Positions 1 through 64,000 of a stretch of 64,000 nt of DNA are shown in pieces. Origin of the DNA: a virus. How positions within the stretch are numbered: position 1 is the first letter of the stretch; the number at the start of each line of letters is the position of its first letter. The DNA is taken from UHGV virus genome UHGV-0112180, one strand, 5' to 3'. The position numbers and the translations under genes were made by a program. Under the pieces are notes generated by a model. It had not been told where the DNA came from, made no database searches, and was given only the letters and a program-made list of their open reading frames with translations.

Positions 1-212
1 CTGCGGATGATTTCCTGTCGGTGATTAACCCGGAATCGCTGGTGATCAAACAGGGTTTTGCTGAACCGTCGCTGAAAGAAGCGGTAGCGGGTAAAGCATT
101 CCAGTTTGAGCGTGAAGGTTATTTCTGCCTCGACAGCCGCCATTCTACGGCGGAAAAACCGGTATTTAACCGCACCGTTGGGCTGCGTGATACCTGGGCG
201 AAGTTAGGTTAA
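1..212 (+). CDS. glnS: Glutaminyl-tRNA synthetase, C-terminal fragment (5' end lies outside the window)
   Basis: Translation ...[68 protein letters not shown] matches the remembered C-terminus of enterobacterial GlnS; followed by a hairpin terminator. Confidence 0.65.
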
Positions 213-235
213 TAGGTATTTCGCCACATAAAAAA

Positions 236-262
236 GAAAACGCCGCTACTGCGGCGTTTTTT
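236..262. terminator. Rho-independent terminator, bidirectional (glnS on + strand, methylase gene on - strand)
   Basis: AAAACGCCGC-AGTA-GCGGCGTTTTTT: GC-rich stem flanked by A-run and T-run between convergent genes. Confidence 0.55.
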
Positions 263-1166
263 ACTTCATTATTGCAATTATATCGTTAGCAACTACACGT
301 TTTGACGCCTTGCAGGACACCGACCGTCTGGCTGCCATATGATGTACTTTAAACCCGTTTCCTTCATATAGTTCACGGATGTTTGGCGCACCACTATTTG
401 TTATCACTACCTTAGCGCCGCGCTGGTGGGCTTCCACCAATAGAGATACCAGCCGTTTCTGTTCGTCGAAACGGAAGCTATTTCCTGAATAACTGGTAAA
501 CCCTTCTGTATCCGGCAGCGGTTCATACGGCGGATCGCAAAAAATCACATCGCCTTCACCAGCCGCCTCGATGACGCCAGCAAAGTCACCTGATACAAAG
601 GACGTGTTTTTGAGGACGTCATCAGCCAAAAATGCCTCCATCTCTGCATGTGGGAAGTAGGGCGCTTTGTATTTGCCATACCCCACGTTGAACTCGCCAT
701 TTTGGTTGTACCGCGTTACGCCATTAAAACAGTGCCGATTAAGGTACAAAAAGGCGGCAGCATGATGTAGCTGGTCATACTTTCCTCTGTTAAATGCCTC
801 ACGCACTTCGAGGTAAGCGTCAGCGTTGTTGTAATTTTGGAAAAAACTATATGACAGCGTGACGAGCGAATGTCCTTCTCGCTGCAATGTCTGATAGAAG
901 TTAATCAGGTCACCGTTAATATCATTAAGCAGGTTGTGGCAAAATCCTGCATTCGTAAATACGGAACCGCCACCAACGAATGGTTCTATTAACCGCTTAC
1001 CGTGTGGTAGATGCTCAAGCACTGTAGGCAATTCTGAGAATTTACCACCTACCCATTTGAATATCGGACGCTCATATTCATCCGGAGTCCGAATGGTGCG
1101 CATATAGCTAATTTCAGCCATCGTATCCTGTTTTTCTATGGCTATGCTTGCTATAGATTTACTCAT
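261..1166 (-). CDS. Dam-family DNA N6-adenine methyltransferase
   Basis: FKWVGGKF, EPFVGGGSVF (AdoMet motif) and FCDPPY (DPPY catalytic motif). Start moved to ATG at 1166, preceded by AAGGGGG ribosome-binding site. Confidence 0.85.
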   Translation of the reverse strand: MSKSIASIAIEKQDTMAEISYMRTIRTPDEYERPIFKWVGGKFSELPTVLEHLPHGKRLIEPFVGGGSVFTNAGFCHNLLNDINGDLINFYQTLQREGHSLVTLSYSFFQNYNNADAYLEVREAFNRGKYDQLHHAAAFLYLNRHCFNGVTRYNQNGEFNVGYGKYKAPYFPHAEMEAFLADDVLKNTSFVSGDFAGVIEAAGEGDVIFCDPPYEPLPDTEGFTSYSGNSFRFDEQKRLVSLLVEAHQRGAKVVITNSGAPNIRELYEGNGFKVHHMAARRSVSCKASKRVVANDIIAIMK

Positions 1167-1809
1167 AGAGCACCCCCTTATTCGCTTCGAAAACTGCCTT
1201 TGCGAATCCATGTGGAGTAGCACTTCGAAAATTAGCCCTGTCAGGCCCTGGTGGCGCGGCATGGATTCTGTTATCTGGCTTGCCTAATGATTCGTCCATT
1301 AGGGCATCAGGCATGACAAAGCCCTGGCCGCTCCAGAGGCATGTTTTTTTGGTGTAGTTATCTTCCTGACAATATGCAGTGAAGAAGTAAGGGTGAAAGA
1401 TGTGATCTGGCTTACGCCAGAATGTCGATATTTTGCTGACCGGATTTTCAATCATGTACGGACAACCGATCATCTTTGCAATGTCATAACACTGCCAGAC
1501 AACCTGCATTGCTTTGAACTGGAAAAACGGATCTTTGTCAGCCTTATGCGCAAACCAGCGCGCACCGGAAACAGCAAGGTCCGTGCACGGCGGAAAACCA
1601 GCTAAAAACACAATACGTTGTAAATTATTTCGGAGAAAAGCATAAACTTCATCACTATCGATAATCGCACTGATACGTGTCAGAACTGCGCCTGATTGCA
1701 TCAGCTCATCTCTGGTCTCTGCGTGTTGTGGATCGACGATAACAGCATCTATACCATGCTCCAGCCAGGGGGCGACCATTTTCCCCGTGAAATCACAAAG
1801 ACTCACCAT
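1159..1809 (-). CDS. C5-cytosine methyltransferase-like protein, short (possible split or degenerate part of a P1 dmt-like gene)
   Basis: GFPPCTDLAVSG resembles C5-MTase motif IV (PC), YMIENP resembles motif VI (ENV); no clear target-recognition domain or motifs IX/X. Overlaps the downstream Dam gene by 8 nt. Confidence 0.4.
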   Translation of the reverse strand: MVSLCDFTGKMVAPWLEHGIDAVIVDPQHAETRDELMQSGAVLTRISAIIDSDEVYAFLRNNLQRIVFLAGFPPCTDLAVSGARWFAHKADKDPFFQFKAMQVVWQCYDIAKMIGCPYMIENPVSKISTFWRKPDHIFHPYFFTAYCQEDNYTKKTCLWSGQGFVMPDALMDESLGKPDNRIHAAPPGPDRANFRSATPHGFAKAVFEANKGVLYE

Positions 1810-1822
1810 CAGAGGTCTATTG

Positions 1823-2728
1823 TTAACGTTCTGCTTCACCACCAACGGCCTCCACCAGCGAAGTGAACATCGCGGATAATTCAGCAGTAAACAGGATAAA
1901 GTCAGCGTCAAATCGTTGCGCAACATCCTCTCGATCAATATCGTCGTTCTGGTCGTACAATTCGTCGCTGAACGACAAAGCCTTGATACTCATATCGTCA
2001 TTCAGTCTGAAAAATGCACGGTCTTGCCAGTTAACCGCAACTGTGGTTGCAACCTTACCAGCTTCTATATGACTCATGATCTCGTCGGATAGCAGGTCCA
2101 CTTTTTTGCAGCGGACCGCGCCGCCATCATCAAGCAATGCTTTTAAGGTCGCTTCCTCACCGGCACGGAAACCGTTCGGGAAGCCATTTTTAATCCAGCC
2201 AGTGATGGTCAGTTCTAATGGGTCTTTCGGAGAGAAGGGGACAACGGGCAAGCTGCCAAGCGATTTCCGTAACAAAGCCAGCTGATCCTCTGCTTTTTTA
2301 GCACTGCTGGCCTCGACAAAAACCAGATGATTGCTTCGGTCTATCAGGATTTTAGCGACTGATTTTCTCGTGAAAGCACGAGGAAGCAGAGAGTGAAGCA
2401 CTTCATCCTTCAGCGAATCTTTTTCAGTCTTCTTCAGCTTTCTGTCTTGCTCTTCTTCAAGTGTCAGGATTTTTTTCTGTAACTCTTCTTTGAGCACTTG
2501 AGAGGGTAGGATTTTTTCCTCTCGTTTATGCTGTATCAGAAGAAAACCCTGGTATTCATGGGTGAGGTTGTCACCAAGAACGGAGGTCCAACCAGCTTTA
2601 GCCATATCCTGAGAACCGCATGGGGTAAACACAAACTTGCTAAGGGCTGCATTTACTTCTGCAGTATCCCAGCTAACTTCGCGTGAAAGACGATAGATGA
2701 AGATATTTTTGAAAGCGACTGATCTCAT
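1823..2728 (-). CDS. RdgC-like recombination-associated protein (P1 HrdC analogue)
   Basis: Near full-length similarity to E. coli RdgC from memory: [83 protein letters not shown]. Confidence 0.85.
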
Positions 2729-2735
2729 GTCTCAC

Positions 2736-2779
2736 CATTTGTGTTAGAAAATACATATTAATTATCTAACACAAATGGG
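2736..2779. repeat. Palindrome: 13-bp inverted repeats (CCATTTGTGTTAG / CTAACACAAATGG) separated by an AT-rich spacer
   Basis: Read directly; lies between the RdgC-like start and the upstream gene end; contains the recurring TTCTAACA motif. Confidence 0.4.
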
Positions 2780-2787
2780 TGCATTTT

Positions 2788-3441
2788 CTATCCTTTCTTG
2801 AAATCGAAGTTGCCAGCAGTGGCCTGAAAGGTTCCTCCTGCCTTGAAAGCTATGTCTCCGTTAGCGGTGACAGCTATATTTTCCCCATTAACATTGATGT
2901 TGTTGGCTGATTTGACGTTAACACTCCCTCCTGCATTCACGATTACATCAGCCGGACCAATGATATATATCTGCCCGGACTCATTCATGCCAATCCTTGA
3001 GCCTGCTGCCGTATTGGCAATTTCATAGCCGCCACCAGCAGTTCGTACTTCAAGAATATTGTTGCGGTGAATAACGAAGTCTTTCGTTGCTGAGATTTGG
3101 GGGCGGGGAGGTGCTCCATCTACTTCCGGCGGCGTCCAGCCGTTGCCTTTGCCAGATGCTTCTGGTGCAACGTTTGGAATTCCTCCCGGTGCATCCTGAG
3201 CGGCACCAACTATCATTGGGCGTCTGGTGTCTATTCGACCGTTAACATCTAAATAAGGAAACTCTACCCAGACCAGGTCACCTTTGACTGTAGGTACAAA
3301 AGCGTTCCCGATGGGTAACTGGTATTCCGCCCAGGGTAGATCGTCATCAGGAACGCCATTCCAGTCAGGTAAAACACGGACTTGAGCACGCATAAGCCCT
3401 GCCGGGTGCACAGTTCCAACAATTTGCGCTCTACGCTTCAT
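2788..3441 (-). CDS. Baseplate hub/spike protein (gpV-like N-terminal OB fold plus beta-helical repeats)
   Basis: N-terminal pattern GTVHP...RAQVRVLPDW...GDLVWVEFPYLDVNG typical of baseplate assembly protein V; C-terminal GGSVNVKSANNINVNGENIAVTANGDIAFKAGG repeats. Confidence 0.5.
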   Translation of the reverse strand: MKRRAQIVGTVHPAGLMRAQVRVLPDWNGVPDDDLPWAEYQLPIGNAFVPTVKGDLVWVEFPYLDVNGRIDTRRPMIVGAAQDAPGGIPNVAPEASGKGNGWTPPEVDGAPPRPQISATKDFVIHRNNILEVRTAGGGYEIANTAAGSRIGMNESGQIYIIGPADVIVNAGGSVNVKSANNINVNGENIAVTANGDIAFKAGGTFQATAGNFDFKKG

Positions 3442-4418
3442 TTGTTAGGCACTCCCAATATCATTCGTGTTGTGTAGCCTACGCGGTCCTCAAAGTGCGC
3501 AACATTTTTTACTATCAGCTTACGGGGCATTGATTCATCAATGCGGTTTTCCTGGTCATAGCGGTATACGATAATCTCTATTACCATCCCCGGTTTTATA
3601 TCAGGATTGCCTGCGACTTCTATATCCATTTTGGGGACGAGAGACAGCTGCATATTGCGAAGAGTTTCCATATCAGAGTCGGATATATAACGCACTGGGA
3701 GTGAGCTATCGCCATATTCGACGTAGCCATCGGTCATGGAATACCCAACAAAACGATATTGATTCTTTGCTGTTGTCGCATGTTCCTGTTGGAGTAGGCG
3801 CATTTTGGACAAAGTGTATTCTGCTTTAGGGTTATTCCCCTCGTAGGTAAATGATGGCGTTTGCTTCATCAGATCAGCCAGGGTATAAAAGTTAAATTCC
3901 CCCCGACATACCCAACACAATGCACCTTTGTCTCGCGCTATCTCCGAAAGCATTTTTGACGGTTTGTCACCGGCATTCAGATGATATGTAACTGCGCGTT
4001 TTAGCACGCTGCTGGTAATTTTAAGTTTGCCGGAATATGCCTTGAATATAGCGTCTGGTGTTTTGTTGGTATGTAAATTTGTGCGCGGGGAGGGGATCTT
4101 AAACCTGCGCACGTCTTCACTGACAGCAATAACGGTAACAACATCACCAGCCAGCATTGCAGACGTAACAAAGAAATCTGTTTTAAAAGTGCCTGCATTA
4201 CCGTTTGGATCGCCCATTTCAGCCACCAGCGATGCACCGTATTTGGCTTTCCAGTCATCAATTACGGTGCCGGTAGCGTCATGAATTTCCAGTTTTAGCA
4301 AAGGGGCTTTGAGGCTGGTTTTTTCTACATATACTGCGGTAAAAATCCAGTCTCGTGGCACTTTGTTATCGTTAATGAGCACTGACTGTAGAAAATATTG
4401 TTGTAACTCCTGGGCCAC
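3438..4418 (-). CDS. Hypothetical phage protein (tail/baseplate region)
   Basis: 326-aa ORF coupled to neighbours (4-nt overlaps); no recognisable motif. Confidence 0.35.
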   Translation of the reverse strand: MAQELQQYFLQSVLINDNKVPRDWIFTAVYVEKTSLKAPLLKLEIHDATGTVIDDWKAKYGASLVAEMGDPNGNAGTFKTDFFVTSAMLAGDVVTVIAVSEDVRRFKIPSPRTNLHTNKTPDAIFKAYSGKLKITSSVLKRAVTYHLNAGDKPSKMLSEIARDKGALCWVCRGEFNFYTLADLMKQTPSFTYEGNNPKAEYTLSKMRLLQQEHATTAKNQYRFVGYSMTDGYVEYGDSSLPVRYISDSDMETLRNMQLSLVPKMDIEVAGNPDIKPGMVIEIIVYRYDQENRIDESMPRKLIVKNVAHFEDRVGYTTRMILGVPNK

Positions 4419-4421
4419 TTA

Positions 4422-5189
4422 TCACCCCATAGATATCGAGGTTTCGGTAATAATACGTTTTGCGTCCAACTCCCATGCTGTGATCACGTCTGCAATCACA
4501 CTTATCGGCGCTTGTGTGGCATAAATACGCTCTTCTCCAATTGGTGCTGAAACATCCGTAAAGCCGACTTCTTTGGCATCCTGTATCGAGCAAATCAGCG
4601 GGACCGGGACACGAACAAGGTGAGTGGTTGCTTCAAATTGTGTACCTGTCATCAGGCGAAGCCGTGCGCCCAGCGAATTACACATCAGACTCATGGTCGC
4701 TTTATCAGTTGCCATTAACGTAACGTCATACGTCAGAATGGCCTGGGTGTATTCCAGTTCTGCTAAAGGCATTCCGGTATCCGGTTCGCAAAAACTGGCT
4801 ACTTTTTTGCGGTCAATCTGCTGATCATCGTTGATATAATTGATATCCATAGTGCGTGAGATATTGACCAGGGGGAGAGCATCCCGGTTAATGTTCTGGT
4901 TTTCAGGTTTTCTCCCTTGCCCGGCATTTGCGCGACGAACTGCTTTAAGAAACTCGATCGCATTGTCGAAACGGGCCACATAGACACGCTCTGCTGGTGG
5001 ACGATTCAGGAATGACGCAAAGCGTTTTTCTTCCGGCGCGGGGGCCACCAGTAAGATATCAGAAAAAATGTTGCTGATTAGCGTCGCAAACGCGTTATCC
5101 ACGTTTTCAAAGCCCGTGGTCTGGAATTTTCCTGTGCGTGAGGTTTGCCATTCACCTGTTCGCGCCAGGAGGGTTTTATTTGAAGTCAT
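4422..5189 (-). CDS. Hypothetical phage protein
   Basis: 255-aa ORF in same-strand operon; no recognisable motif. Confidence 0.35.
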   Translation of the reverse strand: MTSNKTLLARTGEWQTSRTGKFQTTGFENVDNAFATLISNIFSDILLVAPAPEEKRFASFLNRPPAERVYVARFDNAIEFLKAVRRANAGQGRKPENQNINRDALPLVNISRTMDINYINDDQQIDRKKVASFCEPDTGMPLAELEYTQAILTYDVTLMATDKATMSLMCNSLGARLRLMTGTQFEATTHLVRVPVPLICSIQDAKEVGFTDVSAPIGEERIYATQAPISVIADVITAWELDAKRIITETSISMG

Positions 5190-5989
5190 TCGATCACTCC
5201 GTTTTGAGTCGTATCAAAATTCCTGGCAGGTATGCAGTAGTAAAGCGAACCAACATGCTGTGTGCCGTAGCTAAAAATACGGTGCACGTACCACCAGCGG
5301 CGCGCTACGCCGTTTACCATCTCTTCATTCCATTCAAGAATTGAGCCGACGGGGACGTTATTTGCTGCAATACGCAGAATCAGAACATCATCGGTTAAGC
5401 CATCCTGCTCACCGTCTGCGTCAATCGCATGGAAAGAGTCACGCCCGTCAGGGTTATCCAGCACATAAACGATTTCAGGTTCCTGGTAAGTCAGTTCGCG
5501 TTGGTTGTTATCCAGTTCAGTGAATGACTCTTCTCCTGTTTCGTCGCTGACTACCCCATATGTGCCAACATCTGGTCGATATAAGAGAGCCTGAAACGCG
5601 TCTGGGCTGGATTCAATAATCAGCATCCAGTCTGCGCGGATTTGGTCGTTAAAGGCTTTATGCCCGTTATAGCGTGCTTTTAACTGTGGAGTCGGTTCTC
5701 TGCCAGCCAGGGAAGATGGAAGTATGGCTATATCTGATTCGCCAGCATCCGGAGTAAGGCCACCGTTGCTATCAGCAAAATTATCATGGCTATCAGCTTG
5801 GGCGGCGGGTTGCTCTTCCAGAATGCTGAATGAATCCGAACCGGTATTGCCATGTTCCGGCGCGCCTCCTGCATTCGCTTCAATCGGCGCTGGCGTTTCT
5901 CTCTGCGTGCTGTCATGTTCTGACTCCTTACTTGCCAGGTTTGCATCGTCAGCAAACCATTCGTCAAAACGGCCCATAAGCATCCTCAA
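5186..5989 (-). CDS. Hypothetical acidic phage protein
   Basis: 267-aa ORF overlapping the downstream gene by 4 nt; acidic low-complexity N-terminus. Confidence 0.35.
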   Translation of the reverse strand: MRMLMGRFDEWFADDANLASKESEHDSTQRETPAPIEANAGGAPEHGNTGSDSFSILEEQPAAQADSHDNFADSNGGLTPDAGESDIAILPSSLAGREPTPQLKARYNGHKAFNDQIRADWMLIIESSPDAFQALLYRPDVGTYGVVSDETGEESFTELDNNQRELTYQEPEIVYVLDNPDGRDSFHAIDADGEQDGLTDDVLILRIAANNVPVGSILEWNEEMVNGVARRWWYVHRIFSYGTQHVGSLYYCIPARNFDTTQNGVIE

Positions 5990-6139
5990 AGGTCGATCTG
6001 TCAGGTATCGAAAGGAAGATTTTCTGGAGATTGTGATTTTGGATGAAGGAGGGGGAATTCATAAAATGCACTTGCGCACAGTGCAACGGTGCGCTATAGT
6101 TATGGCATTCGGTAATCATCACGGAGGATCAAATGACTA

Positions 6140-6442
6140 ATGACCAAAAAAATTAACATAAAGGATTTCAGGGATGCGTGGCTTGATGATTTTTTTGAAT
6201 TTTCAACACCACATAGAAAGATACCTCCTGATATTCATATGACATTGTCACGGAAGTTGGACATTATCAATGCCGCAACTACCTGTAAGGATTTAAGATC
6301 ACCACCAGGTAATCGGTATGAGGAACTGTCAGGGAAGCTAAATGGCTATTCATCAGTAAGGGTGAATAAGCAATATAGGTTAATTTTTAAGTGGGTTAAC
6401 GGAAAGGCCGAGGACTTGTATCTCGACCCTCACAAATACTAA
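6140..6442 (+). CDS. higB: HigB-family toxin (plasmid maintenance killer protein, RelE/ParE superfamily)
   Basis: KDLRSPPGNRYEELSGKLNGYSSVRVNKQYRLIFKW matches the HigB signature; followed by an HTH antitoxin gene. Confidence 0.85.
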   Translation: MTKKINIKDFRDAWLDDFFEFSTPHRKIPPDIHMTLSRKLDIINAATTCKDLRSPPGNRYEELSGKLNGYSSVRVNKQYRLIFKWVNGKAEDLYLDPHKY

Positions 6443-6512
6443 AACAGATACCCGGTTACGGACCGGGTTCTGACCAGAGTCCACTTAATACGCACGCTAG
6501 TAAGGGCAAAAA

Positions 6513-6851
6513 ATGAAACAGGCAACCAGAAAACCGACGACCGTAGGTGATATCCTGCTGTACGAATACCTGGAGCCGTTAGAGCTGAAGATCAACGAGT
6601 TAGCAGAAATACTTCATGTTCATCGTAACACCGTAAGTGCTCTTGTTAATAACAATCGTAAGCTAACGATGGATATGGCATATCGCCTGGCAAAAGCATT
6701 CGATACTTCTGTAGATTTTTGGATTAATCTTCAGACCGCAGTAGATCTGTGGGAAGTCGAAAATGATATGCGCGTTCAGGAAGAGTTAAGTCGTATCAAT
6801 ACTGCTGAAAAATTTATTTCTCAGCGGAACCTGAATAAAAAAGCAGCCTGA
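6513..6851 (+). CDS. higA: HigA antitoxin (Xre-type HTH)
   Basis: TVGDILLYEYLEPLELKINELAEILHVHRNTVSALVNNNRKLTMDMAYRLAKAFDTSVDFWINLQ is a typical HigA HTH. Confidence 0.85.
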   Translation: MKQATRKPTTVGDILLYEYLEPLELKINELAEILHVHRNTVSALVNNNRKLTMDMAYRLAKAFDTSVDFWINLQTAVDLWEVENDMRVQEELSRINTAEKFISQRNLNKKAA

Positions 6852-6870
6852 TATAGTAAAACACATACAA

Positions 6871-6900
6871 AAAGCCCACTTAGCAAGTGGGCTTTCCTTT
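6871..6900 (+). terminator. Rho-independent terminator after higA
   Basis: AAAGCCCACTT-AGCA-AGTGGGCTTT followed by CCTTTG. Confidence 0.55.
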
Positions 6901-6907
6901 GTAATTA

Positions 6908-7108
6908 ATGAACATTAAACCTATCCGTACAGAACAAGATTATGAGGCCGCACTGCGTGCGGTCGAACCGATGTTCGATAACGAACCGGAAATGAATACT
7001 CCGGAAGGTGATTTCTTTGAGGTTATGAGTCTTCTCATTGAGGAGTACGAGAAGAAACATTACCCAATTCAACCACCATCACCTGTTGAATCTTTTAACT
7101 ATCCATAA
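6908..7108 (+). CDS. Orphan antitoxin-like fragment: resembles the N-terminal (non-HTH) domain of two-domain HigA-type antitoxins; HTH half absent
   Basis: MNIKPIRTEQDYEAALRAVEPMFDNEPEMNTPEGDFFEVMSLLIEEYEKKHYPI then stop; the expected HTH is missing. Possibly a truncated gene. Confidence 0.4.
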   Translation: MNIKPIRTEQDYEAALRAVEPMFDNEPEMNTPEGDFFEVMSLLIEEYEKKHYPIQPPSPVESFNYP

Positions 7109-7129
7109 TAAAAGTAATCAGGATAAGCT

Positions 7130-7858
7130 ATGATGTCAGAAAAAGTTAAAGATAATCCGTCTATAAATGAAACAGAACTAAAATCATTTTCTGAAATAAT
7201 AAAAGATAAAATATTTAACAAGGTTTTTGCATATGTTGTCATTTCTTTTCTAATTTTTAACTGGAAGGATATTTTAATTATATTAAAGTCAAAGGACGAC
7301 ATCCTATATACATTATCTATTGTTTCTGTTGGTGGTAATGTCCCGTTCATTGATAATTGGATTGTATCCCCGTGGGTTTATCACGTTGTAATCCCATTTA
7401 TTTATGGAGTATTTGCATCTGTGTTAGCTCCTGTTCTCACACTGAAGATATCTAAGCTAACAAGTAAATTATACACTGAAATAAGATATTTAGATGAAGT
7501 TGCTGATTATGATAAAAGAATAGAATTGCAAAGAAAGAAAACAAAGTTAAATCAAGCAACCAATGACGCTAAATATTCAAAACAAATCTTAGATGAAAAT
7601 GAAAATAAACTTAATGACTTGGTTGCGAAACAGCGAGAAATTTGTGGCGCGATAAAACTATTGCATACTGATGTTGGCAGTATTATTGAACTATATAAAA
7701 ATAAGGGGGTTAGCATTGAATCTCCGCAAGATTTATGTGATTTTATAGTCGCTATAAAAAGCACATCATTCTATAATGATGACAAGCATTTTAATAAATT
7801 GGTGTCTGATATTTCCAGTTTGTTTGATAATACTGGAATTGATCTTTCAAAAAAATGA
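7130..7858 (+). CDS. AT-rich membrane protein of unknown function (hydrophobic segments plus coiled-coil C-terminus)
   Basis: Hydrophobic stretches VFAYVVISFLIFNW and VYHVVIPFIYGVFASVLAPVLTL; K/N/I-rich composition; much lower GC than flanking structural genes. Confidence 0.5.
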   Translation: MMSEKVKDNPSINETELKSFSEIIKDKIFNKVFAYVVISFLIFNWKDILIILKSKDDILYTLSIVSVGGNVPFIDNWIVSPWVYHVVIPFIYGVFASVLAPVLTLKISKLTSKLYTEIRYLDEVADYDKRIELQRKKTKLNQATNDAKYSKQILDENENKLNDLVAKQREICGAIKLLHTDVGSIIELYKNKGVSIESPQDLCDFIVAIKSTSFYNDDKHFNKLVSDISSLFDNTGIDLSKK

Positions 7859-7864
7859 AAGCCC

Positions 7865-7904
7865 AGCATAAACTACTAGGCTATGTGTGGTTTATGCTTT
7901 TTTT
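7865..7904. terminator. Stem-loop terminator between convergent genes
   Basis: AGCATAAAC...GTTTATGCT followed by TTTTTT; overlaps the last codons of the minus-strand gene. Confidence 0.45.
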
Positions 7905-9085
7905 ACATACTCCATGAACATTTTTTCAGCTTGTGCTGGTGGTGTTCCAGCCATGACAAGCGCATCAATGAACGCCTGCTTCTTCAGTGCGAACTGATCG
8001 GCAAGGCGTTGCTGAAGCTCCTTGTTTTTCTGTTTCTCACGTTGCAAGGCCGCTTCTTTTGCTGCCGCCCGTTTTTTCTGTGCATCTGACAACTTTCTGG
8101 CCTTGGTCAATTGGTCACGTAGTTTGTCGATCTTGCCGTTGTCCTTTGCCAGTTTTGTACTTAAAGCTGCCTGGCGCTTCTGATAGAGCCTCCATTCGCG
8201 TTTGGCGGCTTCAACGTTCGTTTTACTGCTACGATTGCGATTAAACTCCTTCTCGTCTTCTTTTGAGAAGTGTTTGGTTGTACGGCGGCGATCGTCACCA
8301 AATGCAATTTGCGTTGCAGCCTTTTGTAGCGCACGAGCAATACTCATTTGCCAACTGGCGGACTGTAACCGCGTCATTGAGTGGATCACGTGTTTACAGG
8401 CGACGCCTTGCAGCTTCGGGTTGCGAACTTTTGGATAGGCGTATTCTTTTGGCGGTGCCAGGGCAAAGTTACCCGCAGTGGCGATGTAACGATACCAGTA
8501 TTGATGACGACCACAGTCACAATCGAAAGACACTCGCCCGGCGCACAGTGATTTAGTGATTTTGAGAGCTGATTTATCGTCTTCTGCGATGTCATCAACC
8601 ATCTGATCCCATTCTTCAAAGCGTATCCGGACGATATGGTGCTGGTGGACGGATATATCCGATGCTTCTACGCGGATATTAATCACATTGTGGCGAAGAG
8701 ATACGGGTGTAGCTCTTTTGATACCAGATCCGTCATCCACGGCGTTATTTGCACGCTTAATATCGATTGCCTGGCTGGATGCCACCAGCTGGGCGTATGT
8801 GATGCCAGCCGTCTTGCTGTCATATTTTTCGCGCGTTTTACTCCGTAGCTTTTCGAAACCTTTCAGGTCGTCTCGCGTGAAGAACGTGCCGCCTTTTTTC
8901 TTCCCTAACTTGAGAATATCTTCGGCGGATTTGTTCCTCAGTCTACCTGGCGTCAGCGTCCGGTGAGCTTGTCGGCGCTTACGGGTTTGTTCTTTCCTGA
9001 TAAGGTCGAATAAACGCGTGAAGTCCTTAGAGGACAGGCCGTCAGTGATATAGCGCCCGTCCTGGTTTTTCAGGAAATCAGGCAT
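7892..9085 (-). CDS. SWIM-type zinc-finger protein with K/R/E-rich coiled-coil C-terminus
   Basis: CDCGRH-x(35)-CKH matches the CxC...CxH SWIM pattern; C-terminal KKRAAAKEAALQREKQKNKELQQRL tail. Confidence 0.45.
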   Translation of the reverse strand: MPDFLKNQDGRYITDGLSSKDFTRLFDLIRKEQTRKRRQAHRTLTPGRLRNKSAEDILKLGKKKGGTFFTRDDLKGFEKLRSKTREKYDSKTAGITYAQLVASSQAIDIKRANNAVDDGSGIKRATPVSLRHNVINIRVEASDISVHQHHIVRIRFEEWDQMVDDIAEDDKSALKITKSLCAGRVSFDCDCGRHQYWYRYIATAGNFALAPPKEYAYPKVRNPKLQGVACKHVIHSMTRLQSASWQMSIARALQKAATQIAFGDDRRRTTKHFSKEDEKEFNRNRSSKTNVEAAKREWRLYQKRQAALSTKLAKDNGKIDKLRDQLTKARKLSDAQKKRAAAKEAALQREKQKNKELQQRLADQFALKKQAFIDALVMAGTPPAQAEKMFMEYVKKA

Positions 9086-9407
9086 TTTCTATCTCCGGTT
9101 CCGCGCTTGCGTAATCACGGATCTTGTTCCTCAGCCATGCCACATCAGGAAGAGTTAACGTGGTCCCTGCGGGCATTTCTTCCATTTCTGACTCATGGCC
9201 CACCAGCACCCGGAATACCCAGCGCAAATCTGCATTGCCATACGCCCTGTAGGCTGCAAGGTCTGAACGATATACTTCATCAATCTTTATCGTGTACTGG
9301 AAATTATCAGAGTGATACTCCGATACCCGCTTAATCATTTCCTGGTGAAACAGCGCACGAAAAATATCGTCTTCAATGTACCTATCGTCGAGTCTGCTAT
9401 AGCCCAT
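9078..9407 (-). CDS. Hypothetical protein
   Basis: 109-aa ORF overlapping the downstream gene start by 8 nt. Confidence 0.35.
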   Translation of the reverse strand: MGYSRLDDRYIEDDIFRALFHQEMIKRVSEYHSDNFQYTIKIDEVYRSDLAAYRAYGNADLRWVFRVLVGHESEMEEMPAGTTLTLPDVAWLRNKIRDYASAEPEIENA

Positions 9408-9600
9408 AACAAAGCCTCTCAGTCATAACCTGGGGGAAACTGTATGCAGGGTGTGAAATGCGAGAAACAGACAGGCCACCAGTTCAGGGGGATGTGGTTC
9501 ATAAATCCCCTCACTGGTGACAAGTGACTTTCATTAATCTTTATGCGGGGGCCAGCTTCATTTGCTGGCATTAGATTAAAAATCAAACGGAGTAAATGAC

Positions 9601-9735
9601 ATGGATGTTATCTTCGAATTATTAATGCTAATTGATCTGTTTATGAACGCTTCATTGACCACTCAAATACTCGCGTCAATATTTTTGTTACTCTTCTACC
9701 TGGTATTGAGGGAGTTAACAAAGCTACTAATGTGA
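9601..9735 (+). CDS. Small hydrophobic peptide (44 aa), candidate membrane peptide
   Basis: ATG preceded by GGAG; MDVIFELLMLIDLFMNASLTTQILASIFLLLFYLVLRELTKLLM; its stop abuts the stop of the convergent 9736..10389 gene. Below the ORF-track length cutoff. Confidence 0.25.
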   Translation: MDVIFELLMLIDLFMNASLTTQILASIFLLLFYLVLRELTKLLM

Positions 9736-10389
9736 TCAAAGTATCACGGTATCTTCATCAACTTCTTTCCCAGTCAGCGACTTTGGCTGGGAGGTGCCTG
9801 CTTTAACTTTTTCATGCCCAATAATGGACAGGAACGAAGCGAGTATGCCTGTTTTTTGCTCTTTCTCGACTGTACCGGTCATCTGCTCTACGTAATCCGC
9901 ACTGGCAACATTGTGGTATACGGTCGCGTAGCAACACAGGATCATCAAAATATGTTCCGGCCTGATATCCTGCCAGTTCACCCGGTAAACTTCTTCTCCG
10001 TTACCGTTGTATTCGGTGTCAACGATGGAGTCGGGAATTTCGAAAGCACCTTTATTGTTTTGCGGCAGGGATAATAGCTTCTGGAGTTTTAGCTCTCTGT
10101 ATCTTTCCATCCCTACGATGATCGCAGCTCTGCCGTCGGCATGACGTGTCTTGAGTGTTACCTGGCTTGCTCCGGTGCCAGCGGAGATCGTTGGCGTAAT
10201 TTCGTCTACCAGCACCTTAAATTTGCTTTTCCGCAGGGCTGCTATAGCTGGAGGAATCTTTTGCTTTTGTTCCAATGCTGACGCGGGAAGGGGTTTTACT
10301 TCGTTAATCACGAGAGCACCGTCTTTCAGTATTGCAGTGAGCATTTGCGGTTTGCTGGTGGTCAGGCTGAATATTGCTATCTTCTCCAT
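9736..10389 (-). CDS. Hypothetical protein
   Basis: Start set at MEKIAIFSL (ATG at 10389) preceded by GGAGGAAGG ribosome-binding site. Confidence 0.45.
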   Translation of the reverse strand: MEKIAIFSLTTSKPQMLTAILKDGALVINEVKPLPASALEQKQKIPPAIAALRKSKFKVLVDEITPTISAGTGASQVTLKTRHADGRAAIIVGMERYRELKLQKLLSLPQNNKGAFEIPDSIVDTEYNGNGEEVYRVNWQDIRPEHILMILCCYATVYHNVASADYVEQMTGTVEKEQKTGILASFLSIIGHEKVKAGTSQPKSLTGKEVDEDTVIL

Positions 10390-10735
10390 TGTCCTTCCTC
10401 CACGGATGACGGATACAAAAAAAGGCCGCACATGGCGGCCTGCTTTGGCGTTATGACTCCCTACCGCGCTTCGGCTGAAAGTTAATCGTCAAAAGAACCT
10501 TCAACGGGAGCCGTTAGCGCGATGGATTATGTGCAGTTTGTGATTTCCAGAATAGTGTCAACCACTTTTTGAGGATTTTATTATTTGACCGAAACTTGGC
10601 CTAAATCATGTTGATGTAGTTGATTGTTTTTATAACATAAAACCTCATTTTGTTTACATGAAGGACGGGGTAGTGAAGTTAAGGGTTTTAGGGACCGCGC
10701 TCGCGGCTAAGATGGTAAAGTATGGAGTTAATGAA

Positions 10736-11569
10736 ATGTTTTTTATAAAAAATGGAAAAAGATGTTCCTCAACAATACTTGCTACTGTTGTTGCTCTCTC
10801 TGTTCCCACATTTGCCTTTGCTTATGATTTTAGCAAAATTGACTGTAATGCCCCTAAAACCAGACAGATGTTAATCGATGATTATAATGAACTGCTGAAG
10901 GACGATCAGGAAGCAATCTCTGTAATTGATGCTTATAATCAGATCAATGAGATAAGAGAAAAAAATAAGCTCCAATGTCTGGGAACGTATGAATTCTCTG
11001 ATGGAAGTGCGCTTAGGGTTAGATATAAGTTATATTTAAATAGCCTCGGCACACCCATATATGAATTTGCTCCAGTTGAGGAATTAACGCAGGATGATGT
11101 AAGCGCATCTATTCATAATTCCCCTGCAACTCCTGCAAGCATGGCTGGACATGATAAAAAAAATAATGGTGAAACGTATGCCTGTAAGGTGGCTGTAACT
11201 TACAAGGGGGAGCGTTCTAACTATATGGGGGATTCCGGAACATGGGATCGTGTGATTACTGACTATGGCACTTATTTTTCATGGGATTTGCCACGCGGAA
11301 ACCGAGGCAACAGCACAGGTCAGGATGCTTTTAGTGGCATGGACGAATCAAAGCCTGTATTAGAAAATCAGCTAGTGAGAAAGGAAACTGAAAAAGATGG
11401 TAGCGTGGTTGATGAATTTAGGACTGATGTAAGTTATGGGGAAAAACAACCAGTTCATAAGTTTGTATATGCTCGTAGAATAAAACCTACAGGCATGAGA
11501 GAGTATTATGTTACGGATTTAACAGACAAGCGGGCGTTTATGTTTCTGAATTGTCAGAGAGATTCGTGA
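10736..11569 (+). CDS. Secreted protein of unknown function (signal peptide), AT-rich
   Basis: Start chosen at MFFIKNGKRCSSTILATVVALSVPTFAFA (GGAG upstream); cleavable signal peptide ending AFA; Cys-containing mature part. Confidence 0.5.
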   Translation: MFFIKNGKRCSSTILATVVALSVPTFAFAYDFSKIDCNAPKTRQMLIDDYNELLKDDQEAISVIDAYNQINEIREKNKLQCLGTYEFSDGSALRVRYKLYLNSLGTPIYEFAPVEELTQDDVSASIHNSPATPASMAGHDKKNNGETYACKVAVTYKGERSNYMGDSGTWDRVITDYGTYFSWDLPRGNRGNSTGQDAFSGMDESKPVLENQLVRKETEKDGSVVDEFRTDVSYGEKQPVHKFVYARRIKPTGMREYYVTDLTDKRAFMFLNCQRDS

Positions 11570-11576
11570 TTGACAT

Positions 11577-11606
11577 AGCAGGCTTACTATTAAGCCTGCT
11601 TTTTGG
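11577..11606. terminator. Bidirectional rho-independent terminator
   Basis: AGCAGGCTTA-CTAT-TAAGCCTGCT followed by TTTTGG, between convergent genes. Confidence 0.55.
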
Positions 11607-11608
11607 CT

Positions 11609-11968
11609 TTACTCGGTAATAGTTTTGCAGTTGTTTTGATTTAATGACAATCCTAGCTTGCTAGCAGCCAACTCATTTTCTGTGTGAGAACCAGCAAAAA
11701 TGAAGCCTTGTTTTATCTTATTTACGGTGAAATATTTATTATACATGAACGCCCAGATAAATGAGGCAATCCACGGGCCAATTCCGGCTGTGAGGAATGC
11801 CAGTATCAGCATCACTACAAATACCCCAATAAAAGTTATAAAGTCTTTCCTGAACAAAGCTGGAAAAGCACCAAACAAGAATGTAGTCCAGGAAAAACCA
11901 TAAAAACCGGTGATTGATTCGCCAGTTTGAGGGTTTTCAAGTTTAATTTTAGTAGCCACGATTATCAT
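11609..11968 (-). CDS. Small inner-membrane protein of unknown function
   Basis: Two long hydrophobic segments (FGAFPALF...FIGVFVVMLILAFLTAGIGPWIASFIWAFMY). Confidence 0.45.
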   Translation of the reverse strand: MIIVATKIKLENPQTGESITGFYGFSWTTFLFGAFPALFRKDFITFIGVFVVMLILAFLTAGIGPWIASFIWAFMYNKYFTVNKIKQGFIFAGSHTENELAASKLGLSLNQNNCKTITE

Positions 11969-12104
11969 CCTTTTACATAAAAAACATATAGTTATAGTGC
12001 TGTGTGAGATTCTAATGTTACTAATTTACACTTTGTAATGCAATTAAATAACTTTAGGCAGTGGAAGTAACTATTCGTGGCAGACTATCGTTAAGACCTT
12101 TCAA

Positions 12105-12389
12105 TTATGGTTGCTGTAAATGGAGGGGAACAGCCTGTTCTATCATCCCGCGTATCAAGCCAACTTCAAGTAGTTCCTCGTATTCCCAGTATCTGTTTGT
12201 TACCAGATCCAGGCTGGCTATGACCTTGTGCCGGTCATTCGGCATAGCCAATTTTTCTGCTATAACCATCAGTGAAAACTCTTCATCCAGTAGAATTTGA
12301 TAGCAGTTTTTTGATAGTTCCACTTCCCTTATGAGACTGAAACGTCGCTGGATTGTGGCAGCAGAGTAAGTGAAATCTATTTTCTTCAT
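12105..12389 (-). CDS. Hypothetical protein
   Basis: 94-aa ORF; no recognisable motif. Confidence 0.3.
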   Translation of the reverse strand: MKKIDFTYSAATIQRRFSLIREVELSKNCYQILLDEEFSLMVIAEKLAMPNDRHKVIASLDLVTNRYWEYEELLEVGLIRGMIEQAVPLHLQQP

Positions 12390-12448
12390 CGTGCGGAGAA
12401 TCCGGTTATTTAGTAGTTAAAGCCCCGGACAGGCCGGGGCAACAGTAA

Positions 12449-12811
12449 TTAACTAACAATCCAGTCCGTAGCAACAACATCCTCTGGAGCTAAATCAATC
12501 GCATGGATTTTCCCATCCCGGATAGTGCGCCAGTGCTTTCGTGATCCACCTTCGGGCCACACCCATACACCTTCAGGCCAGGATACTCGACGGCATACGA
12601 TTGCATAGCCTGTTTTAATCCTCTCTCTGGCGGTATGCAACGACAGGTTTGCCTTTGGACTTTCAGGCACAGGATGGTGGATTGCCTGAAACATCCCCAT
12701 CTTTGGATGATACCAGCGTTTATTGCGTGGTTCTGCCTCCGACATCACCTGCTTAAAGGCTTTCCGGAAGGGGGGCCATGGCCACAATGGAGCGTCGCGC
12801 AAGCAAACCAT
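12449..12811 (-). pseudogene. Frameshifted 3' continuation of the antirepressor gene (copy 1), fused in-frame to a homologue of the small ORF that follows copy 2
   Basis: PPFRKAFKQVMSEAEPRNKRWYHPKMGMFQ parallels SPFMNAFNRMMSEAEHRGKRWYHPKMGQFQ at the end of 51363..52070; the tail VCRRVSWPEGVWVWPEGG parallels VCRRKVWSVGVWAWPDNY of 51166..51366. Confidence 0.3.
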
Positions 12812-13391
12812 CGGGAGTTAAAAACTCATGCGTATCGGTGGGAATCCGGAAAGCGTTAACCAGGTTGCGGCATTTGGCTTCAGTCAGGCCACATTTCGCC
12901 GCCAGCTGGCGGTAGCCAATGTAGCCTTCCGGAATATTGCCTTTCTTTATTTGCTCGAGTGTTTCAGCGACCATCGATACTTGTGCTGATACCTCGGCTA
13001 CCTGGGCATTTACGGCGTTGATCCGGCGTTCATGCTCAAGATGCATTTGCGCCATTTCAGCCAGAATTTCGGCTTTTGATTTTAACTGTACCCGGGCATT
13101 CTCCAGTTCGCGCCAGCGGTCCACCAGCCGGGCGGTGAATTCGGGAGAGAGCTGCGCGACGACGACAATACTATCGCGCTTGCCTTGCTCGCCTTCGAAG
13201 AAATAGGCTTTTGTGTATTTATTAGGGCTAAGTGATTGATTATTCTCAACTGTAGCCAATGGCGTATGTTGGATAACTCCTTTAGCAACAAGTCTTTCGA
13301 TGCTGCGTTTAACATCAGAGTGACGACTTCCCACCAGTTCCGCGATCTCAATGCTGGTCATTGTCGCTTTTTGAGAGATGGACAGATTCAT
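12753..13391 (-). CDS. Rha-type phage regulatory protein / antirepressor-like (copy 1; C-terminus altered by frameshift relative to copy 2)
   Basis: MTSIEIAELVGSRHSDVKRSIERLVAKGVI N-terminus and FEGEQGKRDSIVVVAQLSPEFTARLVDRWRELE core, near-identical to copy 2. Confidence 0.55.
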   Translation of the reverse strand: MNLSISQKATMTSIEIAELVGSRHSDVKRSIERLVAKGVIQHTPLATVENNQSLSPNKYTKAYFFEGEQGKRDSIVVVAQLSPEFTARLVDRWRELENARVQLKSKAEILAEMAQMHLEHERRINAVNAQVAEVSAQVSMVAETLEQIKKGNIPEGYIGYRQLAAKCGLTEAKCRNLVNAFRIPTDTHEFLTPDGLLARRSIVAMAPLPESL

Positions 13392-13606
13392 CAGTGCACC
13401 TCCACGCAGTTCATTGGCAGATTCCAGTAATTGAGGATCTCCATCGCATCAAGAGTGAAGCGAGCAGCAAAAATGCAGGGTTCTTCGGGAAGGTATGAGC
13501 GCGCCTCTGCTTCGGTAGCAGCCATTACGCAGATATAAAGGTGTTTTTGGCAGGAATAGAAACGCCAGATAAATTCAGAATGAGTTGGGGTAGGGATAGT
13601 AGCCAT
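13391..13606 (-). CDS. Icd-like small protein (P1 immI icd position, copy 1)
   Basis: 71 aa, EFIWRF...AATEAEAR motif; stop overlaps the ant start; AAGGAGG ribosome-binding site. Confidence 0.5.
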   Translation of the reverse strand: MATIPTPTHSEFIWRFYSCQKHLYICVMAATEAEARSYLPEEPCIFAARFTLDAMEILNYWNLPMNCVEVH

Positions 13607-13918
13607 ATTGGCAGCCTCCTTTGACTAAGTTAAGGAGCTACCGCGTGAGGTTCCAATCTCAATGGCGGTAGCACTGACTGGGTTGGAACTACCGGCGTCA
13701 AAGGGAACCGGCCTGCCTTTCGGCAGCCCAGCCAGCACTACCATTGATCTCTGAGCTAAACGCTAAGTATGGCTGTGCGATGGCATGACACAAAAAAAGA
13801 CGCGTTCGGCGTCTGTGTCGCCTTTGACATTATCCGGGGTTCCAATCCCGGCACCCGTTTTTCTAAGGTGCCGTAGAAATATACCCCACGATAATGCCAG
13901 GGCGCAACAGTCAGTATT

Positions 13919-14086
13919 TTATGCTTTGGCGGATTTCTTCCGGGCTTGCTTGCAGGCGTAGGCCATTGCTTTAGCTTTCACTTCATCCAGCTTCCCGGTG
14001 ATCACTTCTTTTCCGAGAGTGACAAACCAGTCATAGCAACCGCCAGTAATGTTCTTGATTTGAAAGTTGAGGTAGCGAACAGTCAT
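13919..14086 (-). CDS. Small basic protein (55 aa), hypothetical
   Basis: Read from sequence: MTVRYLNFQIKNITGGCYDWFVTLGKEVITGKLDEVKAKAMAYACKQARKKSAKA; below the ORF-track cutoff. Confidence 0.3.
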   Translation of the reverse strand: MTVRYLNFQIKNITGGCYDWFVTLGKEVITGKLDEVKAKAMAYACKQARKKSAKA

Positions 14087-14417
14087 TTTGACACCCCCAG
14101 CGCGAGTAAAGAATGCAGATTATCGCGTGAGTGGTGGACGACGAGTGATGGGAAAAGACTGTAGTTGTTCATAGTGTAGTGACTCCTTGCTTTCGGAGCC
14201 GCCATCGACTGTTCCACGGTCTGGTGGCGGCGCAATAAAGGCTGGAACACCGTGAGTCAACGGGGGCTTTTCAGCCACCTATATTGCACCGCCATAGGTA
14301 TGGCGGCGGCAATAATACGAAAAACTAAACAGTTTGTCTCAAAAAGTTGACCGGTGTGCCAATCGGTAGTGAATGTACATCGGTGAAATTCACAATTCAA
14401 CTTAAAATGTTAGAAAA

Positions 14418-14996
14418 CTAATTTATCAATTCAATCGCCATCTGATACAACGTCATTTCATCGGCATTGTGCCGCATGAAATCTGCTTTTCCGCCTATTT
14501 TTCCGTCAGCATGAACAGGGACCAGCCAGGGATATTGTTCTCGGACCTCGGCTGGCGCTGCGTACTGGTGGTGCCATTTACACAAAGGGAGGACATATTT
14601 ATGCGCGTTCTCTACCGTTCTCCCGAAGATATGGTGCAGGGATACCACAGGGCTATGTTGCCCGTGAATATGGCAGGCAATGCAGGGGAGAGTACCGATA
14701 GCGGTCTGTATCCGGCGTTCATCGGCTGTGAGTGATCTGCCCTTCAGGCCGCGTGACGTGCGTGTTTTTTTGGGCGGAGCGGATACCGCTTTATCTTTTC
14801 TCCGCTGTTCATATTGCTTTGCTTTTTCAATTTTCTTTTGCCGATATTCAGGCGATGCGGCTTTTTCTCTCGCTCGCTGCTGCTGGCGTTGAGCTTGTTG
14901 AAGGCGCTTTGCCCTTTGTTCCTCTCGCCAGGCTGGGTCAGCCAATTTTTGCATGGCTTTTTGTCTCTGTTTCTCCCAATAGCTCTGTTTCTGCAT
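14418..14996 (-). CDS. Ref-like recombination enhancement nuclease (HNH-type; P1 Ref analogue)
   Basis: Highly basic disordered N-terminus plus C-terminal His/Cys cluster LPCIACHIHGQHSPVVSLHHIFGRTVENAHKYVLPLCKWHH, matching the known architecture of P1 Ref. Confidence 0.55.
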   Translation of the reverse strand: MQKQSYWEKQRQKAMQKLADPAWREEQRAKRLQQAQRQQQRAREKAASPEYRQKKIEKAKQYEQRRKDKAVSAPPKKTRTSRGLKGRSLTADERRIQTAIGTLPCIACHIHGQHSPVVSLHHIFGRTVENAHKYVLPLCKWHHQYAAPAEVREQYPWLVPVHADGKIGGKADFMRHNADEMTLYQMAIELIN

Positions 14997-15268
14997 GATG
15001 GCAGTCTCTTACTTTTCAACGATTTTTCTATGATTGATCATAACCGTTAGATATTCAAAATTGATTTTCTAACACAAAACATTAATATCATCACTGATAA
15101 ATGTTTGGAGGACATGATGCTTATAGCTTTAAGTGCGATCCACCAGCCATCTGTGAATGAGATTGGCCTGTTCTATGTGTTGGTTTTCGGGGCGTTGGCG
15201 CTACTTGAGCTTGGTATTGAGCTTTTCGCAGTGCTTATGTTTTGCGTCACGATTCTGGGGAAATTTTG

Positions 15269-15880
15269 ATGGTGAAACGTGTTTTGAAAATTTACATCGC
15301 GGGGCCGATGACTGGTTATCCAGATTACAACCGTGCGGCGTTTAATGCGAAAGCGAGCGAGTTGATGGCTGAAGGGCATATCGTTCTGAATCCAGCTGTG
15401 TTACCTGGTGGCCTTTGTCAGAGTGAATACATGGATATTTGCCTGGCAATGGTGCGTTCTGCTGATGCGATCTACTTGCTCAATCGATGGGAGGAATCGA
15501 TTGGTGCTCGTGCAGAGCACGCGCTGGCTGAAAAGCTGGGGCTGACTGTAATTTATGAGTCACCAACCAACATTGAATGCCAGGTTGCTCCGCATATTTA
15601 CCGGGAACTGGTCAATGCACTGCGTGATATCGCTGCTGTATATCACGGCACAGAACAGCTTCGTGAGCGTTTAGCCCATACCATTTCCTATTACCTGTCT
15701 TTATCTCATGAGCACAAGCTCCGCCAGAAGGTAATGATCAAATTTATCATGAGGTTATCGAAATCCCTGGCAAACGCCGATCCAAAGAATCCATTACCGA
15801 AAGAGGCAATGAATTACCTGAAGTCCTGCAACGTTGTTTCTGAAGATGGCGTTCTTTTGGTTAGAAGGAGTTCTGCGTGA
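15269..15880 (+). CDS. DUF4406-like protein (nucleoside 2-deoxyribosyltransferase-like fold)
   Basis: N-terminal KIYIAGPMTGYPDYNRAAF motif; start set at MVKRV (ATG at 15269). Confidence 0.45.
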   Translation: MVKRVLKIYIAGPMTGYPDYNRAAFNAKASELMAEGHIVLNPAVLPGGLCQSEYMDICLAMVRSADAIYLLNRWEESIGARAEHALAEKLGLTVIYESPTNIECQVAPHIYRELVNALRDIAAVYHGTEQLRERLAHTISYYLSLSHEHKLRQKVMIKFIMRLSKSLANADPKNPLPKEAMNYLKSCNVVSEDGVLLVRRSSA

Positions 15881-16194
15881 GCTGGCGGGGATGGGGAAGG
15901 GCAGAAATCATGATACTCCGCCAGTGCGCCGGAACTATGACGGTCGAGAGTATTGGGAAGCTGATCGGTCGTACCGGTGATGCCGTCAGGACTAAAGCGC
16001 GGGAGTTGGGGATCAGCATGATTCTGAAAGGAGACTTTCATCCGTCAGCCAAATACCGGCAGAGCGATATAGAACTGGCACGGCAGCTTCATCAGTGTGG
16101 TGTTCCCCGCCGTGAGATCGCGGAAAAACTCGAAATGCCCCTGGGCATGATTAATCAGTACGTTTATTTCGAAAGGAGAGTGTATGAAGTCTGA
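15877..16194 (+). CDS. Hypothetical small protein, possible HTH
   Basis: 105-aa ORF coupled to upstream gene; TVESIGKLIGRTGDAVRTKARELG region. Confidence 0.3.
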   Translation: MSWRGWGRAEIMILRQCAGTMTVESIGKLIGRTGDAVRTKARELGISMILKGDFHPSAKYRQSDIELARQLHQCGVPRREIAEKLEMPLGMINQYVYFERRVYEV

Positions 16195-16672
16195 AGGTTT
16201 AACGCCCGCACAACTGGCAGAGCGTAACGCTGAGTATGTAACGGAAATTTCCCGACTTGAGAAAGCGTGTGCTGCGCTGGCGGCGGAGAATGCTGGGCTG
16301 AAACATGCAATGGCTGTAACTCTTGAGCATGTGTCGGTCACGGATGCAGGGCAGGCCGGAGTTGCTGCAATGATTATCAACGATGCCCTGCACCACAGCG
16401 AAACTCCAGCCACCAATGCTTTTCTGGCTGAAATTCGTGCGGCGGCTCGCAACGAGGGGATTAACTATACCGCAAGCCGTCTTGCTGCTGCTTTCAACCA
16501 CGGATTTATCAATAAGTCTTTACGTGAAGTTTTCGACGTTACGCGCATGATTCTGTCAGCGAAAGAAGAGTTGGCTAATGAACCGCACCCGATTGATGGC
16601 CTGTCCGGTGAATATGCGGAGAAATCCCTTGAAGAATGGGCGGAACAGATTCGCAAAGGAGCTGACAAGTGA
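16184..16672 (+). CDS. Coiled-coil protein, paralogue of 17088..17873 (tentatively Ead/Ea22-like)
   Basis: Shares ALAAENAGLK and FLAEIRAAARNEG...AAAFNHGFI segments with the ORF at 17088. Confidence 0.4.
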   Translation: MKSEGLTPAQLAERNAEYVTEISRLEKACAALAAENAGLKHAMAVTLEHVSVTDAGQAGVAAMIINDALHHSETPATNAFLAEIRAAARNEGINYTASRLAAAFNHGFINKSLREVFDVTRMILSAKEELANEPHPIDGLSGEYAEKSLEEWAEQIRKGADK

Positions 16673-17079
16673 AGAGGATGATTTTTGTGGCGGCATTGCT
16701 GACCATTACCCAACAGGCGCAGGCTTCAGCAGTTATTGTGGCATCTACCGCCGCGACCACGGCTGCTGTAGCTGCTGCGAACTCTGCGAATATCGCAAAC
16801 CAACAGTCACAGCGTGCTGCCAATGCATCAGCCAGTGTTCACCCGATCGCCATTAAGACCGGCAAGAAAAATATAGGTTTCATAACATGCGGCAAACGTT
16901 CTGACGAGGCTGTAGGTTCACTTGGATGTACGGTATATGGGGATAGTGAGAGTAGAGAAATTCCATGGAAAACGTGGCCCGGATACGTTCTCGGATCGAA
17001 GCTCCCTGCCAGCTACGAAGTAAATGCCGTATCGTTTGATCACTATAACGGCGTGGCAACTGTCTATTTTACATACTGA
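16669..17079 (+). CDS. Secreted Ala-rich small protein
   Basis: N-terminal signal peptide MKRMIFVAALLTITQQAQA; Ala/Thr-rich low-complexity region. Confidence 0.35.
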   Translation: MKRMIFVAALLTITQQAQASAVIVASTAATTAAVAAANSANIANQQSQRAANASASVHPIAIKTGKKNIGFITCGKRSDEAVGSLGCTVYGDSESREIPWKTWPGYVLGSKLPASYEVNAVSFDHYNGVATVYFTY

Positions 17080-17087
17080 GGCTCCGC

Positions 17088-17873
17088 ATGAAATTCTCCA
17101 AATTTTCTGAGTTGGTGAATCGTATTTTGTCCAACAACCACAGCCATCGTCGCGATATGGATGTAACGATCATTGTTCATTCGCCTGGCAGCATTGGTTC
17201 AACACCCTCAGTTGAGGTTCAGTCAATTCACGCTGGTTTTGATTGGGATTCCGGGAAAGTGCTGATTTTCCCTGCACAGCCACTGACTACGCTAACACCA
17301 GAACAGATTACTGATATTACTGATAGTGTGCGCAAAGGTCAGTCCTGGCACGCATATCAGGAATACAAGAAGCATAAAGAGCAGTTGGAAAAATTATCGA
17401 TTGAACTTGATACCGCAAAACAGCGCATTGCAGAGCTGGAGGGTAATCGCGCGGCGCTGGCTGCGGAGAATGCGAGACTGAAGGCGATATGTGAGGATCG
17501 CCGCACGTTCATTATGAATGGCGTGCAGCTTGGTTTTATCAAGGTGCCAACAGTGGAAATAGATCCAGCTCTTGAAACAATTCGTATCGCCCTATCACCA
17601 CAAAAAACCACTCCTGCGACCGACACTTTCCTGGATGAAGTGAAGACTGAAGCACGCAAGGAGGGCGCTTACTTTGTGGCGAACAGGATGCTGGCTGCCT
17701 GGAAAGCTGGTTTTATTGATGATACTGCGAAGAACGCCGCGGATATTGCCCGGATGATTCTTACCTCTACTGAGTTTATGGCTAATGCGCGGGAAGGCGA
17801 TTTTGACCGCTCATTCTCTGATGGCGTTCTCGAAGATATCGCCGAACAGCTTAGAAAAGGAGGTAAACAGTGA
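17088..17873 (+). CDS. Coiled-coil protein, paralogue of 16184..16672
   Basis: ALAAENARLKAICE and FLDEVKTEARKEGAYFVANRMLAAWKAGFIDD match the 16184 ORF. Confidence 0.4.
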   Translation: MKFSKFSELVNRILSNNHSHRRDMDVTIIVHSPGSIGSTPSVEVQSIHAGFDWDSGKVLIFPAQPLTTLTPEQITDITDSVRKGQSWHAYQEYKKHKEQLEKLSIELDTAKQRIAELEGNRAALAAENARLKAICEDRRTFIMNGVQLGFIKVPTVEIDPALETIRIALSPQKTTPATDTFLDEVKTEARKEGAYFVANRMLAAWKAGFIDDTAKNAADIARMILTSTEFMANAREGDFDRSFSDGVLEDIAEQLRKGGKQ

Positions 17874-18118
17874 GTAATACCGCACGACTACAGCTTGGTT
17901 TTTCACCGCTATCAAAAACCATCGTGTTGGCAAAAATGCGTGACTTAGGGGATGGAACAAAACGTCGTGTCGGCAATGATCGCGGTCGTGATGTAACCAA
18001 CGAGGCCGCACAACTCGTTTGGCATCTAGTCATGGCTGAAGGCGGTGAAATTAATTGGGAGCTGGATGATGGTTCTCGCATGGTATTGAAGGCAGAAAAG
18101 CAGGAGCCACCACAGTGA
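17870..18118 (+). CDS. Hypothetical small protein
   Basis: Translationally coupled chain of small ORFs (4-nt overlaps). Confidence 0.3.
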   Translation: MSNTARLQLGFSPLSKTIVLAKMRDLGDGTKRRVGNDRGRDVTNEAAQLVWHLVMAEGGEINWELDDGSRMVLKAEKQEPPQ

Positions 18119-18390
18119 ATATCGACACCACGATAACAATCGATACGGCCCTAAATACCGGTCTGGCACTTTTCGGTTGGCTTTACATCATGTCCCGTAC
18201 CTGGCGATGGCTGGGTTCCATTTTCCTAAAAGAGTGGAAAAAACGGCGCAAACAGGAACTACGCCAGAAGGCATTAGAAGCGTTCTATGACGCATTTGAG
18301 CTTAGCCGCATTGAACCAGGCACAACAGCCAGAATAGCGACAAAAGGCGACCTGATGATAGTGATGTTCAGACAGGAGAAAACCAAATGA
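18115..18390 (+). CDS. Hypothetical small membrane-anchored protein
   Basis: Coupled ORF; hydrophobic segment LALFGWLYIM. Confidence 0.3.
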   Translation: MNIDTTITIDTALNTGLALFGWLYIMSRTWRWLGSIFLKEWKKRRKQELRQKALEAFYDAFELSRIEPGTTARIATKGDLMIVMFRQEKTK

Positions 18391-18611
18391 CAGAACAGAC
18401 GATGACAAATCGCGAACTTGTTGATGCCGCGATTGAACTTGCTGGCGATTTTTATTCCATGATGGGTTACGAGCATCGACCTGGTTTTAAGTATTGGGAG
18501 TCACCGCATCCGCAAGAACAACAGGTGTTTGAAATGGCCTGCCGTGCTTTTGAGGTTATTCGCGGTTCTGATGTGATGGAGGCCGTTGCCGACTTGGAGG
18601 ATGAAGAGTGA
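18387..18611 (+). CDS. Hypothetical small protein
   Basis: Coupled ORF. Confidence 0.3.
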   Translation: MTEQTMTNRELVDAAIELAGDFYSMMGYEHRPGFKYWESPHPQEQQVFEMACRAFEVIRGSDVMEAVADLEDEE

Positions 18612-18919
18612 GCATCATTAAAGAAATGCCGGTAGAACGTGATGAATATGGCTGCTGGACACATCCGGAGTATGAGAAGTTTTGCGCAGGTCGTGAATAT
18701 ATTTCCACTGAGGAATTTGACGCCTGGATGAAGGAAAATAATCTTCAGTGGACTATTCGCAGTATGGATGAAGATGATTTTGATCTGGACGCAGCTGGAC
18801 CCGATATTGCCGCCTGGGAACCGGAGCGACCAGAGGGTGAAGGCTGGTTTGTTGGCTCTATCCATGACACTGAAGATGGTCCAGTTTGTATCTGGCTGCG
18901 GGAGAAGGTTGCCGCATGA
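18608..18919 (+). CDS. Hypothetical small protein
   Basis: Coupled ORF; stop overlaps the phosphatase start. Confidence 0.3.
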
Positions 18920-19608
18920 TCCAGGCTATGCATGAAGTGAATTTATATAGCCGTATTGATGGTTCTGGCTACAGAAACATATGGGTTGTTGGTGATCTGC
19001 ATGGTTGCTACACCAGACTGATGTCCGAACTCCATCGTGTGGATTTTGACCCGGCGCAGGATTTACTGATATCGGTTGGCGACCTTATCGATCGCGGCAC
19101 CGAAAATGTTGAATGCCTGGAGCTATTGCAGATGCCCTGGTTTCGGTCGGTTATGGGAAACCACGAGCGATTAATGATCGATGCGTTAAGTCCTGATGGC
19201 AACGTGAATAACTGGCTAATGAATGGCGGGCAATGGTTCTTCATGCTGGACGCTGATCAGGAAATATTAGCCAGGGCGCTGGTGGAGCTGGTAAGACGTC
19301 TGCCCTATATCATTGAGTTGAACACCGGGCATGAAACTATCGTTATAGCCCATGCCGACTATCCAGGTGGAGAGTACCAGTTCGGTAAGGATGTGTCGCT
19401 TTTTGATGTTGTCTGGTCGCGCAGTCGCGTCGGTGATTCGATAGATGGCATTGGTGGAGAAATCACAGGCGCAGATCGCTTTATCTTTGGGCACACACCG
19501 GTACGAAGACCAAAAGCATACTGGAATCAGCACTACATAGACACTGGCGCGGTTTTTTGCGGAAATCTGACGCTAATGCATGTGAAGGGAGGGCAGCTTA
19601 AAGTCTGA
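18916..19608 (+). CDS. Serine/threonine protein phosphatase (calcineurin-like metallophosphoesterase)
   Basis: GDLHG, GDLIDRG and GNHE metallophosphatase motifs. Confidence 0.8.
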
Positions 19609-19705
19609 TCAAATCATTTACGCACTCAAAATACGTTAGAACATTGATTTTAGTTTTCTAACATATTATTTTACCACTCGGAACAAAACAGAGTCGGTAT
19701 GCATT

Positions 19706-20701
19706 ATGAGTGCAATAATCACCCCATATGTCGTAAATGAAACTGGTGTGGCTGTCTTTCCTGTAGATAAGCCCACCAGCAATTACATCGGCGCAGGACG
19801 CCGTTTTCTTATATCCCCATTGCCGCGCGAACAGGTTGAAAACACCCCTGATGGCGTCGTGGACCTGAATTATTCCCTGGTTGCCAACCAGTCACTGACA
19901 CCCTTTTTTCAAAGTGAGCGCGTATTTAATGCGTTAGGTGGTGAGGATTCTATCGTTCACTGGGTTAGCACCAACATTCACGATTGCCAGGCGCATGATA
20001 AGCGTGATTGTAGCCACCAGCTAACCACTCACTTCTATAACGGTTCTGCCGTTCGCCTGTGCTGGAAGCATGATGCGGAATACATGATGAAGGGGTACGG
20101 CAAGCTTGACGACCAGCTATCCCTGAATCGCGCCAACTGGATTATGAACTGGGCCGCCAGCGAGTTAAAACTTCCGCCAGACCGCGATCTTAGCATGGTT
20201 GAACTCACCTTTTGGGCCATTCGCCGGAATCTTAAAGACGAGCTACCTGATGAAGCTGGTCGCATTGCATTTTGTCAGCCAAAGCCTGAGATCCCTACAG
20301 GCACTCTGAAAGAGTCGGATATCACCTGGGAGCACAGCACCCGCGAGCTGGTGGATATTACCGCAGAGCAGATCGTCAACCTGTCTGTAGATGAAGATTC
20401 CGGCCTGCTTTATATGCGCCGACCAAAAACGGTCCTCGGTAAAAGCCCGGCTTATCTCCGGTTTGTGGTTTCTCGTCCGTGCATCGGATGCGGTGGAAAA
20501 GTTAATCACCCGTTCATGTACCGCGCCCGCTCGTTAAACGAACACGATCGCTGGGCTGTTCCTCTTTGCGATGAATGCGCCAGAAGCGCAGAAAACGATG
20601 TCCGGGCATGGGAAAAAACGCATGGCATACGCCTTTACGTAGCCGCTAACCAGCTTTTCGATTTCGCCATCGAGCGCGGAGTGATCACGTTCAATAACTG
20701 A
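19706..20701 (+). CDS. Hypothetical protein with C-terminal Cys-rich metal-binding motif
   Basis: CIGCGG...HP...PLCDECA near the C-terminus. Confidence 0.4.
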   Translation: MSAIITPYVVNETGVAVFPVDKPTSNYIGAGRRFLISPLPREQVENTPDGVVDLNYSLVANQSLTPFFQSERVFNALGGEDSIVHWVSTNIHDCQAHDKRDCSHQLTTHFYNGSAVRLCWKHDAEYMMKGYGKLDDQLSLNRANWIMNWAASELKLPPDRDLSMVELTFWAIRRNLKDELPDEAGRIAFCQPKPEIPTGTLKESDITWEHSTRELVDITAEQIVNLSVDEDSGLLYMRRPKTVLGKSPAYLRFVVSRPCIGCGGKVNHPFMYRARSLNEHDRWAVPLCDECARSAENDVRAWEKTHGIRLYVAANQLFDFAIERGVITFNN

Positions 20702-20714
20702 TGGGAACAATGCA

Positions 20715-21014
20715 ATGAGTCAAGGTAATGGTGACGGAGCTGCAAAGTGCAGAATCTCCACTTGTTTGATTAATGACAAAAAAATAGAACCGTGCGCGGC
20801 GTTGGCACAATCCCTGGAGCAGGATGCTGAATACACGACGCGGAAAGGTCTGCTGAAATACAAAATCTATAACCATGAATTAATTCATTCACAAGACCTG
20901 ATCATGCTGCGGTCAGGCGAGCTTTCTAAATCGCCGATTCGAATTTCATTTTGCCCGTTCTGTGGTGAAAGTCTGAAAACGTGGGAAGCGGAGGCAACCA
21001 GTGATCAAAATTAA
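20715..21014 (+). CDS. Hypothetical small protein, putative zinc ribbon
   Basis: CPFCGESL motif; overlaps next gene. Confidence 0.3.
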   Translation: MSQGNGDGAAKCRISTCLINDKKIEPCAALAQSLEQDAEYTTRKGLLKYKIYNHELIHSQDLIMLRSGELSKSPIRISFCPFCGESLKTWEAEATSDQN

Positions 21015-21810
21015 CTATCAAGAACTGCGCGAGGCGGCGGAACAGGCAACGCAAGATGAATGGGTAGCATATATTTTGCCGGGTCATAACGGCATTTATC
21101 CTGCGCGCACGTCTGAGGGTAGGCATTGCGGATACTTTATTGACTGGCCTGGCATTGATGGACAAAGGAATGCTGGTGCTAATGCCCGTTATATCGCGTC
21201 TATCCCACCAAAAGTTGCGCTGGCACTCCTGGCCGAAATTAAGTGCCTGGAAGACACAAATATTGATGCCATGTGCCGAATTGCAGAACTGGAAAAACAA
21301 TGCGCTGAATGGGAGCGAAAAGCATTAAGCAACTTTGAAGAGTGTGCTGCTATGGCTGAACGTATCGAAGAGTTGCAGACAAACTCTGCACCAGGTTCGT
21401 TTGGCATCATCGGTGAAAATATTCGAACACAGGATAATCGAATAACGTCAGACCCTATGTTTTGTGTGTATCAAAAGCGCGAAATCGTTGTTGATGCTGA
21501 TTATGACTATGACCGGATTGTCTGGGTTGATGAAGATGGCAATGAAGCCAATAAACGCCAAAGTCGTCGTCTCGAACTACTTCACGAAAACTTTCGAGAG
21601 CCACCAGAAAAATGGCGGCGCGTTGCTGTGAAAGATATTGATGAATTCGTGACCTGCTGTTTCACCGAGCAGGGTTGTAAAGACTACTTGGCAGCCAATG
21701 GTCACAATCTTCGCTTGCCTTTTATATATGTAAAAAGCGGTTTCAGGAACGCTGAATATATCGGCATAAGAAACTGGCTTGCTGGCATTCGCATCAAAGG
21801 AGGTGAGTAA
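21001..21810 (+). CDS. Hypothetical protein
   Basis: 269-aa ORF, coiled-coil mid-region. Confidence 0.35.
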   Translation: MIKINYQELREAAEQATQDEWVAYILPGHNGIYPARTSEGRHCGYFIDWPGIDGQRNAGANARYIASIPPKVALALLAEIKCLEDTNIDAMCRIAELEKQCAEWERKALSNFEECAAMAERIEELQTNSAPGSFGIIGENIRTQDNRITSDPMFCVYQKREIVVDADYDYDRIVWVDEDGNEANKRQSRRLELLHENFREPPEKWRRVAVKDIDEFVTCCFTEQGCKDYLAANGHNLRLPFIYVKSGFRNAEYIGIRNWLAGIRIKGGE

Positions 21811-21982
21811 TGCGTGTGGCATGTATCGGCTTGTTACCGTACCCGACTCGTTTTTGGGCTTCTGCGCTAATTGCAAAGCCACATGTCCTGATGGCTGACA
21901 ACATCATCCCGGCACCAAAGCGCCGCCATACCGGTATTGCAGCGGCACGACGAGCAGCAAAGAAACGCAGGAGAGCAAAACG

Positions 21983-22165
21983 ATGAAAAACCGTAAAGCA
22001 AAGATTCTGTTAGTTCGTAGAAACGCCCCTAGCGTCTGGCAGTGGGTGAGACTCAGCAACCGACGGATGGGGTTGATGAAATATTACGGGATGATGGATT
22101 GTTGTTTTTGCAAAAAGCCTACCGCGGCACAGAACAGGCGGAAGAAAGGGTACGCAGTACGATGA
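21983..22165 (+). CDS. Small basic protein, tandem paralogue 1
   Basis: MKNRKAKILLVRR...; repeated immediately downstream. Confidence 0.25.
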   Translation: MKNRKAKILLVRRNAPSVWQWVRLSNRRMGLMKYYGMMDCCFCKKPTAAQNRRKKGYAVR

Positions 22166-22353
22166 AAAACCGTAAAGCAAAGATGCTTATTTCCCGTGTA
22201 TACAGACGTTGCCATCCCAGCCAGTGGTTGAGAGTTAGCAATCGCCGTGTGGTGTTGTACTTATATTCTGGAATTGCCAGAGAGGGAGTCCGAGATAAGC
22301 GCAGCGCGGCGCAAAACCGCTGGAAAAACCACCTGCGCACTAAAGGAGACTGA
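22162..22353 (+). CDS. Small basic protein, tandem paralogue 2
   Basis: MKNRKAKMLISRV...; shares N-terminus and SAAQNR motif with paralogue 1. Confidence 0.25.
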   Translation: MKNRKAKMLISRVYRRCHPSQWLRVSNRRVVLYLYSGIAREGVRDKRSAAQNRWKNHLRTKGD

Positions 22354-22354
22354 T

Positions 22355-22564
22355 ATGGCTATTGCCGCAAGTTACACCATGCATCTCTACTGTGATTGTC
22401 GCCAGTGTACAAATGGTAAATATCAAACGCCAGACTTCGGTGAGTATATCGGTACGTCATGGGCTGGCTGTGCAAAAGAGGCGCGCAAGGACGGCTGGCG
22501 AATAAGCAAAGACAAAACACGTGCTTTTGCGCCCGGGCATAAAGTTTTGAGGATTAACAAATGA
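22355..22564 (+). CDS. Small Cys-rich protein
   Basis: Start at MAIAASYT with AAGGAG ribosome-binding site; YCDCRQC...C cluster. Confidence 0.35.
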   Translation: MAIAASYTMHLYCDCRQCTNGKYQTPDFGEYIGTSWAGCAKEARKDGWRISKDKTRAFAPGHKVLRINK

Positions 22565-23421
22565 CAACTATTACCAGAGAAAACGCGGAAATTAAATCAT
22601 TCATCACTGGTTTCCTGAGCGACCCGGCGCACGACAACCAATCTACAGACAGCCTGCTTGCCAATGTGTTTCGTATCGCACAGGCATCGCTGGAAGCAGA
22701 GCCTATTGGTGAAGTTTCAGAGAAGCGACACGGCCTTGTTATGGATGGAACGGTAGACCTTGGCGGGAAATCAACTTATCGCATCATTAAGGGAGAAAAA
22801 GCGATGAAGTTGTTGCCGTTGGGGACGAAGTTTTATACCGCACCGCCAGCGCCGGTAATACAGGCTGATGTCGCGCAAGCAATTGAAAATCTCAAGCAGA
22901 AATTAGTGGAATGCAATCGCTATAACTACTGCGCAGATGCAGTTAAGGGCGTAGAGGATGCCTGCCACGCTGCCATGCTTCAGGGTATCCAACCTGTAAG
23001 CCAAACTTACAACTTGCCAGAATTAATCGAAGGGATGGAAGTTTCCATTGATGTAAGCACTTGTGATGCTGATTTAGGTAATCGCTATTTCGGCACCGTC
23101 ACCGAGGCGTTAGAACTTGATACAGCCAAGAATGGTTACATCCTCCTGGTTCAGGACGCAGAGCCAAACTTCGATGTAAATGGCAACTCTCCGGTAACTC
23201 CGGATAGTTGGATAAGCTGTAGTGATCGAATGCCTGAAAAGGGCCAGAACGTGCTTATTTCGGTGAATTTCGATAGCTCTCTGGTTGAACCGCTAATATG
23301 CTCCGCACGCTATACCGGAAGCACCTTTCGGCGCGGAGATGCAACGATTAAGCCGGGTAATGGTATTGAGCAAGCAACTCACTGGATGCCGCTACCGGAA
23401 CCGCCGCAGGAGGCGAAATGA
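22561..23421 (+). CDS. Hypothetical protein
   Basis: 286-aa ORF, coupled to neighbours. Confidence 0.4.
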   Translation: MTTITRENAEIKSFITGFLSDPAHDNQSTDSLLANVFRIAQASLEAEPIGEVSEKRHGLVMDGTVDLGGKSTYRIIKGEKAMKLLPLGTKFYTAPPAPVIQADVAQAIENLKQKLVECNRYNYCADAVKGVEDACHAAMLQGIQPVSQTYNLPELIEGMEVSIDVSTCDADLGNRYFGTVTEALELDTAKNGYILLVQDAEPNFDVNGNSPVTPDSWISCSDRMPEKGQNVLISVNFDSSLVEPLICSARYTGSTFRRGDATIKPGNGIEQATHWMPLPEPPQEAK

Positions 23422-23678
23422 TGGATGTAAAAGAGAAGGTTTTGCAGGTGATGCGTTCCCGGGCTGCCCTGCAAGATAAAGCTCTCGGCGGGGAATATCC
23501 ATTCAGGATGGCAACCTGGAATTTGCGGTTGGCAATGGAGAAGGAATTTCCTGATGAAGAATGGCGTTCGGCAGATTTGCGAAAAATCCTTATGGAGATT
23601 GCTAAAGACGGAACAGTATCTAAAGATAACCATGCCAGCCGGATTGGTCAGGCGGTATGGAGACTGGAGGTGCGGTAA
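23418..23678 (+). CDS. Hypothetical small protein
   Basis: 86-aa coupled ORF. Confidence 0.3.
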   Translation: MMDVKEKVLQVMRSRAALQDKALGGEYPFRMATWNLRLAMEKEFPDEEWRSADLRKILMEIAKDGTVSKDNHASRIGQAVWRLEVR

Positions 23679-23959
23679 TGGCTAACCTGCAACTTGCCGT
23701 CAAAGGTGAATACTTCGATGCCATGATTCGCGGAGATAAAACGGAAGAGTATCGCCTGTGTAATGACTACTGGAATAAGCGAATCATGTTCCGGGAATAT
23801 GACCGCCTGATTATCACAAAGGGATATCCGAAGCGCGACGACTCCAGCCGCAGAATTGATGTTCCGTATGACGGATATGAAATCAAGACAATCACACATC
23901 TGCACTTCGGCGATAAACCGGTAAAGGTGTTCGCGATAAAAGTGAAGATTAATAGCTAA
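23678..23959 (+). CDS. ASCH/PUA-like small protein (tentative)
   Basis: Start MANLQLAVKGEYFDAMIRGDKTEEYR with GGAGG upstream; resembles ASCH/DUF3850-type proteins. Confidence 0.35.
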   Translation: MANLQLAVKGEYFDAMIRGDKTEEYRLCNDYWNKRIMFREYDRLIITKGYPKRDDSSRRIDVPYDGYEIKTITHLHFGDKPVKVFAIKVKINS

Positions 23960-23982
23960 ATTTCAATTAACACGGAGTAATT

Positions 23983-24276
23983 ATGTGGCGCGGTAATAAT
24001 CATGGCGGAAGTCAGATGATACTTACCGAATATACGTTCGACCACAAAACCAATAAATCACGTTCAGTATATTTGCTTCGGCACAATAGCCGCGTAAGAA
24101 ATACCGTTCTGGAGCAAAATCTGACCGTTGAAATGGATAATTTGGGAAACTTCAAGCCAACAATATCGCTTGATGATTTTCCGTGTGGTTTAAGCGAAAG
24201 AGAAGCAATGCTGAAATTAGCAGAATGGTTACAAAGATTGAGCATTGCTATTGAAGATAACTGGATTCAACCATAA
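23983..24276 (+). CDS. Hypothetical protein
   Basis: 97-aa ORF. Confidence 0.3.
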   Translation: MWRGNNHGGSQMILTEYTFDHKTNKSRSVYLLRHNSRVRNTVLEQNLTVEMDNLGNFKPTISLDDFPCGLSEREAMLKLAEWLQRLSIAIEDNWIQP

Positions 24277-24300
24277 TGAAAAACAGAAAGAAAGATTGCT

Positions 24301-24510
24301 ATGACAACATTTAGTAAATTCGCAGTAATTATGATTTTATTAATCCCTCTCACTGTTACAGCAGGGGAACAGCAACATTGCACAAAAGAGAATGAACACC
24401 CTTTCATCGTTATTCAATGCGATGACGGAACGGTGACTGTGGTTAATGTAAGAAATGACCGTGTAGCTGTTTGCCGTAAAGGCGAACCATGCAAGGAAAT
24501 AAAACTATGA
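24301..24510 (+). CDS. Small secreted protein (signal peptide), AT-rich
   Basis: MTTFSKFAVIMILLIPLTVTAGE signal peptide; paired cysteines. Confidence 0.35.
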   Translation: MTTFSKFAVIMILLIPLTVTAGEQQHCTKENEHPFIVIQCDDGTVTVVNVRNDRVAVCRKGEPCKEIKL

Positions 24511-24625
24511 CAAGAATCACTAAAGAGCGTATTTCAGATATTATTTCCCGTATCGAAATGTATGGTCACGGTGCTGGATACACAGCAGATGAAGTATTGG
24601 AGCTTGCCAAAATAGCTTTAGCGCC

Positions 24626-25255
24626 TTGCAAGGAGGTAAAGCTATGACACTGATTGACTTGTTAGTGAAGGAATTATCTAAGGGGCGTGGATGGCCTGAT
24701 GGAAAAGATTTTTGCCATCTATCCATTACGATGCCAGGTAGTAGTCGCGCTACGGTTCTTTTTGGTACGCGCCATAAAAATTACCAATCATCAAAGAATT
24801 ATTCCATTGATGGCATTATTTGTGATATCAGTGACCTTGATCGCAGTGCGTTTACATCGGTTGTCACTCGTGAACAGTATGAAGCAGCTCGCATAGCGTC
24901 TCAGAAAGTCAAGTCTGAAAGTAAGGCTTACAAGTTAGATTTTGAGCAATGGCTGGAGCAGCAACGCGGGGAAATCGATGTGGACTGCGGTTGTGTGTCT
25001 GCGGAAACATTCATGCACTGGTTGCGGGTAGCTTATGAGGCTGGGAACCATCCGGTTCTTCCGGATAGTTCCCAACAAGCGCCCAGGAAAAGCGTAAAAA
25101 CCACTCTGGAAAGAGGCTATCTTGAGGCCGCATTAAAGATTAAGCCGGGCCATACGCTAGGCGTCATTGATGCCATGTTGGTTCATGAAATGGCTAAGGC
25201 TTTATTGCCGCTGGTGGCTGATAAACATGAGGCGGGCCATGCCAACGAAAGCTGA
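24626..25255 (+). CDS. Hypothetical protein
   Basis: 209-aa ORF. Confidence 0.35.
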   Translation: MQGGKAMTLIDLLVKELSKGRGWPDGKDFCHLSITMPGSSRATVLFGTRHKNYQSSKNYSIDGIICDISDLDRSAFTSVVTREQYEAARIASQKVKSESKAYKLDFEQWLEQQRGEIDVDCGCVSAETFMHWLRVAYEAGNHPVLPDSSQQAPRKSVKTTLERGYLEAALKIKPGHTLGVIDAMLVHEMAKALLPLVADKHEAGHANES

Positions 25256-25523
25256 GTTACAGGCTCGCGTAGAGATTCTTGAAAAAGAAAATGCGAGTCT
25301 AAAAGGAATGCTGGCGCGGGCGGAAAGGGAATTATCAGGCAAATTATTGCCAGAAGAGCTGCCACCAGCAGATATACCTGATCGAGTGTCCTGGTGGATG
25401 AAGTATTTCCGTGCACCGTGGGAGGCGTTTTGGTGCTACGACCATCGCAGATGGTGTGATGAGCTTGATAGCAGTTTCCCCTATTTTGCGGAAGGGAACT
25501 CTTGCCCTGAATGTAGGAGTTAA
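25239..25523 (+). CDS. Hypothetical protein (coiled-coil N-terminus)
   Basis: Start set at MPTKAELQARVEILEKENASLK with GAGG upstream. Confidence 0.3.
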   Translation: MPTKAELQARVEILEKENASLKGMLARAERELSGKLLPEELPPADIPDRVSWWMKYFRAPWEAFWCYDHRRWCDELDSSFPYFAEGNSCPECRS

Positions 25524-25753
25524 TGATGACCGGCGAGCTTTATTTTAAAATGTTTCTCGTTAGGAGTGCAGTCAAAATTTTTGGGCAATACAGGATCGAG
25601 AGGAATGCGATTAGGCATAGCCAATTCCTTATTAACTGATTGGCAACGAGGTTACGCTGATCCGTTGGTGATGAATAGTAGCAAAGCGCACAAAATCATC
25701 TGCGGTGGTTGATGTACATAACGCGTTTGCACCAAAGGTGTCTCTTTAATGTA

Positions 25754-25773
25754 TACTGTATAAATGAACAGTA
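25754..25773. promoter_or_regulatory. LexA box (SOS operator) upstream of humD
   Basis: TACTGTATAAATGAACAGTA fits CTGT-N8-ACAG, about 20 bp upstream of the humD start. Confidence 0.6.
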
Positions 25774-25792
25774 TTATTGAGGTGAAAACGCT

Positions 25793-26182
25793 ATGGGCTT
25801 CCCTTCTCCTGCGGCGGATTATGTTGAAAGCCGAATTTCTCTTGATCAGCAGATAATTAGACATCCATCAGCAACCTACTTCATGCGGGCAGCTGATAGC
25901 CATCACCGTGAGGGAATATTGCAGGGTGCTTTGCTGGTGGTTGATTCTTCGCTTACTCCAGTTGATGGTTCGCTGCTTGTGTGCGCTATGGAGGGTGAAT
26001 ATCGCATAAAGAGATACAGGAAGTATCCGCGCCAGCACCTGGAGGATTTAAGCACCGGGAAGAAAGAGGCGTTACCAGTAGATGACGATGGTTACACGGG
26101 TAGTAATGCTGTTTTTGGTGTGATCACTCATGTCATCAATGATGCCCGAAGTGGGGAATTTGATGATTGTCCGGTCATTTAA
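25793..26182 (+). CDS. humD: UmuD'-like protein (P1 HumD homologue), S24 peptidase fold
   Basis: MGFPSPAADYVE...HPSATYF...VFGVITHVIN aligns with E. coli UmuD from the GFPSPAADYVE region onward. Confidence 0.8.
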   Translation: MGFPSPAADYVESRISLDQQIIRHPSATYFMRAADSHHREGILQGALLVVDSSLTPVDGSLLVCAMEGEYRIKRYRKYPRQHLEDLSTGKKEALPVDDDGYTGSNAVFGVITHVINDARSGEFDDCPVI

Positions 26183-26254
26183 GCTGCAAAGTGCTGGTGC
26201 TTTATGCCTGTGAAGTTTATAATTGTGTACACATAACGAGTACACGAGGTGTTT

Positions 26255-26476
26255 ATGCAATCCATTAACTTCCGTACCGCGCGCGGCAACCTTTCTGAAG
26301 TGCTCAACAATGTTGAAGCCGGGGAAGAGGTTGAAATCACCCGCAGAGGCCGTGAGTCAGCAGTAATTGTCAGCAAGGCTACTTTCGAAGCCTACAAAAA
26401 AGCGGCGCTGGATGCTGAATTTGCATCCCTGTTTGACACCCTGGACTCCACCAACAAGGAACTGGTTAACCGATAA
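26255..26476 (+). CDS. phd: Phd antitoxin (prevent-host-death)
   Basis: [32 protein letters not shown]... essentially matches remembered P1 Phd; stop overlaps doc start. Confidence 0.9.
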
Positions 26477-26856
26477 TGAGGCATATATCACCGGAAGAAC
26501 TTATTGCGCTTCATGATGCGAATATAAACCGCTACGGCGGCCTGCCGGGAATGTCAGATCCGGGTAGGGCAGAGGCCATTATCGGGAGAGTTCAGGCCAG
26601 AGTTGCCTACGAAGAGATCACCGACCTTTTCGAAGTCTCCGCCACCTACCTGGTGGCTACAGCGAGAGGGCATATATTCAATGATGCCAATAAGCGTACC
26701 GCGCTAAACAGTGCGCTGTTATTTCTACGCCGTAACGGGGTGCAGGTATTTGATTCACCTGAACTGGCAGACCTTACCGTAGGGGCTGCGACCGGAGAGA
26801 TATCTGTATCTTCTGTCGCCGACACGTTACGTAGATTGTATGGTTCCGCGGAGTAG
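26476..26856 (+). CDS. doc: Doc toxin (death-on-curing, Fic fold)
   Basis: [17 protein letters not shown]... with [12 protein letters not shown] Fic-like motif; essentially matches remembered P1 Doc. Confidence 0.9.
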
Positions 26857-27062
26857 ATTAATGGCACGTAGATACAACAAATTGTCCCGTGAAGCGTTAA
26901 AGATGCTTCTTGATGGCGTGAGTCGCCGCGAGGTAAAGCAATACCTGATTGGTAAGCAAATTGGCGCCAGGACCGCTATTGCTGTGTTATGCCGTCAGGA
27001 AATGGTTGTGCTTAAACAGAGAATGCTTGGTAGCAGACAAAGTGCTTCCAGTATTTGAAAAG

Positions 27063-27091
27063 AAGCCCGCCATACCAAGCGGGCTTTTTGT
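27063..27091. terminator. Bidirectional rho-independent terminator
   Basis: AAGCCCGC-CATACCAA-GCGGGCTTTTTG between convergent genes. Confidence 0.55.
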
Positions 27092-27867
27092 TATTTCACC
27101 TCTTCTGCCGCTGTATCATTGGACTGTTCTTCTTTGGCCCGTTCTGCAATCGCCGCACGGCATTTCGCCCTGGCTATAGCGATTGCTTCAGCTCGCACAT
27201 CGTCTGGAATCGTTGACGTGATATACATATCCAGTTCTTCGGCACGGAATACTGTTTGGTCCAGATATTCGCGTAGCATCCAGGTAAATTCGAAATCACA
27301 CGCGATAATCTCTGCGCTACCTTCTGCACCATTTGGGAAATGAATAAATGCCTGTTTAGCCAAACCGATAACACGACATGCGGTTGCCAAAACAGCGACA
27401 ACCAGGTTTACATTTTCACACGCTACGGGCTGATTAACGCCGGAGATTACTCCATTTAACTGTCGGTTATATGGAAGGTAGTTTGAGATGCGTTCTACGC
27501 GCCATGTGCCAGTCAGGCTGCCATTTTTAAAGATAATTGGTGTAACGGATAGCCCAAGCTCGCGTATAAGTCGTTGCGCTATAGCAGGATCATTAAACAG
27601 GTCTAATGCTACACATTCGAAAGACTGCGCAAGGGCAAACAGTTCTTCCAGAGAGTAGTCTTTGCCCCTGGCGGTGATGTAACGACGAACGCCGCTGTCC
27701 GCATCACTCCATATAGCTACGCCATGCTCTTCATTCAGTTCTTCATTAAAGCCGAGATACGTCATGATAGTGCGTTCAATCGTGTCAAACGGCAGTGACA
27801 TGTCGGCGTTAACATCCACCAGCAGACCATTACGCAAGCGGTATTGAATTGCTTTAGTATTTTCCAC
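27091..27867 (-). CDS. Hypothetical protein
   Basis: 258-aa ORF. Confidence 0.4.
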   Translation of the reverse strand: MENTKAIQYRLRNGLLVDVNADMSLPFDTIERTIMTYLGFNEELNEEHGVAIWSDADSGVRRYITARGKDYSLEELFALAQSFECVALDLFNDPAIAQRLIRELGLSVTPIIFKNGSLTGTWRVERISNYLPYNRQLNGVISGVNQPVACENVNLVVAVLATACRVIGLAKQAFIHFPNGAEGSAEIIACDFEFTWMLREYLDQTVFRAEELDMYITSTIPDDVRAEAIAIARAKCRAAIAERAKEEQSNDTAAEEVK

Positions 27868-27873
27868 GTTAAA

Positions 27874-28536
27874 TCACTCCACTACAAACCAGTCACATGC
27901 CAGTAAGTCGCCTACAGAAGGAACCCACGGAACAACTACACCTTGTGCATTTTTTAAGGCGAAATAAGCACCATACGGAACGAGGTCGCCGGGGAAATAT
28001 CCCTTAATGGCTTCCATTCGTGCCGGGTACTGTCCTTCAGGAACCAGCCAGCAGAATTGGTTTTCACCGTTCCACCCGCGTCGAGCAACTTTCTTTCCTT
28101 CCTTCAGCCACATCAGCGCGTCAGAAAAGTCGGCTGCTTCAAGGTCGATTTCTTCTTGCTGGGTGGTGATGCCACCAGCAGAAATAGTTACGCTTCCGGA
28201 AATATTAATGTTCACGCCGTTGTCATCCGTAATGATGACCGTGGTCCCATTTTCGGAGGTGTCGTTAACCCGGCTATAGCATTTTTCAAATGCTTTCTCT
28301 GGCACATAGACCGGATAGCCATTTTCAGCAGTGACGAGATATCCTCCTATTTGCGGTCGGAATCTTTCCAAGAACACACCATCAACACGAAGCGTCATTC
28401 CTTTTGGCTCAACGACTTCGATACTGCCCAAAATGGGCGCATCAGTTTCGCCGACAATAACAATATCTTTGATTTTCGATGCCCGAATGATGCTGTGGCT
28501 TTTGTATTTGGGGAACACCTGAAAAGTGCTAGCCAT
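27874..28536 (-). CDS. DUF2829-domain protein (Tad2-like C-terminal domain) with an N-terminal beta-rich domain
   Basis: C-terminal FSDALMWLKEGKKVARRGWNGENQFCWLV...VVVPWVPSVGDLLACDWFVVE fits the DUF2829 signature. Confidence 0.5.
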   Translation of the reverse strand: MASTFQVFPKYKSHSIIRASKIKDIVIVGETDAPILGSIEVVEPKGMTLRVDGVFLERFRPQIGGYLVTAENGYPVYVPEKAFEKCYSRVNDTSENGTTVIITDDNGVNINISGSVTISAGGITTQQEEIDLEAADFSDALMWLKEGKKVARRGWNGENQFCWLVPEGQYPARMEAIKGYFPGDLVPYGAYFALKNAQGVVVPWVPSVGDLLACDWFVVE

Positions 28537-28550
28537 AATCTTTCCTCTAC

Positions 28551-29045
28551 TTAAAACTTTTCGTACTGAAGCGGTGTACGCTTGATTTCAACGCGGTCTT
28601 CCGATGTACTACCAAAGCCACCAGCACCTCGCTCTGTTTCATCGAGTTCATCAACTTCTACCAGCGATACCGGTTCAACACGCTCAAAAATGCCTTGCAT
28701 GACAGCCATTCCAGGCTTGAGGCAAATGCCTTCCCCGCCGGGATCAGCAATCAGTTTTGCCATGATTTCACCGCGATAATCGGAGTCGATAATTCCTACG
28801 CAGTTAGCCAGGCGAGTATGTTTTTTGCAGCCCAATCCGGATCGTGGATAGAGTTTCAGACACCAGCCGGGCGGGATCTCCATAGCCAGTCCGGTATACA
28901 CCCACCAGCTTGAGGAAATTGCACCATTGCTATCGACGCATGGTTTTATTTCAACAGCCTCAAAATCCATCGCCGCCGATCCGGAGGTGGCATAAGCTGG
29001 AAGTTTTGCTGCCGGATGTAGGCGTTTCACTTTTACGTAAATCAT
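28551..29045 (-). CDS. dut: dUTP diphosphatase (dUTPase)
   Basis: Conserved dUTPase motifs RSGLG, GIIDSDYRGE, and C-terminal GAGGFGSTS. Confidence 0.8.
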   Translation of the reverse strand: MIYVKVKRLHPAAKLPAYATSGSAAMDFEAVEIKPCVDSNGAISSSWWVYTGLAMEIPPGWCLKLYPRSGLGCKKHTRLANCVGIIDSDYRGEIMAKLIADPGGEGICLKPGMAVMQGIFERVEPVSLVEVDELDETERGAGGFGSTSEDRVEIKRTPLQYEKF

Positions 29046-29518
29046 TGTTTTTTAGCTCTCTGCGTGAAGGTGTAAACCCGACGTTTGATATGTGGAACGG
29101 TAGGAACAGGAAGACAGGAACTTTCAATAACCCCTTGCTCCTCCAGCGATCGCACCGCCCGCAAGAACTGCGACGTGTCGCCGCCAAACTGGCGGGCATA
29201 GGTGCTGCCGTTAAGAAGTATTTGAGCTATTACCCGAGCTTTTGTCTGGCTGTCACGATATGCGAATAGCCGCACGGCCTCTTCTGGCGCAATCGCTAAC
29301 TGATAGCCTTTCCCGGCACGGTGTCGAATGAATCCATGCGCCAGTAGGTTTTTGAGTTCGTTACGAGTGCGAACAGATCCGTAATCCAGGAAGTGTGGAT
29401 TGATAACGACTGGCTTAAACCATTCCGTAGGTGCTTTAGATAATAGAGCTAACAGCTTCCCGGATAATTCTGGATAGGAAGACGGGTAACAATTCAGAGA
29501 TGGGTAATAAGTTTTCAC
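29042..29518 (-). CDS. Hypothetical protein
   Basis: 158-aa coupled ORF. Confidence 0.35.
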   Translation of the reverse strand: MKTYYPSLNCYPSSYPELSGKLLALLSKAPTEWFKPVVINPHFLDYGSVRTRNELKNLLAHGFIRHRAGKGYQLAIAPEEAVRLFAYRDSQTKARVIAQILLNGSTYARQFGGDTSQFLRAVRSLEEQGVIESSCLPVPTVPHIKRRVYTFTQRAKKQ

Positions 29519-29859
29519 CGACGCCCCCTTGCAGGATATCGACCTGCATTAGTATCCGGTGCAATAAAGCCGGTAGTGGGGCGAGTGAAAGCGAGATTAA
29601 TCTTCTCGACCATAGTGCGATAATTTTCCTGATAGTGGGCCAGGAGTTTTTCGGCGGCAATGATGGTTACTTTCCGGACGTAGCTTTCTGCTTCCTCCAG
29701 ATTTCGCCAGTTTTTTTCGAGGGTAAACACAGGGACGGCCTCAAGCCCGGTCATGATGCCGAACACAACGACAGCATGACTGTTCTTAACACCAGCGGCG
29801 AAGGTTACGGTGTAACCATCCACCTTGAAGCGTCTTGATTCCGTGATTTGACTCTGCAA
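29515..29859 (-). CDS. Hypothetical protein (P1 cra position, downstream of recombinase)
   Basis: 114-aa ORF. Confidence 0.3.
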   Translation of the reverse strand: MQSQITESRRFKVDGYTVTFAAGVKNSHAVVVFGIMTGLEAVPVFTLEKNWRNLEEAESYVRKVTIIAAEKLLAHYQENYRTMVEKINLAFTRPTTGFIAPDTNAGRYPARGRR

Positions 29860-29932
29860 AGCACCCTCCTAAATAGGCGAGGGTACTTTACAGCAAAGAC
29901 GTTAATCTAAAAAGATGTGTTAGAAATTTAAT

Positions 29933-30961
29933 TTACGAATCCATCAGGCGGCTATTAGCCCCCACAGACACGCCGCCACGGCGAAGATACCGCATAAGTG
30001 TTTCCGGTTTCTTCCAGGTTCCTTCCTGCATGATCTCCACCATAGACACCTGCTTTTCAGCCATATCAATAGCGGCCCCGACGCGTGCACTATGCCCGGT
30101 CCACGTCCGGTATCTTCCTTTGTTTGGCGTAGCATCTCTTTTATTCAGCAACACCCAGGCGTCGCTGAATATTTTCTCCATTGCAGGTGCAGTAAGGGGC
30201 GTTATCGTGATCCTGGCCTTATTGCTACGGTGTATCGGCGGGAACAGCACTGCGTCAGGATGTTCGCGAAGCCCGGAAACATCCAGCCAGTCATTCAGCA
30301 CAGCGGTAGTGCGACGGGAAAGCACCTTATCAAGCCCGGCGGCGGTCGTTATTGTCTTCGTGTGTGAAATATGTAGCGTGACAGTGTCACCTGTTTGGTC
30401 CAGATCTCCTACACGAATACGCGAGATTTCCGACATACGCATCAGCGTATTGTATGCAACAAAGAGAAAAGCCCGGTTGCGCAGGTCCACCAGCCGTTCT
30501 GACCTGGACAACAGGACGTCGAGCAGTTTCAGATCGTCCCACCGCAGCGGTATAGCCTGGCCTGTTCGTTCGCCTTTTTCCGTTGCCGCTTCACGCCGGA
30601 TGCGCCGCATAGCCAGAGAAACACTTTTATCATCCGAAAGTGGCGGAAGGCCACAATGCGAAAGCAGCATGTTAAGCATGGCGTAGTGCTTATCAATGGT
30701 GGTCGAAGCCAGATCAGCATCATGCAGCTGAAGAAAATACTCGCGGGCCATCTCTGGTGAGATCGGGAACCAGGCGAGCTGGCGAGCGTGACACCATCTC
30801 GCCCAGGAGTGAAACACTAACCGGAGATCGCGCAAAGTATTCGGCGCATAAGCCCCCTGGTCATTCATGAACCGCATAAAGTTTTCTGCGGCCTCCTGGT
30901 ACTCTTTGCCAATGTTGCGCAGAAAACCACCGGAGCTGCCAGAGATAATTAATTCACTCAT
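29933..30961 (-). CDS. dre: Cre-family tyrosine recombinase, Dre-like (phage D6 type)
   Basis: 342 aa; aligns to Cre over LSVCRSWAAWC/LVFHSWARWC, MRRIRKE/MRRIRRE, and catalytic region TWTGHSARVGAAIDMA...MRYLRR (Cre GHSARVGAARDMA...MNYIRN); adjacent rox-like site. Confidence 0.85.
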   Translation of the reverse strand: MSELIISGSSGGFLRNIGKEYQEAAENFMRFMNDQGAYAPNTLRDLRLVFHSWARWCHARQLAWFPISPEMAREYFLQLHDADLASTTIDKHYAMLNMLLSHCGLPPLSDDKSVSLAMRRIRREAATEKGERTGQAIPLRWDDLKLLDVLLSRSERLVDLRNRAFLFVAYNTLMRMSEISRIRVGDLDQTGDTVTLHISHTKTITTAAGLDKVLSRRTTAVLNDWLDVSGLREHPDAVLFPPIHRSNKARITITPLTAPAMEKIFSDAWVLLNKRDATPNKGRYRTWTGHSARVGAAIDMAEKQVSMVEIMQEGTWKKPETLMRYLRRGGVSVGANSRLMDS

Positions 30962-31113
30962 GAAACTATTTCACCTCTATATACAGATGACGCTACGCGA
31001 AAAATATAAAAATGACAGGGTAGCTATAAGTTAATTTTCAAAATACAACCCTTTGATTCGATGCACGTATTTTCAGTGATGTCAACACTGTTCATCTACA
31101 CATGATTATAGCC

Positions 31114-31145
31114 TAACTTTAAATAATGCCAATTATTTAAAGTTA
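31114..31145. other. rox-like recombination site (lox-family target of the Dre-like recombinase)
   Basis: TAACTTTAAATAAT-GCCA-ATTATTTAAAGTTA: perfect 14-bp inverted arms, 4-bp spacer, about 150 bp upstream of the recombinase gene; matches the rox site as remembered. Confidence 0.75.
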
Positions 31146-31355
31146 TAAAATGCCGATTTTTTTTAATCCATCATAGATTGATGATGACCAGTAACACGTT
31201 GCCTTCATGGTCTTTAATTTGCGAAGTGTGGTTTCTACGGTTGGTTTTCTAAAATTGATGACAAAAAATCACAGTTCGATCCTTTACTCACTCTGTTATT
31301 CGACATAAATTTGTCATAGTAATTTTATGTTAGAAAACTAAATCGAGTAGGAATA

Positions 31356-32393
31356 ATGAGTAAGAAGTCGATCGAGAAAGAGTACAAACGGTTCCTGCAA
31401 ACCGCTGAACGGTGGAAAGAGCTGGTGGTCGCAAACTCTGTTTTCCATGATACCAGTTATGCTGGCGAGGAATTCCGCCATGTTGCATTAACGCATGACC
31501 AAAACATATTAGAAGAAGCTGAAAAATGTCTTGCTGAATGGAAAGCCTTCGTTGACATGTGCCGCGATGCCGACGGCAAAGCGTCGAACATTGTTGAGTC
31601 TGTATATTCTCCGATCCCATTCATCATTGAGGACACCAATCAAAGCACGCATGTCGTTGTGCAAAGCGCTACAACAACACGTACATTTACACGTGAACAA
31701 TTGCTAAAAAAATACGACAAAATCATAAAGAAAAGCCTTAAAAATAGGGTTTTTTCTCAAATCGTAGGTGATCTTGAAGAAGAACAGCGCTTCTTTGAAG
31801 CTGAGCCTGAAGGCGAGATCTACCGGGCGCGTAAAGAGGCATATACAGATGTTGTGCTGACAACAAACATCGAAGGCAGCAATGCCCTTTCTCGCTTTAG
31901 AGTTGGCGCACATGGTGCATTGGTTTTCGCAAGACTACCGAAGACAACGATCCCCGTTGTCAATAATGTTGGTGAACGCCGGAGCATTACAATTTATTCT
32001 GGCGTCGAATCGGTACCTTGCAGCCTTCTCGGCGATTTTAACTTATATCGTGTTCGTGACCTGGAAAAACACCAGCCAAGCTATGTTGCGAAGTCGTACA
32101 TCTTAAGGAACATCGATATTCGCAATGAAAGCCTTAAGCAGAAATCCGCTAAGATGCTGGAGGATGCCGATCCGGCTATTCGCCATATCATTGAGCGTAA
32201 GATACGTACATCACGTGAAGCAATGGCAAGGCTGGATAAAATGGATCTGGAATTGTTAGACGTAATGATGGCCTCTGGAGACGACCTGACCGGCATTAAA
32301 CTGAATGAAGCTCGTAAAAAATACGGCAAAGCAATCGAAGAACGTTACGGATACACATTCCCCCAAACGCAGTACGCCGCGAAGCTCTGGTAA
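31356..32393 (+). CDS. Hypothetical protein at the P1 immC (c1) position
   Basis: 345-aa ORF convergent with pacB; two copies of the TTTCTAACA-type motif in its upstream region; no sequence-level confirmation. Confidence 0.35.
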   Translation: MSKKSIEKEYKRFLQTAERWKELVVANSVFHDTSYAGEEFRHVALTHDQNILEEAEKCLAEWKAFVDMCRDADGKASNIVESVYSPIPFIIEDTNQSTHVVVQSATTTRTFTREQLLKKYDKIIKKSLKNRVFSQIVGDLEEEQRFFEAEPEGEIYRARKEAYTDVVLTTNIEGSNALSRFRVGAHGALVFARLPKTTIPVVNNVGERRSITIYSGVESVPCSLLGDFNLYRVRDLEKHQPSYVAKSYILRNIDIRNESLKQKSAKMLEDADPAIRHIIERKIRTSREAMARLDKMDLELLDVMMASGDDLTGIKLNEARKKYGKAIEERYGYTFPQTQYAAKLW

Positions 32394-32401
32394 TCACAAC
32401 C

Positions 32402-32428
32402 GGCCCCGCATCGCGGGGCTTTATATAT
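32402..32428. terminator. Hairpin terminator between convergent genes
   Basis: CCGGCCCCGC-ATCG-CGGGGCTTTATAT. Confidence 0.45.
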
Positions 32429-33929
32429 CCAGATCCGGCATTTCGATATCCGCCAGAACCTGATCTCGGAAAGTTGCCATTTCGGCACCAATATCTTCAT
32501 TAGCAGGCACATAGTCCACCAGCATAGTGAAGCAGTAGGTATCCCATCGGTCAGGCGATTTGATGTTTAGCTTTTGCCGCATGTGCTCTTTGCGCATCAT
32601 CGCCATTTTCCCTTCTTCATTCAGTAAAAAGGGGATTTTTGACGCTTGCTCTGCCGTTTTAGGGTCACTGTCTATCCGCATACGCCCTGACTTTATGGCA
32701 TCACGCGCCATAATGTTTGCGTAGGCACGCTGATTAACAAATCGCTCCCTGTCTTTGTTCGCAAACATGGGTTTTCCCCACCGAATACGTACCGGGTTCG
32801 CACCACGACGCACCAACTGCGCACACGTATCAGAACCAAAACCATCAGCATCAACCGCGATTGTTATATTCGGGTATTTTTCCGGCGTACATTCGTTATA
32901 TATGAAGTCAGCAAAGGCCAATGGGTCCATAGTGCCAGGCATCTCCATTACCTTAAAGTTAACAACGCGCCGCTTATCCCTGTGACCTGATACCTTGCAG
33001 ATGTTGAGGACCGACTTATCTCGCCCATTACCAACGTCAGCCGTTGCCACCCATCCCCAGTTTTTCTCCAACAACACCTTGCGGCGAGCAGCGCGATCGC
33101 ATTCATCACGACCAAGCAAATAGCCGTTAATTTCTCGTGGGAACTGACCAAGCACCTTGACCATGTACTCAATAGAATCGCGCCCGCCATATTCCAGAAG
33201 CTTCTCCTTGATGAATTGTGGTGTGACGAACGGTGATTCTTCCGAGTTAAGAACAATTGCTGTCCAGATCCCTTTCGGGTTGTCTGGGGTTTTTGCTCGA
33301 GAATGGTGCGAATCGTAGAAATAACCACTTGGCCTTGTTGGCTGGGATAGCATCAACATCCGGTTATCTTCTTCAGTAAGAGCACCGGTCATTACGCCGA
33401 TCGCCTTATCAGATATACCAGATGCTTCATCCAGAATTAGAAGCAAATGTGCCGCGTGTTCCCCCGCCAGCGCTTCTTCGTTGCCGAGTCGATAACCTTT
33501 GCAGAGAACTTCCCAAATCCCCTTACGGGAGCGCTCATAAAACATGGTGTCAGAGAGGACAAAATAGGTCTGCAACCACCCATGACGCTTAACTGCATTC
33601 GCCCAATACTGTTTAACGTATTTGAATACGCCTGTTTTTACCTGGCCTATCTTGTTAGCAACAATGATGACACGGGCATCGGGGAACAGGATCATAAAAA
33701 TCAACAGCAACATCGCGGTAAGGGACGACTTCCCCGTTCCGTGTCCGGACGTGACGGTCGTCCTACTCCCCGTTTCCTGCACTGACTGAATGATCTGCTG
33801 CTGCTGGTGGGAGGGGAACATCCCAAAAATATCGACTACAGCCTGGGTAAAGTTGTAGCGGTATTTGATTACCATATCGCGCCAGCGTGGATCGCTGGTG
33901 ACGCATTTAATCTTGCGCCCGCCAGCCAT
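32421..33929 (-). CDS. pacB: Terminase large subunit (PacB-like)
   Basis: Walker A VTSGHGTGKS, Walker B-like LLLILDEASGI; size and position after pacA as in P1. Confidence 0.75.
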   Translation of the reverse strand: MAGGRKIKCVTSDPRWRDMVIKYRYNFTQAVVDIFGMFPSHQQQQIIQSVQETGSRTTVTSGHGTGKSSLTAMLLLIFMILFPDARVIIVANKIGQVKTGVFKYVKQYWANAVKRHGWLQTYFVLSDTMFYERSRKGIWEVLCKGYRLGNEEALAGEHAAHLLLILDEASGISDKAIGVMTGALTEEDNRMLMLSQPTRPSGYFYDSHHSRAKTPDNPKGIWTAIVLNSEESPFVTPQFIKEKLLEYGGRDSIEYMVKVLGQFPREINGYLLGRDECDRAARRKVLLEKNWGWVATADVGNGRDKSVLNICKVSGHRDKRRVVNFKVMEMPGTMDPLAFADFIYNECTPEKYPNITIAVDADGFGSDTCAQLVRRGANPVRIRWGKPMFANKDRERFVNQRAYANIMARDAIKSGRMRIDSDPKTAEQASKIPFLLNEEGKMAMMRKEHMRQKLNIKSPDRWDTYCFTMLVDYVPANEDIGAEMATFRDQVLADIEMPDLDI

Positions 33930-35293
33930 TAATCATCCTCCGGCGGTTCTATCGCGATATCATCATCTCCGGCGTCATACCCTGCATCAGATGCATCATA
34001 ATCACCGTAAATTTCAGCCGTTGCCGAAGGGTCAATATCCAGCTCTTCGTCGTTGGCCTCGAATTCTCCAGCTTTACGCTCGCCATTGCGGTCGTAATCT
34101 CCGCACCCCAATTCTTCAACAATGGTTGCCACATCCGCCCGGCGCTCTGCCAGCCATTGCGGATGGTTAGCCTGAAGCGTTGCAAACTCCCTTGCCTCTT
34201 TGTCCAGCTGTTCATCATCAACATCATTGACGTCAGAAACAGGTGGTTCGAGAAGAGTGATAGCTTTCGCCGCGCGCGCCGCGAGGATAGCCGGGACGCT
34301 GACACCCTGGCGCTCGATGTATTCAGCAACACCGATATCATCCAGTTCCTCGCGCTCACGCATACGTATAGCGGCGGCGATAACTCTGGCTGCGCGTGCG
34401 TCAGCGCCAATGCGATATTCAATCTCTTTGCCACGCTGTTCGGCCTGTAGGCGTGCTAATTCGAGTTTTTCTCTGGCCTCAGCCTCTTTGAATGCTTGCT
34501 GGCGAGCGCTCTGACGAAGCTTTTCATCCCCCTGTCGCAGCTTTTGTTCGGACTGATATATAGCTGCCAACCTACTGATAAAATCATTCATGTAGTAGGC
34601 CGCGTCACTGATTAGACCGAGAAGGCGCTGCCCAGGGTGCATTCCTTCTGGCTCTTTATCGCCCAAGGCGTCTATTTCCGCCTGTAGACGTTCGGCCTCC
34701 TGATCAACAATGCTTTGATACTGAAGTGCGCGCTCTTGCGCCATTTGAATTGCTAACCGCAGGTGTTCTTCTGCGCCGTTCTTCATCATATCGCGAGCCA
34801 CATTCGTAGTTGGCAATGTGGCACGCTGCACAGCACCGTCAGGGATCATTGCAGAAGATCCCTCAATTTTTGGGGCGTTTTTATCTTCTTCGGGGATCAT
34901 TTTCGCCATTTTTTCGCGCAATGATCTCCTGACGGATTCTTTTATCTCATTGTTATTATTTGAATTATTTTCATGATCCGAAGTTTTCTTTCTCGGCATA
35001 CTTCGGAAAGAACCTGCGCCCTGCGAATTGTCAATTTCTGTAAATTTTGTTTTTTCTGCACCCTCTTCCAGCTTTTTTGTTGCTCTTCCCGCCCGTTTTT
35101 TTTCAGGTGATTTGGTGCTTTTTTTTGTTGTCTTTACCTGCGACCGCACCTCATTTTTTTTCATATTGAGATGCTTTCTGGCTGTATTGAAGCTAAGGCC
35201 ATGCTCCTCACAGTATTCCTTTACAGTGATCCCTTTTTCTTCACGCAACGCTATAAAGCGGGCGCGGTGCTCCTCCCAATTAACCAGACTCAT
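33929..35293 (-). CDS. pacA: Terminase small subunit (PacA-like)
   Basis: N-terminal HTH-like segment (ITVKEYCEEHGLSFNTARKHL); coupled to pacB; GATC cluster inside 5' part. Confidence 0.55.
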   Translation of the reverse strand: MSLVNWEEHRARFIALREEKGITVKEYCEEHGLSFNTARKHLNMKKNEVRSQVKTTKKSTKSPEKKRAGRATKKLEEGAEKTKFTEIDNSQGAGSFRSMPRKKTSDHENNSNNNNEIKESVRRSLREKMAKMIPEEDKNAPKIEGSSAMIPDGAVQRATLPTTNVARDMMKNGAEEHLRLAIQMAQERALQYQSIVDQEAERLQAEIDALGDKEPEGMHPGQRLLGLISDAAYYMNDFISRLAAIYQSEQKLRQGDEKLRQSARQQAFKEAEAREKLELARLQAEQRGKEIEYRIGADARAARVIAAAIRMREREELDDIGVAEYIERQGVSVPAILAARAAKAITLLEPPVSDVNDVDDEQLDKEAREFATLQANHPQWLAERRADVATIVEELGCGDYDRNGERKAGEFEANDEELDIDPSATAEIYGDYDASDAGYDAGDDDIAIEPPEDD

Positions 35294-35682
35294 AAAGCAA
35301 CACCACGCTTTTTAACGGCGGCATTCCACAGCTTATTCGCCATGTCCACCAGCTCTCGTTGCTCTTTTCGCGCCTGTTCGACTGATTTCCTGCTACAGTT
35401 TTTAACCAGTAAACTGCCATATTCAGGGGTTCGCCCACGCACCTTGAACTGATATCCGTTCAGGCCATGCAACCAGTATTTTCGTGGGTAAACACGATCA
35501 TCAAGCTCACAGATTGCCCTGCTTGAACGAACAAAATGACGAATGATGTTAGTTACACTTACTCGTGAAACATGGAGATGAGGGTATTTTTCTTTGGCGA
35601 GAGTGGTAATTTCAGTGACTGTCAGATAGCAGTCAGCCCTGATCATGATATCCGCAATTTCTGCGCTGCTGATTTGTTCCAT
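35290..35682 (-). CDS. Hypothetical protein (P1 lpa position)
   Basis: 130-aa ORF overlapping pacA start by 4 nt; position only. Confidence 0.3.
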   Translation of the reverse strand: MEQISSAEIADIMIRADCYLTVTEITTLAKEKYPHLHVSRVSVTNIIRHFVRSSRAICELDDRVYPRKYWLHGLNGYQFKVRGRTPEYGSLLVKNCSRKSVEQARKEQRELVDMANKLWNAAVKKRGVAL

Positions 35683-35790
35683 TAATCCCCCGGGCAGGAA
35701 ATGACCGAGGGGATGATAATGAGAATGTTAAAACTGTATAGACTGGTAAAAAGATGATTGTATTAGAAAATTAATACTAAATATCTAATG

Positions 35791-36183
35791 CTACCAGCGA
35801 GACAAACGAACAACATGTTTCACTTTTGCGATCCACTGTCCGCGATAACTATTGATTACGGCCTGTGCCAGCTTCAAATTGGCTTCAAAATCAGCCTTAC
35901 TACCATCAGACTCCACCAGCATTCCTCCATCTATTTCTGGTAAACATAGATAATCCTGCTCAACCTGCAGCGGCATTGATGGCTCTCTGAATGGGGTTAC
36001 TTGCTCTGCTTTCCAGCGAAATCTAACCCTTATCCCCCTGGTGGTCATTACTAGATAGCCTGTTATAGTGCTTTTATGGCCCACATCAGTACGCGTGGCA
36101 TTGCATGACACGATCTTACAGTTAGCGATAGACCACTCCATATTGGTGGCCTGTTGAGTGCTTAATTTGGTAGTCCCGTACAT
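35791..36183 (-). CDS. Hypothetical protein
   Basis: 130-aa ORF. Confidence 0.3.
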   Translation of the reverse strand: MYGTTKLSTQQATNMEWSIANCKIVSCNATRTDVGHKSTITGYLVMTTRGIRVRFRWKAEQVTPFREPSMPLQVEQDYLCLPEIDGGMLVESDGSKADFEANLKLAQAVINSYRGQWIAKVKHVVRLSRW

Positions 36184-36758
36184 CAGAAAGCCTCCCAGTC
36201 AGTCGCGATAATATCCACACCAGTTGCAAACCAGTCTGTCTGCGCCTGTAAATCACCATTCATCATTACCAGGCGAGGCATCACCATCACATCGCACCCT
36301 TCCACAATATCGAATGCCTCTTCCGGCAAGAATTCGAAGAGCTTTTCTTTGCTGCCAATGCTGCCACGGAACATCGATATATAGCTCCCTTTAGGCCATG
36401 ATGTCCGCCGGGCATCAAGCCCTTTCATCATCCAGTAAAAAGCCGAGGAAAAAGGGATATTCTTTTTGCCAATGATTACATTATTCGCTTCTGTGTACTT
36501 CAGGAACTTAACTAACCTTACCATTGACTCGGATAACGCAACGTATGGCTCATGATTGATTGCTGACACGCTTACACCGTGCAATCCAACGCTTACCACT
36601 GTCATATCGCCGCTCTGTGCGGTTTCGATATTGACGCCTTTGCGAACTAATGAGGCGTAAAGTTCCTCTCGCTTTTGGGTCCAGCGTTCCCGCTTCCCTA
36701 TGAAGTCACTCAAAATGAGATCTTCTTCTGCATATGCGTTATCGTTCGCCATTAACAT
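36183..36758 (-). CDS. Protein with DUF2829-like (Tad2-like) C-terminal domain
   Basis: AFYWMMKGLDARRTSWPKGSYISMF...TDWFATGVDIIATDWEAF resembles the DUF2829 signature. Confidence 0.4.
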   Translation of the reverse strand: MLMANDNAYAEEDLILSDFIGKRERWTQKREELYASLVRKGVNIETAQSGDMTVVSVGLHGVSVSAINHEPYVALSESMVRLVKFLKYTEANNVIIGKKNIPFSSAFYWMMKGLDARRTSWPKGSYISMFRGSIGSKEKLFEFLPEEAFDIVEGCDVMVMPRLVMMNGDLQAQTDWFATGVDIIATDWEAF

Positions 36759-36962
36759 AACGTCTCCTTTTTACACGCGCGACCATCTCTCGGTTAAACC
36801 GATAGAGATGTCGAAACTTCGTATTAATTAAGGGTTACAGCCTGAGCGGCTATATGATGAATTGAAAGGAGTTGTGGCGGTGGTGCCTCCACCTGCCAGG
36901 TCAGCCACGCCCGGCGACGACACTTATCAGAACCTCAATGAATGAAAATGGCTTCGTCACGA

Positions 36963-37030
36963 GCGCATAGCCGCAATTACCACAACGGAAACGGCGCTCG
37001 CGTTAATTAAACGCCTTTTCCTGTTGTGCG
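36963..37030. repeat. Hairpin element, member of the ACAACGG...CCTGTTGTG family (unit R1)
   Basis: GCGCATAGCCGCAATTACCACAACGG...CCTTTTCCTGTTGTGCGCC; shares its 5' box with the unit at 38141. Confidence 0.35.
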
Positions 37031-37212
37031 CCGTACTCTTCCGGCTGTCACACCGAATCGCCAGGATGGTGAGTCCTCGGTCCGACGATATGAACGGGGC
37101 TTGCACATTCCGGCTACCTGGTTTGTTGCCTGAGCTAGGGGAAAAGGTAACCCCTTTAACGTCACCAGACCGCTAACGACGCATGTGCCAGACGCCGTGT
37201 TACAACCAAATA

Positions 37213-37288
37213 TGGTGGCCCCTACCGGACTTGAACCGGTGACCGTGCGATTATGAGTCGCCAGCTCTAACCACTGAGCTAAGGGGCC
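37213..37288 (-). tRNA. tRNA with CAU anticodon (Ile2/lysidine-type, ileX-like; Met not excluded)
   Basis: GGCCCCTTAGCTCAGTGGTTAGAGC...GACTCATAATC...GGTTCAAGTCCGGTAGGGGCCACCA; 7-bp acceptor stem, canonical D and T arms, encoded CCA. Confidence 0.8.
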
Positions 37289-37297
37289 AATTAGTTT

Positions 37298-37411
37298 TTA
37301 TTTTCGACGCCTGAGATTCTTCGCTACTTGTTCTACTCCGTATACGATCACAAGCAGAAATAGCAAAGACCATCCAGGGTTCTTATCAATATACGTCCAA
37401 AAATCCATCAT
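37298..37411 (-). CDS. Small membrane peptide (37 aa), tci-operon member
   Basis: MMDFWTYIDKNPGWSLLFLLVIVYGVEQVAKNLRRRK; start overlaps upstream stop (ATGA). Confidence 0.25.
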   Translation of the reverse strand: MMDFWTYIDKNPGWSLLFLLVIVYGVEQVAKNLRRRK

Positions 37412-37572
37412 GAGTTCCTGAACGCAGCTTTAATAATCGGCAATAGCAATACCACAGCTACTGAAACCAGTGCCCCATCAGCCAACACCGACATCACTTT
37501 GCTGGTGAAATCCACCAGCACGGACAAAACGAGAAAACCAATGGCGCACGCAATACGCGCCTTGCCAATCAT
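37408..37572 (-). CDS. Small membrane protein (54 aa), tci-operon member
   Basis: MIGKARIACAIGFLVLSVLVDFTSKVMSVLADGALVSVAVVLLLPIIKAAFRNS; start overlaps the TerB-like stop (TAATG). Confidence 0.35.
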   Translation of the reverse strand: MIGKARIACAIGFLVLSVLVDFTSKVMSVLADGALVSVAVVLLLPIIKAAFRNS

Positions 37573-38006
37573 TACAGATAATCTTCCACACGAAGGCCCA
37601 AACGACGGCCTACTTCTTCCAGTACTTTGTGTTCTGCTGGCTCGATTTCACCGTCCGCTTCTGCAATCGTCAGCATGTTAACGAATACTTCTTCCGCTTC
37701 TTTTGGATCATTTTTGATATCTTCAATTTCGCGAAGGATATTCATGCGACCAACACGGAAACCAGCTTCCAGTTGCTCAGTAAAACGGGTGATTGTTGCG
37801 GTAATTTCGTTGCCAAAATGACTTAAGCGAGGATTAGAGCGGACAAGCTGATCAAGTTTCGCTGTTTCTTCCTTTTCGATTTCACCATCTGCGGCAGACA
37901 CCAACAAACAGCCACCGATAATGGCCTCCATCAGATCGCGATTCTCAACCCTTTTCAGCTCTACTTTTGCTGAAGCGACTTTCTTACCGAAAAATTTACC
38001 GAACAT
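37572..38006 (-). CDS. TerB-family tellurite-resistance-like protein (P1 TciA analogue)
   Basis: Two AADGEI / AEADGEI TerB-type repeats in a 144-aa protein. Confidence 0.65.
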   Translation of the reverse strand: MFGKFFGKKVASAKVELKRVENRDLMEAIIGGCLLVSAADGEIEKEETAKLDQLVRSNPRLSHFGNEITATITRFTEQLEAGFRVGRMNILREIEDIKNDPKEAEEVFVNMLTIAEADGEIEPAEHKVLEEVGRRLGLRVEDYL

Positions 38007-38273
38007 TGGTTATCCCTCAATAAACATGACGTATTTATTAGGTTGCGGTGCCTGGTGCCTCCAGGTGACGTTAACCAGTTAACAATTAACGCCGGGATGT
38101 TTGACTTAACCACTAAGGAGGATTGTTTTAACTGTTCCGCGTGCGCATAGCCGCATTCACCGCAATGGTAAGAGCACTTGGCTGGCTGGGCGGCGATGAC
38201 GCCTGTACGCATTTGGTGATCCGGTTCTGCTTCCGGCATTCGCTTAATTAGCCAAATACTCTTAACGTTGCAC

Positions 38274-38360
38274 TGGCGGAGAGTAATGGAATCGAACCAT
38301 CATCGCTTGCGCAATGGGACGGTTTTCAAGACCGTTTGAGCACCATGCTCCCTACTCTCC
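38274..38360 (-). tRNA. tRNA-Ser(UGA)-like, type II with long variable arm and atypically short D-loop (possible pseudo-tRNA)
   Basis: Acceptor GGAGAGT/ACTCTCC + G + CCA; anticodon arm ACGGT-CTTGAAA-ACCGT; T-arm GATGG-TTCGATT-CCATT; D-loop only about 5 nt. Confidence 0.45.
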
Positions 38361-38462
38361 AGTGATTGTGATGGTCGGTGCTGAACTCCGACACAGGGTT
38401 GTAGCAAGCCCCGCAAAGCGCGCACTACTGTAGTTGCGGCACATCAGCCTGTGCATTCACCA

Positions 38463-38552
38463 CAATGTTGAGAACACTGGTTGTCACGCTGCAACGCAAC
38501 ATTTATTCGTAGATTGGGATATGACCCCGTTACGCCAGTGTTCTCAACGTTG
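38463..38552. repeat. Hairpin element of the tRNA-array repeat family (18-bp near-perfect inverted repeat)
   Basis: CAATGTTGAGAACACTGG ... CCAGTGTTCTCAACGTTG with about 55-nt loop. Confidence 0.45.
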
Positions 38553-38690
38553 TAGTGCCGGTTACGGTTCCGGCCAGGCCTCTTCCTCAACGGGGTGTTC
38601 TCCATACGGACTACCGTTTATTGGTCGTTCCTGCGGTTTATGTTGTGAAGCCAGATGCTTATCTTCTGGTTGCTTCAAAGAGCTGCACTT

Positions 38691-38770
38691 CATCACAACG
38701 GTAAGAGCACTCGATGCATTTAAGCCAAGCCCCATAAGGGAGAATGCCCTTACCTGTTGTGTTGTGATGA
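38691..38770. repeat. Hairpin element of the tRNA-array repeat family
   Basis: CATCACAACGGTAAGAGCAC ... GCCCTTACCTGTTGTGTTGTGATG. Confidence 0.45.
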
Positions 38771-38884
38771 CCGGTGCTGATCTCCGGCTTGCGGTTATTT
38801 CAGACTCTCACGGGCGTTTATTTGCCCCGCCGAACAGCTCTTTTCCGCAATAGCTGCAATGTCTTTCGCGCATCAGCCTGCGCA

Positions 38885-38977
38885 TTCATCACAACGGTAA
38901 GGGTACTTCGTAGGGATTCGAACCCTCTGCCAAGCACGGCGATCTCCGACGTCGCAAAATACCCTTACCTGTTGTGT
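38885..38977. repeat. Hairpin element of the tRNA-array repeat family; interior carries a tRNA T-arm-like GGGATTCGAACCC
   Basis: CATTCATCACAACGGTAAGGGTAC ... TACCCTTACCTGTTGTGTTGG, ending immediately before tRNA-Thr. Confidence 0.45.
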
Positions 38978-39054
38978 TGGTGCCGGTTAACGGACTCGAA
39001 CCGCTGACATCCTGCTTACAAGGCAGGCGCTCTACCAACTGAGCTAAACCGGCA
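38978..39054 (-). tRNA. tRNA-Thr (UGU)
   Basis: TGCCGGTTTAGCTCAGTTGGTAGAGCGCCTGCCTTGTAAGCAGGATGTCAGCGGTTCGAGTCCGTTAACCGGCACCA; perfect acceptor and anticodon stems. Confidence 0.8.
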
Positions 39055-39057
39055 ATT

Positions 39058-39144
39058 TGGTGGGGAGTGATGGAGTCGAACCACCCGAGTCGCAATGACA
39101 GTAGATTTACAGTCTACCCCGCTACCCCTACGGACTAACTCCCC
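39058..39144 (-). tRNA. tRNA-Tyr (GUA)-like, type II
   Basis: Acceptor GGGGAGT/ACTCCCC + A + CCA; anticodon arm GTAGA-CTGTAAA-TCTAC; long variable arm; D-arm somewhat atypical. Confidence 0.55.
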
Positions 39145-39149
39145 TGAAT

Positions 39150-39226
39150 TGGCGATGGTGGGTGGATTCGAACCACCGACCGACAGCTTAGAAGGCTGCT
39201 GCTCTATCCTACTGAGCTACACCACC
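39150..39226 (-). tRNA. tRNA-Arg (UCU)
   Basis: GGTGGTGTAGCTCAGTAGGATAGAGC...CCTTCTAAG...GGTGGTTCGAATCCACC...GCCA; anticodon loop CUUCUAA as in argU. Confidence 0.75.
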
Positions 39227-39426
39227 ACTGTGCCGGGTACGTCTCCGGCGAGGGCTTCCACCTCCGTATGCTTTTCGGCGCACCGCGCCCTGGCTGCAAT
39301 TCAGTAACAGGGGATGCATAACCCTGGCTTCCAGCGTGATTAGCGCCTTCAGCATGACGGGATATACCCGTAACCAACAAACTTTCCCATATACCATCAA
39401 GCAATGGCTGTTACGCGGGAGGGACG

Positions 39427-39505
39427 TAACAGGTAAGGGCGCTGACCAGAAAGACCTGACCCTTCTCATTCATCTGGTTAATCACACCAGCGCCCTTGCC
39501 TGTTA
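39427..39505. repeat. Hairpin element of the tRNA-array repeat family (17-bp inverted repeat)
   Basis: TAACAGGTAAGGGCGCTG ... CAGCGCCCTTGCCTGTTA. Confidence 0.45.
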
Positions 39506-39730
39506 TGCCTCCCCGTTCCCTAATACACAGACGGGGACACTCTGCGGTCGATTTTTTGACGGGGGACGACTCATACCCCGTGGCGTCAGGCTTCTTAGGC
39601 CGCTACCATCATCAGATCATCGTTTGCATTTACTTTAATGGTCGGGTTCTAAACCGCCGCAAAGTCGCTAACCATGACGAAAACCCTAAAAAAGCCCACC
39701 CGAAGATGGGCAAATACGCTACATCTCACA

Positions 39731-39809
39731 CAAGAAAGAAGCCGACTGCCTGAGCTGGATTCACTTTCAAATGCCCGCTGAAAGGGATCACAAGTCGGCT
39801 TCTTTCTTG
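39731..39809. repeat. Large hairpin (17-bp perfect inverted repeat) in the noncoding region
   Basis: CAAGAAAGAAGCCGACT ... AGTCGGCTTCTTTCTTG with about 45-nt loop. Confidence 0.4.
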
Positions 39810-40461
39810 ATGCGGCACTCTCTCCGCCCGTCACCGCTCTGTCTCGGTTGTCGCGTTTGCCACGCCAGCCATAACGAGGTTTAAAGTCTTTTCACGTTCC
39901 CATCACTCGACTGCCGTCTGTGGCTGTTCGTTGCAGCGGGGGTGCCTCCCCCTGGGGATATCCCCGGCCTTACCCCATTCTTTCAAGACACAATGCAAGG
40001 CCACATCCGCATAGGTGCATTACCGCAACATTAAGGAGACTCAGGGCAAAAGGTAACCGCCACAAAAATCCCTATGCCTCCTTAATGTTGAAGATGTGCA
40101 TTGATGATTAGATGCAGCATGTACCGTTACTCTCTGCCGGACCATCATCAATGAACACCTTAAAAAGACCTTCCGTGGCTCAACATGTATTGTCGTTTAC
40201 TCCGCAAAGTGCTCTCTCTGAAACCACTTTCCGCACTAAACCTGTTGAACTTTGGTCTGCTCGGTGCCAAAGCGTGCTCTTGGTTTACTATACTTTTCTA
40301 ACACTTTAATTTGTTAATTGCTGGTGGGCAAACAATAACCAATAAGTGACTATCAAGCCCAGCAAGCGAAACGTGGGTACCGCCCACCAGCAAGGAAAAT
40401 TCTATGTTAAGTCATCTTCACAATCAATACATTCGAATTGTGATTTTAGATTTCTAACACA

Positions 40462-41670
40462 TTATTTCCCATAAAGATCTTCTACACCCCCATTCTTCTT
40501 ATCCCATTCGTTCGCCCATACCCGGCAAGCGTCAATGATTTCCTGACGACGATCTCCTTGCATGAACGGAATGCTTTCATGGAAACAGCTTGGAATGCAG
40601 GCCACACTGAATACAGTATCAAACTCCGTCTGCTTGATTGCCTCCAGCGTCTCCGGACGCATTTTTAATTCATCGATTGGCGCATCCTTAGAGTCCATAA
40701 TCCGGCGATATAAGCGCGGAAAATCCGTCTCCAGGTACGCCATAATTTTATCTGCGAGACATTCGTCTATGTCGGTATTCCAGTCCTTTTCGAAGCCCGG
40801 CAGGCGATAGTAAAGCGGCGTTCCCCATACCGATGGGATCACATCCATCGTTAACAGGCGATTAGTTCTGATTTGTTGATGGTAATTAGCCGTCAGCAGT
40901 GCTTCGCCACGCTGCCCAGTTTCCGCAACCAGGCCGTGCGGATACTCATGGATGTAGGCAATGGCATCCCTTCCATCATACATAAGTGGAAATGTCTCTG
41001 GTCTTTGTCCCATGCCACAAGCACGGTTCAGATCGTGACCAAGCTGTGAGCACTCTCGCTTTAATGTTTCGATAATGCTCTGCGCTGTAGCCAACTTTTT
41101 ACGCAGTGTGACGCCTTCGCCTTGATAATCAATGCATTGCTGATTGAGCTTGGTTAAACGCTCTTTTAGTTCCCGGCGCTCTCTTTTCAGCGTGCGGTTA
41201 TCCTTCTCCGCAACATCCAGCCGCTTTGTCAGGCTGGGCGGATAGTCTTTTTTGTAACGGTTCAAATCGGCTTCGGCAGATTTACGCAGTGTATTTGCCT
41301 GTTCAAGACGCGCTTCCAGATTGCCGATCTCATTACGCATATTCGCGGCAAATTGATTAACTGCATCGCCCAGGCTTTCAACTGTCGCTGATACGCCTGT
41401 GACTTGTGAAAAACGGATCAAGCCATCATTAACGGCTTGTTGGTATTCCTCAAACTGATCCACCAGCTTATTGTAATCAACTGCCCCATCATCAAGCAGC
41501 TTGTTGATTTCCGCCACCAGGTTATCTGTAGTGGCAATGACACTCTCGTGCAGTCGCTTTGACAGGTCATCTCCCGGATTCCGTTTCTGTATAAGAGCGA
41601 TTTGTGTGCGCAGCGTTTCAATTGCTGTCGAGATAATTTCCAGATTAGAAGTATCAGTGTGTTGACTCAT
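40462..41670 (-). CDS. Hypothetical coiled-coil protein
   Basis: About 400-aa ORF; start ambiguous (GTG at 41685 or ATG at 41670). Confidence 0.4.
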   Translation of the reverse strand: MSQHTDTSNLEIISTAIETLRTQIALIQKRNPGDDLSKRLHESVIATTDNLVAEINKLLDDGAVDYNKLVDQFEEYQQAVNDGLIRFSQVTGVSATVESLGDAVNQFAANMRNEIGNLEARLEQANTLRKSAEADLNRYKKDYPPSLTKRLDVAEKDNRTLKRERRELKERLTKLNQQCIDYQGEGVTLRKKLATAQSIIETLKRECSQLGHDLNRACGMGQRPETFPLMYDGRDAIAYIHEYPHGLVAETGQRGEALLTANYHQQIRTNRLLTMDVIPSVWGTPLYYRLPGFEKDWNTDIDECLADKIMAYLETDFPRLYRRIMDSKDAPIDELKMRPETLEAIKQTEFDTVFSVACIPSCFHESIPFMQGDRRQEIIDACRVWANEWDKKNGGVEDLYGK

Positions 41671-41783
41671 TGCTGTTCCCGTCACTTTGTTAAATTAGTT
41701 TTCTAACATATTTTATTAGTTTGATGACGGTATCGGAAGATGCAATAAACAAAAAACCCGCTAATTGGCGGGTTTTTATGCAA

Positions 41784-42098
41784 TTACTGTGTTGCAGCCT
41801 GATAAATAAGATACGCGATAAATACAGGTACGATGGCCCATTGCAGCAATGAAAGTAGCCTCATTACTGTTATTGGGGTAACTCCATCCACGTATTGTTT
41901 CTCTGACATTTTCCCTAACCAACTAACCGACAACAGTGCCGAGTTTTCCCCCAATTCCAGCTCTCTGAGAGCTTCACGGATTAACGGCGCTGTCACAGCC
42001 TTAACCGGTGTGCTCAACGTGATACTCCGCGTCCTCCCCGCATCGTCAGCGAACGCCAGACTCACATAATATTTTTTGCTCAATGTACAAACTCCCAA
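41784..42098 (-). CDS. Small membrane-anchored protein
   Basis: C-terminal hydrophobic segment LLSLLQWAIVPVFIAYLIYQ. Confidence 0.3.
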   Translation of the reverse strand: MGVCTLSKKYYVSLAFADDAGRTRSITLSTPVKAVTAPLIREALRELELGENSALLSVSWLGKMSEKQYVDGVTPITVMRLLSLLQWAIVPVFIAYLIYQAATQ

Positions 42099-42294
42099 TC
42101 ATCAGCGCTTGCACTTTCCGGGGTTATGTGAACCTTATCGCCAGTAACAATATTGCGAGCTTCAAAACTTCCATTGATACGTTTCGAGATCTCAATACAT
42201 AGAGCCTGCTGCCATGAGCGACGACGAGCGATAGCATTAGTTCCTGCAGGGATAAGTTCTGCCACGTTAAGTAAACGCAAAACGATTTCTCCGT

Positions 42295-42789
42295 TTAATC
42301 AAGACAAACATACTCCGTGATAGCTTTTATGGCTTCAGCGGCACTGCGCGCCTCAAAGCAGTAGTAACCGGCTTCAGTGAGGCGGGTCATCCAGACGAGT
42401 TGTTCGGGAGTCAGGCGATTTCTCCCATGTTTCATCTCAATGCGCATTCCGTGGTATCCCCCACAAGCAAGGTCTATAGAAAGATCGGGATATCCCTTCT
42501 TTTGGCCCTCTGCCACCATTTTTATTGCCGTCCTTATGCCTCGCAGGCCACCGTTTGGAGTGGCGTGAGTATGCTCATACACATAACGCATATTGCGATA
42601 CAACCAGTCCAGGACGCGAACCTGCTCGTAATGCTCATGGTTCCTTTTGATTAGATCTGGGTTTTTCTCCAGTTCTCTAAGAGCTGCGGCATGTGGGGAT
42701 GTTTCAGAATATTCACTGCGACGCCTTCTCTTTCGCGCTATTTTTCTAACACACCCATTGATGGTAAATATGCGAAATAATAACAACAA
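42295..42789 (-). CDS. VRR-NUC domain nuclease-like protein
   Basis: KKGYPDLSIDLACGGYHGMRIEMKHG resembles the VRR-NUC (PD-(D/E)xK) core; N-terminal extent uncertain. Confidence 0.45.
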   Translation of the reverse strand: MLLLFRIFTINGCVRKIARKRRRRSEYSETSPHAAALRELEKNPDLIKRNHEHYEQVRVLDWLYRNMRYVYEHTHATPNGGLRGIRTAIKMVAEGQKKGYPDLSIDLACGGYHGMRIEMKHGRNRLTPEQLVWMTRLTEAGYYCFEARSAAEAIKAITEYVCLD

Positions 42790-42925
42790 CGTTAGATTTG
42801 TAAAACAAGAGAGATACTACTCAAGGATGGTCTATATGCAACAGGTCGGATTTGCTTTTAGAGTAAAGAGTGACCTTAATCAACAAGGAGGGTAAATCGC
42901 ATGGCATTTACCCAACCTGTTATTT

Positions 42926-43186
42926 TTAAAGGGTTATTTTATCCTGTTCGGATAATTCTTTGATTGTCTTGTCGATTGCGATCAACCAACCTTCATAGGT
43001 TAAATCATCAACAAGTTCTACCAACTTATCATCGGTGTGAGGAAAGTATATCCAGCTCCAGTTCGCAGGGTTTTCTGCTTTTCGCAGCGTAAAAACCTTC
43101 TTGTAACGGTGGAACTCAAGGACATACCCCTTCGATATGGAATATTCCTTTAGGTCTTCGACCGTAAACCTACGATTCTTTCGCAT
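42926..43186 (-). CDS. Hypothetical small protein
   Basis: 86-aa ORF. Confidence 0.3.
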   Translation of the reverse strand: MRKNRRFTVEDLKEYSISKGYVLEFHRYKKVFTLRKAENPANWSWIYFPHTDDKLVELVDDLTYEGWLIAIDKTIKELSEQDKITL

Positions 43187-43188
43187 GG

Positions 43189-43623
43189 CTACCCCATGAT
43201 TCGATATTTCTCTATAGACTCGTCGTAACTTATGTACACGTATGGCTCGGTATCATCAGCATAAGGTGCGACTTCCAGAGCATGAACGGGATTGTATACC
43301 GCGTCATTTTCCAGGCGATCGCTCGAATACAGATGCCCAGCCAAAACCGTAAGCGCCGGGCGACTCATTTTGTAGATCTCTGCCACATCACTATCTACAA
43401 CTTGTCCAAATGATATGTCGCCGCGCTCCAGCAATATCGTTTTGAGCGCGGGCCACCACGGACCATAAAGGTGATAAAGCTGTGGATTTTTCTTCAGTCT
43501 TTCTACCATGCCATCAAGATAAACTGTCAGGTATTCTTCTTCACTCCTGCCATTGAGCGCCTGCGGCAAAATGTCCTCAAGGTAGGATTCCGTCGGTTTT
43601 ACAGTGTCAATTAATGTCGTCAT
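43189..43623 (-). CDS. Hypothetical protein
   Basis: 144-aa ORF. Confidence 0.3.
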   Translation of the reverse strand: MTTLIDTVKPTESYLEDILPQALNGRSEEEYLTVYLDGMVERLKKNPQLYHLYGPWWPALKTILLERGDISFGQVVDSDVAEIYKMSRPALTVLAGHLYSSDRLENDAVYNPVHALEVAPYADDTEPYVYISYDESIEKYRIMG

Positions 43624-43659
43624 TCAAATTCGGCCCCGGTTGGGGCCGCTCCTTATCTG

Positions 43660-46600
43660 TTAGGCCGCATCGGCGATTATTTTACGCAGTTCATCTACCG
43701 AGTAACGCGTAGATACCATCCATGCAGGACGGTCAAAGTTCACATCAGCAACCGGGTTTGCTTCAAAATTCCAGAAACGCCCGCCAATCTTCTTAATCGC
43801 GTCTTTGGCGTTCCGTATTGTCGAGGAACCTGGCTGGTCGGCAATGAGATAAACCGCGCCAACGTCTTCGCTGACGCTCCACCAGCGCCCGCGAACACGC
43901 GCCTTAGCGCGAATCGGCTTATCATTAACCACAATGATATAGTCATCATTCGCCGCTTCATCAGCTCTTGCTTCAGCCACTGCCGCCTGCTCTTCTCTTT
44001 TGCTTTCAGCCTGCTCAAGCCTTTTCGCGATCTCTGATTCAGTGGCCCCGCCGTTTTTCAGCGATACATAGTCCTGCCACGTTGCCGATTTGAGCGCATC
44101 CGGCAACTCATTCACATAGTCGCCGTCTTTCAACTCACGGGCGCGACGGGTAGCCATTTCTACCAGGCGATTAACAGAAACAGCATCAGCAAAATCGTCC
44201 TTACTAATGTGTTTTTCATCAAATGCATTGATGACAGCCCCAACCTTAATCCACTGTGCTGCCGGTGATTCCAAGGGGTTATCAGCCTGAACAATGGCGA
44301 GTTTCGCTCCATCTACCCCATTATTCGCCAGCTGTTCCAATGCCGCCCATCCATCTGCATCACTGAGTGATTTATATTGCTCAAACAATGCATCGCGCCA
44401 GGCCACCAGCGCAGAACGTGTTTTTTCGATCTTCGCCTTAATTTTCGCGATCTTGACCTGATTAAACATCCGTTCAATATCATCGATATTGCTAAAGGCT
44501 TTCATCCTGCCCTGGAATAAACGGTATGCCAGCACGGTCCTCCAGAATGATTCCAGACCTTCTCCGGACGGTTTACGGAACAAGCTAAGAATATCTTCAG
44601 AAGTGACTTTATTAAGCGAACGACCTGACAGACCACGCCCAGCCATCCAGTTTTCGAACTCCTGGGCAACATCATCCATCGTTGCTTGTGCGCCCCATGC
44701 CTGCATTCCCTGGATGTAATCATACCCATACAATGCCTGGAGGAATCCCTCTCCGTCCACGATATTCAGCGGATTATCACTGGCTTGTATTTTTGCCACT
44801 TCACGCTTCAGCGCCTCATTGTTGATATCAGGGTAAATCCACTGCTCTGGTGCAATATCCGATGTACGCCCGATTTTCTGTCCTATCATGCCATCATAGG
44901 TCGATGACAGCGCGATCTGACCATCATCTGTGCGATAAGCCCAGTATTTAATAGCTGACCCACCGCCCCATGCATTACCAGGTTTACCAGCAATAACATT
45001 CATTACCCCATTGCGAATAGCATCATAGAACTGATCGCGAGTAAGTATTGTTGATAGCTGGTGGCACTGAACACCACGCGCAGCCGTTGCGCGCGATTCA
45101 GCTACCCCCTCTTCAAAAGTTACCGCTTCAATCACAGAGTCAAACGGCAATGTAACGATTGACCCCGGTGCTCGAGCGTAACGACTTGCTCTATCCAGCC
45201 AGGCGATACGGCAGAGGTATTGTGCTTTTTCACCGTCAATTTTTTCCACCCGGACAATCGCTGTTGTTTCGCGATCATCAATGACTGCACGGTAATAACT
45301 ACCTTTATGCAACAGGATATTCTTGTCAGTGCGCATATATTCCTGTGGGTTCTGAATAACATCGATACTGATATCCAGCACACCAGACTTAATAGCGCGC
45401 TCCACATCACCACGAGAGCGTTTCATTATGGTATCCGCGTCTTTTGCCCTGGTGATCGCAAACCGCAGCACCCGCGCACGTTTTCTGTAGCTACTCAACT
45501 GCTCAAGCGCGTATTTTTGCCCATTCCTGTTCGTACCCGCTTTTATCAGGTCGTCAAGATTGCGCTGGTAATACTCTATCTGTTCCATCGCGCTTTTCAG
45601 TTCTGTCTCCATCATGCCGATATCTTTTCCGGCGGCGTTTGCCGCTTTCAGGTAGATATCGAGAGCATTGTTGGCCTCGCGCTGTGCTTTCAGTTTCAGA
45701 CGTTCTTCACGCTCTTGCGCCTGGCGAGCCATGATTGCGCGGCGTTCTTCCGGGTTTGCCGCCAGCATAATGGCGCGTTCATCAGCATCATCCGCATCAC
45801 CATTGGCGATCTCTGACATGTCGGAGGTCATCACCATCTTGATCCAATCTTTCTTACGTTTCAGCGTATCCAGACGGAAGTCGTCGAATGTGCCTTTGCC
45901 ACAATAGTAGTGAACATTGACCTTCTCTTGCGGTGAACCTACGCGCGCACCGCGCCCATTTCGTTGGTCGATACTGGCTGGTGTCCAGGGTAGTGTCAGG
46001 TGGTGGATATCGGTTGTCCCGATGTGCAGGTTAATACCTACTTCAGCCTTCTTGTTACAGATTATGATACGCGTGCGACCTTCGTTATAGTCGGCGGCAA
46101 TACCTTCCATGCCCTCAAGGCCAGCATCATTTTTAGCTGAGAGATAATCCTCATATTGGGCAAGTTTGCTGTAGTAGGTTTCCCATGCCCCTTCTTTGTA
46201 TTCACCGTTTTTGTTTGGAGTAGGTTCGGTCGGCTTATTCACCTTCTTCAGCTTGATGCCGCCAGCCTGGCTAACTGTCGTTGCATTGATAATGCCAATC
46301 TCCTGCTCCGGCATTTGCAGTGCACTGGCGATAATACGGCGCAGCTTCTGGTGCTGGGCTTTTTCATCAATAAAGACGATCTGCTTACCGTTCTTCAGAC
46401 CTTCACGAAGATTTTCGATCAGCGCGGCATACTTCGGCGGGATGGGGTGCGATACCTGCTGCATATCAATACCGGCAGCCGCAATGGCCTTAAGTATTTC
46501 AGCTTCCAGTTCAATGCTGGCACGTATTTCAACATGCGTCGGATGTTCACTAAAAGCGGTCTTCACTACCTTGCTGGTACGCGTACTGACCAGCCCGCCA

Positions 46601-49600
46601 GCGCCGTCTTCCTCGGCCTCATCAACATCATCTGCCACTTTACCGCCAGCTACTTTTGGCAAGGCATCAGCAATAGCTTTTACCTGGTCTGCAAGCTCAA
46701 CGGGGAACTGGAATGTAATCGCACTGGCATACAGATCCGGGTCTATAGCAACCTTGTCCATGTCACGGATGATGGAGAAGATGAAATCATCCGGTTTGTC
46801 GTTAGTGATATGCCCGTTTTCATCGACTGTCAGCTCATCATTGCGACTTAACTCCTGAGCACGCTTACGAAGCTCTTCATAAGCAGTCTCCTGCTCCCCT
46901 GTCATCGGGATCTGCAAGGTGTTCTCAATGATGTCGGGAATTTTAACCGTTGCTCCGACATCTGCAGCAGTCTTCAGAGTGGTCCAACGATGGAAAATAC
47001 CACGCAGGCCGTCAAGGTTCTGGAAGCCCACCAGCCCCTGCTTCTCTTCCACTTCCCCGGAAATTTTCTGGACCTGAACTGTGGCTGTTTTGCCAAACAC
47101 ACGAACGAAATCATCAGGCGTAATGATGCCCATGCGCATCCACTCTTCCTGCGGAATGACAGTAGACAGCATGTTGAAGGCATCAATCGGACTGTTCACC
47201 AGCGGAGTTGCCGTCAGCATGACTACACCACGCCCGTTGTTGCGTTTCATCATGTACGCAGCTTTTACAGCCATGTCGCGGGCCATCTTGGATACTGCCG
47301 GGTTAGGCAAATATGCCAGTTGTCCCGCTTCACGCCCGGCATTAAAGGAGTTGCGGTAGTTATGCCCCTCGTCGGCAATCACGCTATCGAAGTTCATATC
47401 CTCAAAGTACGGGATATTCTGCTTCTTCGTTGTACCGGTATTCGCGGCCTGATCCTTAATCTTGTTCTTCTTCTGCGCATCACGGTGTTTACCGGACGCC
47501 AGGTCAAGACGCCCCATTTCCACAGCATTAAAGACAGCTTGCTGTGAGTTCTCCTCGATGGTTTTTTCTCGTAGCGGGATAGACGCGAATTGTTCTTTTG
47601 TCATGATGACCGTTCGCCAATTTGACGACGGGATCATGTTCATGCGCTGAACGATAACGGCGCTGGCGGACTCTTTCACAACATTTCTGGTAAGAGGCTG
47701 CCCGTTACTGTCGAGGCGTGGTTCGCCATTTTCATCAAGCACCGGCGCGGTCAGAATATTTCCGCTGTCATCACGAACTTCATCCAAACCGATAAACATC
47801 ATATTGGCGAAGGCATCAGCACTGTAGAAACTCTGTGCCTCGTGATACCAGTTCTGATAAACCGCCTTCGGAACAACAATACACGTGCGTTTAGTGCGAC
47901 CTGTTTCGAAGTTATACGCCTCAAGCGCAAGCGCGGTCGTGGTTTTACCCAGCCCGGTACCAAATCCCATGATGCCGCGCCCATCTTCTGACAAGCGCCG
48001 AACTTCTTCATTCTGATAAGTAAGAGGAATGCGCTTTCCACTAAGCCCTTCCAGGCCAAGCGGTGCGTCAGAATGCGTGAACGGAATGAAACCATTGAAT
48101 GCGTCGTTATACTCGCGGGCTATCTGATCAGCCTGCGGGTGAGTGCGTAACCAGTCGTTAAAACTAACTTCCAGTTGAGCAATTTTATCCAGGTACTCGT
48201 TAGCGTTCTGCCCACGCGGTTTAACACCGTTCAGGTAGTTTTCTAACTGGTTCAGGAAGCCGTCTTTATTGTTGGCCTTCTTGAACTCATTCCCGTTTTT
48301 GCCGTTTACGGTTCGTAGCTGATAGCCGGTAAATACCCCGTCCTTACCTTCGTAATCGTCCGGAGATACCAGAATGCCATCGACGACCTTCAGATCAGGT
48401 TCAGTGTACTTAAACTCGTCATAGCCCTGCTCTGCCAGGAACTCTTTTATCAAGCGGCGATCCAGCCAGCGGGCATTCAGATTAACGGTGACTTTATTTA
48501 GTGGCGTGAAAATACGTTTCTCTTCGATTTTCGCCAACTGACGCTCAAAGTTCGCTTTCTGCTCACCTGTTGACGCATCACGCCAGCCCATCAGCAATGC
48601 TGTTTTGGTTGCAATATCGCCGCTGGTGGCGCGGTCCATCGGCAGCAGGCAGCCATACCCATCAATAGCGATATCATCAAATTTCGCCAGGTATTCAAGG
48701 GCCGCGTCGTCGTCCTCTGGCAGTTCACCAGCAAACGCCTCACGAAAGTCTCCCAGCGTTATAGGATTAAGGGCTACATCACTGAAAAGATGTGCTATCA
48801 CTTGTTCAGGACGTGTAAAGTCAATACCGGCAGCACCATCCGTTACATCAAGTCGCCCTGCCAGAAGGTCAGAAGTGGAACCATCCTGTTTCACATTGCC
48901 AGTGAACGTCATCCAGTTTTTAGCGCCAGCTTCAGCAAGCCCATTCAGCTTAATGGCGTGCGGTGGCCCATACTTCGCAACTTCTGCTGCCGCCAGGCGG
49001 GATGCATCTGCCAGTTTGTCATCAACGTTCACACCCAGGTTACGCAAATCAAGTGCCTTGTTGATCAACTGACCTATCAGCGCACCGCGCATAACGCGCT
49101 CCCTGTCTTTTTCTCGCTGCTTGCCAGCAAAGCGAATCATTGCTGCCACTTCATCACTGACAACCGATGGATAGTCGGACGCGATCGCCGATATCTGGTC
49201 CCATGACAAAGCCAGAATCCCGTTTGTTGACTGGAACGCGATCTGCAGATCGCCAAACGTCGAAACACCATATCGACTTACATCAAGCGCGGAGGATTTG
49301 GTTGTCGTGTCCTTAACCCATTTCAGACCATCAAACTCATGCCAGATACCGCCTACAAGGCGTTTATCGCCCACTTTCGCGCCCTGCCATGCCTGAGTAG
49401 TTACGCCGAGCAAATCCCAATTGATGCGACTATCAAAGCGACGAGATAGCGCGGTTTTCATCGACTCATTGGATACACGACCGTCTTTTTTCACCACCAG
49501 GGTATTGCGGAAGCTGGTACGTTCCATGTCGCCGTAAACAAATCGCTTCCCTTCGGTTGTAAACCATTTTCCTTTGAGGAAGGTATCCCAAAGGACGTTT

Positions 49601-50496
49601 GCCGATTTGAGTGTTGAATCATCCGTGTCGGGGATCATCTCCAGGAAGGTTTCCGGGTGTTTACGCAATACCCATACGTCCACCACGGTATCTGTACCGG
49701 ATTCGCTGAACGTACCGGAAGGCATACGATGTGCGCCCAAAAATTCCGCTTTACGGCTGACTTTATCGCGCAATTTTTTATATTTCGCACCATCGGTCAT
49801 GCCATTTGGCACCACCAATACGATAAGCCCACCAGGCTTAACCTTGTCGATCGTGCGCAGCACAAAGTAATTGCCAACGTTCTTCTCGTTTGCATATGCC
49901 GGATCAAGCCCGGCAACGCCGGAACGCCCTTCACCAAACGGTACGTTACCAACAGCGTGGTCATACATTGCATCTTTCGCCGCCAGCGCCTCAAACGCCC
50001 CGATATTCACATCGTCTTCCGGGTGCAAAAGCTGGTTTATTCGACCAGAAATCGGAGACAGTTCGGCGCTGGTCATTATCATGCCCTGCCGTTTTGTCTC
50101 CTGGAAAATACCTGTGCCCGCTGATGGTTCCAGTACGTGCCCGCCATCAATACCGTAGTCAGCAAACAGATCCCATATACCTTCAGCCATAAACTGTGGC
50201 GTGTAGTATTCGTATTGGCTGCCCTCACCATCTGTCAGGCCGCCTTCACCGGTATACCCAGCAAGAATCTGACGTTGTTCGTCAGTTAATTTCGCCCCAT
50301 CGAAGCCGGGCGGAAGGGAATTAAGAAGATTTACTGCGGCATTGTTTGCTGCCCGGCGTGTTTTCTGAATACTGACGCCATCGGCTTTCCTGACGCCAAA
50401 GGTCGCAACAGCACGTAATTTATGCAACCGACTAACAATTTCAATCAGTTCGCCTAAGCTGGAGGCTTCACTGATTGAATGAAGTAGTTTGTCCAA
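43660..50496 (-). CDS. darB: DarB-like giant methyltransferase-helicase (P1 defence-against-restriction type)
   Basis: 2278 aa; N-terminal N6-adenine MTase motifs (VLEPSAGTGIF, GNVPFG); DExH helicase motifs (GTGLGKT, VIADEGHNYRN); size matches P1 DarB. Confidence 0.8.
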   Translation of the reverse strand: MDKLLHSISEASSLGELIEIVSRLHKLRAVATFGVRKADGVSIQKTRRAANNAAVNLLNSLPPGFDGAKLTDEQRQILAGYTGEGGLTDGEGSQYEYYTPQFMAEGIWDLFADYGIDGGHVLEPSAGTGIFQETKRQGMIMTSAELSPISGRINQLLHPEDDVNIGAFEALAAKDAMYDHAVGNVPFGEGRSGVAGLDPAYANEKNVGNYFVLRTIDKVKPGGLIVLVVPNGMTDGAKYKKLRDKVSRKAEFLGAHRMPSGTFSESGTDTVVDVWVLRKHPETFLEMIPDTDDSTLKSANVLWDTFLKGKWFTTEGKRFVYGDMERTSFRNTLVVKKDGRVSNESMKTALSRRFDSRINWDLLGVTTQAWQGAKVGDKRLVGGIWHEFDGLKWVKDTTTKSSALDVSRYGVSTFGDLQIAFQSTNGILALSWDQISAIASDYPSVVSDEVAAMIRFAGKQREKDRERVMRGALIGQLINKALDLRNLGVNVDDKLADASRLAAAEVAKYGPPHAIKLNGLAEAGAKNWMTFTGNVKQDGSTSDLLAGRLDVTDGAAGIDFTRPEQVIAHLFSDVALNPITLGDFREAFAGELPEDDDAALEYLAKFDDIAIDGYGCLLPMDRATSGDIATKTALLMGWRDASTGEQKANFERQLAKIEEKRIFTPLNKVTVNLNARWLDRRLIKEFLAEQGYDEFKYTEPDLKVVDGILVSPDDYEGKDGVFTGYQLRTVNGKNGNEFKKANNKDGFLNQLENYLNGVKPRGQNANEYLDKIAQLEVSFNDWLRTHPQADQIAREYNDAFNGFIPFTHSDAPLGLEGLSGKRIPLTYQNEEVRRLSEDGRGIMGFGTGLGKTTTALALEAYNFETGRTKRTCIVVPKAVYQNWYHEAQSFYSADAFANMMFIGLDEVRDDSGNILTAPVLDENGEPRLDSNGQPLTRNVVKESASAVIVQRMNMIPSSNWRTVIMTKEQFASIPLREKTIEENSQQAVFNAVEMGRLDLASGKHRDAQKKNKIKDQAANTGTTKKQNIPYFEDMNFDSVIADEGHNYRNSFNAGREAGQLAYLPNPAVSKMARDMAVKAAYMMKRNNGRGVVMLTATPLVNSPIDAFNMLSTVIPQEEWMRMGIITPDDFVRVFGKTATVQVQKISGEVEEKQGLVGFQNLDGLRGIFHRWTTLKTAADVGATVKIPDIIENTLQIPMTGEQETAYEELRKRAQELSRNDELTVDENGHITNDKPDDFIFSIIRDMDKVAIDPDLYASAITFQFPVELADQVKAIADALPKVAGGKVADDVDEAEEDGAGGLVSTRTSKVVKTAFSEHPTHVEIRASIELEAEILKAIAAAGIDMQQVSHPIPPKYAALIENLREGLKNGKQIVFIDEKAQHQKLRRIIASALQMPEQEIGIINATTVSQAGGIKLKKVNKPTEPTPNKNGEYKEGAWETYYSKLAQYEDYLSAKNDAGLEGMEGIAADYNEGRTRIIICNKKAEVGINLHIGTTDIHHLTLPWTPASIDQRNGRGARVGSPQEKVNVHYYCGKGTFDDFRLDTLKRKKDWIKMVMTSDMSEIANGDADDADERAIMLAANPEERRAIMARQAQEREERLKLKAQREANNALDIYLKAANAAGKDIGMMETELKSAMEQIEYYQRNLDDLIKAGTNRNGQKYALEQLSSYRKRARVLRFAITRAKDADTIMKRSRGDVERAIKSGVLDISIDVIQNPQEYMRTDKNILLHKGSYYRAVIDDRETTAIVRVEKIDGEKAQYLCRIAWLDRASRYARAPGSIVTLPFDSVIEAVTFEEGVAESRATAARGVQCHQLSTILTRDQFYDAIRNGVMNVIAGKPGNAWGGGSAIKYWAYRTDDGQIALSSTYDGMIGQKIGRTSDIAPEQWIYPDINNEALKREVAKIQASDNPLNIVDGEGFLQALYGYDYIQGMQAWGAQATMDDVAQEFENWMAGRGLSGRSLNKVTSEDILSLFRKPSGEGLESFWRTVLAYRLFQGRMKAFSNIDDIERMFNQVKIAKIKAKIEKTRSALVAWRDALFEQYKSLSDADGWAALEQLANNGVDGAKLAIVQADNPLESPAAQWIKVGAVINAFDEKHISKDDFADAVSVNRLVEMATRRARELKDGDYVNELPDALKSATWQDYVSLKNGGATESEIAKRLEQAESKREEQAAVAEARADEAANDDYIIVVNDKPIRAKARVRGRWWSVSEDVGAVYLIADQPGSSTIRNAKDAIKKIGGRFWNFEANPVADVNFDRPAWMVSTRYSVDELRKIIADAA

Positions 50497-50647
50497 AGGA
50501 TTTCCCCCTCTAAACCGTAAAAAATTCCGCTATGCGGTACGGTTGAGAGGGTATGGAGAATGTTATTTTCAGGGGGACGATACTACCGTCAAAATCACAT
50601 ACTCCCCATAGTTTGCCTACTTATTAACCCATGACCGGGAGAAAAAT

Positions 50648-51133
50648 ATGGCAAACATTGAACCTCGCTGGCTAATTGAAGCCCGTAAGCACATTGGCCT
50701 GACTGAAATAAAAGGCGCTAAACACAACCCTGAAATCGTTCAGTTCTGGCGCGACATCAAGCGCGGCGGAATTAAAGACGATGAAACGCCGTGGTGCGCA
50801 GCATTTGTCGGTGCAATGCTGGAACGTGTAGGCATCCGCTCAACAAGATTTGAGTCGGCAAAATCCTATCTGGATTGGGGCGAAAAATTAGATACACCGG
50901 CATACGGATGTATCGTTGTATTTACCCGCGTAGGCGGTGGGCACGTAGGCTTCGTTGTCGGACGCCGTGCCAATGGCGATCTGCTTGTCCTGGGTGGGAA
51001 CCAGGGGGATGCTGTTAATATTCGCGCATTCCCAACATCAAGAGTGTCTGGCTATCGCTGGCCTGCTGGCGAACCACGCAATACCGCTCTGTTACCAGTC
51101 GGAGACGCAGCAACCTCAACTAATGAGGCATGA
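50648..51133 (+). CDS. CHAP/NlpC-P60-like peptidoglycan hydrolase family protein (tentative)
   Basis: Putative catalytic Cys (ETPWCAAFVG) and His (GGGHVGFVVG) in a 161-aa protein. Confidence 0.5.
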   Translation: MANIEPRWLIEARKHIGLTEIKGAKHNPEIVQFWRDIKRGGIKDDETPWCAAFVGAMLERVGIRSTRFESAKSYLDWGEKLDTPAYGCIVVFTRVGGGHVGFVVGRRANGDLLVLGGNQGDAVNIRAFPTSRVSGYRWPAGEPRNTALLPVGDAATSTNEA

Positions 51134-51136
51134 AAA

Positions 51137-51164
51137 AAGCCCCGGCCAGGCCGGGGCATCACGC
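51137..51164 (-). terminator. Rho-independent terminator (minus strand)
   Basis: On minus strand GCCCCGGCC-TGG-CCGGGGC followed by TTTTTT. Confidence 0.5.
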
Positions 51165-51165
51165 T

Positions 51166-51366
51166 TCAAGTCACGATCCAATCATTACCGACTATATCAG
51201 CCGTCGATAAATCAACTTCCCGGATCTGGAGTCCATTAATACAAAACCATCCGGTAGTAGAGTAATTATCAGGCCAGGCCCATACACCAACACTCCATAC
51301 TTTACGGCGGCACACTTCAGCCTGTCCTTCCCTGATTTTTTTTACCGCCTGCATGATGTCCATCAC
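51166..51366 (-). CDS. Small protein downstream of ant (copy 2)
   Basis: 66-aa ORF overlapping the ant stop; homologous segment is fused in copy 1. Confidence 0.35.
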   Translation of the reverse strand: MMDIMQAVKKIREGQAEVCRRKVWSVGVWAWPDNYSTTGWFCINGLQIREVDLSTADIVGNDWIVT

Positions 51367-52070
51367 TCACCTCCCCAACCGATCACCTGGAATTGCCCCA
51401 TTTTGGGGTGATACCAGCGTTTTCCTCGGTGTTCAGCCTCCGACATCATCCGGTTAAAAGCATTCATGAAGGGAGATAAGGCCACGATTGAACGACGCGA
51501 CAATACCCCCTCTGGAGTTAAAAACTCATGCGTATCTGTGGGGATCCGGTAAGCGTTGACCAGGTTGCGGCATTTGGCTTCGGTCAGGCCGCATTTTGCC
51601 GCCAGCTGGCGGTAGCCAATGTAACCTTCCGGCATGTTGCCCTTCTTGATTTGCTCGACGGTTTCTACCACTTGGCTAACCTTTGACTCAACAACATGAA
51701 GCCGCTTTTGCTGCTGAACTGCATTTGCAGCCATTGCGGCGATCATCTCTATTTCGGTCAACGGCTGGCGTGCTTGTTCTTCCAGTTCGCGCCAGCGGTC
51801 CACCAGCCGGGCGGTGAATTCGGGAGAGAGCTGCGCAACGACAATAATGCTGTCTCGTTTGCCTTGCTCGCCTTCGAAGACGTAAGCCTCGACACTACGG
51901 CGTAGTCCTAAGTTATTGATTTTTTCGAAAACCTGCAATGCAGGAAGTTGAATAACTCCAGATTTAGCCAGGCGCTCTATTGATATTTTTACGTTATCTG
52001 GACGACTTCCCACCAGCTCCGCGATCTCAATGCTGGTCATTGATGGCTTTTCAAGAATGCAGATATCCAT
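51363..52070 (-). CDS. Rha-type phage regulatory protein / antirepressor-like (copy 2, intact)
   Basis: MTSIEIAELVGSRPDNVKISIERLAKSGVI and FEGEQGKRDSIIVVAQLSPEFTARLVDRWRELE; single 235-aa frame. Confidence 0.55.
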   Translation of the reverse strand: MDICILEKPSMTSIEIAELVGSRPDNVKISIERLAKSGVIQLPALQVFEKINNLGLRRSVEAYVFEGEQGKRDSIIVVAQLSPEFTARLVDRWRELEEQARQPLTEIEMIAAMAANAVQQQKRLHVVESKVSQVVETVEQIKKGNMPEGYIGYRQLAAKCGLTEAKCRNLVNAYRIPTDTHEFLTPEGVLSRRSIVALSPFMNAFNRMMSEAEHRGKRWYHPKMGQFQVIGWGGE

Positions 52071-52294
52071 CAGTGTGCCTCCGCAATTCCGGGATTGGTA
52101 ATATTGCGATACCAGGGATTAGTGTTTGGTTGTGGGGAAGTAGAGAAACGACCAGTAAGAACACCATGCTGATCAGGGATCAGAGAACGGGCTTCTTTTT
52201 CGGTTGCGGCAATTGCGAAGTGATCGCAGTGTTTTTGCAGGGAGTGGAAACGCCAGATGAATTCTGGACGTGAGCAAGGATTGGCATTAACCAT
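52070..52294 (-). CDS. Icd-like small protein (copy 2)
   Basis: 74 aa, EFIWRF...AATEKEAR motif; stop overlaps the ant start. Confidence 0.5.
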   Translation of the reverse strand: MVNANPCSRPEFIWRFHSLQKHCDHFAIAATEKEARSLIPDQHGVLTGRFSTSPQPNTNPWYRNITNPGIAEAH

Positions 52295-52707
52295 AGTTAC
52301 GGCCTCACTAACAGGTTTAACAACCTGCTACCCGCTGTCAAACAGGTGGCAGGACGTGACAGGGTTGACAGACTGGCGTTAGTGAAACCAGCAGGCCGAA
52401 GCCTCCCCATCACGCCCCACCATAATTCGGGCGTAACGCGGTTTACGGACACAAAAATACCGCAATATCGGAAATCTGCGGTTGTCCGCACTAACATTCA
52501 GGCTGTCAAACCTGGTCGCAGAATTTGCTACGACGGCATGAATATAAGCCTGAAAACATGGAAGATCAACTAAAAATTTCAGCAATGGATGACTTCAGTC
52601 GATGATGCAGATCATACATTCCGATTTAGAAACAGCAAATTAATTTTCTAACACAGATTATCGAGCGAGCATTTTCCGATCATTGGGATGTTTTGTAGAC
52701 ACACAGG

Positions 52708-53670
52708 TCATCCCCTAAAGCCCGCCGGGATTGACCAATCCTCACGGTCAAATTCAGACCGATAGCCACGCTGTTTCATCAGGTCAAAGGCTTCACCAAT
52801 GGTTGCACACCCCAGGGAGCCAGAATAATCCATTGAGAAATCCAGGGCACTGGATTGTTTAGGCTTATTCACTGCGGTAGCGGCACTACGTATCCATGCA
52901 AATTTTTTTGCCAGCTTTTCAGCGGTACGATACAGAGCCTGCCGTTTTGCGTGCCCCTCGTCTGAACGACGCTTTGCAGCTCTCGCTTTTGCCGCCGCCA
53001 GGCAGTGGTTGGTATGTTCTTCCCTGATTACTGGTTTTTTATCCAGCACCCCATTATCCGCTTGAGAACTATCTGCTGGTGAAGCCTTTGGCTGAACCGC
53101 GCATGATCTTTCTCTTCTTTTTGCTATAGAGTGACTCTTATTTTCTATTGGCTGTTCATTTTGAACATGGGGGGACTTGTTCAATTTGAACAGGGGGTTC
53201 CCAGTTTCAAAAAAATAACGAACCTTTGAAATCAACTGCTTAACCAGTTTTGTGGCGTTGGCAAATTTGATGCCCTGCTTACCCCCTATCTCCATTGCTA
53301 CATGAATGAAGTGGAGAAATTGTGTCGTAAACCGATATACGTTACACACCTGGGCATTGTTATTCGCTACCTGATGTTGCTTAACAAGCATTCCGCACTT
53401 CGTCGCTTCAGCAAATGCCCGGCGCACAGTAGAAATACTGCGTCCTGTAATCTCGGACATATCAGCATATGAGCGACGGATCATGTATTCATCGGTAGAC
53501 CCTGCCAGGTTGGCGAACTCGGCAATAATGGCGCTATGTGAAGGGGAAAGAAGACCGCTATGACGAGCAAAAAAACTCAACTGATGACCTTTGATTTTTT
53601 TGTGGTATTCAGTGTTGTTTTTATACTCAGAAGTGTTGAAAGTTACTGAAACTGAATTTAAAATACTCAC
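52708..53670 (-). CDS. HTH-containing protein, possibly a RepL-type replication or regulatory protein
   Basis: HTH-like MSEITGRSISTVRRAFAEATKCGMLV; position upstream of the immI-like module. Confidence 0.3.
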   Translation of the reverse strand: MSILNSVSVTFNTSEYKNNTEYHKKIKGHQLSFFARHSGLLSPSHSAIIAEFANLAGSTDEYMIRRSYADMSEITGRSISTVRRAFAEATKCGMLVKQHQVANNNAQVCNVYRFTTQFLHFIHVAMEIGGKQGIKFANATKLVKQLISKVRYFFETGNPLFKLNKSPHVQNEQPIENKSHSIAKRRERSCAVQPKASPADSSQADNGVLDKKPVIREEHTNHCLAAAKARAAKRRSDEGHAKRQALYRTAEKLAKKFAWIRSAATAVNKPKQSSALDFSMDYSGSLGCATIGEAFDLMKQRGYRSEFDREDWSIPAGFRG

Positions 53671-53870
53671 CAGATAGTTCCGTGAAAAAATCTATCTACC
53701 GTATAAATCTATGGCAGTGGATTTATACACCCAAAAAGCCGCTTCTCAGCGGCTTTTGCTTTTTTGGCAGTCGCTACCGGAGCAGTGACCGCGATCCTAC
53801 TCGATCCCATCCACCAGGATCAACAGTGTATATAAATACACTATGTTAGAAATTTAACTTAACAAGGCAA

Positions 53871-54869
53871 TCACCCCCTTCTAGAAACGAAGAGTAACGG
53901 GGTGGTGTTTTTGTTCTCCTTCGGTGATAACTCTGGTTCTTTCTTGCCTGATACCGGTAAGCCATAAGTAGCATTTGCCCCAAGAGATTCAAGCATCGCA
54001 GCCACTATGCGGGCATCATCTTCAGACTGCATACGGCAGAGCGCCCGGCGCTGTTCTGCGCTGATAAAAACAGGCATTTCCTGGATAGCGTCACGCAAAA
54101 TCCGGCGGCATTGCTTTGCATTTTCCCCTTGGCTTTCCATCATCGCTGTTTGAGCGCGCAGCTTATCTCGAAGCTGTATGTTTTCCACTTCAAGGAGCAT
54201 CAATTCTGATTCCAGGGCTTCACGATGTGCAGATTCGAGCATGGCTTGCTGATTTTTCATTGCTGAAAAGTGGTGAACCAGATCCGTAGCTGCGTTATCG
54301 GTAAAACCTTGTTCGATAAGTGCTGCATGAATAGCCGCATCGCGCTCTTCTACTGATTCAAGCATCAGGCTTTTCTTGTCGAGGCTGATATAGTTAGGCA
54401 CAGTTACGTAATCAAAGCCGTGGAAAGACTTTACCAGGGATACCGATGAATCTGGACCAGATGTAGCCCACGACCAACCACCAGCACCAGAATTAATCAT
54501 GCCCTGAACAATACGCCCGGTGTCTGTATCCAGTATTTCCTGCGTATGAGTAACAATGCCGTTGTCGTCAATCGAAATGTCGATAGTCCTGTTTGACGGC
54601 ACGTTCTCCAATACAACAGGCTTCCCATCTACCATCACAACAGAGACTTCCGGCAAGTTCAGGCTTTTCGTTTTGTTATAGTGCATCGCCCGGCGACCAT
54701 GACCGTAATAACCATACATCTCACCCAGCGCGATACGCTCTTTTGTTTCTGGCGAGTTGAATGTGTCTCGTACCGACTGAATGACGTAATTTCGGTTGTT
54801 CTGCGGTGTGTGTTTGCGGATTTTCTCTACCAGGGAGAAGCGATCCGTAACAGTATTCAGTGATTGCAT
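53871..54869 (-). CDS. Head morphogenesis protein (possible prohead protease or scaffold; P1 pro position)
   Basis: 332 aa immediately downstream of the putative portal gene; assignment by size and position only. Confidence 0.3.
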   Translation of the reverse strand: MQSLNTVTDRFSLVEKIRKHTPQNNRNYVIQSVRDTFNSPETKERIALGEMYGYYGHGRRAMHYNKTKSLNLPEVSVVMVDGKPVVLENVPSNRTIDISIDDNGIVTHTQEILDTDTGRIVQGMINSGAGGWSWATSGPDSSVSLVKSFHGFDYVTVPNYISLDKKSLMLESVEERDAAIHAALIEQGFTDNAATDLVHHFSAMKNQQAMLESAHREALESELMLLEVENIQLRDKLRAQTAMMESQGENAKQCRRILRDAIQEMPVFISAEQRRALCRMQSEDDARIVAAMLESLGANATYGLPVSGKKEPELSPKENKNTTPLLFVSRRG

Positions 54870-54882
54870 TATTTCCCTCCGG

Positions 54883-56565
54883 TTAATTGCTCATCACAAA
54901 TTTTGCAAAGTTTATTAACTGTTCTGGCGTCCAGTTTTCCGGATCGTCACCGGACGACAACGGCGCGGATTCGTACATACCATGCTCGCTGTTTTGCTCT
55001 GATTCATTCGCCTTAAACTCTTTGATCATGGTGTTGAGAGTGTCATCGTCGATGTGCAACTGCTCGGTGAACAGATAACGCATAAACGCGTCACTACCAG
55101 CCAGTTTCGGGTTGTTCTGGATCTGGTCCATAATTTGGGAGATGACAGCAACAAAGTTGGCGCGTGCATCCAGTTCTCGGTTTTCCTCTTCCTGGATAGC
55201 AGTGTTCATTGAGTTGAATTGCACGTCATAAGGGCGGTTTGTTTCGGTGTAAACCTTGCCGTATTTATAAGCGAGGTGAATGTCCAGAAGCCGATAAATA
55301 GTTCGCTGGGCGGCCTGTCTGATCCAGTTCGCACGCAATGCAGCCTGGATAGCAGTTTGCTGCCAGCCGCCTTCTCCAAGCCCTCCGCTCATCTGATCAG
55401 CCCAGCCAAGCATTGTTGCGTCAATGCCGAGGCTTGCAGCAAGCTGCCGGAGGTGAAACATAACGTCTTCGATACCACTGATATCTGCGGGTATGGATTG
55501 CGTATCAATGGTGATGCCGTTCTTCCCGTCTCCCATAACAGGTATCAGATGGTTAAGCACAGTCGGAATAGCGTTAGCATTAATCGACCTTTGCGCCACC
55601 AGGTCACTATGACGCTTCAATGCCTGGCTGACGCCACGCGTATAGTTCGCCGCATTAACCGGGTCCAGTGTGTTCGTCGTAAGAGCAATCAGGCGGTCAA
55701 TTTTGGCTGCATTATTTCGCGTTGATTTCAGCGCGGCGAGCGAAGCACATAAATTAAGGTAAGGTTCATAGCTGTATTCCAGGAATGAAGTTCCGTAATT
55801 CTGCGTCTCCATTAACGGCTTATCAGCCTGATCACTTAACAGTGAGTACCCTTTTGTGCCGTAGCTAACCGGAATAACTTTATGCTGTGGCGTCCAATAG
55901 GGATTTTTCATGGAAACCAGATTCCACGGTTCGGTTATTACTCTGCGCAAACTATGCGTATCCAGGATGTAATCACCACTGAATCCAACCAGCTGGCTAC
56001 CGCGATAAAATTCCTGGACGAAATGTGGCAGAGTGTAATAACTGGACTCAATGCCTGTTATCCCCCTGCCCTGTTCAGCATAAGGTCGGACATAAGACAC
56101 CCCAAAGATCGCCATGATCATGGCCCATGAAGGAAGTCCGTCATTAATCATCGCCCCCAAATCAGCGGTTAACTCTTCACATCTACTTACTGCCTCGGCA
56201 TCGGAACCATCCTTTGGCGAAAGGATGAATGCCTGTCCGGTTTTTTTTGAAGGCGCAAGCGCATGTGCAATGTGAATGTTTAAAGCCGTCGAGATAGTCG
56301 GGCTTTTAGCCATCGTTTCCAGGATGTTGTACTTTTGCAGGCGCTCGCCGGGCAGTTCAGCGGATAAAGAAATTGAATCTGCCTCACTCGTCATGCCATC
56401 GCTATTGCTCCCCAGGATGCCTGGACGTAAAGCAGACAGGCCGGAACGAGCAACGACACTATGTCCGCTCGTAAAAACGACCGGATCGGCGGGCGTAACA
56501 TCACCACCGTTGAAGGCTTTCTTCAATGCTGACAGAAAGCCTTTATTTTTGTCTTTCGTTGCCAT
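54883..56565 (-). CDS. Putative portal protein (P1 prt position)
   Basis: 560 aa; size and position only. Confidence 0.35.
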   Translation of the reverse strand: MATKDKNKGFLSALKKAFNGGDVTPADPVVFTSGHSVVARSGLSALRPGILGSNSDGMTSEADSISLSAELPGERLQKYNILETMAKSPTISTALNIHIAHALAPSKKTGQAFILSPKDGSDAEAVSRCEELTADLGAMINDGLPSWAMIMAIFGVSYVRPYAEQGRGITGIESSYYTLPHFVQEFYRGSQLVGFSGDYILDTHSLRRVITEPWNLVSMKNPYWTPQHKVIPVSYGTKGYSLLSDQADKPLMETQNYGTSFLEYSYEPYLNLCASLAALKSTRNNAAKIDRLIALTTNTLDPVNAANYTRGVSQALKRHSDLVAQRSINANAIPTVLNHLIPVMGDGKNGITIDTQSIPADISGIEDVMFHLRQLAASLGIDATMLGWADQMSGGLGEGGWQQTAIQAALRANWIRQAAQRTIYRLLDIHLAYKYGKVYTETNRPYDVQFNSMNTAIQEEENRELDARANFVAVISQIMDQIQNNPKLAGSDAFMRYLFTEQLHIDDDTLNTMIKEFKANESEQNSEHGMYESAPLSSGDDPENWTPEQLINFAKFVMSN

Positions 56566-56629
56566 GAATCACCGCAAATTGTTTCCAGTTTTGCGGCAGC
56601 ATAATCAGTATGTGATTTCAGCGGTTGGT

Positions 56630-58027
56630 TTAGTTTTCCGTACGGCAATTATTTAGATCTGTAGAATTTTCAAACATAGCAAAGTTCAGACCTTTCCCTT
56701 CGCCAAATTCACCCTCAATTTCATCAGATACAGCAGACAAAATACGACGCAGATCAACATCGCCACCGCCGAACATATCGCCCAATGCCTGTTGTTTATG
56801 AGTCAGCTCGTCGTTGATTTTTTGCGCCATTTTTTTGAATGCTGTCCCCATACGCTTCGCACTGCGATTATTTGCTACGATGAATAGCGCCAATGCCTCA
56901 GCTTCTGGTGTACTGTCGCCGAATAACCCCCTTTGGGCGATCACTTCTTCAACGGCCTGACCGTTGTCTTTGGCTTCACGTACAAGATTAATTGCTTCCT
57001 GGAGTGCTGCTATCGCCTGTGTATCCAGGCCATTAACCTGCTCTATACCGTCCACTAAGCCTGTTACTGCGTCATGGTGAGCGTCGCCAGACAGCGACTG
57101 CATTTGCGCAAAATCGCTGGCTGCCGTATTTAATGCGGTCAGGATATTACGCATTTCCGGATCTGGCTCTTCCGACACCAGCCGAACAAGCCTTTCATCC
57201 TTGTACGCTTTGGCAAAAATTGCATTCTGGATGCGATCGATAAGCTGTTTCGTGGGACGCCCATCGGCAGTAAGCAAGCCTGCCGTCGCTGTATCGCCAA
57301 TTTCGCGCAAAAACGCACGAATAAACGCATCATTGGACCGCGCCAGCAGATTTCCATCATCTGAAGGATTAAATAGCGCCATGACGCTCTCAGTGAGAAA
57401 TTGCGCATCCGCATACGCTTTTTCACTTGCTGCCATCTCTTGCAGATCGCTAATGTTTGAATCGCGGGCAAATTGAGCGCGGTCTACATCTGTGAGTCTT
57501 TCTCGCACCAGTACGGGCATAGACATTTGCGAAATTTCGTCAGGATTCAGACCAAACTCTTTCGCATGGTCGATCAGGTACTGGCGATACTCATCCGCCT
57601 GTCCTTGCTCATAGGCACGCCAGATACCCATACTCCTTCCGTTGCCGGATTCAACAACGTTGTCCGGACCAACTATCGGCGCTCCGTGGCTGCTCATACC
57701 GGAATCCGTTAATTGTGCCGGGCGTAAATTGGAGGCAATACGGTTAACCTGGAGTTTGCTGGATAGCCGGGTACGATCTCGTGGTTGGAGTTCTTCCGGG
57801 AAGGCCGGGTTAATCGTACCGTCAAGGTTGTTCGAAATGATCAGACTGCTGGCATCAACGACCTTAAAAGCCGTCTTTACCTCTGCACCTTTGCTGGTGA
57901 CTACGTAGCTACTTCGCCCCAGGCGTGTTTCTTTCCTCTCTAATGAAGAAACCAGAGCAATGACGCTGTTAATATCTGCGGCCCCGGAAAGCGCAGAAGT
58001 AACTGATTTGTTCAAAATACACTCCAA
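56630..58027 (-). CDS. Hypothetical protein (dar-operon region)
   Basis: 465-aa ORF. Confidence 0.3.
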   Translation of the reverse strand: MECILNKSVTSALSGAADINSVIALVSSLERKETRLGRSSYVVTSKGAEVKTAFKVVDASSLIISNNLDGTINPAFPEELQPRDRTRLSSKLQVNRIASNLRPAQLTDSGMSSHGAPIVGPDNVVESGNGRSMGIWRAYEQGQADEYRQYLIDHAKEFGLNPDEISQMSMPVLVRERLTDVDRAQFARDSNISDLQEMAASEKAYADAQFLTESVMALFNPSDDGNLLARSNDAFIRAFLREIGDTATAGLLTADGRPTKQLIDRIQNAIFAKAYKDERLVRLVSEEPDPEMRNILTALNTAASDFAQMQSLSGDAHHDAVTGLVDGIEQVNGLDTQAIAALQEAINLVREAKDNGQAVEEVIAQRGLFGDSTPEAEALALFIVANNRSAKRMGTAFKKMAQKINDELTHKQQALGDMFGGGDVDLRRILSAVSDEIEGEFGEGKGLNFAMFENSTDLNNCRTEN

Positions 58028-58109
58028 CTATAGAGAAAGCTGTGAGTGTAAAAAGTGTGTGATTTATGTGAGAACAGATAAGTGAAAGGGGCATTTCAGC
58101 CCCTTTTGA

Positions 58110-58478
58110 TTACCCGGCATAACCGTTAGCTTTCACCCAGCTTATGGTCTGCTCTTTAGCCTGCTCCAACGTAAGGAACTCGCCAACATAGTTTGAGATC
58201 CCACGCAGCGCATCAATAAATTCCATTTGTGTGGACTTTGTGAAGACACCGCCCAGGAAGTCAGTCACTATCTTAGGGACTTCATCTACAACAGGATCAG
58301 TCTGTTGTTGCGGTTCCGCTGCCGGTTGCGCGGCAGTCCCCAGGCCCAATTTCAGCATCACATCAACAATCTGCTTACCAATGGTGACGCGTTGCAATAC
58401 TGGCGCAGTTTTCTGCGCCTGCATTAGATCTGATAGCTCTTTACCTAATTTCAGGCGGTCTAAAACAGAGATGGTCAT
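58110..58478 (-). CDS. Hypothetical protein (dar-operon region, DdrA-like size)
   Basis: 122-aa ORF. Confidence 0.3.
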   Translation of the reverse strand: MTISVLDRLKLGKELSDLMQAQKTAPVLQRVTIGKQIVDVMLKLGLGTAAQPAAEPQQQTDPVVDEVPKIVTDFLGGVFTKSTQMEFIDALRGISNYVGEFLTLEQAKEQTISWVKANGYAG

Positions 58479-60415
58479 TAAGCACCTCCCTGCTGAATTT
58501 CAGCCAGAATGTTGATCAGGTAGTCAACTGCTGCACCAACAGTGGCTTCGTTCTCGTCGTATCGACCTGCACTGATTAGAGCGTTTGCTGCTTCCTGCAC
58601 ATGATCAAGTTCAGCACTAATGACCGTCAGATCGCGGGATGTAAACTGCTCCGGCACGGATTTCAGGTACTCCAGTGCTTTATCTGCCTCCTGATCAGCT
58701 TCATTTGCTGATTCACCCGTTTCTTCTGGCTCCTGTTCTGGTGCTGGTTGTGGTTGTGGTTGTGGTTGTGATTCTGGCTCAACCATATGCTCTGTTTTTA
58801 CTTCGCTTGAATGATTTTGAAGGGCGTTATACACGTCCATAATGAAAAGGTTCTCCCCATCACTAAGTGGATACGCCACGTTTGGAAACGCTTTGCGGAA
58901 AAGAATTTTCACTTGCGCCTTGAATGTTTTCAGGTCACTGCCAAACAGGTCCACATAGCCATCAATATGTTTCGACATGCTGGACGCAACCAATTGGTCT
59001 GCAAAATCTTTCAGCTCATCTTCATCAGGAAGATAGAGCAACTCGTACTGGCTGACTTCTTCATCTGTCAGTTTACGGTCATACGTAATGATACCGTGAC
59101 GAGCATATTCGTAATACTGATCAGCCTGGTCAGGACGATCAAGCACGGCTTTATTTCCATCCGGAACAGCACCAACACCAGCCGGGCGAGATTGAAGTGC
59201 ATAGTGGTATTTACCTACATCTTGGCTCTCTGGTTGTAATACTGGGTTCGTTTCGGGGTCTGTCTGTGGTGGTTCGGAGTCTTCCAGCTGGCCTGGTAAC
59301 ACATCAACTTTATATTTATCTGCGTTATGCTCTCGGTAGGCTTTAAGTAATTTGGTTGCAGCATCTGCCAAACTGCCTCCTTTGACAGCACTGGCATCAA
59401 TACTGAATTTACCTTCAGGTGCTACTATCGTAACGAAATTATCACTGCCGGACGTGACATAATTAACTTCAGCTCCATTATCCAGCACTGTTTTTCCGTC
59501 AATGGCAAGATTATGTTTTACATGTCGCAGCTGGTCACTAAACGCTCGTTCTTTCGTTTTTTCACCTTTAGCAGACAACAATTTATCGCGTTTTGCTTGT
59601 AATTCCTCGTTGATGGCTTTCTGGGCATCAAGTTTTTTTTGCATCTCCGTAAGAGCAGCACGCTTTTCAGTCAGCCCACGTTGCGCAACTTCCACCTGAT
59701 CAATCATTATTGACCGTTCTTCTGCCAGTTTATCTGCTTCATTGAGATAACTCTCAATATCTGCCTTCATTTTGTCCTGGCGCTCTTTTGCTTTCTTAAA
59801 TTTTTCGCTGTTACGCTCAATCAAATTAGATAGCGCCTGGCATACCTGGCTTAAAGAAACATCTCTCCCACCAATCGGGGCGACAACGTGAGTTACGTTA
59901 CGTTTATTAAGTAAAAACTGAAATGCAACAAGCTCGTCGTTACTCTTTATTTTTGCCCCGTCAGCTGTTGGAGAGTGGAAAATTATGCTTGTACTCTGCC
60001 CGTCAGTAAGCGGTATCTGCGCGGTCAAAACAGGGATATTAGCTACCCGACGTACACGACCGATAATCGCACCACCAATACAATTACGTCCATTTTCATC
60101 GGTCCCAGCTTCATCAGTCCCTGCCATAATATTCGTACCATTCAGGCCACGATTCAGCGCACGGACGAAAGCTCGCATTGTTTGAGCTAACCGAATTCTG
60201 GTTGTAGTTATGGACTCAAACATAGCTTCGTCAGACACAACCAGAATTTCATTGCCCATATAGGCAAGCTCAATATCTTCTAAGGTCGCCGCCTCAAAAA
60301 TCAGGTCATCTTCGCTTAATTCTTCTGAAGACCAGCGACTTGGCATATAGCCGGGGATCGTATCAGCAAAAGTAGACTGAATATTAATTCGTAAAGGATT
60401 GTTAATCATGCTCAT
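58478..60415 (-). CDS. Large coiled-coil protein with acidic QPQPQP repeat (P1 darA position)
   Basis: About 645 aa; start set at MSMINNPL with GGAGG upstream; central coiled coil. Confidence 0.35.
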   Translation of the reverse strand: MSMINNPLRINIQSTFADTIPGYMPSRWSSEELSEDDLIFEAATLEDIELAYMGNEILVVSDEAMFESITTTRIRLAQTMRAFVRALNRGLNGTNIMAGTDEAGTDENGRNCIGGAIIGRVRRVANIPVLTAQIPLTDGQSTSIIFHSPTADGAKIKSNDELVAFQFLLNKRNVTHVVAPIGGRDVSLSQVCQALSNLIERNSEKFKKAKERQDKMKADIESYLNEADKLAEERSIMIDQVEVAQRGLTEKRAALTEMQKKLDAQKAINEELQAKRDKLLSAKGEKTKERAFSDQLRHVKHNLAIDGKTVLDNGAEVNYVTSGSDNFVTIVAPEGKFSIDASAVKGGSLADAATKLLKAYREHNADKYKVDVLPGQLEDSEPPQTDPETNPVLQPESQDVGKYHYALQSRPAGVGAVPDGNKAVLDRPDQADQYYEYARHGIITYDRKLTDEEVSQYELLYLPDEDELKDFADQLVASSMSKHIDGYVDLFGSDLKTFKAQVKILFRKAFPNVAYPLSDGENLFIMDVYNALQNHSSEVKTEHMVEPESQPQPQPQPAPEQEPEETGESANEADQEADKALEYLKSVPEQFTSRDLTVISAELDHVQEAANALISAGRYDENEATVGAAVDYLINILAEIQQGGA

Positions 60416-61037
60416 CCTCCAGGCGCGCGATTTCTTCTTTAAGAGCACGTGTCTTAGCTACTTCCTGAGACAAGGCAGCTTTAACATTACCCGTATCTTG
60501 CATTACTTTGTCTGACTTGCTCTGGAGTTTAGACAGTTTGTCGTTAGCATTAGCGATATCTTCACGGAGTGCATCACGTGATTCTTTCGCTTCAGCTAAT
60601 TTCTGAGCGTTAGATTTAACTCCCTGCCGCTTCTTATTTCCGTCATCAATATTTTTTGCTGCACGAGCAAGTTTTCGAGCTAATGACTTCTGGAAAGAAG
60701 TTGCTCCACGATTAAATAAAGCCGCAAGAGATTGCCCCAAAGCCGACATTGTTTTTACTGGCTTGAACGGTACTGTTTTACCATTCAGTTTGATCCCAGA
60801 TATATCACCGGTATCGTTAACCTGAACTTCCATTGTCTGTTCATCAATACCAATAAGGGTAAACGTGCGCGTCATGATCCCATCTTTCTTCCTGCCATTA
60901 CTTGCAGGGATCACCCTCGCTATCTTGTAACCACCTTTGCTGATTTCTTTGACGAGTTTTGCCAGCCCCTTTTCGTTTAACTCATCATAATTAAGAAGAA
61001 CATAATTATTCTTATTTGACATCCCAGTCTCCTTCAC
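60402..61037 (-). CDS. Hypothetical protein (P1 hdf position)
   Basis: 211-aa ORF with K-rich coiled-coil C-terminus. Confidence 0.3.
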   Translation of the reverse strand: MKETGMSNKNNYVLLNYDELNEKGLAKLVKEISKGGYKIARVIPASNGRKKDGIMTRTFTLIGIDEQTMEVQVNDTGDISGIKLNGKTVPFKPVKTMSALGQSLAALFNRGATSFQKSLARKLARAAKNIDDGNKKRQGVKSNAQKLAEAKESRDALREDIANANDKLSKLQSKSDKVMQDTGNVKAALSQEVAKTRALKEEIARLEDEHD

Positions 61038-61458
61038 GCTTTTCGATCGTAAACTGGCGCTCTATGCAGTCATTGATAGGGAAAATGCGATAAAGCGGAT
61101 TCAGTCGGCAGTTACCGTTAGTCAATGTGACTTTCAGATCCCACTTCGTTGGCTCAAGATATTTCGTATCGATGAGCAAATACTCTTCTCTCTCACCGCG
61201 TTTTGAGGCGTCAACTGGTCGCGTTTTCCCTGAAATAACCACAGATGGATTTTTCAGGTCTTGCAACCAATATTCGATTTGAGCATTGCTGACCCAGCTT
61301 CGCTTAACACGTAGCGAAACAGGAAATGCTATAGCTGATTCTTTCACTACAGCGTCACCAATACTCAAAATCTCAACACTCTTGCGACGAAAAATGAAAC
61401 GGTCAATGATGGCAACAAATGCCATGATAAAAATGAAATAATTTCCAAAGTTACCCAT
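61012..61458 (-). CDS. Membrane-anchored protein, putative antiholin (P1 LydB position and size)
   Basis: 148 aa with N-terminal hydrophobic anchor; directly downstream of the holin-like gene. Confidence 0.35.
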   Translation of the reverse strand: MGNFGNYFIFIMAFVAIIDRFIFRRKSVEILSIGDAVVKESAIAFPVSLRVKRSWVSNAQIEYWLQDLKNPSVVISGKTRPVDASKRGEREEYLLIDTKYLEPTKWDLKVTLTNGNCRLNPLYRIFPINDCIERQFTIEKREGDWDVK

Positions 61459-61784
61459 TATTTCTCTCCACCTTTTCCCCCATTCGCTATTACGCTTAAG
61501 AGATTCAAGACGTTACTAGCTCTGGACTTCAAGCCCTGTAAAATTTCACTACCGTTGTTACTGGCAATCAGAACAACGCAGAAAATGATGCCTTCAGGCC
61601 ATTCTTGGCTAACCGCCACCCCATACCCCGCAAGCCCGGCTGTTACCGCAGTAAACAATTCACTCGCAAGATTGAGCAGGGACGCAGAAATGCGCCCGTC
61701 TCTAACTCCGAGAAGGAATACGCCGGTTCCACTTAGTAGGGATGTTATGACTACTACAGCCAGATTTTCATAATCTGCAAACAT
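61458..61784 (-). CDS. Holin-like protein (multi-pass membrane, 108 aa; P1 LydA position and size)
   Basis: Three hydrophobic segments with charged C-terminal tail KGGEK. Confidence 0.45.
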   Translation of the reverse strand: MFADYENLAVVVITSLLSGTGVFLLGVRDGRISASLLNLASELFTAVTAGLAGYGVAVSQEWPEGIIFCVVLIASNNGSEILQGLKSRASNVLNLLSVIANGGKGGEK

Positions 61785-61889
61785 ACCCCTCCAGAAATAA
61801 CATCTAATGCGCCACTAACTTAGTCAGTTTGTTATTTCCTTACAGGACATCTTCTAAAATCTCCCCCCTTAACATACTAGGGGGGACAT

Positions 61890-62450
61890 ATGCTTATTGG
61901 ATACATTCGCGTATCAACTAATGACCAAAACACCGCTTTACAACGAAACGCCCTTGAAAGCGCAGGATGTGAGCTAATTTTTGAGGATAAGGCGAGCGGC
62001 AAAAAGGCTGAACGCCCAGGGTTAAAAAAGGTTCTGCGTATTATTTCCAGAGGTGACACCCTGGTCGTATGGAAGTTAGATCGTCTTGGGCGCAGCATGC
62101 GTCACTTGGTTGTGCTGGTGGAAGAGCTGCGTGACAGAGGCATTAACTTCCGAAGTCTCACTGACTCCATCGACACCAGTACACCAATGGGGCGCTTTTT
62201 CTTTCACGTAATGGGGGCGCTGGCAGAAATGGAACGTGAGCTTATCGTTGAACGTACACGCGCTGGACTTGATGCAGCTCGCGCAGAAGGTCGTATAGGT
62301 GGGCGTCGGCCTAAATACAAAGAAGAAACATGGCAGCAAATGCGGCGATTGCTGGAGAAGGGCATCCCCCGTAAGCAGGTTGCAATCATCTATGATGTGG
62401 CTGTTTCCACGCTTTATAAGAAGTTTCCGGCGTCATCATTTCAATCCTAA
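61890..62450 (+). CDS. cin: Cin DNA invertase (serine recombinase, Hin/Gin/Cin family)
   Basis: MLIGYIRVSTNDQNTALQRNAL...TLVVWKLDRLGRSM...FFHVMGALAEMERELI...RIGGR near-identical to remembered P1 Cin. Confidence 0.9.
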   Translation: MLIGYIRVSTNDQNTALQRNALESAGCELIFEDKASGKKAERPGLKKVLRIISRGDTLVVWKLDRLGRSMRHLVVLVEELRDRGINFRSLTDSIDTSTPMGRFFFHVMGALAEMERELIVERTRAGLDAARAEGRIGGRRPKYKEETWQQMRRLLEKGIPRKQVAIIYDVAVSTLYKKFPASSFQS

Positions 62451-62464
62451 ACCTTGGTTTAAGA
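62439..62464. other. cix-like crossover site at the cin-proximal end of the invertible segment
   Basis: CAATCCTAAACC-TT-GGTTTAAGAGAA: AAACC-NN-GGTTT core as in gix/cix/hix sites; overlaps the cin stop codon. Confidence 0.45.
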
Positions 62465-64000
62465 GAACTCGGTACCAGCGGTGAAAAGATCCCCCTGTTG
62501 AGTACGGCTAACACATGGAGTGCGCGCCAGACTTTCAACGGCGGGATCACCGGGGCGCTGACAGGGAACGCCGACACCGCTACGAAATTAAAAACAGCCA
62601 TAAACATTAATGGCGTCAGGTTCGATGGTTCTACGAACATTTCGATACCAACAATTACGTCTAGAGGACGCGTTACTGCGCTTACCGGTACAACGCAAGG
62701 TGCTGCTACTGGATTGCAGATGTATGAGGCATACAACAATGGTTATCCAACGACTTACGGGAATGTACTTCACCTGAAGGGAGCAGCATCCACTGGTGAA
62801 GGCGAGTTGCTCATTGGCTGGAGTGGCACAAATGGCGCTCATGCACCTGCTTTCATTCGATCCAAAAGAGATAGCACTGCTGCGGCATGGTCCGAATGGG
62901 CGCAGATCTATACGTCAAAAGATTCCGTTCCCGGCGTCAATGCTAAAGGGGATCAGGATACCTCTGGTAATGCGGCTACAGCGACTAAATTGCAGACAGC
63001 ATGTACTATTAACGGTGTCTCGTTTGATGGTTCTAAAAATATTGAGTTAACGGCGGAAGATTTAAATCTTGAGCAAACCGTAGAATTAGCCGCTGGATCA
63101 TTGCAGAAAAACCAGAACGGCGCAGATATTCCAGGAAAAGATACCTTCACCAAAAATATTGGTGCCTGCCGCGCATATAGCTCATGGCTGAATATTGGTG
63201 GCGATAGTCAGGTCTGGACAACCGCGCAATTTATTTCGTGGCTGGAGAGTCAGGGAGCATTTAACCATCCTTACTGGATGTGCAAAGGCTCATGGGCTTA
63301 TGCAAATAATAAGGTCATTACAGATACAGGTTGCGGAAATATTTGTCTTGCAGGTGCTGTGGTGGAAGTTATTGGCACTCGCGGCGCAATGACCATACGC
63401 GTTACTACGCCGAGTACGTCCAGCGGCGGCGGAATTACTAACGCTCAATTCACCTATATTAATCATGGTGATGCTTATGCTCCTGGCTGGCGACGAGACT
63501 ACAACACGAAAAACCAGCAGCCTGCATTTGCTTTAGGGCAAACAGGAAGCACTGTCGGAAATGATAAAGCTGTTGGCTGGAACTGGAATAGCGGGGTCTA
63601 TAACGCAAATATTGGTGGCGCATCGACATTAATCCTCCACTTCAATATGAATACGGGGAGCTGCCCTGCTGTACAGTTCCGCGTGAATTACAGAAATGGC
63701 GGAATCTTTTATCGTTCAGCGCGTGATGGTTATGGCTTTGAAGCTGACTGGTCAGAGTTTTACACCACAACCCGCAAACCCTCTGCGAGAGATGTTGGTG
63801 CATATACGCAGGCAGAATGTAACTCAAGGTTTATTACAGGTATTCGCCTTGGCGGTCTGTCATCTGTTCAGACATGGAATGGTCCCGGCTGGTCTGACAG
63901 GTCAGGTTATGTCGTTACTGGTTCAGTTAACGGAAACCGTGATGAATTAATTGATACAACTCAGGCAAGGCCAATTCAGTATTGCATTAATGGAACGTGG
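62451..64000 (+). CDS. Tail-fibre variable C-terminal segment in silent orientation (Sv'-like), partial, runs past window end
   Basis: Stop-free frame from 62420 to 64000 (absent from ORF track because no stop in window); G/T/S/N-rich translation ...GTSGEKIPLLSTANTWSARQTFNGG...; no upstream constant part in this orientation. Confidence 0.55.

Follow-up and report, generated by a model that had tools for sequence, protein, structure and literature searches.

The window (the whole stretch of DNA analyzed here, 64,000 nucleotides of the UHGV virus genome UHGV-0112180) very probably begins inside a phage-plasmid's own glnS, a host gene that was captured whole. Judged by its sequence, the source of the window is a D6-like (P1-related) phage-plasmid. 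The analysis shows what the glnS cassette is, where it lies and where its boundaries are, and that it is conserved and mosaic. The presence of glnS in D6-like genomes is already known and was published in 2018-2019. The primary D6 paper is reportedly that of Gilcrease and Casjens from 2018.

The start of the window contains the following features.

1..212, plus strand: 3' end of the phage-plasmid glnS (codons 485-553 and the stop codon, in frame from nucleotide 3)
213..234, plus strand: 3' untranslated spacer of 22 nt after the glnS stop codon, without a REP element
235..262, predicted on both strands: intrinsic terminator hairpin (A-run, 12-pair stem, loop TACT, T-run)
261..1262, minus strand: Dam-family N6-adenine DNA methyltransferase gene, D6 orf63 (333 aa; the first phage gene after the cassette)

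The glnS 3' end, the terminator and the adjoining phage genes

Positions 3 to 209 contain an open frame of 69 amino acids that translates as GlnRS, and its stop codon occupies positions 210 to 212. The fragment aligned with residues 484 to 552 of GlnRS in E. coli crystal-structure chains (E = 8.7e-41). It matched PF20974, the GlnRS/GluRS anticodon-binding domain, above the gathering score (E = 5.5e-13). The part of the enzyme encoded here is the distal anticodon-binding beta-barrel.

The hairpin at 235 to 262 contained 12 pairs, six of them G-C, with the 4-nt loop and TTTTTT after the stem. Since the stem also has an A-run in front of it, a consensus scan called it a terminator for either strand. 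The minimum free energy of positions 205 to 275 was -20.6 kcal/mol (z = -3.2), and 1 of 200 shuffles folded as well. The hairpin also lies directly after the convergent dam-like gene, whose stop codon (261-263) takes in the final two T of the T-run.

The minus-strand frame encodes a D12-class N6-adenine methyltransferase (PF02086, E = 6e-56). Its counterpart in D6, orf63, is annotated as "similar to P1 gene dmt," and the likeness is to the C-terminal half of P1 dmt. Beyond the dam-like gene, further along the window, are an rdgC/hrdC homologue and baseplate genes like P1 genes 5, 6, 24, and 7. The original prediction had placed the GlnS C terminus in the first 212 nt, then a strong hairpin terminator and P1-like genes directly after it. 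It was accurate to the base on all three.

A plasmid allele in a plasmid context

Over the full span of positions 1 to 3000, the window matched 86 E. coli plasmids, each about 90 kb in size, with 97 to 99.9% identity. Phage D6 was 93.3% identical over the same positions. The closely related plasmid p98222 (95 kb, D6-like) was collinear with the window, and positions 1 to 10709 were 99.86% identical to it. PLSDB contained 117 matching records. Most were nonmobilizable plasmids of about 90 kb, and a few were chromosome-sized records. By genus, the matches included Escherichia (90), Salmonella (16), Klebsiella (3), and Shigella (2). The phage-only part (positions 215 to 3000) was present on 101 plasmids and at no place on a chromosome in 5,426 complete E. 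coli genomes. The 30-nt junction sequence recurred without change in 18 IMG/VR contigs. The plasmid pSa1423-90k was left out. It was 89% identical, had only short hypothetical open reading frames annotated and looks like a low-quality assembly.

In D6 and the plasmids, glnS is complete. It contains 1,662 nt (553 aa), with orf61 on one side and the dam-like gene on the other. The D6 copy, orf62, is annotated as "glutaminyl-tRNA synthetase, similar to E. coli GlnS." The local gene order in D6 and a plasmid record was ParM/StbA, StbB, a ParA-like ATPase, orf61, glnS, and the convergent dam-like gene. The order that the window shares with D6 was glnS, the dam-like gene, a methyltransferase gene, rdgC, baseplate and tail genes, and RelE/HigA. 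All 11 relatives that were checked to the left of glnS (two with 8-kb flanks and nine with 300-nt flanks) contained orf61 and the parA-like gene there. The relatives are maintained outside the chromosome, as presumably is the molecule from which the window came. That molecule would also have carried the full-length gene and the plasmid context to its left, as the relatives and the allele signatures suggest.

The glnS copy in the window is a plasmid allele of the p98222/F719 type, not a chromosomal allele. Its marks are E510 (D510E), the KLG* end, and a spacer free of REP elements. The C terminus was ...WAKLG* in all nine plasmid alleles and K-V/I-GE* in all 11 chromosomal alleles (nine from E. 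coli, one from E. ruysiae, and one from Salmonella). The window was identical to the plasmid allele F719 over 195 nt. Across F719 and 98222 it showed 0 to 1 nt differences, against 3 to 6 nt differences from the chromosomal alleles over the same 195 nt. Among the plasmid-specific substitutions, I112V was present in all alleles, and V97I, Q106K, and D510E were present in most. I112V, D510E, and the KLG end can serve as allele-specific markers that tell the plasmid and chromosomal copies apart.

A phage-chromosome junction had been put forward as one reading of the window. A phage-plasmid or prophage might have integrated at the chromosomal glnS, for instance by homologous recombination through the shared 1.7 kb, and about 1.75 kb at 95 to 98% identity is a plausible substrate for RecA-dependent cointegration. 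The right-hand junction would be the same in a cointegrate, so only the left side could show integration. That side holds orf61 and parA in every relative, not nagE. The adjoining phage DNA occurs on 101 plasmids but on none of the 5,426 E. coli chromosomes, and the allele in the window has the plasmid-specific KLG*, D510E, and REP-less 3' untranslated region. We consider integration highly improbable. The description of this glnS as chromosomal fails in the same way, on the partition genes to its left in the relatives and on its plasmid-specific 3' end.

The start of the window in mid-gene probably reflects an assembly break induced by the repeat that glnS itself forms. The repeat spans 1.7 kb and is 95 to 98% identical between plasmid and chromosome, so short-read assemblies break there. 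Of the 18 IMG/VR loci with this junction in exact form, 12 have DNA that ends inside glnS. Four IMG/VR loci retained only 29 to 217 nt of glnS, and the window has 195 nt before the same motif. The near-identity of this repeat, and the breaks that assemblies do have in it, would also suit an artefact in which the end of a chromosomal contig was joined to a phage-plasmid contig, as had been suggested. The same junction was present base for base in D6, in more than 100 finished plasmids of several genera, and in the 18 IMG/VR contigs. The glnS side is the plasmid allele and not the chromosomal one. The recurrence of the identical junction rules out an assembly join, and we give a chimera practically no chance. 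The gene looks like a fragment only because the window begins inside it. A third suggestion, a captured host fragment inside the phage-plasmid, was right about captured host DNA and wrong about the fragment, since D6 and the plasmid records contain the whole gene with its promoter and terminator.

A housekeeping gene that looks like the host's, at the edge of a P1- or D6-like contig, is a normal resident in this group of phage-plasmids. Annotators should not take it as evidence of integration or misassembly.

Extent, boundaries and origin of the captured cassette

Homology to K-12 extended from position -87 to codon 551 of glnS with 96.3 to 96.8% identity. The left edge was about 80 to 100 nt upstream of the ATG in an alignment with many Enterobacteriaceae. 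The plasmid gene retains promoter-like hexamers upstream, TTGTCA and GATCAT separated by 17 nt. The GATC in the -10 hexamer is a Dam site, and it was conserved in nearly all Enterobacteriaceae sampled. Mutation of dam derepresses chromosomal glnS (Plumbridge and Soll 1987); PMC12369378 cites this finding and confirms it with RNA-seq data. A single gene separates the Dam-sensitive glnS promoter from the Dam-type methylase gene of the same element.

On the right, the captured unit most likely closes with the window hairpin, as the terminator native to glnS. It has the sequence AAACGCCGC-TAC-TGCGGCGTTTTTT (pattern AAACGCCGC-N3-TGCGGCGTTTTTT), which is the same sequence type as the Enterobacteriaceae glnS terminator. 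The same hairpin was present 15 to 45 nt after the glnS stop codon in Citrobacter, Salmonella, Enterobacter, Kluyvera, Atlantibacter, Cedecea, and Pseudescherichia. With this conserved terminator at 235 to 262, the host-derived DNA would end at about position 262, against the methylase stop codon. The chromosomes of E. coli and E. ruysiae contain at least one REP element between the glnS stop codon and the terminator, whereas the plasmid alleles contain none.

One D6 relative, NZ_CP104667.1, lacks glnS and shows the empty site. Its parA/orf61 region was 97% identical, and its dam-rdgC region was about 73% identical. It contains orf61, then a 134-nt intergenic region, and then dam. A hairpin of another sequence lies directly after its dam gene, which leaves a small doubt whether the join is in the hairpin or just after it.

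Within complete E. coli genomes, glnS was found at 81 places on plasmids, a few of them in records split across their start. Against the 101 plasmids with the dam-rdgC region, this corresponds to cassette carriage of about four-fifths. About one-fifth of the related E. coli plasmids are without glnS, so the gene is dispensable for the phage-plasmid life cycle.

The donor may be described as Escherichia-like and REP-less at this site. The donor search found the KLG* tail or the exact 3' untranslated region in no sampled taxon. The only non-coli Escherichia found in the genome scan was E. ruysiae.

We propose that an ancestor captured about 1.8 kb from an Escherichia-like chromosome as one complete transcription unit. 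The unit would comprise the native Dam-sensitive promoter, the 553-codon frame, and its own terminator. Its site would have the partition module (parA-like gene, orf61) on the left and the convergent dam-like methylase gene on the right. A lysogen, like an infected cell, would then have a second GlnRS gene under its native Dam-repressed promoter.

Gene conversion with chromosomal glnS

The identity between plasmid glnS alleles was 96.4 to 99.9%, and the identity between plasmid and chromosomal alleles was 95.2 to 98.4%. The two sets interleave. The plasmid alleles were as diverse as the E. coli chromosomal alleles. A table of variable sites showed a block structure, which was clearest in D6 and pYU39_89. 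Over nt 1 to 800, the D6 allele had 5 differing sites versus a plasmid allele and 34 versus the O157 chromosomal allele. Over nt 801 to 1650, it had 28 versus the plasmid allele and 7 versus the O157 allele.

Recombination was examined by maximum-chi-square permutation. The result was decisive for the D6 triplet (0 of 2000 permutations) and suggestive for the Z1323 triplet (8 of 2000). It was not significant for the window-type triplet P_98222, P_F719, and C_EC1 (476 of 2000). Fixed differences between plasmid and chromosomal glnS were found only in positions -77 to +336 and in the 3' tail. Conversion tracts in the interior would overwrite the center of the gene, so fixed differences are expected at the edges, which would keep the originally captured sequence.

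The mosaic plasmid alleles indicate gene conversion with the chromosomal glnS. At 95 to 98% identity to the resident chromosomal gene, exchange by homologous recombination would be expected. All plasmids share the same flanks and junctions, which favors a single capture with recurrent conversion over repeated captures. We found no earlier description in the literature examined of gene conversion between plasmid and chromosomal glnS, and this finding is a modest addition to what is known of the gene.

Function of the plasmid glnS

The full-length GlnRS of plasmid L001 (99.9% identical) contains all three GlnRS Pfam domains, with E = 5.8e-130 for PF00749. It has HIGH at residue 41 and VMSKR at residue 268. 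This region lies to the left of the window, and the window's own molecule would be expected to encode the same catalytic domain. Compared with K-12, the plasmid GlnRS has 2 to 7 substitutions in the first 550 codons and the altered C-terminal end. The open reading frame was intact in all nine plasmid alleles, including those from Salmonella and Shigella hosts. The dN/dS of plasmid glnS versus chromosomal and other plasmid alleles was 0.01 to 0.04. Part of the reason for this low value could be that conversion has repaired the plasmid copy again and again, and not that selection acts on it. The plasmid gene is presumably expressed, and its product is probably active as a normal class I GlnRS. 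Its near-identity to the E. coli enzyme suggests that it aminoacylates tRNA-Gln.

The window contains five tRNA genes (Met/CAT, Ser, Thr, Tyr, and Arg), and none of the five is for tRNA-Gln. The elements have no tRNA-Gln, so the enzyme would charge the tRNA-Gln of the host. Glutamine makes up roughly 4.4% of the residues in E. coli proteins. It made up 3.9% of the 14,476 residues in 50 open reading frames of the window, which is not above the E. coli figure and gives no support to a special demand for Gln-tRNA. A resistance-type enzyme is also unlikely, since this GlnRS is nearly identical to that of the host.

As the most likely role of the gene we favor an accessory ("moron") one in translational robustness or fitness, with the plasmid copy as a second GlnRS gene under native regulation. 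We weighed three further readings of its retention.

The main functional rival is a neutral passenger. The gene would bring no benefit, would hitchhike with the element, and would be kept intact by recurrent conversion from the chromosome. The mosaic alleles show that conversion happens, a related subgroup lives without glnS, and there is no excess of Gln codons. Against this, all nine alleles are intact, Salmonella hosts included. The chromosomal glnS of Salmonella is only about 84 to 87% identical (an estimate from identities for another query), so conversion there should be inefficient. The 5' 340 nt keep plasmid-specific sites and appear not to have been overwritten, yet they contain no disruptions. 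The cassette is also present in about 80% of the plasmid group and across several genera. We regard neutral carriage as unlikely.

The second reading is takeover of an essential gene. The plasmid glnS would be the main source of GlnRS, the chromosomal copy would be silenced, and the element would become hard to lose. This was proposed for D6-like glnS by the authors of PMC6799933, by analogy with cysS on pBT1. The cysS of D23580 is non-essential owing to the plasmid copy (PMC11481867), and an unrelated conjugative plasmid from Citrobacter contains cysS and glnS side by side. However, chromosomal glnS is kept in essentially every complete E. coli genome, with 5,428 places in 5,425 genomes. In two strains verified as hosts of D6-like plasmids, the chromosome encodes the common wild-type GlnRS, WP_001287154.1, which an unrelated sampled strain also has. 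Loss or inactivation of chromosomal glnS was thus not seen in the 5,425 genomes or, as judged by the intact protein, in the two carriers. The D6-like elements also already contain two to three toxin-antitoxin modules. Takeover seems quite unlikely here. The TraDIS papers PMC11481867 and PMC3632133 contained nothing specific on plasmid glnS.

In the third reading, glnS would be a selected second source of the essential GlnRS that either promotes retention of the phage-plasmid or sustains the charging of Gln-tRNA in stress or lytic growth. Its 1.7 kb would also form a permanent recombination bridge to the chromosome, across which the element and its host would constantly trade glnS sequence. We consider the combination unlikely. 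Within it, the data support the gene-conversion part only. If it were true, the Dam-sensitive promoter could couple glnS expression to replication or to the methylation state. The bridge could occasionally support cointegration or transfer of nagE-glnS-chiP.

Comparison with known systems

D6 (MF356679/NC_050154) and the D6-like plasmid prophage pYU39_89 contain the same gene as the window, in the same position and with the same junctions, KLG* end, and terminator. In D6 this gene is orf62. The allele of D6 and pYU39_89 differs in that its 3' half is replaced by a K-12/O157-like chromosomal tract, whereas the window allele is of the p98222/F719 type.

The chromosomal glnS of E. coli (b0680; 1GTS, 1QTQ) has 95 to 98% nucleotide identity to the plasmid alleles. 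The two forms share the three-domain architecture, the HIGH and VMSKR motifs, the promoter hexamers with the Dam site, and the Shine-Dalgarno sequence. The chromosomal gene lies between nagE and chiP, ends in KVGE*, and has one or more REP elements ahead of its terminator. The plasmid gene, in contrast, lies between the partition and methylase genes and ends in KLG*.

A host-type aminoacyl-tRNA synthetase gene is also the cargo of another extrachromosomal element in Enterobacteriaceae, namely the cysS of pBT1 in S. Typhimurium ST313 D23580. Experiments showed that this cysS has taken over the essential function (Canals et al. 2019, PMC6333337, according to PMC6799933 and PMC11481867). Unlike the D6-like elements, pBT1 is not a phage. 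For the D6-like glnS a takeover is hypothetical, and chromosomal glnS was intact wherever it was examined. The D6-like gene is one of few complete host-type aminoacyl-tRNA synthetase genes on a temperate phage.

Plasmid-borne inhibitor-resistant synthetases, such as the mupirocin-resistant ileS2/mupA, are another case in which a mobile element brings a second aminoacyl-tRNA synthetase gene. They differ in that they confer drug resistance and have diverged strongly from the host's own enzyme.

The plasmid p.S175-1.4 of Citrobacter cronae (NZ_CP060445.1) contains a full-length glnS beside cysS, as an independent capture. This glnS was about 90% identical to the chromosomal glnS of Citrobacter and 86 to 87% identical to the Escherichia and D6-type alleles. 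It ends in KAGE*, has other flanks, and is carried on a MOBP/MPF_I conjugative backbone.

Presence and mosaic structure of the plasmid glnS gene

By sequence comparison, the plasmid glnS alleles are mosaics. The comparison covered phage D6 (L002, 6551-8212), pYU39_89 (L095), and L097 against chromosomal glnS (L091 and L003). The 3' half of the D6/pYU39_89 gene is of the K-12/O157 chromosomal type, with 7 differences to the chromosomal allele versus 28 to the plasmid allele. The 5' half is of the plasmid type, with 5 differences to the plasmid allele versus 34 to the chromosomal allele. The glnS gene of pZ1323HEC0010-2 contains a segment at about 366-830 that deviates from the other plasmid alleles (permutation, 8/2000). 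It has 20 differences to the plasmid alleles versus 17 to E. ruysiae, and the plasmids are thus no nearer.

The D6 relative NZ_CP104667.1 does not encode glnS. Its partition genes are near-identical, and its dam-rdgC region has only about 73% identity. It contains the following site.

L100 (NZ_CP104667.1) 6826-6959: empty glnS insertion site; 3' of dam it has a hairpin of its own, AAAGCCCCATATGGGGCTTTTC

The glnS cassette is absent from about one-fifth of such E. coli plasmids, which qualifies a published claim that glnS is present in every D6-like genome.

The same synthetase gene was also found on an unrelated plasmid, the conjugative (MOBP/MPF_I) Citrobacter cronae plasmid p.S175-1.4.

L004 (p.S175-1.4) 3331-7155: cysS and glnS, nearly adjacent

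Identity of this glnS to the chromosomal genes of Citrobacter is about 90%, and it is therefore an independent capture.

Sequences flanking the cassette

An inverted-repeat set lies upstream of the cassette in L001, the plasmid 99.9% identical to the start of the window.

L001 6294-6377 (outside the window): inverted-repeat set in the interval separating orf61 from the promoter of the captured glnS

It contains a perfect 13-nt inverted repeat (AAAGGTGCACCAA / TTGGTGCACCTTT) and a second inverted repeat pair (GAACCAAA / TTTGGTTC). A 17-nt inverted repeat is present at the equivalent place in the glnS-less relative. The set may be a centromere-like site for the ParA-like/orf61 partition system.

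Two methylase-like ORFs lie on the other side of the cassette.

Window 261-1262 (ATG at 1262): Dam-type methylase ORF, 333 aa, overlapping the second ORF
Window 1159-1938: second methylase-like ORF, D6 orf64 ("putative DNA-cytosine methylase")

In related plasmids, RefSeq marks the Dam-type ORF as a pseudogene (partial). The D6 annotation records a match to the C-terminal half of P1 dmt only. Some related plasmids encode one long Dam-family gene at the position of window 261-1938 instead.

Contig ends within glnS

The exact glnS/phage junction is present in 18 IMG/VR loci, and in 12 of them (L105, L107, L109, L111-L116, L118, L120, and L121) the DNA ends within glnS. This suggests systematic assembly breakage, or trimming of viral regions, at this chromosome/plasmid repeat.

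The glnS region of the D6-like plasmid pSa1423-90k (NZ_MK356557.1; Salmonella sp.) has a full-length match of only 89%. Its annotation contains short hypothetical ORFs only. These features suggest an assembly rich in errors, not a divergent lineage.

Variable cargo

Window 10710-12165, 22984-25105, 37289-38366, and 62197-64000 gave no megablast match in record positions 22922-91921 of p98222, otherwise the closest plasmid, and these four segments are therefore variable cargo. The following genes were noted.

Window 10658-11569: 303-aa protein whose N-terminus contains a hydrophobic stretch, in a segment without a p98222 match
Window 11609-11968: 119-aa membrane-like protein, in the same segment
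Window 37213-39226: cluster of five tRNA genes, one with a CAT anticodon (Met or Ile2) plus Ser-TGA, Thr-TGT, Tyr-GTA, and Arg-TCT
Window 61890-62450: Cin/Hin-type invertase gene, adjoining the window end at the tail-fibre inversion region

The five tRNA genes differ from the sets of p98222 (Ile, Thr, and Asn) and pYU39_89 (Asn, Thr, Ser, and Met; PMC6799933). The tRNA cargo thus varies within the group.

Follow-up and report, generated by a model that had tools for sequence, protein, structure and literature searches.

A dispersed operator-like motif and its putative C1 repressor in a D6-like phage-plasmid

The c1 gene and the motif sites

The DNA analysed here, a stretch of 64,000 nucleotides from a virus (the window), is by its sequence a D6-like P1-family phage-plasmid. 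It is 95-99% identical to phage D6 and carries two C4/icd/antirepressor modules, as detected with Rfam. Between rox/dre and pacB lies c1, the product of which belongs to PHROG 1678 (E 5e-170), as does P1 C1 (E 2.6e-140). In a BLASTP comparison the two proteins were 21% identical over 268 aa (E 1e-8), and they could be aligned over their full length, the window protein extending 62 aa further at the C-terminus. With the NCBIfam C1 equivalog model the window protein scored 25.9 bits, far short of the cut-off (500); a Pfam search of the protein returned no domain, and a search for a related solved structure found none. A sequence-only reading of this DNA had attributed a scattered motif to the primary repressor of the phage, and this C1 homologue would be a repressor of the kind that it presupposed.

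The motif TTTCTAACA occurs as 12 exact copies in the window. TTCTAACA was matched 12 times (2.06 expected), and the degenerate form WTTTCTAACAY was also matched 12 times (0.13 expected), a number reached in none of 100 shuffles. Intergenic DNA (6,578 bp, GC 44%) held 11 copies; a first-order Markov model gave an expectation of 0.084 and at most 3 copies in 500 simulations. Only one exact copy was found in 57.4 kb of coding DNA. The dispersed motif noted in the sequence-only reading is therefore real, and its frequency clearly exceeds the expectation for AT-rich intergenic DNA. Two further strong sites with one mismatch each were recovered with a weight matrix, giving 14 strong sites; together with four to five weaker partner or auxiliary sites, these are distributed over 12 loci (Table 1). 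The whole D6 genome contains 16 strong sites; shuffles give 0-2.

The 15 positions listed earlier included 11 sites with an exact core. Three of the others carry mismatches, namely a one-mismatch inverted partner (2764-2776), a two-mismatch partner (19633-19643), and a weak one-mismatch site (31243-31257), while the entry at 29925-29940 marks an existing site but is displaced by about 8 bp from its true span of 29916-29934. The list was also incomplete, since the strong site upstream of lpa (35759-35777) had been missed. The description of the sites as intergenic holds for 11 of the 12 exact cores; the site at 42735-42753 falls within pmgM as annotated, at the 5' end, and the start of this gene is probably mis-called, while the site at 14406-14424 abuts the ref stop codon.

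Table 1. Candidate operators, the c1 gene, and nearby promoter-like sequences in the window, with the P1 operators found at corresponding places
Feature	Position	Strand	Description	P1 operator
hrdC operator half-site	2740..2758	-	ATATGTATTTTCTAACACA; upstream of hrdC-dcm-dmt; ends 13 bp before hrdC ATG	Odmt (hrdC-dmt operon)
hrdC inverted partner half-site	2755..2773	+	TATCTAACA, 1 mismatch; completes hrdC bivalent operator	
ref-stop operator	14406..14424	-	Upstream of orf86/isrK/C4/icd2/antirepressor-2 module	Omat (same position)
ref/orf88 bivalent operator	15043..15076	.	Two halves in divergent intergenic region	Oref
ref/orf88 strong half	15058-15076	+		
ref/orf88 weak half	15043-15061	-	2 mismatches	
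ppp/pdcB bivalent operator	19632..19665	.	Two halves, between ppp and pdcB	
ppp/pdcB strong half	19647-19665	+		
ppp/pdcB weak half	19632-19650	-	2 mismatches	
dre-stop operator	29916..29934	-	Directly 3' of dre stop; upstream of orf117-orf116-dut operon	
Candidate weak auxiliary c1 site	31238..31256	+	TTTCTAAAA, 1 mismatch; ~30 bp upstream of predicted c1 -35	
Predicted c1 promoter	31283-31311		TTTACT-17-TAAATT	
c1 operator	31326..31344	-	Between predicted c1 promoter and c1 start codon (31356); candidate autoregulatory site	Oc1
c1	31356..32393	+	345-aa C1-family repressor; proposed binding protein	
lpa operator	35759..35792	.	~80 bp upstream of late-gene activator gene lpa	Olpa
lpa strong half	35759-35777	-	TTTCTAATA; 1 mismatch, from weight matrix	
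lpa possible weak partner	35774-35792	+		
Operator downstream of pmgS	40287..40305	+	Non-coding; upstream of tRNA/tciAB block	Oban
Promoter-like site near pmgS stop	40427-40399	-	TTGATT-17-TAGAAT	
Operator just past pmgS stop codon	40443..40461	+	15 bp upstream of minus-strand promoter-like site	Oban
pmgR/pmgS operator	41692..41710	+	Between pmgR terminator hairpin and pmgS start codon	
pmgM operator	42735..42753	+	~25 bp downstream of strong promoter-like site	
Strong promoter-like site near pmgM	42804-42777	-	TTTACA-16-TATTAT	
repL-stop bivalent operator	52622..52655	.	Directly 3' of repL stop; ~100 bp upstream of c4-a1b1/C4 RNA/icd/antirepressor module	Oc4/Orlf
repL-stop strong half	52637-52655	+		
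repL-stop weak half	52622-52640	-		
repL operator	53842..53860	-	Between pro stop codon and lytic replication gene repL	OrepL

The information profile defines a conserved site of about 19 bp, A-N2-TTA-N2-TTTCTAACAYA, which is asymmetric rather than palindromic. Its invariant block covers 9-11 bp within an informative span of 19 bp, and the flanks diverge outside this span. The sites are not clustered in the manner of iterons or a centromere. At five loci, two copies form an inverted pair facing away from each other at a fixed spacing (TTAGA-N16-TCTAA). The weak partner halves of the window correspond to perfect palindromes in a relative from Shigella dysenteriae, in which the ref/orf88 operator is a perfect 30-bp palindrome. 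As to local features, GGTTTTCTAAA within the weak site upstream of c1 is unchanged in two diverged relatives, the site at 40287..40305 overlaps a candidate minus-strand promoter (TTAACA-19-TATAGT), and C4 and a1b1 RNAs follow the site at 52637-52655 in the expected order (Rfam). Because sigma-70-like promoters beside the motif sites were no commoner than in shuffled sequence, we only infer that the operators overlap promoters.

Conservation among relatives and correspondence with P1

We compared the window with the S. dysenteriae plasmid NZ_CP026818 (DNA 70-77% identical, C1 69.5% identical) and with relatives from Leclercia and Citrobacter, whose C1 proteins are about 30% identical to D6 C1 and 49% identical to each other. 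In NZ_CP026818, 13 sites were kept at homologous places, with 92% identity in the cores and 59% in the flanks. The D6 motif was absent from the Leclercia and Citrobacter relatives. In Leclercia, a third spelling, ATTCTAAGG, was present in 7 copies compared with 0.67 expected, and in both relatives it was located at homologous places, upstream of ref, lpa, and c1 and after the recombinase stop, pmgS, and pro. The late-promoter box of these relatives is that of D6, indicating that the scattered motif varies with C1 rather than with late promoters. The clades also differ in Lpa and further phage proteins, and covariation by itself therefore does not point to C1 exclusively.

In P1, C1 recognizes 22 asymmetric operators of 17 bp that are dispersed over the genome, and RepL and Lpa are under its control (PMC8546580). 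Using the annotated, experimentally based C1 operators of P1 as reference positions, we found the window sites in the gene contexts of these operators (Table 1), and the putative targets common to both phages comprise c1, lpa, repL, c4/icd/ant, ref, the dmt operon, the tRNA/tci operon, and the pmg genes. The sequences themselves differ. Weight matrices detected 14 D6-type and no P1-type matches in the window, and 21 P1-type matches and one chance D6-type match in P1. The window spelling is TT-TCTAA-CA and that of P1 is GC-TCTAA-TA, no site cross-matches, and the informative positions lie mostly 5' of TCTAA over about 19 bp in the window but mostly 3' of it in P1. The proposed likeness to the asymmetric P1 operator was nevertheless borne out, as the two consensus sequences align best in the register of TCTAA, which is common to the D6-type, P1-type, and ATTCTAAGG spellings, and the distance from the core of an operator-like sequence to the cre stop codon in P1 equals that from the core to the dre stop codon in the window. 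The register of the window site relative to the P1 operator is ambiguous.

Alternative roles of the motif

The sequence-only reading had named a late-promoter element as the alternative to a repressor operator, with the motif serving as an Lpa binding site that replaces the -35 region. P1 late promoters are Lpa-dependent and consist of a 9-bp box, AAGTGACTT, followed after 4 bp by a -10 hexamer. Like the motif, they are short, dispersed elements of this phage family. Most window sites, when read on the opposite strand, resemble TGTTAGAAA-N2-TAnnnT, in which a -10-like hexamer comes after a box. A new box would be expected from the low identity of Lpa to P1 Lpa (31%), and one D6 site lies in the gp23/orf52 intergenic region. 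However, P1 late promoters precede late operons, and the positions of the window motif do not match such operons. No TTTCTAACA site was found upstream of the gp26-gp5 tail genes, prt-pro, lydAB-dar, R-S-U, sit, tub, or gp21-23, and none in the 30-kb late block of D6, whereas sites do lie upstream of lpa itself and of c1. Read from box to hexamer, several sites would drive antisense transcription into ref, ppp, or gp5. Instead, late operons have a different box, AATCACA-N7-TAnnnT, which as A[AT]TCACA-N7-[TC]AnnnT was matched 7 times in D6 (0.84 expected), and all seven matches lie 29-136 bp upstream of, and are directed toward, orf16 (lysozyme-like), mat, gp23, pmgB, R, ddrB, and prt, positions that mirror LPlyz, LPmat, LP23, LPsit, LPs, LPdar, and LPpro of P1. 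The Leclercia and Citrobacter relatives keep this box while their scattered motif changes. The late-promoter explanation is thus largely refuted, and we regard it as extremely unlikely.

A conserved early sigma-70 promoter, acting with no repressor, might also generate such a repeat, for example with TAACAT as the -10 element and TTGAnn or TTAGAn upstream as the -35 element. Indeed, the sites at 14408, 19656, 41701, and 53844 can be read as a -35 element, 16-17 bp, and TAACAT, and TTAGAn-N17-TAACAy is present at four sites. We consider this explanation very unlikely, as the last hexamer of 7 of the 12 cores is TAACAC, which would make a very poor -10 element, the conserved block and span exceed a hexamer, and the sites point either way with respect to the genes beside them. 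Their position also varies with respect to the best promoter-like sequences, being upstream of the -35 element, in the spacer, or at +10 to +30, and elements read by host RNA polymerase would not change spelling between phage clades sharing hosts. An activity in RNA (processing, antitermination, or sRNA targeting) or an origin as a miniature repeated mobile sequence is the least probable of all and close to negligible. Several sites at gene 3' ends (after ref, dre, repL, pmgS, and ppp) would be transcribed, but about 8 sites run with local transcription and about 6 against it, which argues for recognition on DNA rather than RNA. Moreover, inverted pairs at fixed spacing are typical of protein-DNA sites, an Rfam search found no match at the motif sites, and the unconserved flanks are at odds with a mobile repeat.

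Binding by another phage or host protein, such as an antirepressor partner, a nucleoid protein, or a replication or partition factor, is unlikely, although less so than the preceding explanations. In its favour, further phage genes also differ between the compared clades, and C1 yielded neither a Pfam domain nor a solved relative. Against this, the homologous positions in P1 are operators to which C1 binds experimentally (P1 annotation; PMC8546580), a host factor does not accord with a motif that changes between phages infecting the same hosts, and the scattered distribution does not suit iterons or a centromere. In addition, the phage-remnant plasmid pK91, from which lpa, repL, and the structural and late genes are gone, still has c1 and its two neighbouring motif sites.

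A probable D6-type C1 operator and known systems

We consider it highly probable, from sequence and from analogy with P1, that the D6-type C1 repressor has its operator in this motif; C1 would be the binding protein and its binding would be repressive. This preference of the sequence-only reading fits every computational test run, the computed results being the enrichment, the positions, the conservation, the covariation with the C1 clade, and the exclusion of a late-promoter role. In the proposed mechanism, the 345-aa C1 would bind the asymmetric site of about 19 bp and keep the plasmid prophage dormant by closing the target promoters. Shutting off lpa would leave all late genes off, and shutting off repL would prevent lytic replication. 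C1 would likewise silence both c4/icd/antirepressor modules, ref, hrdC-dcm-dmt, the tRNA/tci block, pmgS/pmgM, and the dut operon, and, by way of the site that separates the c1 promoter from the start codon, it may hold down its own production.

The D6-type sites are most likely a differently spelled version of the well-known P1 system. P1/P7 immC comprises about 17-22 dispersed asymmetric 17-bp operators (ATTGCTCTAATAAATTT), and both P1 and the D6 type are plasmid-prophages of about 90 kb in which numerous single asymmetric sites are dispersed, together with homologous C1 repressors of the same PHROG. Some P1 operators are paired as inverted bivalent sites, and the inverted pairs of the window may be their counterparts; the P1 pairs are convergent with overlapping tails (TCTAA-N8-TTAGT), whereas those of the window are divergent. 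P1 has one C4/icd/antirepressor module and the window has two. Among the accessory modulators of the P1 system are the inactivator Coi and the co-repressor Lxc (Bof). In tblastn searches of the window and D6 with P1 Lxc, Coi, ImcA, and ImcB, no match had an E value under 0.3, and Lxc was not detected in D6-like plasmids (PMC6799933). The window system therefore appears to be of the same kind as P1-type immC but not of the P1/P7 immunity type, given the lack of P1-type matrix matches and the low C1 equivalog score. If the C1 reading is true, the D6 type and P1 would be heteroimmune, because the spelling of the sites differs from that of P1.

A comparable arrangement is known from mycobacteriophage L5 and cluster A, in which the repressor gp71 recognizes asymmetric 13-bp stoperators scattered through the genome, within and between operons, and changes in the site sequence define immunity groups. 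The repressor family is unrelated, the phage integrates, and the stoperators, unlike the window sites, are strongly oriented relative to transcription. What L5 and cluster A would share with the window is a single repressor and asymmetric sites in many dispersed copies.

Distribution and consensus of the motif

The window shares 95-99% identity with Escherichia phage D6, a plasmid prophage related to P1 in which Dre/rox takes the place of Cre/lox; the first window position matches D6 61375, and position 31130 of the window matches D6 position 1. A gene map of the window was drawn from tblastn of the D6 proteins. Regulatory sites are not annotated in the D6 record. All C1 operators and late promoters are annotated in the P1 record (AF234172), from which they were extracted for comparison.

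The core TTCTAACA occurred 12 times in the 64-kb window (2.06 expected), and the extended core WTTTCTAACAY also occurred 12 times (0.13 expected), a number matched by no shuffle. An earlier sequence-only reading, which took the motif for a dispersed operator, had named its frequency in intergenic DNA as the figure that could refute it. After D6-protein matches, RNA genes, and a replaced coding block were subtracted, 6,578 bp of intergenic DNA (44% GC) remained. This fraction contained 11 of the 12 core copies, compared with 0.084 predicted by a first-order Markov model of the same 6,578 bp; therefore, the motif exceeds chance expectation. It is real and highly non-random.

A weight matrix derived from the sites added two strong sites in the window. 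One of these, upstream of the late-gene activator gene lpa, was absent from the site list of the sequence-only reading, in which the motif itself was correctly recognized. Among 28 sites pooled from the window, phage D6, and one diverged relative, positions -9 to +9 relative to the core had high information content, and the consensus was asymmetric and approximately 19 bp long (A-N2-TTA-N2-TTTCTAACAYA; an example of a putative C1 site is AAATTAGTTTTCTAACATA). Five loci carried paired inverted sites at a constant spacing (TTAGA-N16-TCTAA), and both site orientations relative to transcription occurred. All of the window's sites were conserved in D6, which carries one further site outside the window, directly upstream of orf52, whereas its 30-kb late-gene block contained no D6-type site.

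Features of the window, with P1 counterparts of the putative C1 sites
Feature	Position (strand)	P1 counterpart or basis
Strong site TATCTAACA, inverted partner	2755-2773	weight matrix
Strong site TTTCTAATA, ~80 bp upstream of lpa	35759-35777	Olpa; weight matrix
Weaker partner/auxiliary copies	15043-15061, 19632-19650, 52622-52640, 31238-31256
Possible weak partner/auxiliary copy	35774-35792
Site upstream of hrdC-dcm-dmt		Odmt
Site at ref stop codon		Omat
Site in divergent ref/orf88 region		Oref
Site between ppp and pdcB
Site directly after dre stop codon	29916-29934
Site upstream of c1		Oc1
Two sites between pmgS and five-tRNA cluster + tciAB		Oban
Site upstream of pmgS
Site at pmgM start
Site just after repL stop codon		Orlf and Oc4
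Site upstream of repL		OrepL
c1 (345 aa)	31356-32393
Candidate late promoter AATCACA-N7-(T/C)AnnnT, upstream of gp7	6019-6038(-)
Same, upstream of mat	10526-10545(-)
Same, upstream of orf16	50593-50612(+)
Same, upstream of prt	56598-56617(-)
Same, upstream of ddrB	58045-58064(-)
Two immI-like modules: C4 antisense RNA x2, c4-a1b1 target element, isrK-like RNA	13661-13748(-), 13793-13871(-), 52342-52427(-), 52495-52547(-)	Rfam
tRNA Met-CAT	37213-37288(-)
tRNA Ser-TGA	38274-38360(-)
tRNA Thr-TGT	38978-39053(-)
tRNA Tyr-GTA	39058-39144(-)
tRNA Arg-TCT	39150-39226(-)

Site loci and the C1 repressor

The comparison with P1 operator locations, as suggested by the sequence-only reading, placed the sites at the loci of the P1 C1 operators, and the set corresponds to the P1 C1 regulon, not to the P1 late regulon. 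Oban controls the tRNA/tci/ban operon of P1. An unannotated operator-like sequence, ATTGCTATAATTATTTG, is present between cre and c8 of P1 (AF234172 1485-1501), and its distance from the cre stop codon equals that of site 29916-29934 from the dre stop codon. The site following repL, the lytic replication gene, lies approximately 100 bp upstream of a c4-a1b1 element (Rfam), C4 antisense RNA, icd, and an antirepressor gene; an icd-like gene and an antirepressor gene lie downstream of each immI-like module.

In P1, C1 binds at 22 scattered, asymmetric operators of 17 bp, and both RepL and Lpa are under its control (PMC8546580). The C1 proteins of the window and P1 share 21% identity over 268 residues (E 1e-8), and both match PHROG 1678 over their full length (E 5e-170 and 2.6e-140, respectively). 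The window C1 fell far short of the cut-off of the NCBIfam equivalog model for P1 C1, and it has neither a Pfam domain nor a relative of solved structure; thus, a different DNA specificity was expected. When the two matrices were cross-scanned, the window yielded 14 D6-type and no P1-type matches, whereas P1 yielded 21 P1-type matches and one chance D6-type match. No homologue of Coi, Lxc (Bof), ImcA, or ImcB from P1 was detected in the window or the D6 genome, and only 225 bp separate c1 from the rox site (window 31130-31355), indicating that the immC region is much simpler than that of P1. Nothing relevant to the motif or to operators of D6 turned up in a full-text literature search, which covered papers other than those on the D6 genome, Dre/rox, and the P1 genome.

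By analogy with P1, C1 produced from the plasmid prophage would occupy these sites and, once bound, would silence lpa, repL, the two antirepressor modules, and several accessory operons. A promoter-like sequence, TTTACT-17-TAAATT, is conserved at c1, and the site between it and the c1 start codon may mediate negative autoregulation of c1.

Several other features of the region were recorded. The annotated pmgM start (42789) falls within a strong promoter-like site (42804-42777) upstream of a putative operator (window 42735-42804); conservation with the Leclercia homologue does not extend to the N-terminal 28 residues of pmgM, and translation probably starts further downstream. Only three tRNAs (Ser, Thr, and Asn), on the plus strand, appear in the D6 GenBank record, so it differs from the window in annotation and/or tRNA content. 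The 1.2 kb between the tRNA cluster and pmgS (39227-40464), where P1 has a dicF-like region, contained no convincing ORF and no Rfam match; it holds two putative operator sites, promoter-like sequences, and two Chi sites. Chi (GCTGGTGG) was found 43 times in the whole window (1.6 expected), in agreement with its over-representation in P1.

Late-promoter and promoter alternatives

The sequence-only reading had offered a late-promoter element as its alternative to a repressor operator. Read on the opposite strand as TGTTAGAAA-N2-TAnnnT, the motif could be taken for an Lpa-type late promoter, since P1 late promoters have the form AAGTGACTT-N4-TAnnnT. This candidate was rejected because of the gene map, the conflicting orientation of the sites to flanking genes, and the presence of a separate late box. 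P1-type late boxes were not enriched in the window overall, and the single exact match (AAGTGACTT tcat TAATCT), at 9522-9540(+) between gp26 and the small orf77, occupies the place of the shared LP26/LPpmgL box of P1; it may represent a relic, or a P1-type Lpa may be able to use it. The regions upstream of D6 late operons instead have a different common signal, A[AT]TCACA-N7-[TC]AnnnT, with seven matches in D6 (0.84 expected), all of them 29-136 bp upstream of and pointing at orf16 (lysozyme-like), mat, gp23, pmgB, R, ddrB, and prt. Five of the seven lie in the window. In the Leclercia and Citrobacter relatives, where the scattered motif differs, late genes are preceded by this box as well. 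Therefore, the TTTCTAACA motif does not track the late system and is not the late-promoter element. Plausible -35/-10 pairs were seen near several sites, but they were no commoner than in shuffled DNA and were therefore not used as evidence. The repressor-operator reading, in contrast, is supported by the P1 C1 operator loci, the mutually exclusive matrices, and a spelling that tracks the C1 clade, as described below.

Covariation with C1 clades and comparison with P1

In PLSDB, 149 plasmids carried this C1 type, with identities from 100% down to 25%. The Shigella dysenteriae plasmid NZ_CP026818, whose C1 is 69.5% identical and whose DNA is 70-77% identical to the window, had 13 sites at homologous places; its lpa site was shifted and inverted but still present. 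At ten aligned loci, identity was 92% in the 12-bp core and 59% in the flanks. In this plasmid, the counterparts of the window's weak partners form perfect 30-bp palindromes (TGTTAGAAATTCAAAATTGAATTTCTAACA), which argues from sequence comparison that the paired arrangement is functional. The conjugative plasmid pK91, which has kept just a D6-like fragment with c1, was informative solely for the two c1-adjacent sites, both of which it retained.

Leclercia plasmid pE1_003 encodes a C1 that is 30% identical to that of the window; for the C1 of a Citrobacter plasmid, identity is 29% with the window protein and 49% with the Leclercia protein. The D6 motif was absent from both plasmids; ATTCTAAGG was found in its place (seven copies in Leclercia, 0.67 expected), upstream of ref, lpa, and c1 and after the recombinase stop codon, pmgS, and pro. 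The commonest repeated word in Leclercia, AGTGATCAC, was rejected as an operator candidate because it clusters at and just upstream of the pacA 5' end, indicating a GATC-rich pac site. Repeats of AGTGATCA/GATC are grouped where the pacA homologue begins and directly before it (pE1_003 16800-17070), and this cluster resembles the Dam-regulated pac site of P1-type phages.

Three C1 clades thus have three spellings at homologous positions: GC-TCTAA-TA in P1, TT-TCTAA-CA in D6-like elements, and AT-TCTAA-GG in Leclercia and Citrobacter. TCTAA is common to all, which upholds the earlier remark that the motif shares this core with the P1 operator. It is quite possible, although slightly short of probable, that the C1 family reads an invariant TCTAA core, that about two bases on each side set immunity specificity, and that the pair arrangement is clade-specific. 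If the TCTAA-code reading is true, immunity groups could be read from sequence in widespread phage-plasmids that often carry resistance genes, and DNA recognition by the C1 fold would follow a simple code that can readily evolve. D6-like phage-plasmids occur commonly in E. coli, Salmonella, and Shigella. Knowledge of the operators provides an initial regulatory map for the prophage, showing which genes would be silenced in the plasmid state, and separating early (C1) from late (Lpa) promoter signals should assist annotation of such elements. D6-like and P1-like elements are predicted to be heteroimmune and could coexist or superinfect, and the three-clade comparison may expose the recognition rules of a structurally uncharacterised repressor family.

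No new kind of mechanism is revealed. The putative operators are most likely a heteroimmune member of the known P1-type C1/operator system rather than a new kind of element. In the alignment of the D6-type site to the P1 operator, a reverse register, TGTTAGAAAAYTAATTT against P1 ATTGCTCTAATAAATTT, would make the bivalent layouts alike but matched at only 6 of 17 positions by consensus count, compared with 9-10 of 14 in the TCTAA register, which we provisionally kept and which is backed by the stop-codon-anchored comparison. Relative to P1, the operator spelling differs, the footprint extends mainly 5' of TCTAA, and the site pairs are divergent, whereas those of P1 are convergent. The window C1 is longer than that of P1, Coi, Lxc, and ImcA/B are not detectable in the window or D6, and the window has two C4/icd/antirepressor modules, whereas P1 has one.

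Follow-up and report, generated by a model that had tools for sequence, protein, structure and literature searches.

The segment at positions 12419-13907 (minus strand) of the window, the whole 64-kb stretch of DNA that was analysed, is very likely one of two immunity modules (immI) resembling that of phage P1, with an antirepressor gene, ant, that carries an extra C, most likely a genuine recent mutation. This module, hereafter copy 1, is a complete and ordinary P1-style switch in which a C4 antisense RNA restrains the antirepressor gene. This kind of system is already known from P1 and P7 (c4-icd-ant), and copy 1 is a further member. The window is a phage-D6-like E. coli plasmid prophage, and is identical to the E. 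coli plasmid pF16EC0589-1 throughout the region tested. D6-like plasmids were already reported to contain two immI-like regions (PMC6799933).

Architecture of copy 1

The features of copy 1 are given below in the order of transcription, all on the minus strand:

13878..13907 (-), promoter-like site: -35 TTGCGC, 18-nt spacer, -10 TATATT, read from the sequence
13793..13871 (-), IsrK-type leader RNA containing a1 and b1: Rfam isrK RF01394, 61.3 bits against a threshold of 50
13838-13849 (-), target site a1: exact repeat motif, core UUGGAAC at 13839-13845
13821-13828 (-), target site b1: GUCAAAGG, exact complement of C4 b' CCUUUGAC
13791..13814 (-), intrinsic terminator between leader and C4: hairpin 13798-13814, then a U7 run
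13661-13748 (-), C4 antisense RNA gene: Rfam RF01695, 77.1 bits against a threshold of 45, E 2.4e-13
13697-13704 (-), C4 b' loop: CCUUUGAC, exact complement of b1/b2 (8 nt)
13683-13689 (-), C4 a' segment: GUUCCAA, exact complement of the a1/a2 core (7 nt)
13649-13660 (-), target site a2: exact repeat motif, core UUGGAAC at 13650-13656
13615-13625 (-), target site b2: GUCAAAGG at 13618-13625, laid out as P1 b2
13391..13606 (-), icd-like gene, 71 aa: NCBIfam NF033153 phage_ICD_like, E 3.3e-13; phrog_1426, E 4e-41
12753..13391 (-), 5' part of ant, 212 aa, Rha/ORF6N-type: Pfam Phage_pRha (PF09669), HTH_24
12770..12775 (-), C6 homopolymer (G6 on the plus strand), site of a +1-base frameshift: C5 in most relatives
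12449..12769 (-), 3' part of ant in the shifted frame, from translation: conserved segment (FRKAFKQVMSEAE...), linker and C-terminal domain of ~65 aa
12419..12440 (-), terminator-like GC hairpin at the module end: fold -15 kcal/mol

The first-pass annotation had predicted a C4-like antisense RNA, and the covariance-model search returns one in each of the two modules, copy 2 scoring 68.8 bits against the same threshold. In copy 1 the RF01695 alignment covers the full-length model (positions 1-87 of 87), and the C4 fold has a minimum free energy of -46.5 kcal/mol (z = -5.0). By homology with the P1 annotation, the mature C4 would span about 13664-13742 on the minus strand. The motif GGTTCCAATC(T/C)C, proposed earlier as a pair of C4 target sites, is found at two places only in the 64-kb window, 13649-13660 and 13838-13849, read on the plus strand. 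The two repeats had been placed at about 13647 and 13845, about 200 bp apart, and are in fact separated by 189 bp; the first is a2 and the second a1, both complementary to C4 a' as anticipated. The lone match to this 12-mer with one mismatch elsewhere in the window belongs to a tRNA T-arm. A second repeat, GUCAAAGG, which forms the b1/b2 pair, had been overlooked. Pairing was judged by exact-motif complementarity; whole-length RNAduplex calculations of C4 against leaders and UTRs were uninformative, because the entire structure gets unfolded.

The leader RNA, which matches the family of the Hfq-binding sRNA IsrK, folds into two hairpins, a linker and the terminator, with the a1 core in the loop of hairpin 2. 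Its terminator is reported by the terminator scan, the alignment with the isrK model and the fold. The promoter-like site stops 6 nt short of the leader start and, when aligned, has the geometry and position of the Gifsy-1 isrK promoter. It has a poor -35 hexamer and scored below threshold in the consensus scan, and we regard it as the putative promoter of the module. In P1, the C1 operator Op51 overlaps the promoter; the P1 C1-operator consensus ATTGCTCTAATAAATTT, which may not suit a D6-type C1, has no match in the window at up to three mismatches. At the other end of the module, the GC hairpin is conserved after copy 2, where it aligns with 51136-51160.

Downstream of C4, site b2 overlaps the icd Shine-Dalgarno sequence AAGGAGG (13615-13621), which lies 8 nt before the icd ATG, and GUCAAAGG is contiguous with the AGG of AAGGAGG. 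The NF033153 match confirms the icd-like gene named in the first reading, and 39 of 72 residues of its product are identical to P1 Icd. The icd stop overlaps the ant ATG as TGATG at 13391. The intact form of Ant matches phrog_63, 'anti-repressor Ant' (E 1e-61), and its C-terminal domain (12449-12649) matches phrog_7385. The earlier likening of copy 1 to P1 immI thus stands for C4, the target sites and the coupling of icd to an antirepressor gene, but not for the antirepressor itself: BLASTP of the intact 313-residue Ant against P1 Ant1 gives E 0.21, and the two are not homologues. As Ant is not homologous to P1 Ant1/2, its target, presumed by analogy with work on P1 and Gifsy-1, is read from family names alone.

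The extra C in ant

A shift of the ant reading frame near its 3' end, and a fusion of the shifted frame to a homologue of a small ORF that stands apart in copy 2, had been described from the sequence. The frameshift is real and consists of one extra C at 12770-12775; when copies 1 and 2 are aligned as nucleotides, the additional base falls within that C run. The homology with the copy 2 small ORF is real as well, but the frameshift breaks the fusion instead of creating it, since the fused 313-residue Ant is the usual state, shared by D6 and almost every relative; one intact Ant of this length goes with C5 in phage D6 and in four related plasmids. The extra C is thus predicted to truncate Ant at 212 of 313 residues and to detach both the C-terminal domain and the conserved segment. 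The site is prone to slippage, and the extra C is most likely a genuine mutation of recent date that would weaken or abolish the antirepressor.

The C6 tract recurs in independent datasets, among them an independent metagenome contig (L068) and a second metagenome-derived contig of the same sublineage (L080). It is also found on two other local haplotypes, in a locus 97 SNPs per kb away (L028) and in NZ_CP077453.1, where the gene is labelled 'frameshifted' by PGAP. The idea that the frameshift is private to the source record was overturned by these IMG/VR loci and NZ_CP077453.1. The local haplotypes on which C6 arose number at least three (ATGG-C6, CTGG-C6 and CTAG-C6), and the frameshift has thus arisen more than once among related plasmids.

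Such recurrence could also indicate that the tract is used, either as a reversible on/off slippage switch between C5 and C6, or with the C6 form expressed through +1 slippage at CCC-C or through re-initiation; we consider this unlikely. All C6 carriers keep the downstream frame intact, but recent events would be expected to show the same. The new stop is followed by GCAGGUG-AUG (12743-12755), and re-initiation at this AUG, 7 nt after the new UAA, would produce from the fused gene a two-protein arrangement like that of copy 2, whose homologue of the domain naturally has an ORF of its own that is translationally coupled. The split, however, falls at another point than in copy 2 and takes away a segment that both Ant paralogues conserve. 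Moreover, a contingency tract of six bases would be short, signals that would stimulate programmed frameshifting are absent, and C6 is rare (~1-2% of complete plasmids among the records listed, and 3 of 17 IMG/VR contigs). A programmed ribosomal frameshift site was rejected: C5 with one continuous ORF is found in the great majority of relatives, the two-frame form being a rare derived allele.

A homopolymer miscall by sequencing or assembly, in which case the plasmid would encode the intact 313-residue Ant, is quite improbable, and the frameshift is probably not a sequencing error. The change is of a single base within a homopolymer, C6 is found in one of the 60 PLSDB records listed (the source record itself) and in one of about 75 RefSeq E. 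coli records listed, and the nearest complete relative, NZ_CP047663.1, has an identical ant haplotype (0 SNPs) with C5. Against a miscall, the same C6 is shared by L068 and L080, both metagenome-derived and of this sublineage; L068 differs from the window by 28 SNPs and no gap over 14.7 kb, so that the assemblies agree at every homopolymer there. A noisy assembly was likewise rejected: the ant indel is the sole uncompensated indel in 16 kb relative to NZ_CP047663.1, which indicates that the assembly is not error-prone. A genuine recent mutation therefore remains the preferred reading of the extra C.

Recognition sequences and the proposed switch

The 75 D6-type sequences show each of the four possible combinations of two 'a' alleles with two 'b' alleles. 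Leader site, C4 segment and icd-proximal site (a1/a'/a2 and b1/b'/b2) are concordant in 74 of them, the alleles differing by two-base changes at each of the six sites. The discordant locus (L051) departs at a1, so that pairing at a1 is not an absolute requirement. Phage D6 has the alternative allele at both sites (a = UUGAGAC, b = GCAAAAGG), with C4 changed to match. P1/P7 heteroimmunity rests on specificity changes compensated between C4 and its targets; following this logic, D6 and the window, which differ at both a and b, would not be expected to cross-repress. Natural variation, in which the four combinations are compensated at three sites each, also supports pairing between C4 and the a1/b1 sites upstream of it. 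To our knowledge, the role of a1/b1 in P1 is unsettled. That the repeats are mere remnants of a duplication around a C4 that is purely structural or a relic can hardly be entertained: direct repeats flanking a gene can come from duplication and one locus is discordant at a1, but the repeats are complementary to both exposed C4 segments, change in step with them in 74 of 75 sequences by two-base changes at six sites, and the same three-way complementarity recurs with wholly different sequences in P1/copy 2 and in Gifsy-1.

If we assume that copy 1 works as its relatives do, transcription would start from the promoter at ~13878-13907, and the first 79 nt would constitute the IsrK-type leader, which includes a1 and b1 and stops at a terminator of its own. 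Because this terminator lies ahead of C4, synthesis of C4 would require read-through, as assumed from the Gifsy-1 data. Read-through transcripts would carry C4, then a2/b2, and then the translationally coupled icd and ant. In P1-type immI, RNase P cuts C4 from its precursor, and blocked icd translation leads to premature termination before ant. By analogy, the C4 of copy 1 may be released from the read-through transcript by processing, its a' segment (GUUCCAA) pairing with a2 (UUGGAAC) and its b' loop (CCUUUGAC) with b2 (GUCAAAGG). As b2 overlaps the icd ribosome-binding site, icd would then stay untranslated and transcription might terminate within it; since Ant synthesis depends on icd translation, the antirepressor would be off and the prophage would stay lysogenic. 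The upstream a1/b1 sites, releasable as a short leader RNA, probably compete for C4 as IsrK does in Gifsy-1, and this decoy would tune or relieve the repression. A fuller three-RNA version is possible, though we put it forward tentatively: the leader, released at its terminator, would be an IsrK-like anti-antisense RNA that soaks up C4 and thereby permits antirepressor synthesis, the a and b sequences would assort independently by recombination into at least four immunity types with no cross-reaction, carried by plasmids that are nearly identical in other respects, and the recurrent C6 would offer a second, genetic means to lock the switch off.

Related systems and the second copy

The P1/P7 immI region shares with copy 1 the order seen in the P1 annotation (promoter, a1, b1, C4, a2, b2 on the icd ribosome-binding site, icd, coupled antirepressor), a C4 fold of the same Rfam family, and a specificity set by short a/b sequences that differ between heteroimmune relatives. 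The a/b sequences themselves are different (UUGACAG and GUUAGUG in P1, UUGGAAC and GUCAAAGG in copy 1). Unlike that of P1, the copy 1 leader fits the isrK model and not the c4-a1b1 model, and in place of an Ant1/2 homologue copy 1 encodes a Rha/ORF6N-type antirepressor that has an additional C-terminal domain.

The isrK-'orf45' (STnc1160)-anrP region of Salmonella Gifsy-1 resembles copy 1 in its IsrK-type leader, which forms two hairpins and has a terminator, in the a1-like site within the loop of leader hairpin 2, in a C4 identified by Rfam (69 bits) between isrK and anrP, and in a b2-like site on the ribosome-binding site of the antirepressor gene after C4. It differs by being devoid of icd, C4 directly preceding anrP, and by its recognition sequences (UUGGCG and UCACCG). 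The isrK and c4-a1b1 (RF03163) models overlap on a single element in Gifsy-1; with C4 placed before anrP, this overlap indicates that the IsrK experiments (PMC4825925) describe a homologous module. In these experiments (Hershko-Shalev et al. 2016, PMC4825925) the terminator was read through, a stable RNA of ~80 nt arose by processing, and the short leader RNA supplied in trans activated translation of the antirepressor; accumulation of the short RNA and its activity in trans are shown for Gifsy-1 alone. The same paper reads the C4 region as a translated 'orf45' and likens it to the P4 CI RNA, not to P1 c4 (PMC4825925). The Salmonella IsrK/'orf45'/AnrP story is hereby tied to the C4 family.

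A further close relative is phage D6 (NC_050154, orf82-orf86), with 94.9% nucleotide identity over the whole module and the same gene order; Ant is one 313-residue ORF there, and the tract is C5 instead of C6. In the D6 record, neither C4 nor the leader is annotated, and a plus-strand ORF is called across both.

The second immI module of the window is composed of the following features:

51166..52547 (-), immI copy 2: Rfam, ORF list
52495-52547 (-), c4-a1b1 leader: Rfam
52342-52427 (-), C4: Rfam RF01695, 68.8 bits
52070-52294 (-), icd: ORF list
51363-52070 (-), ant: ORF list
51166-51363 (-), separate 65-aa ORF: ORF list

Its control region is identical to P1 over 237 nt, from a1 to the icd start. 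BLASTP reports 40% identity (E 5e-17) between the last ~65 residues of copy 1 Ant and the copy 2 small ORF. A word-indexed search for homologues returned three close matches only, and the exhaustive HMMER search of representatives five, which points to a very narrow family. Pfam and NCBIfam searches of this domain and the small ORF returned nothing at default thresholds. Below them, the sole Pfam match of both is Tad2/DUF2829 (PF11195, the Thoeris anti-defence 2-like domain), aligned end to end with sub-significant values (E 0.05 and 0.7; bit scores of 10.9 and 14.5, where the cut-off is 25). The top Foldseek PDB match is ModTad2 (9eib_A), also non-significant (E 0.77, TM 0.45, from an AlphaFold model with pLDDT 65), and BLASTP gives short matches to a Tad2-family protein from a sister plasmid. 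A profile search against PDB sequences gave no Tad2 match. Membership of the C-terminal domain in a Tad2-like family is thus a lead only, and is not established.

With two alleles at each site, near-identical D6-like elements may differ in immunity type, a point of relevance for the tracking of E. coli and Salmonella phage-plasmids. A minority of D6-like elements has a broken antirepressor, which could affect their inducibility. Annotation of these modules shows three recurring artefacts: the leader and C4 go unannotated, C4 is translated as an 'ash family protein', and the intact fused Ant is labelled a partial pseudogene.

RNA elements of the immI-like module

Segment 12200-14300 of the window shows 100% identity to pF16EC0589-1, an E. 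coli plasmid (CP088384.1; from human blood, Korea), and 94.9% to phage D6, which marks the window as part of a D6-like plasmid prophage. PLSDB contains 92 plasmids with at least 80% of the segment. A survey of a D6-like Salmonella plasmid had already described two regions there, an immI-related one comprising c4, icd, and an antirepressor gene, and another with c4 and icd (PMC6799933). Four tRNA genes cluster at 37216-39226 (minus strand; Rfam), as in P1-family phages.

The first-pass annotation likened the module at ~12449-13900 (minus strand; copy 1) to P1 immI and took a direct repeat as a possible signature of a c4-type antisense RNA. The window does contain two copies of the 12-mer GGTTCCAATC(T/C)C and no more (13649-13660 and 13838-13849), and Rfam searches at curated thresholds report a C4 RNA between the two (13661-13748, minus strand, 77.1 bits) and isrK at 13793-13871 (minus strand, 61.3 bits). 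The repeat represents a1 and a2, the leader and icd-proximal targets of C4, and a second pair, b1/b2, is present that had been missed. The two C4 copies of the window have much more stable folds than shuffled controls (z = -5.0 and -4.7). The layout of copy 1, from minus-strand reading and exact-motif positions, is as follows.

Features of copy 1
13878-13907, minus strand: promoter-like site TTGCGC-18-TATATT (sequence reading)
13839-13845, minus strand: a1, UUGGAAC, in the loop of the leader's second hairpin (exact motif)
13821-13828, minus strand: b1, GUCAAAGG, in the leader linker (exact motif)
13798-13814, minus strand: intrinsic terminator, plus a U7 run, between leader and C4
13661-13748, minus strand: C4; the loop of its second hairpin carries b' (CCUUUGAC), and the single-stranded stretch next to it carries a' (GUUCCAA)
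13650-13656, minus strand: a2 (exact motif)
13618-13625, minus strand: b2, which merges into the Shine-Dalgarno sequence of icd; the ATG follows 8 nt later

Compared with the annotation and sequence of P1, this RNA layout is the same, feature for feature. The likeness to immI thus extends to every RNA-level feature that could be tested and to the presence of icd, and fails only at the antirepressor protein, which is not homologous to that of P1; the P1 operator consensus has no match in the window. Copy 1 most probably works like P1 immI. Systems of this kind are known, and have been noticed before in this phage family; the present analysis adds an allele survey, a link to IsrK, and the frameshift as a recurrent natural allele.

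PGAP places a 39-aa "ash family protein" CDS at 13625-13744 (minus strand), in the source record and relatives, which runs from the first AUG of the C4 RNA through the C4 gene and stops directly before b2. The CDS is probably the RNA gene read as protein, and is the counterpart of Gifsy-1 "orf45", for which tagged-protein evidence has been given (PMC4825925). The phage D6 record has a "hypothetical protein" over the C4 gene and leader (orf84; 2960-3259, plus strand, of locus L001) and no RNA annotated there; this CDS, too, is probably spurious.

Allele covariation and the IsrK leader

An exact-pattern scan of IMG/VR with the conserved first hairpin of the copy 1 C4 returns 70 loci; these, the window, and further loci make up a survey set of 75 stretches with both flanks. 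Each target site exists as two alleles.

Target-site alleles
Site a: allele 1, UUGGAAC; allele 2, UUGAGAC
Site b: allele 1, GUCAAAGG; allele 2, GCAAAAGG

All four a and b combinations are seen, in 25, 24, 18, and 7 sequences (sequences, not independent events), and the alleles of leader site, C4 segment, and icd-proximal site match in 74 of the 75. Phage D6 itself differs from the window in both a and b alleles, with its C4 changed to compensate. Such in-register two-base changes at three places, in four combinations, are hard to explain without pairing. The sole discordant sequence (L051, IMGVR_UViG_2778261639_000014) departs at a1 only, with UUGAGAC facing a' GUUCCAA and a2 UUGGAAC; it may be a recombinant between leader and C4, and would be a natural test of the importance of a1 pairing. 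Three-way complementarity is also found, with unrelated sequences, in P1 and the second module of the window (copy 2; UUGACAG, GUUAGUG) and in Gifsy-1 (UUGGCG, UCACCG).

In Gifsy-1 (NC_010392), the isrK and c4-a1b1 models match one and the same element, and the two families therefore appear to be one RNA class; Rfam assigns c4-a1b1 to clan CL00128 and isrK to no clan. A full-length C4 (69 bits; Rfam) lies at 34131-34214 (minus strand) of the Gifsy-1 locus L009, flanked by isrK and by anrP, the antirepressor gene, so that the "orf45" region of Hershko-Shalev et al. and the processed RNA STnc1160 correspond to C4. The Gifsy-1 IsrK terminator is partially read through, the long transcript is processed to a ~80-nt RNA, and short IsrK in trans strongly activates anrP translation, with compensatory mutations at pairing positions (PMC4825925, where P1 c4 is not cited). 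By homology, we infer that the copy 1 leader can serve as a C4 decoy.

The antirepressor frameshift

The proposed icd-like gene is recovered as an ORF at 13391-13606 (minus strand; NF033153, E 3e-13), whose stop overlaps the start of the antirepressor ORF. The suspected break in ant falls at a run of six C residues (C6) at 12770-12775, which is also where nucleotide alignment of the two copies locates the extra base. Phage D6 and four plasmids have five (C5) and a single 313-aa ant ORF; C6 leaves the window a 212-aa product, the other 106 codons lying in the +1 frame. The frameshift had been thought to fuse ant to a homologue of the small ORF of copy 2. The homology stands (last ~65 residues of intact Ant, 40% identity, E 5e-17), but the fused Ant also matches phrog_63 end to end, so that ant of copy 1 is normally fused and the frameshift disrupts the fusion. 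The downstream frame is open in every C6 carrier, and an in-frame AUG lies 7 nt after the new UAA stop, an arrangement that would allow residual expression of the detached part.

In plasmid collections, C6 seemed private to the source record: of 92 PLSDB matches, 60 were listed, and in these the source alone has 61 rather than 60 bases across the site, while a listing of 60 RefSeq records shows no 61-base form. IMG/VR loci and the RefSeq plasmid NZ_CP077453.1 overturn this impression. Three of the 17 IMG/VR contigs holding the site carry C6: L068 (14,714 bp aligned to the window at 99.81% identity, 28 mismatches, 0 gaps), L080 of the same sublineage, and L028, whose ant is ~97 differences per kb away and differs in the base 8 nt before the run. 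In NZ_CP077453.1, C6 stands in yet another, third local haplotype, and PGAP labels the gene "frameshifted". NZ_CP047663.1 shares the exact ant haplotype of the window, but with C5, this being the only uncompensated indel between them in 16 kb. A sequencing error is hence an unlikely source of the extra base, and we conclude from these sequences that C6 is most plausibly a real and recent allele that has arisen at least three times.

In NZ_CP047663.1, the intact 313-aa fused Ant is called a pseudogene by RefSeq ("incomplete; missing C-terminus"; 55227-55937, or 5227-5937 of locus L008), the annotation covering only its first ~237 codons. This looks like an artefact of the unusual C-terminal fusion, and because of the label PLSDB tables hold no gene at the ant position.

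The C-terminal domain belongs to a very narrow family (5 representatives in an exhaustive search). Its only family pointer, taken as a lead, is Tad2-like/DUF2829 (PF11195), a sub-threshold Pfam match for both paralogues (12449-12649 and 51166-51363, minus strand) and the top, non-significant Foldseek match of a low-confidence model. A sister plasmid encodes, at other positions, two clear Tad2-like-domain proteins, the first annotated DUF2829 and the second Thoeris anti-defence Tad2 family.

A second module with the control region of P1

Copy 2 (51166-52547, minus strand) has its own RNA elements.

Features of copy 2
52342-52427, minus strand: C4 (Rfam)
52495-52547, minus strand: c4-a1b1 leader (Rfam)

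A stretch of 237 nt (52274-52510, minus strand) is identical to P1, covering a1, b1, C4, a2, and b2, up to the seventh codon of icd; beyond it, neither the remainder of icd nor the antirepressor is P1-like. The plasmid therefore has a P1-specificity C4 besides its D6-type C4. Given this shared control region, an immI operon entering with P1 would be expected to be repressed by the plasmid, and copy 2 by P1. The antirepressors of copy 1 and copy 2 are paralogues that share 73% nucleotide identity in their core, and no resemblance to P1 Ant1 was found for either. In copy 2, a separate ORF of 65 aa comes after the 235-aa antirepressor; it has a good Shine-Dalgarno sequence, and its ATG overlaps the ant stop.

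A 66-codon ORF at 52297-52497 (minus strand) starts at an AUG inside b1, passes through C4 in a different frame, and ends 2 nt short of the icd ATG; it may be due to chance. Copy 2 is adjoined by a 2278-aa ORF (43660-50496, minus strand) that is reminiscent of P1 DarB in size and position; the sister plasmid has it annotated as "SNF2-related protein".

Follow-up and report, generated by a model that had tools for sequence, protein, structure and literature searches.

The two genes examined here encode two-domain proteins on a D6-like, P1-related phage-plasmid of E. coli, and we consider it likely that the C-terminal domain of each belongs to the Tad2 family (DUF2829, PF11195) of sponges for immune signals. 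The 64,000-nucleotide stretch of DNA that was analysed (the window) is 100% identical to CP088384.1, a plasmid of E. coli, and shares 97% identity with phage D6, and both open reading frames are real, conserved accessory genes of this element. We describe which domains the proteins contain and how they fold, which residues are conserved and how selection acts on them, together with synteny and the statistics of fusion. Further, the N-terminal domain of the first protein belongs to a widespread, unannotated family whose fusion to four sponge families (Tad2, Sequestin, Acb4 and Acb2/Tad1) makes it a candidate for a new sponge-associated module.

Genomic setting

Protein 1 (220 aa; 27874..28536, minus strand) is encoded by an open reading frame with a ribosome-binding site, GAGGAAAG, and matches phrog_872 over its full length. 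Protein 2 (191 aa; 36183..36758, minus strand) matches phrog_7362, also over its full length. In CP088384.1, the PGAP pipeline names the former “DUF2829 domain-containing protein” and the latter only “hypothetical protein”.

The gene for protein 1 lies in a putative minus-strand operon. Its first gene is dre, which encodes a Cre-like tyrosine recombinase (29933..30961; D6 and CP088384 annotation). There follow two small open reading frames, orf116-like and orf117-like (29042..29859; phrog_6669 and phrog_1968), then dut (28551..29045; 164 aa), the gene for protein 1, and an isaA-like gene (27091..27867) whose product is 49% identical to P1 IsaA. Ahead of dre, a rox (lox-like) inverted repeat, recognised from the D6 annotation, overlaps a sigma-70-like promoter that reads into dre..isaA (31105..31146, minus strand); the sequence found there by a consensus promoter scan, TTGGCA-16-TATAAT, agrees with the consensus at 11 of 12 positions. 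A bidirectional terminator-like hairpin (27060..27089, assigned to neither strand) closes the unit. The dut and protein 1 genes are probably co-transcribed, and the expression timing of the unit is read here, provisionally, from synteny and the promoter scan alone.

The pairing of a DUF2829 gene with isaA recurs in the punavirus SJ46, where the order is ssb-DUF2829 gene-isaA with no dut in front. It is isaA, and not dut, that is conserved as the neighbour of protein 1. In SopranoGao, a gene of the protein 1 type adjoins regulators. No such gene is present in phage P1; P1 IsaA was considered as a hidden DUF2829 protein, but it has no similarity to the family, and P1 is simply without the gene. 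The stop of the protein 2 gene is overlapped by the start of a 130-aa open reading frame upstream of lpa (35791..36183, minus strand; phrog_7004), an arrangement that is the same in CP069886. No Pfam match was obtained for this open reading frame or for the orf116-like and orf117-like genes, and Pfam scans of neighbour genes in Bas106, GP4, SopranoGao and the window found nothing. The Dar genes reported by the first-pass annotation are indeed in the window, as a DarB-like gene (43660..50496) and a DarA-like gene (58478..60448).

The Tad2 domain of protein 1

Residues 132-220 of protein 1 (27877..28143, minus strand) form a Tad2 domain of the ModTad2 clade, allele type A. The first-pass annotation had assigned this C-terminus to DUF2829, and a profile search bears it out: residues 136-219 match PF11195 with an E-value of 1.3e-22 and 80.5 bits, against a Pfam gathering cut-off of 25 bits. 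The matches of both proteins to this profile are far beyond chance. In phmmer searches, the C-terminal 89 residues align from end to end with ModTad2 (9eib) at 47% identity (E 2.5e-21), and are thus nearer to that protein than to the Tad2 of SPO1 (E 5.5e-10, about 34%). Structure prediction likewise upheld the Tad2 fold that had been proposed. Residues 134-220 were modelled by AF2, as a monomer, with a pLDDT of about 90, and the predicted structure contains the characteristic helix alpha1 and antiparallel sheet with alpha2 and alpha3. Foldseek aligned this model with 9eib (E 1.6e-9, 47% identity, TM 0.78 normalised to the target) and returned 24 Tad2 chains at E below 1e-5. All five core pocket residues are kept: W155, N156, W204, S207 and D210, corresponding to W25, N26, W73, S76 and D79 of SPO1 Tad2. 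The domain has a dN/dS of 0.07, and homologues of protein 1 are found in 298 PLSDB plasmids.

The beta2-beta3 insert of protein 1 aligns with that of ModTad2 with a single one-residue gap. Among near-identical plasmids, this insert occurs as three exchangeable cassettes, which suggests that specificity is being diversified.

On the strength of this homology, sponge function is well supported for protein 1. Its ligand cannot be named from sequence at 47% identity, because specificity varies greatly within the Tad2 family, and of the sponge homologues tested against seven systems about a quarter inhibited none. The first-pass annotation had proposed a sponge for Thoeris signals. Its family assignment stands, but its wording of the ligand was too narrow: the nearest tested relative, ModTad2, sequesters cUMP and cCMP (Pycsar) in addition to His-ADPR (type II Thoeris), and neither type I nor type IV Thoeris is inhibited by it.

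The Dec-like domain of protein 1

Extra N-terminal domains had been noted on both proteins, and they amount to about 100-130 residues each. In protein 1, residues 1-92 (28261..28536, minus strand) are predicted to adopt a Dec-like OB fold, as an atypical member of the family, and residues 93-131 (28144..28260, minus strand) constitute a beta-rich linker that aligns with the stalk region of Dec and is hypervariable between alleles. The N-terminal domain has a pLDDT of 85-90 in the AF2 model. It matches Dec in Foldseek (6e3c; E 3.8e-3, prob 1.0), in a single-sequence comparison (E 9e-4) and with a family profile (E 4.1e-5), and the phmmer alignment with Dec reaches residue 120. The linker is modelled as four short strands at a pLDDT below 65 (AF2 monomer), and 17 of its 39 residues differ from those of an allele that is 88% identical overall.

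The Dec-like family comprises 697 representative clusters and is represented on 452 IMG/VR contigs and in 27 INPHARED records; it is at least as widespread as some named families. It has no Pfam model, and for this reason it was missed by the published fusion screen. The canonical family motifs read LPxYKCHK...GGYxVxYEDGYxSYSPAxAFExGY. The copy in the window retains 18 of 28 conserved positions and differs at the other 10; its deviations include K15S, Y70A, D72N, S76V, S78V and G86C, at the last five of which Dec also deviates. The dN/dS of this domain is about 2.3, compared to 0.07 for the Tad2 domain. Further, phage D6 has lost the OB domain altogether and other alleles carry a truncated one, yet the Tad2 domain is intact in all of them. 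The window's own copy therefore looks atypical, and either relaxed or decaying, or under diversifying selection; its deletion in D6 makes it dispensable in this lineage.

It is possible, albeit doubtful, that the Dec-like OB domain defines a sponge family of its own among the phage proteins that bind immune signals, or that it is an obligate partner domain of sponges. In that case, Dec would have branched off structurally from an anti-defence fold, or the anti-defence fold from Dec. Stand-alone genes for this domain have mixed and uninformative neighbours in PHROG scans, among them genes for a methyltransferase, a radical SAM protein and a terminase-like protein. We also considered, and rejected, the idea that the domain is Lockin, a curved beta protein that forms hexameric cogs. 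Lockin is absent from INPHARED phages, among which the N-terminal domain has its 27 records, and no Lockin-like match appeared in the Foldseek PDB list. Similarly, a protein in which a tail-fibre repeat precedes a truncated N-terminal domain (P0013) was considered as a link to the virion, but it reads as a recombinant chimera.

Protein 2

Protein 2 is a divergent Tad2-like paralogue confined to D6-like elements. As the first-pass annotation had perceived, it ends with a block similar to that of protein 1: within the Tad2-like domain (residues 101-191; 36186..36458, minus strand), residues 103-190 match PF11195 with an E-value of 1.1e-9 and 39.1 bits, again above the cut-off of 25. Identity to Tad2 proteins is about 20%, and no match was found among PDB sequences. 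The residues equivalent to the core pocket are W, P, W, T and D (W121, P122 and the Trp, Thr and Asp of WFATGVD), such that three of the five are identical, one is changed from Ser to Thr and one from Asn to Pro; the proline, which is at the position of SPO1 N26, lies in an SWPKG sequence that replaces the GWNG motif. The structural model, built from an alignment that contained Tad2 sequences, has a mean pLDDT of 58.7, and a Foldseek search with it gave no Tad2 match. Membership in the Tad2 family is thus suggested by the profile matches together with a weak structural model.

The N-terminal domain (residues 1-100; 36459..36758, minus strand) resembles alpha-beta-beta-beta-alpha folds that bind RNA or ribosomes, and it has no similarity to the Acb4 (PF13876) profile. 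The protein is 100% identical in phage D6 and has homologues in 125 PLSDB plasmids, and its dN/dS of 0.10 reflects purifying selection on both domains. A sponge function for protein 2 is plausible but weaker than for protein 1.

The dUTPase

The product of dut was correctly recognised as a dUTPase from the outset. It matches PF00692 (E 7e-14) and the NCBIfam dut equivalog NF001862 (E 1.9e-34; 118.5 bits against a cut-off of 103), and it aligns through an intact motif V (RGxGGFGST) with E. coli Dut (1dud) and others. Compared to homotrimeric dUTPases of the E. coli type, the alignment is full-length, and the only notable difference is a 16-residue C-terminal tail in the window protein. It is an ordinary enzyme, a canonical trimeric Dut. 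Its candidacy as an anti-defence gene found no support in sequence, in synteny (the SJ46 gene follows ssb) or in the literature searched, which yielded no link between dUTPases and anti-defence.

A model for sponge action, and its alternatives

We infer the oligomeric state, the ligand and the inhibition of defence as follows. The Tad2 domain would be the selected, active part of protein 1, and, as in solved homologues, it would assemble into a homotetramer with pockets between subunits, the 130-residue N-terminal extension notwithstanding. These pockets would bind a nucleotide-derived second messenger of a host defence system, such that the effector is never triggered. Our best guess is that the ligand is that of ModTad2, i.e. 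His-ADPR and/or the Pycsar cyclic pyrimidines, rather than the 3'cADPR of type I Thoeris. The segment that varies as exchangeable cassettes, the beta2-beta3 insert, supplies the second pocket of ModTad2 and HgmTad2. The N-terminal part is probably a Dec-like OB domain with a stalk-like linker; if the stalk trimerised as in Dec, its symmetry would clash with that of the Tad2 tetramer. Protein 2 would be a constrained, divergent paralogue, probably with a different ligand, and the dUTPase would serve ordinary nucleotide hygiene, mechanistically unconnected to the sponges.

An alternative, which we regard as unlikely, is that protein 1 is a virion-associated decoration protein, with its OB domain attached to the capsid, its linker forming a trimeric stalk and the DUF2829 domain held out at the end, where it would do something other than sequester signals inside the cell. 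The only solved relative of residues 1-120 is Dec, into whose stalk region the alignment enters, and a linker that is beta-rich yet of low confidence as a monomer is to be expected if folding needs trimerisation. The absence of the near-invariant Y70, D72, S76, S78 and G86 from both the window domain and Dec also fits this reading, as does the gene for a stand-alone, 91-aa family member in Ralstonia phage GP4, which has the portal gene on one side and the major capsid gene on the other. However, the protein 1 gene is outside the head module in the window, in SJ46 and in SopranoGao; it is the OB domain that is lost or truncated in D6 and other alleles and the Tad2 domain that is kept; the contrast in dN/dS points the same way; and a sponge on the capsid exterior would never get to the cytoplasm. 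An AcrIIA7-type anti-CRISPR role for the DUF2829 domain is highly improbable. HgmTad2/AcrIIA7 (8kbi, 9kzr) is homologous (E 6e-12 and 3e-11), but an anti-Cas9 mechanism was never shown for it, the family has since been reinterpreted as sponges, and ModTad2 is much closer to protein 1. The enterobacterial hosts, moreover, are not known to carry type II CRISPR-Cas. Even harder to credit is a function as type I toxin-antitoxin toxins, which derives from the PGAP name “MW1434 family type I TA system toxin” borne by some homologues of both proteins. The only source found for this name is a bioinformatic list that contains no test of MW1434, NCBIfam release 20 has no matching model, and proteins of 191-220 aa with a globular fold from a solved family are not small hydrophobic peptides.

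For protein 2, we give appreciable, albeit minority, weight to the possibility that it has the Tad2 fold without being a sponge for immune signals; it may then bind something else, be it a ligand or a partner, and work for the late or packaging region that contains its gene. Its low identity to Tad2 proteins, the lack of a PDB sequence match, the substitution of SWPKG for GWNG and the narrow distribution of the family would all be in keeping with such a role, as would the location of the gene immediately upstream of the 130-aa open reading frame, lpa and pacAB and the likeness of the N-terminal domain to RNA- or ribosome-binding folds. The retention of the core Trp, Trp and Asp pocket residues and the purifying selection on both domains argue instead for a sponge, and every PF11195 member characterised so far is one. 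The first-pass annotation had gone on to combine both DUF2829 genes, dut and the Dar genes into a coordinated anti-defence toolkit. We find this very improbable; what survives is co-residence on one element. The adjacency and probable co-transcription of dut and protein 1 speak for it, and some isolates have an in-frame Dut-Tad2 fusion, but this fusion is a deletion that removes the FGST of Dut motif V along with the whole N-terminal domain, and it looks accidental. Dut itself is canonical, the SJ46 gene follows ssb rather than dut, and the literature searched offers no dUTPase-anti-defence link. Further, the genes belong to separate transcription units at distances of 7.6 kb (between the two DUF2829 genes) and more than 15 kb, and the Dar genes are far away.

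Implications

Clinical E. coli, Salmonella and Shigella commonly carry P1/D6-type phage-plasmids. If the putative sponges are expressed in the plasmid state, Thoeris- or Pycsar-type immunity of the host could be switched off and its susceptibility to other phages changed, which matters for phage therapy. The three pocket cassettes constitute a natural experiment on the evolution of sponge specificity. Sponges have repeatedly been used as tools for finding new immune messengers. Of these leads, the Dec-like domain, as yet unannotated, is the most useful: its “guilt by fusion” to four independent sponge families, the kind of signal that led to Sequestin, makes it a directly testable candidate for a new sponge family.

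Comparison with known systems

Among known proteins, ModTad2/MoTad2, the Tad2 of a Myroides odoratus prophage (PDB 9eib, 8v3e), shares with protein 1 the whole 89-residue domain, including the beta2-beta3 insert, the fold and the core Trp/Asn/Trp/Ser/Asp. It is a stand-alone protein of 89 aa, whereas protein 1 has about 130 extra N-terminal residues; it binds its tested ligands, whereas ligand binding and tetramer formation by protein 1 are assumed by homology. The Tad2 of SPO1 (gp34.65; PDB 8sme/8smf) and HgmTad2/AcrIIA7 (8kbi) have the Pfam family, fold and pocket residues in common with protein 1, but they are only 33-36% identical to it. Both are sponges for 3'cADPR (type I Thoeris), and HgmTad2 takes up cyclic dinucleotides as well; at the specificity positions T65, D67, H71 and T78, protein 1 has N, Q, V and G.

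Dec of phage L shares with protein 1 the OB fold, the P-x-V-G-G-Y-L ... A-F-E-x-x-Y motifs and a beta-rich C-terminal stalk segment. Dec, however, is a trimeric cement protein of the capsid that stands alone and has its gene among the structural ones, whereas the gene for protein 1 sits with accessory genes and its product has Tad2 as its last domain. A Sequestin domain (PF21825) is also found at the C-terminus of close homologues of protein 1, some of which are triple fusions (P0068). In that a single chain unites Tad2 with another small phage domain, protein 1 resembles the multi-sponge fusions Acb4-Tad2, Sequestin-Tad2 and Sequestin-Acb4 (Tal et al. 2025); it differs from them in that the partner is not Acb4, Sequestin or Lockin but the unannotated Dec-like OB domain.

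Element and proteins

The gene content around the finding (phd-doc-pdcA, a Cre-like recombinase, a C1-like repressor, pacA/pacB and lpa), taken with its identity to known elements, establishes that the window derives from a D6-like, P1-related phage-plasmid. Over window bases 26400-31100, E. coli plasmid pF16EC0589-1 (CP088384.1) is 100% identical and phage D6 is 97% identical, and ~112 PLSDB plasmids carry 80% or more of the interval. The first-pass annotation had read two proteins of this element as Tad2-like members of DUF2829 with extra N-terminal sequence, and both features hold. PF11195 (“Tad2-like”; cut-off 25 bits) matches residues 136-219 of protein 1 (220 aa; 27874..28536, minus strand; E 1.3e-22, 80.5 bits) and residues 103-190 of protein 2 (191 aa; 36183..36758, minus strand; E 1.1e-9, 39.1 bits). 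The Tad2 identity of protein 1 is already in public annotation: CP088384.1 carries 27874..28536 as “DUF2829 domain-containing protein”, 28551..29045 as “dUTP diphosphatase” and 36183..36758 only as “hypothetical protein”. Some DUF2829 proteins bear the PGAP name “MW1434 family type I TA system toxin” (NZ_AP027414.1, NZ_CP026818.1, NZ_CP031917.1, NZ_CP141613.1). The sole source that we found for this name is a bioinformatic list of predictions for S. aureus, and the name looks misleading for the family. Beyond what is known are a family of Dec-like OB domains recurrently fused to four sponge families, a second, divergent Tad2 paralog specific to D6-like elements, and a cassette polymorphism of the pocket-forming insert in the Tad2 domain.

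A Dec-like domain fused to sponges

In an AlphaFold2 model of protein 1 built on 56 homologs, residues 1-92 (the N-domain) form a small β-barrel (pLDDT 85-90), followed by a β-rich linker of low confidence (residues 93-131) and the Tad2 domain (pLDDT ~90). The N-terminal part has no match in Pfam or NCBIfam. Among solved structures, the N-domain has a single relative, the OB domain of Dec (the decoration protein of phage L), which is matched by the single N-terminal sequence (E 9e-4, with the alignment extending into the Dec stalk), by the family profile (E 4.1e-5) and by the model (Foldseek probability 1.0). Residues 1-127, used as the query of an exhaustive HMMER search, retrieved 697 representative clusters of relatives at E ≤1e-3, having the consensus LPxYKCHKxVxAxKI ... 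KHxPxxGGYxVxYEDGYxSYSPAxAFExGY. The family is fused to four independent sponge families. Among 142 representatives scanned against Pfam, the co-domains were Tad2-like (eight members), PF21825 (the Sequestin sponge; seven), PF13876 (Acb4; two), PF24729 (the Acb2/Tad1 hairpin; two), DUF551 (one) and DUF7130 (one). These architectures were checked protein by protein; P0201 and P0090 have the reversed domain order. Sequestin itself was discovered through its fusion to Tad2 and Acb4. Relatives are encoded on 452 IMG/VR contigs; six of 60 diverse loci carry fusions (three with Sequestin, three with Tad2), and in another three a gene for Sequestin or Acb4 lies no more than 4 kb away.

Our literature search found no publication on the Dec-like domain. 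The idea that this domain is a novel sponge, or a co-domain of sponges, is tentative, and we consider it rather unlikely. Most copies stand alone with no known sponge nearby, and 59 of the 147 listed matches in which the domain was located are essentially the domain alone (85-130 aa). Canonical stand-alone examples are flanked by the portal and major capsid genes in Ralstonia phage GP4 (L007:2486-2761, 91 aa) and follow the lysis genes in E. coli phage Bas106, adjoining a Rha-like regulator (L006:2498-2785, 95 aa). The window N-domain deviates at 10 of 28 conserved family positions (including K15S, Y70A, D72N, S76V, S78V and G86C); Dec also departs from the family at five of these (Y70, D72, S76, S78 and G86). 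In orf114 of phage D6 (L002:4475-4915), an in-frame deletion relative to window 27874-28536 removes nearly the whole OB domain (approximately residues 16-95) and leaves the linker and Tad2 domain almost unchanged, and other alleles of protein 1 start inside the N-domain. Because of these atypical residues, deletion and internal starts, the N-domain looks dispensable or decaying in this lineage.

Three further observations concern this domain. It was ruled out as a Lockin: no Foldseek match in the PDB was Lockin-like, and the N-domain occurs in 27 INPHARED records, whereas Lockin is absent from INPHARED phages. A compact multi-sponge locus on IMG/VR contig 3300020577_000325 (L074:2968-4177) has an Acb4 gene directly upstream of an N-domain-Tad2 fusion gene. 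Finally, five stretches of a giant metagenomic repeat protein (P0134, 2977 aa) are similar to residues 41-125 of protein 1 (E 3e-13), probably through β-rich repeats resembling the linker and not through true homology.

Gene context and the dUTPase

On the minus strand, dre, orf117, orf116, dut, the protein 1 gene and an isaA-like gene are tightly packed between a strong sigma-70-like site and a bidirectional terminator hairpin (27060-27089). The sigma-70-like site, the best promoter-like one (11/12), reads into dre; its -35 hexamer lies in the spacer of the lox-like rox inverted repeat (31105-31146, TAACTTTAAATAAT-TGGC-ATTATTTAAAGTTA), its -10 just downstream. In punavirus SJ46 (L003) the ortholog sits between ssb and isaA. 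Phage P1 (L010, 21051-24132) has no DUF2829 gene; its ssb lies next to isaA, under the C1 operator Ossb, with IS1 just downstream. Klebsiella phage SopranoGao carries the two-domain protein beside regulator genes, and RCS47 has an interrupted DUF2829 gene (annotated “part 1 | inverted repeat”). From the placements in the window, SJ46, P1 and SopranoGao, the conserved partner of the protein 1 gene is isaA, not dut, and early or constitutive expression, as expected of anti-defense genes, is suggested.

The dUTPase beside protein 1 (dut, 28551..29045, minus strand, between dre and protein 1) is genuine (PF00692; NCBIfam equivalog at 118.5 bits, cut-off 103). Its proposed place in an anti-defense toolkit is unsupported: it is a canonical enzyme that aligns end to end with homotrimeric Duts of bacteria, motif V included, its gene is not the conserved partner of protein 1, and our literature search found no documented anti-defense role for dUTPase. 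A Dut-Tad2 fusion does occur (P0053, 241 aa; 15 member sequences on four contigs of up to 88.6 kb), in which Dut, to the GAGG of motif V, joins the Tad2 domain directly. This fusion looks accidental, because the in-frame deletion that made it (window equivalent 27874-29045) takes the FGST residues of motif V as well as the N-domain. The Dar genes assigned to the same toolkit are present, away from the finding: a DarB-like methyltransferase/helicase (43660-50496, minus strand, 2278 aa; phrog_10089, phrog_11801) and a DarA-like protein (58478-60448, minus strand; phrog_1926, “released from the phage upon host infection”). Small conserved ORFs of 130, 158 and 114 aa (phrog_7004, phrog_6669 and phrog_1968; 35791-36183 and 29042-29859, minus strand), all three without Pfam matches, run in the same direction as the two DUF2829 genes and could be additional accessory or anti-defense genes.

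A divergent second paralog

Protein 2 is encoded 7.6 kb from protein 1, directly upstream of the 130-aa ORF, lpa and pacAB and downstream of five tRNA genes (Met-CAT, Ser-TGA, Thr-TGT, Tyr-GTA and Arg-TCT; 37213-39226, minus strand), a stretch that also holds TerB-family and DUF3927 ORFs (37408-38006). Its homologs occur only on D6-like plasmids of Escherichia, Salmonella and Shigella and in a few Pantoea and Enterobacter records (125 PLSDB records); the phage D6 copy is 100% identical. A PDB sequence search with protein 2 returned no match. Aligned by hhalign over residues 100-189, its family resembles that of protein 1 (probability 89.8%, E 1.8e-6); in a joint alignment, F103, A106, G113, R118, W121, W176, D182, D187 and W188 are invariant. 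Of the SPO1 Tad2 pocket residues, protein 2 retains the two Trp and the Asp, with Thr in place of Ser and Pro in place of Asn.

Pocket variation and likely ligand

Residues 132-220 of protein 1 align with the whole of ModTad2 (89 residues; PDB 9eib/8v3e; E ~2e-21), and more weakly with HgmTad2/AcrIIA7, SPO1 Tad2 and SptTad2. In a Foldseek search, the model comes closest to ModTad2 in complex with His-ADPR (47% identity, E 1.6e-9), ahead of 23 more Tad2 chains. In a single pairwise comparison, with an allele 88% identical to protein 1, 10 nucleotide changes in the Tad2 domain alter only two amino acids (dN/dS 0.07), 17 of 39 residues differ in the linker, which is a mosaic, and eight of nine N-domain changes are non-synonymous (dN/dS ~2.3, from small numbers). 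In the 60 nearest clusters at 90% identity, the β2-β3 insert of the Tad2 domain (window 27960-28075) occurs as three unrelated cassettes between near-identical flanks: the ModTad2-like type A of the window, beginning VPEGQYPARMEAIKGY; a short type B with GWNG changed to EWKG, beginning VLAGSVNLHGIH; and a long type C, beginning VPDKQGASRLTPIKHAANGDLEINFDSPL. Since this insert builds the second pocket of ModTad2 and HgmTad2, cassette exchange plausibly retunes specificity.

The residues with which SPO1 Tad2 holds its ligand (W25, N26, W73, S76 and D79) correspond to W155, N156, W204, S207 and D210 of protein 1, and all but N156 are invariant in the 56 homologs. By contrast, SPO1 T65, D67, H71 and T78, which contact adenine or coordinate waters, are N, Q, V and G in protein 1; the specificity therefore differs. 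Between them, members of the Tad2 family counter CBASS, Pycsar and three types of Thoeris; about one quarter of tested sponge homologs hit none of seven systems. For these reasons, we strongly infer that protein 1 is an immune-signal sponge, and a ligand like that of ModTad2 is only a best guess. The original Tad2 reading was right in kind, but the likely target differs from that of classical type I Thoeris: ModTad2 inhibits neither type I nor type IV Thoeris, sequesters the His-ADPR of type II Thoeris, and, in its second pocket at another subunit interface, takes the cUMP/cCMP of Pycsar, a system known from E. coli.
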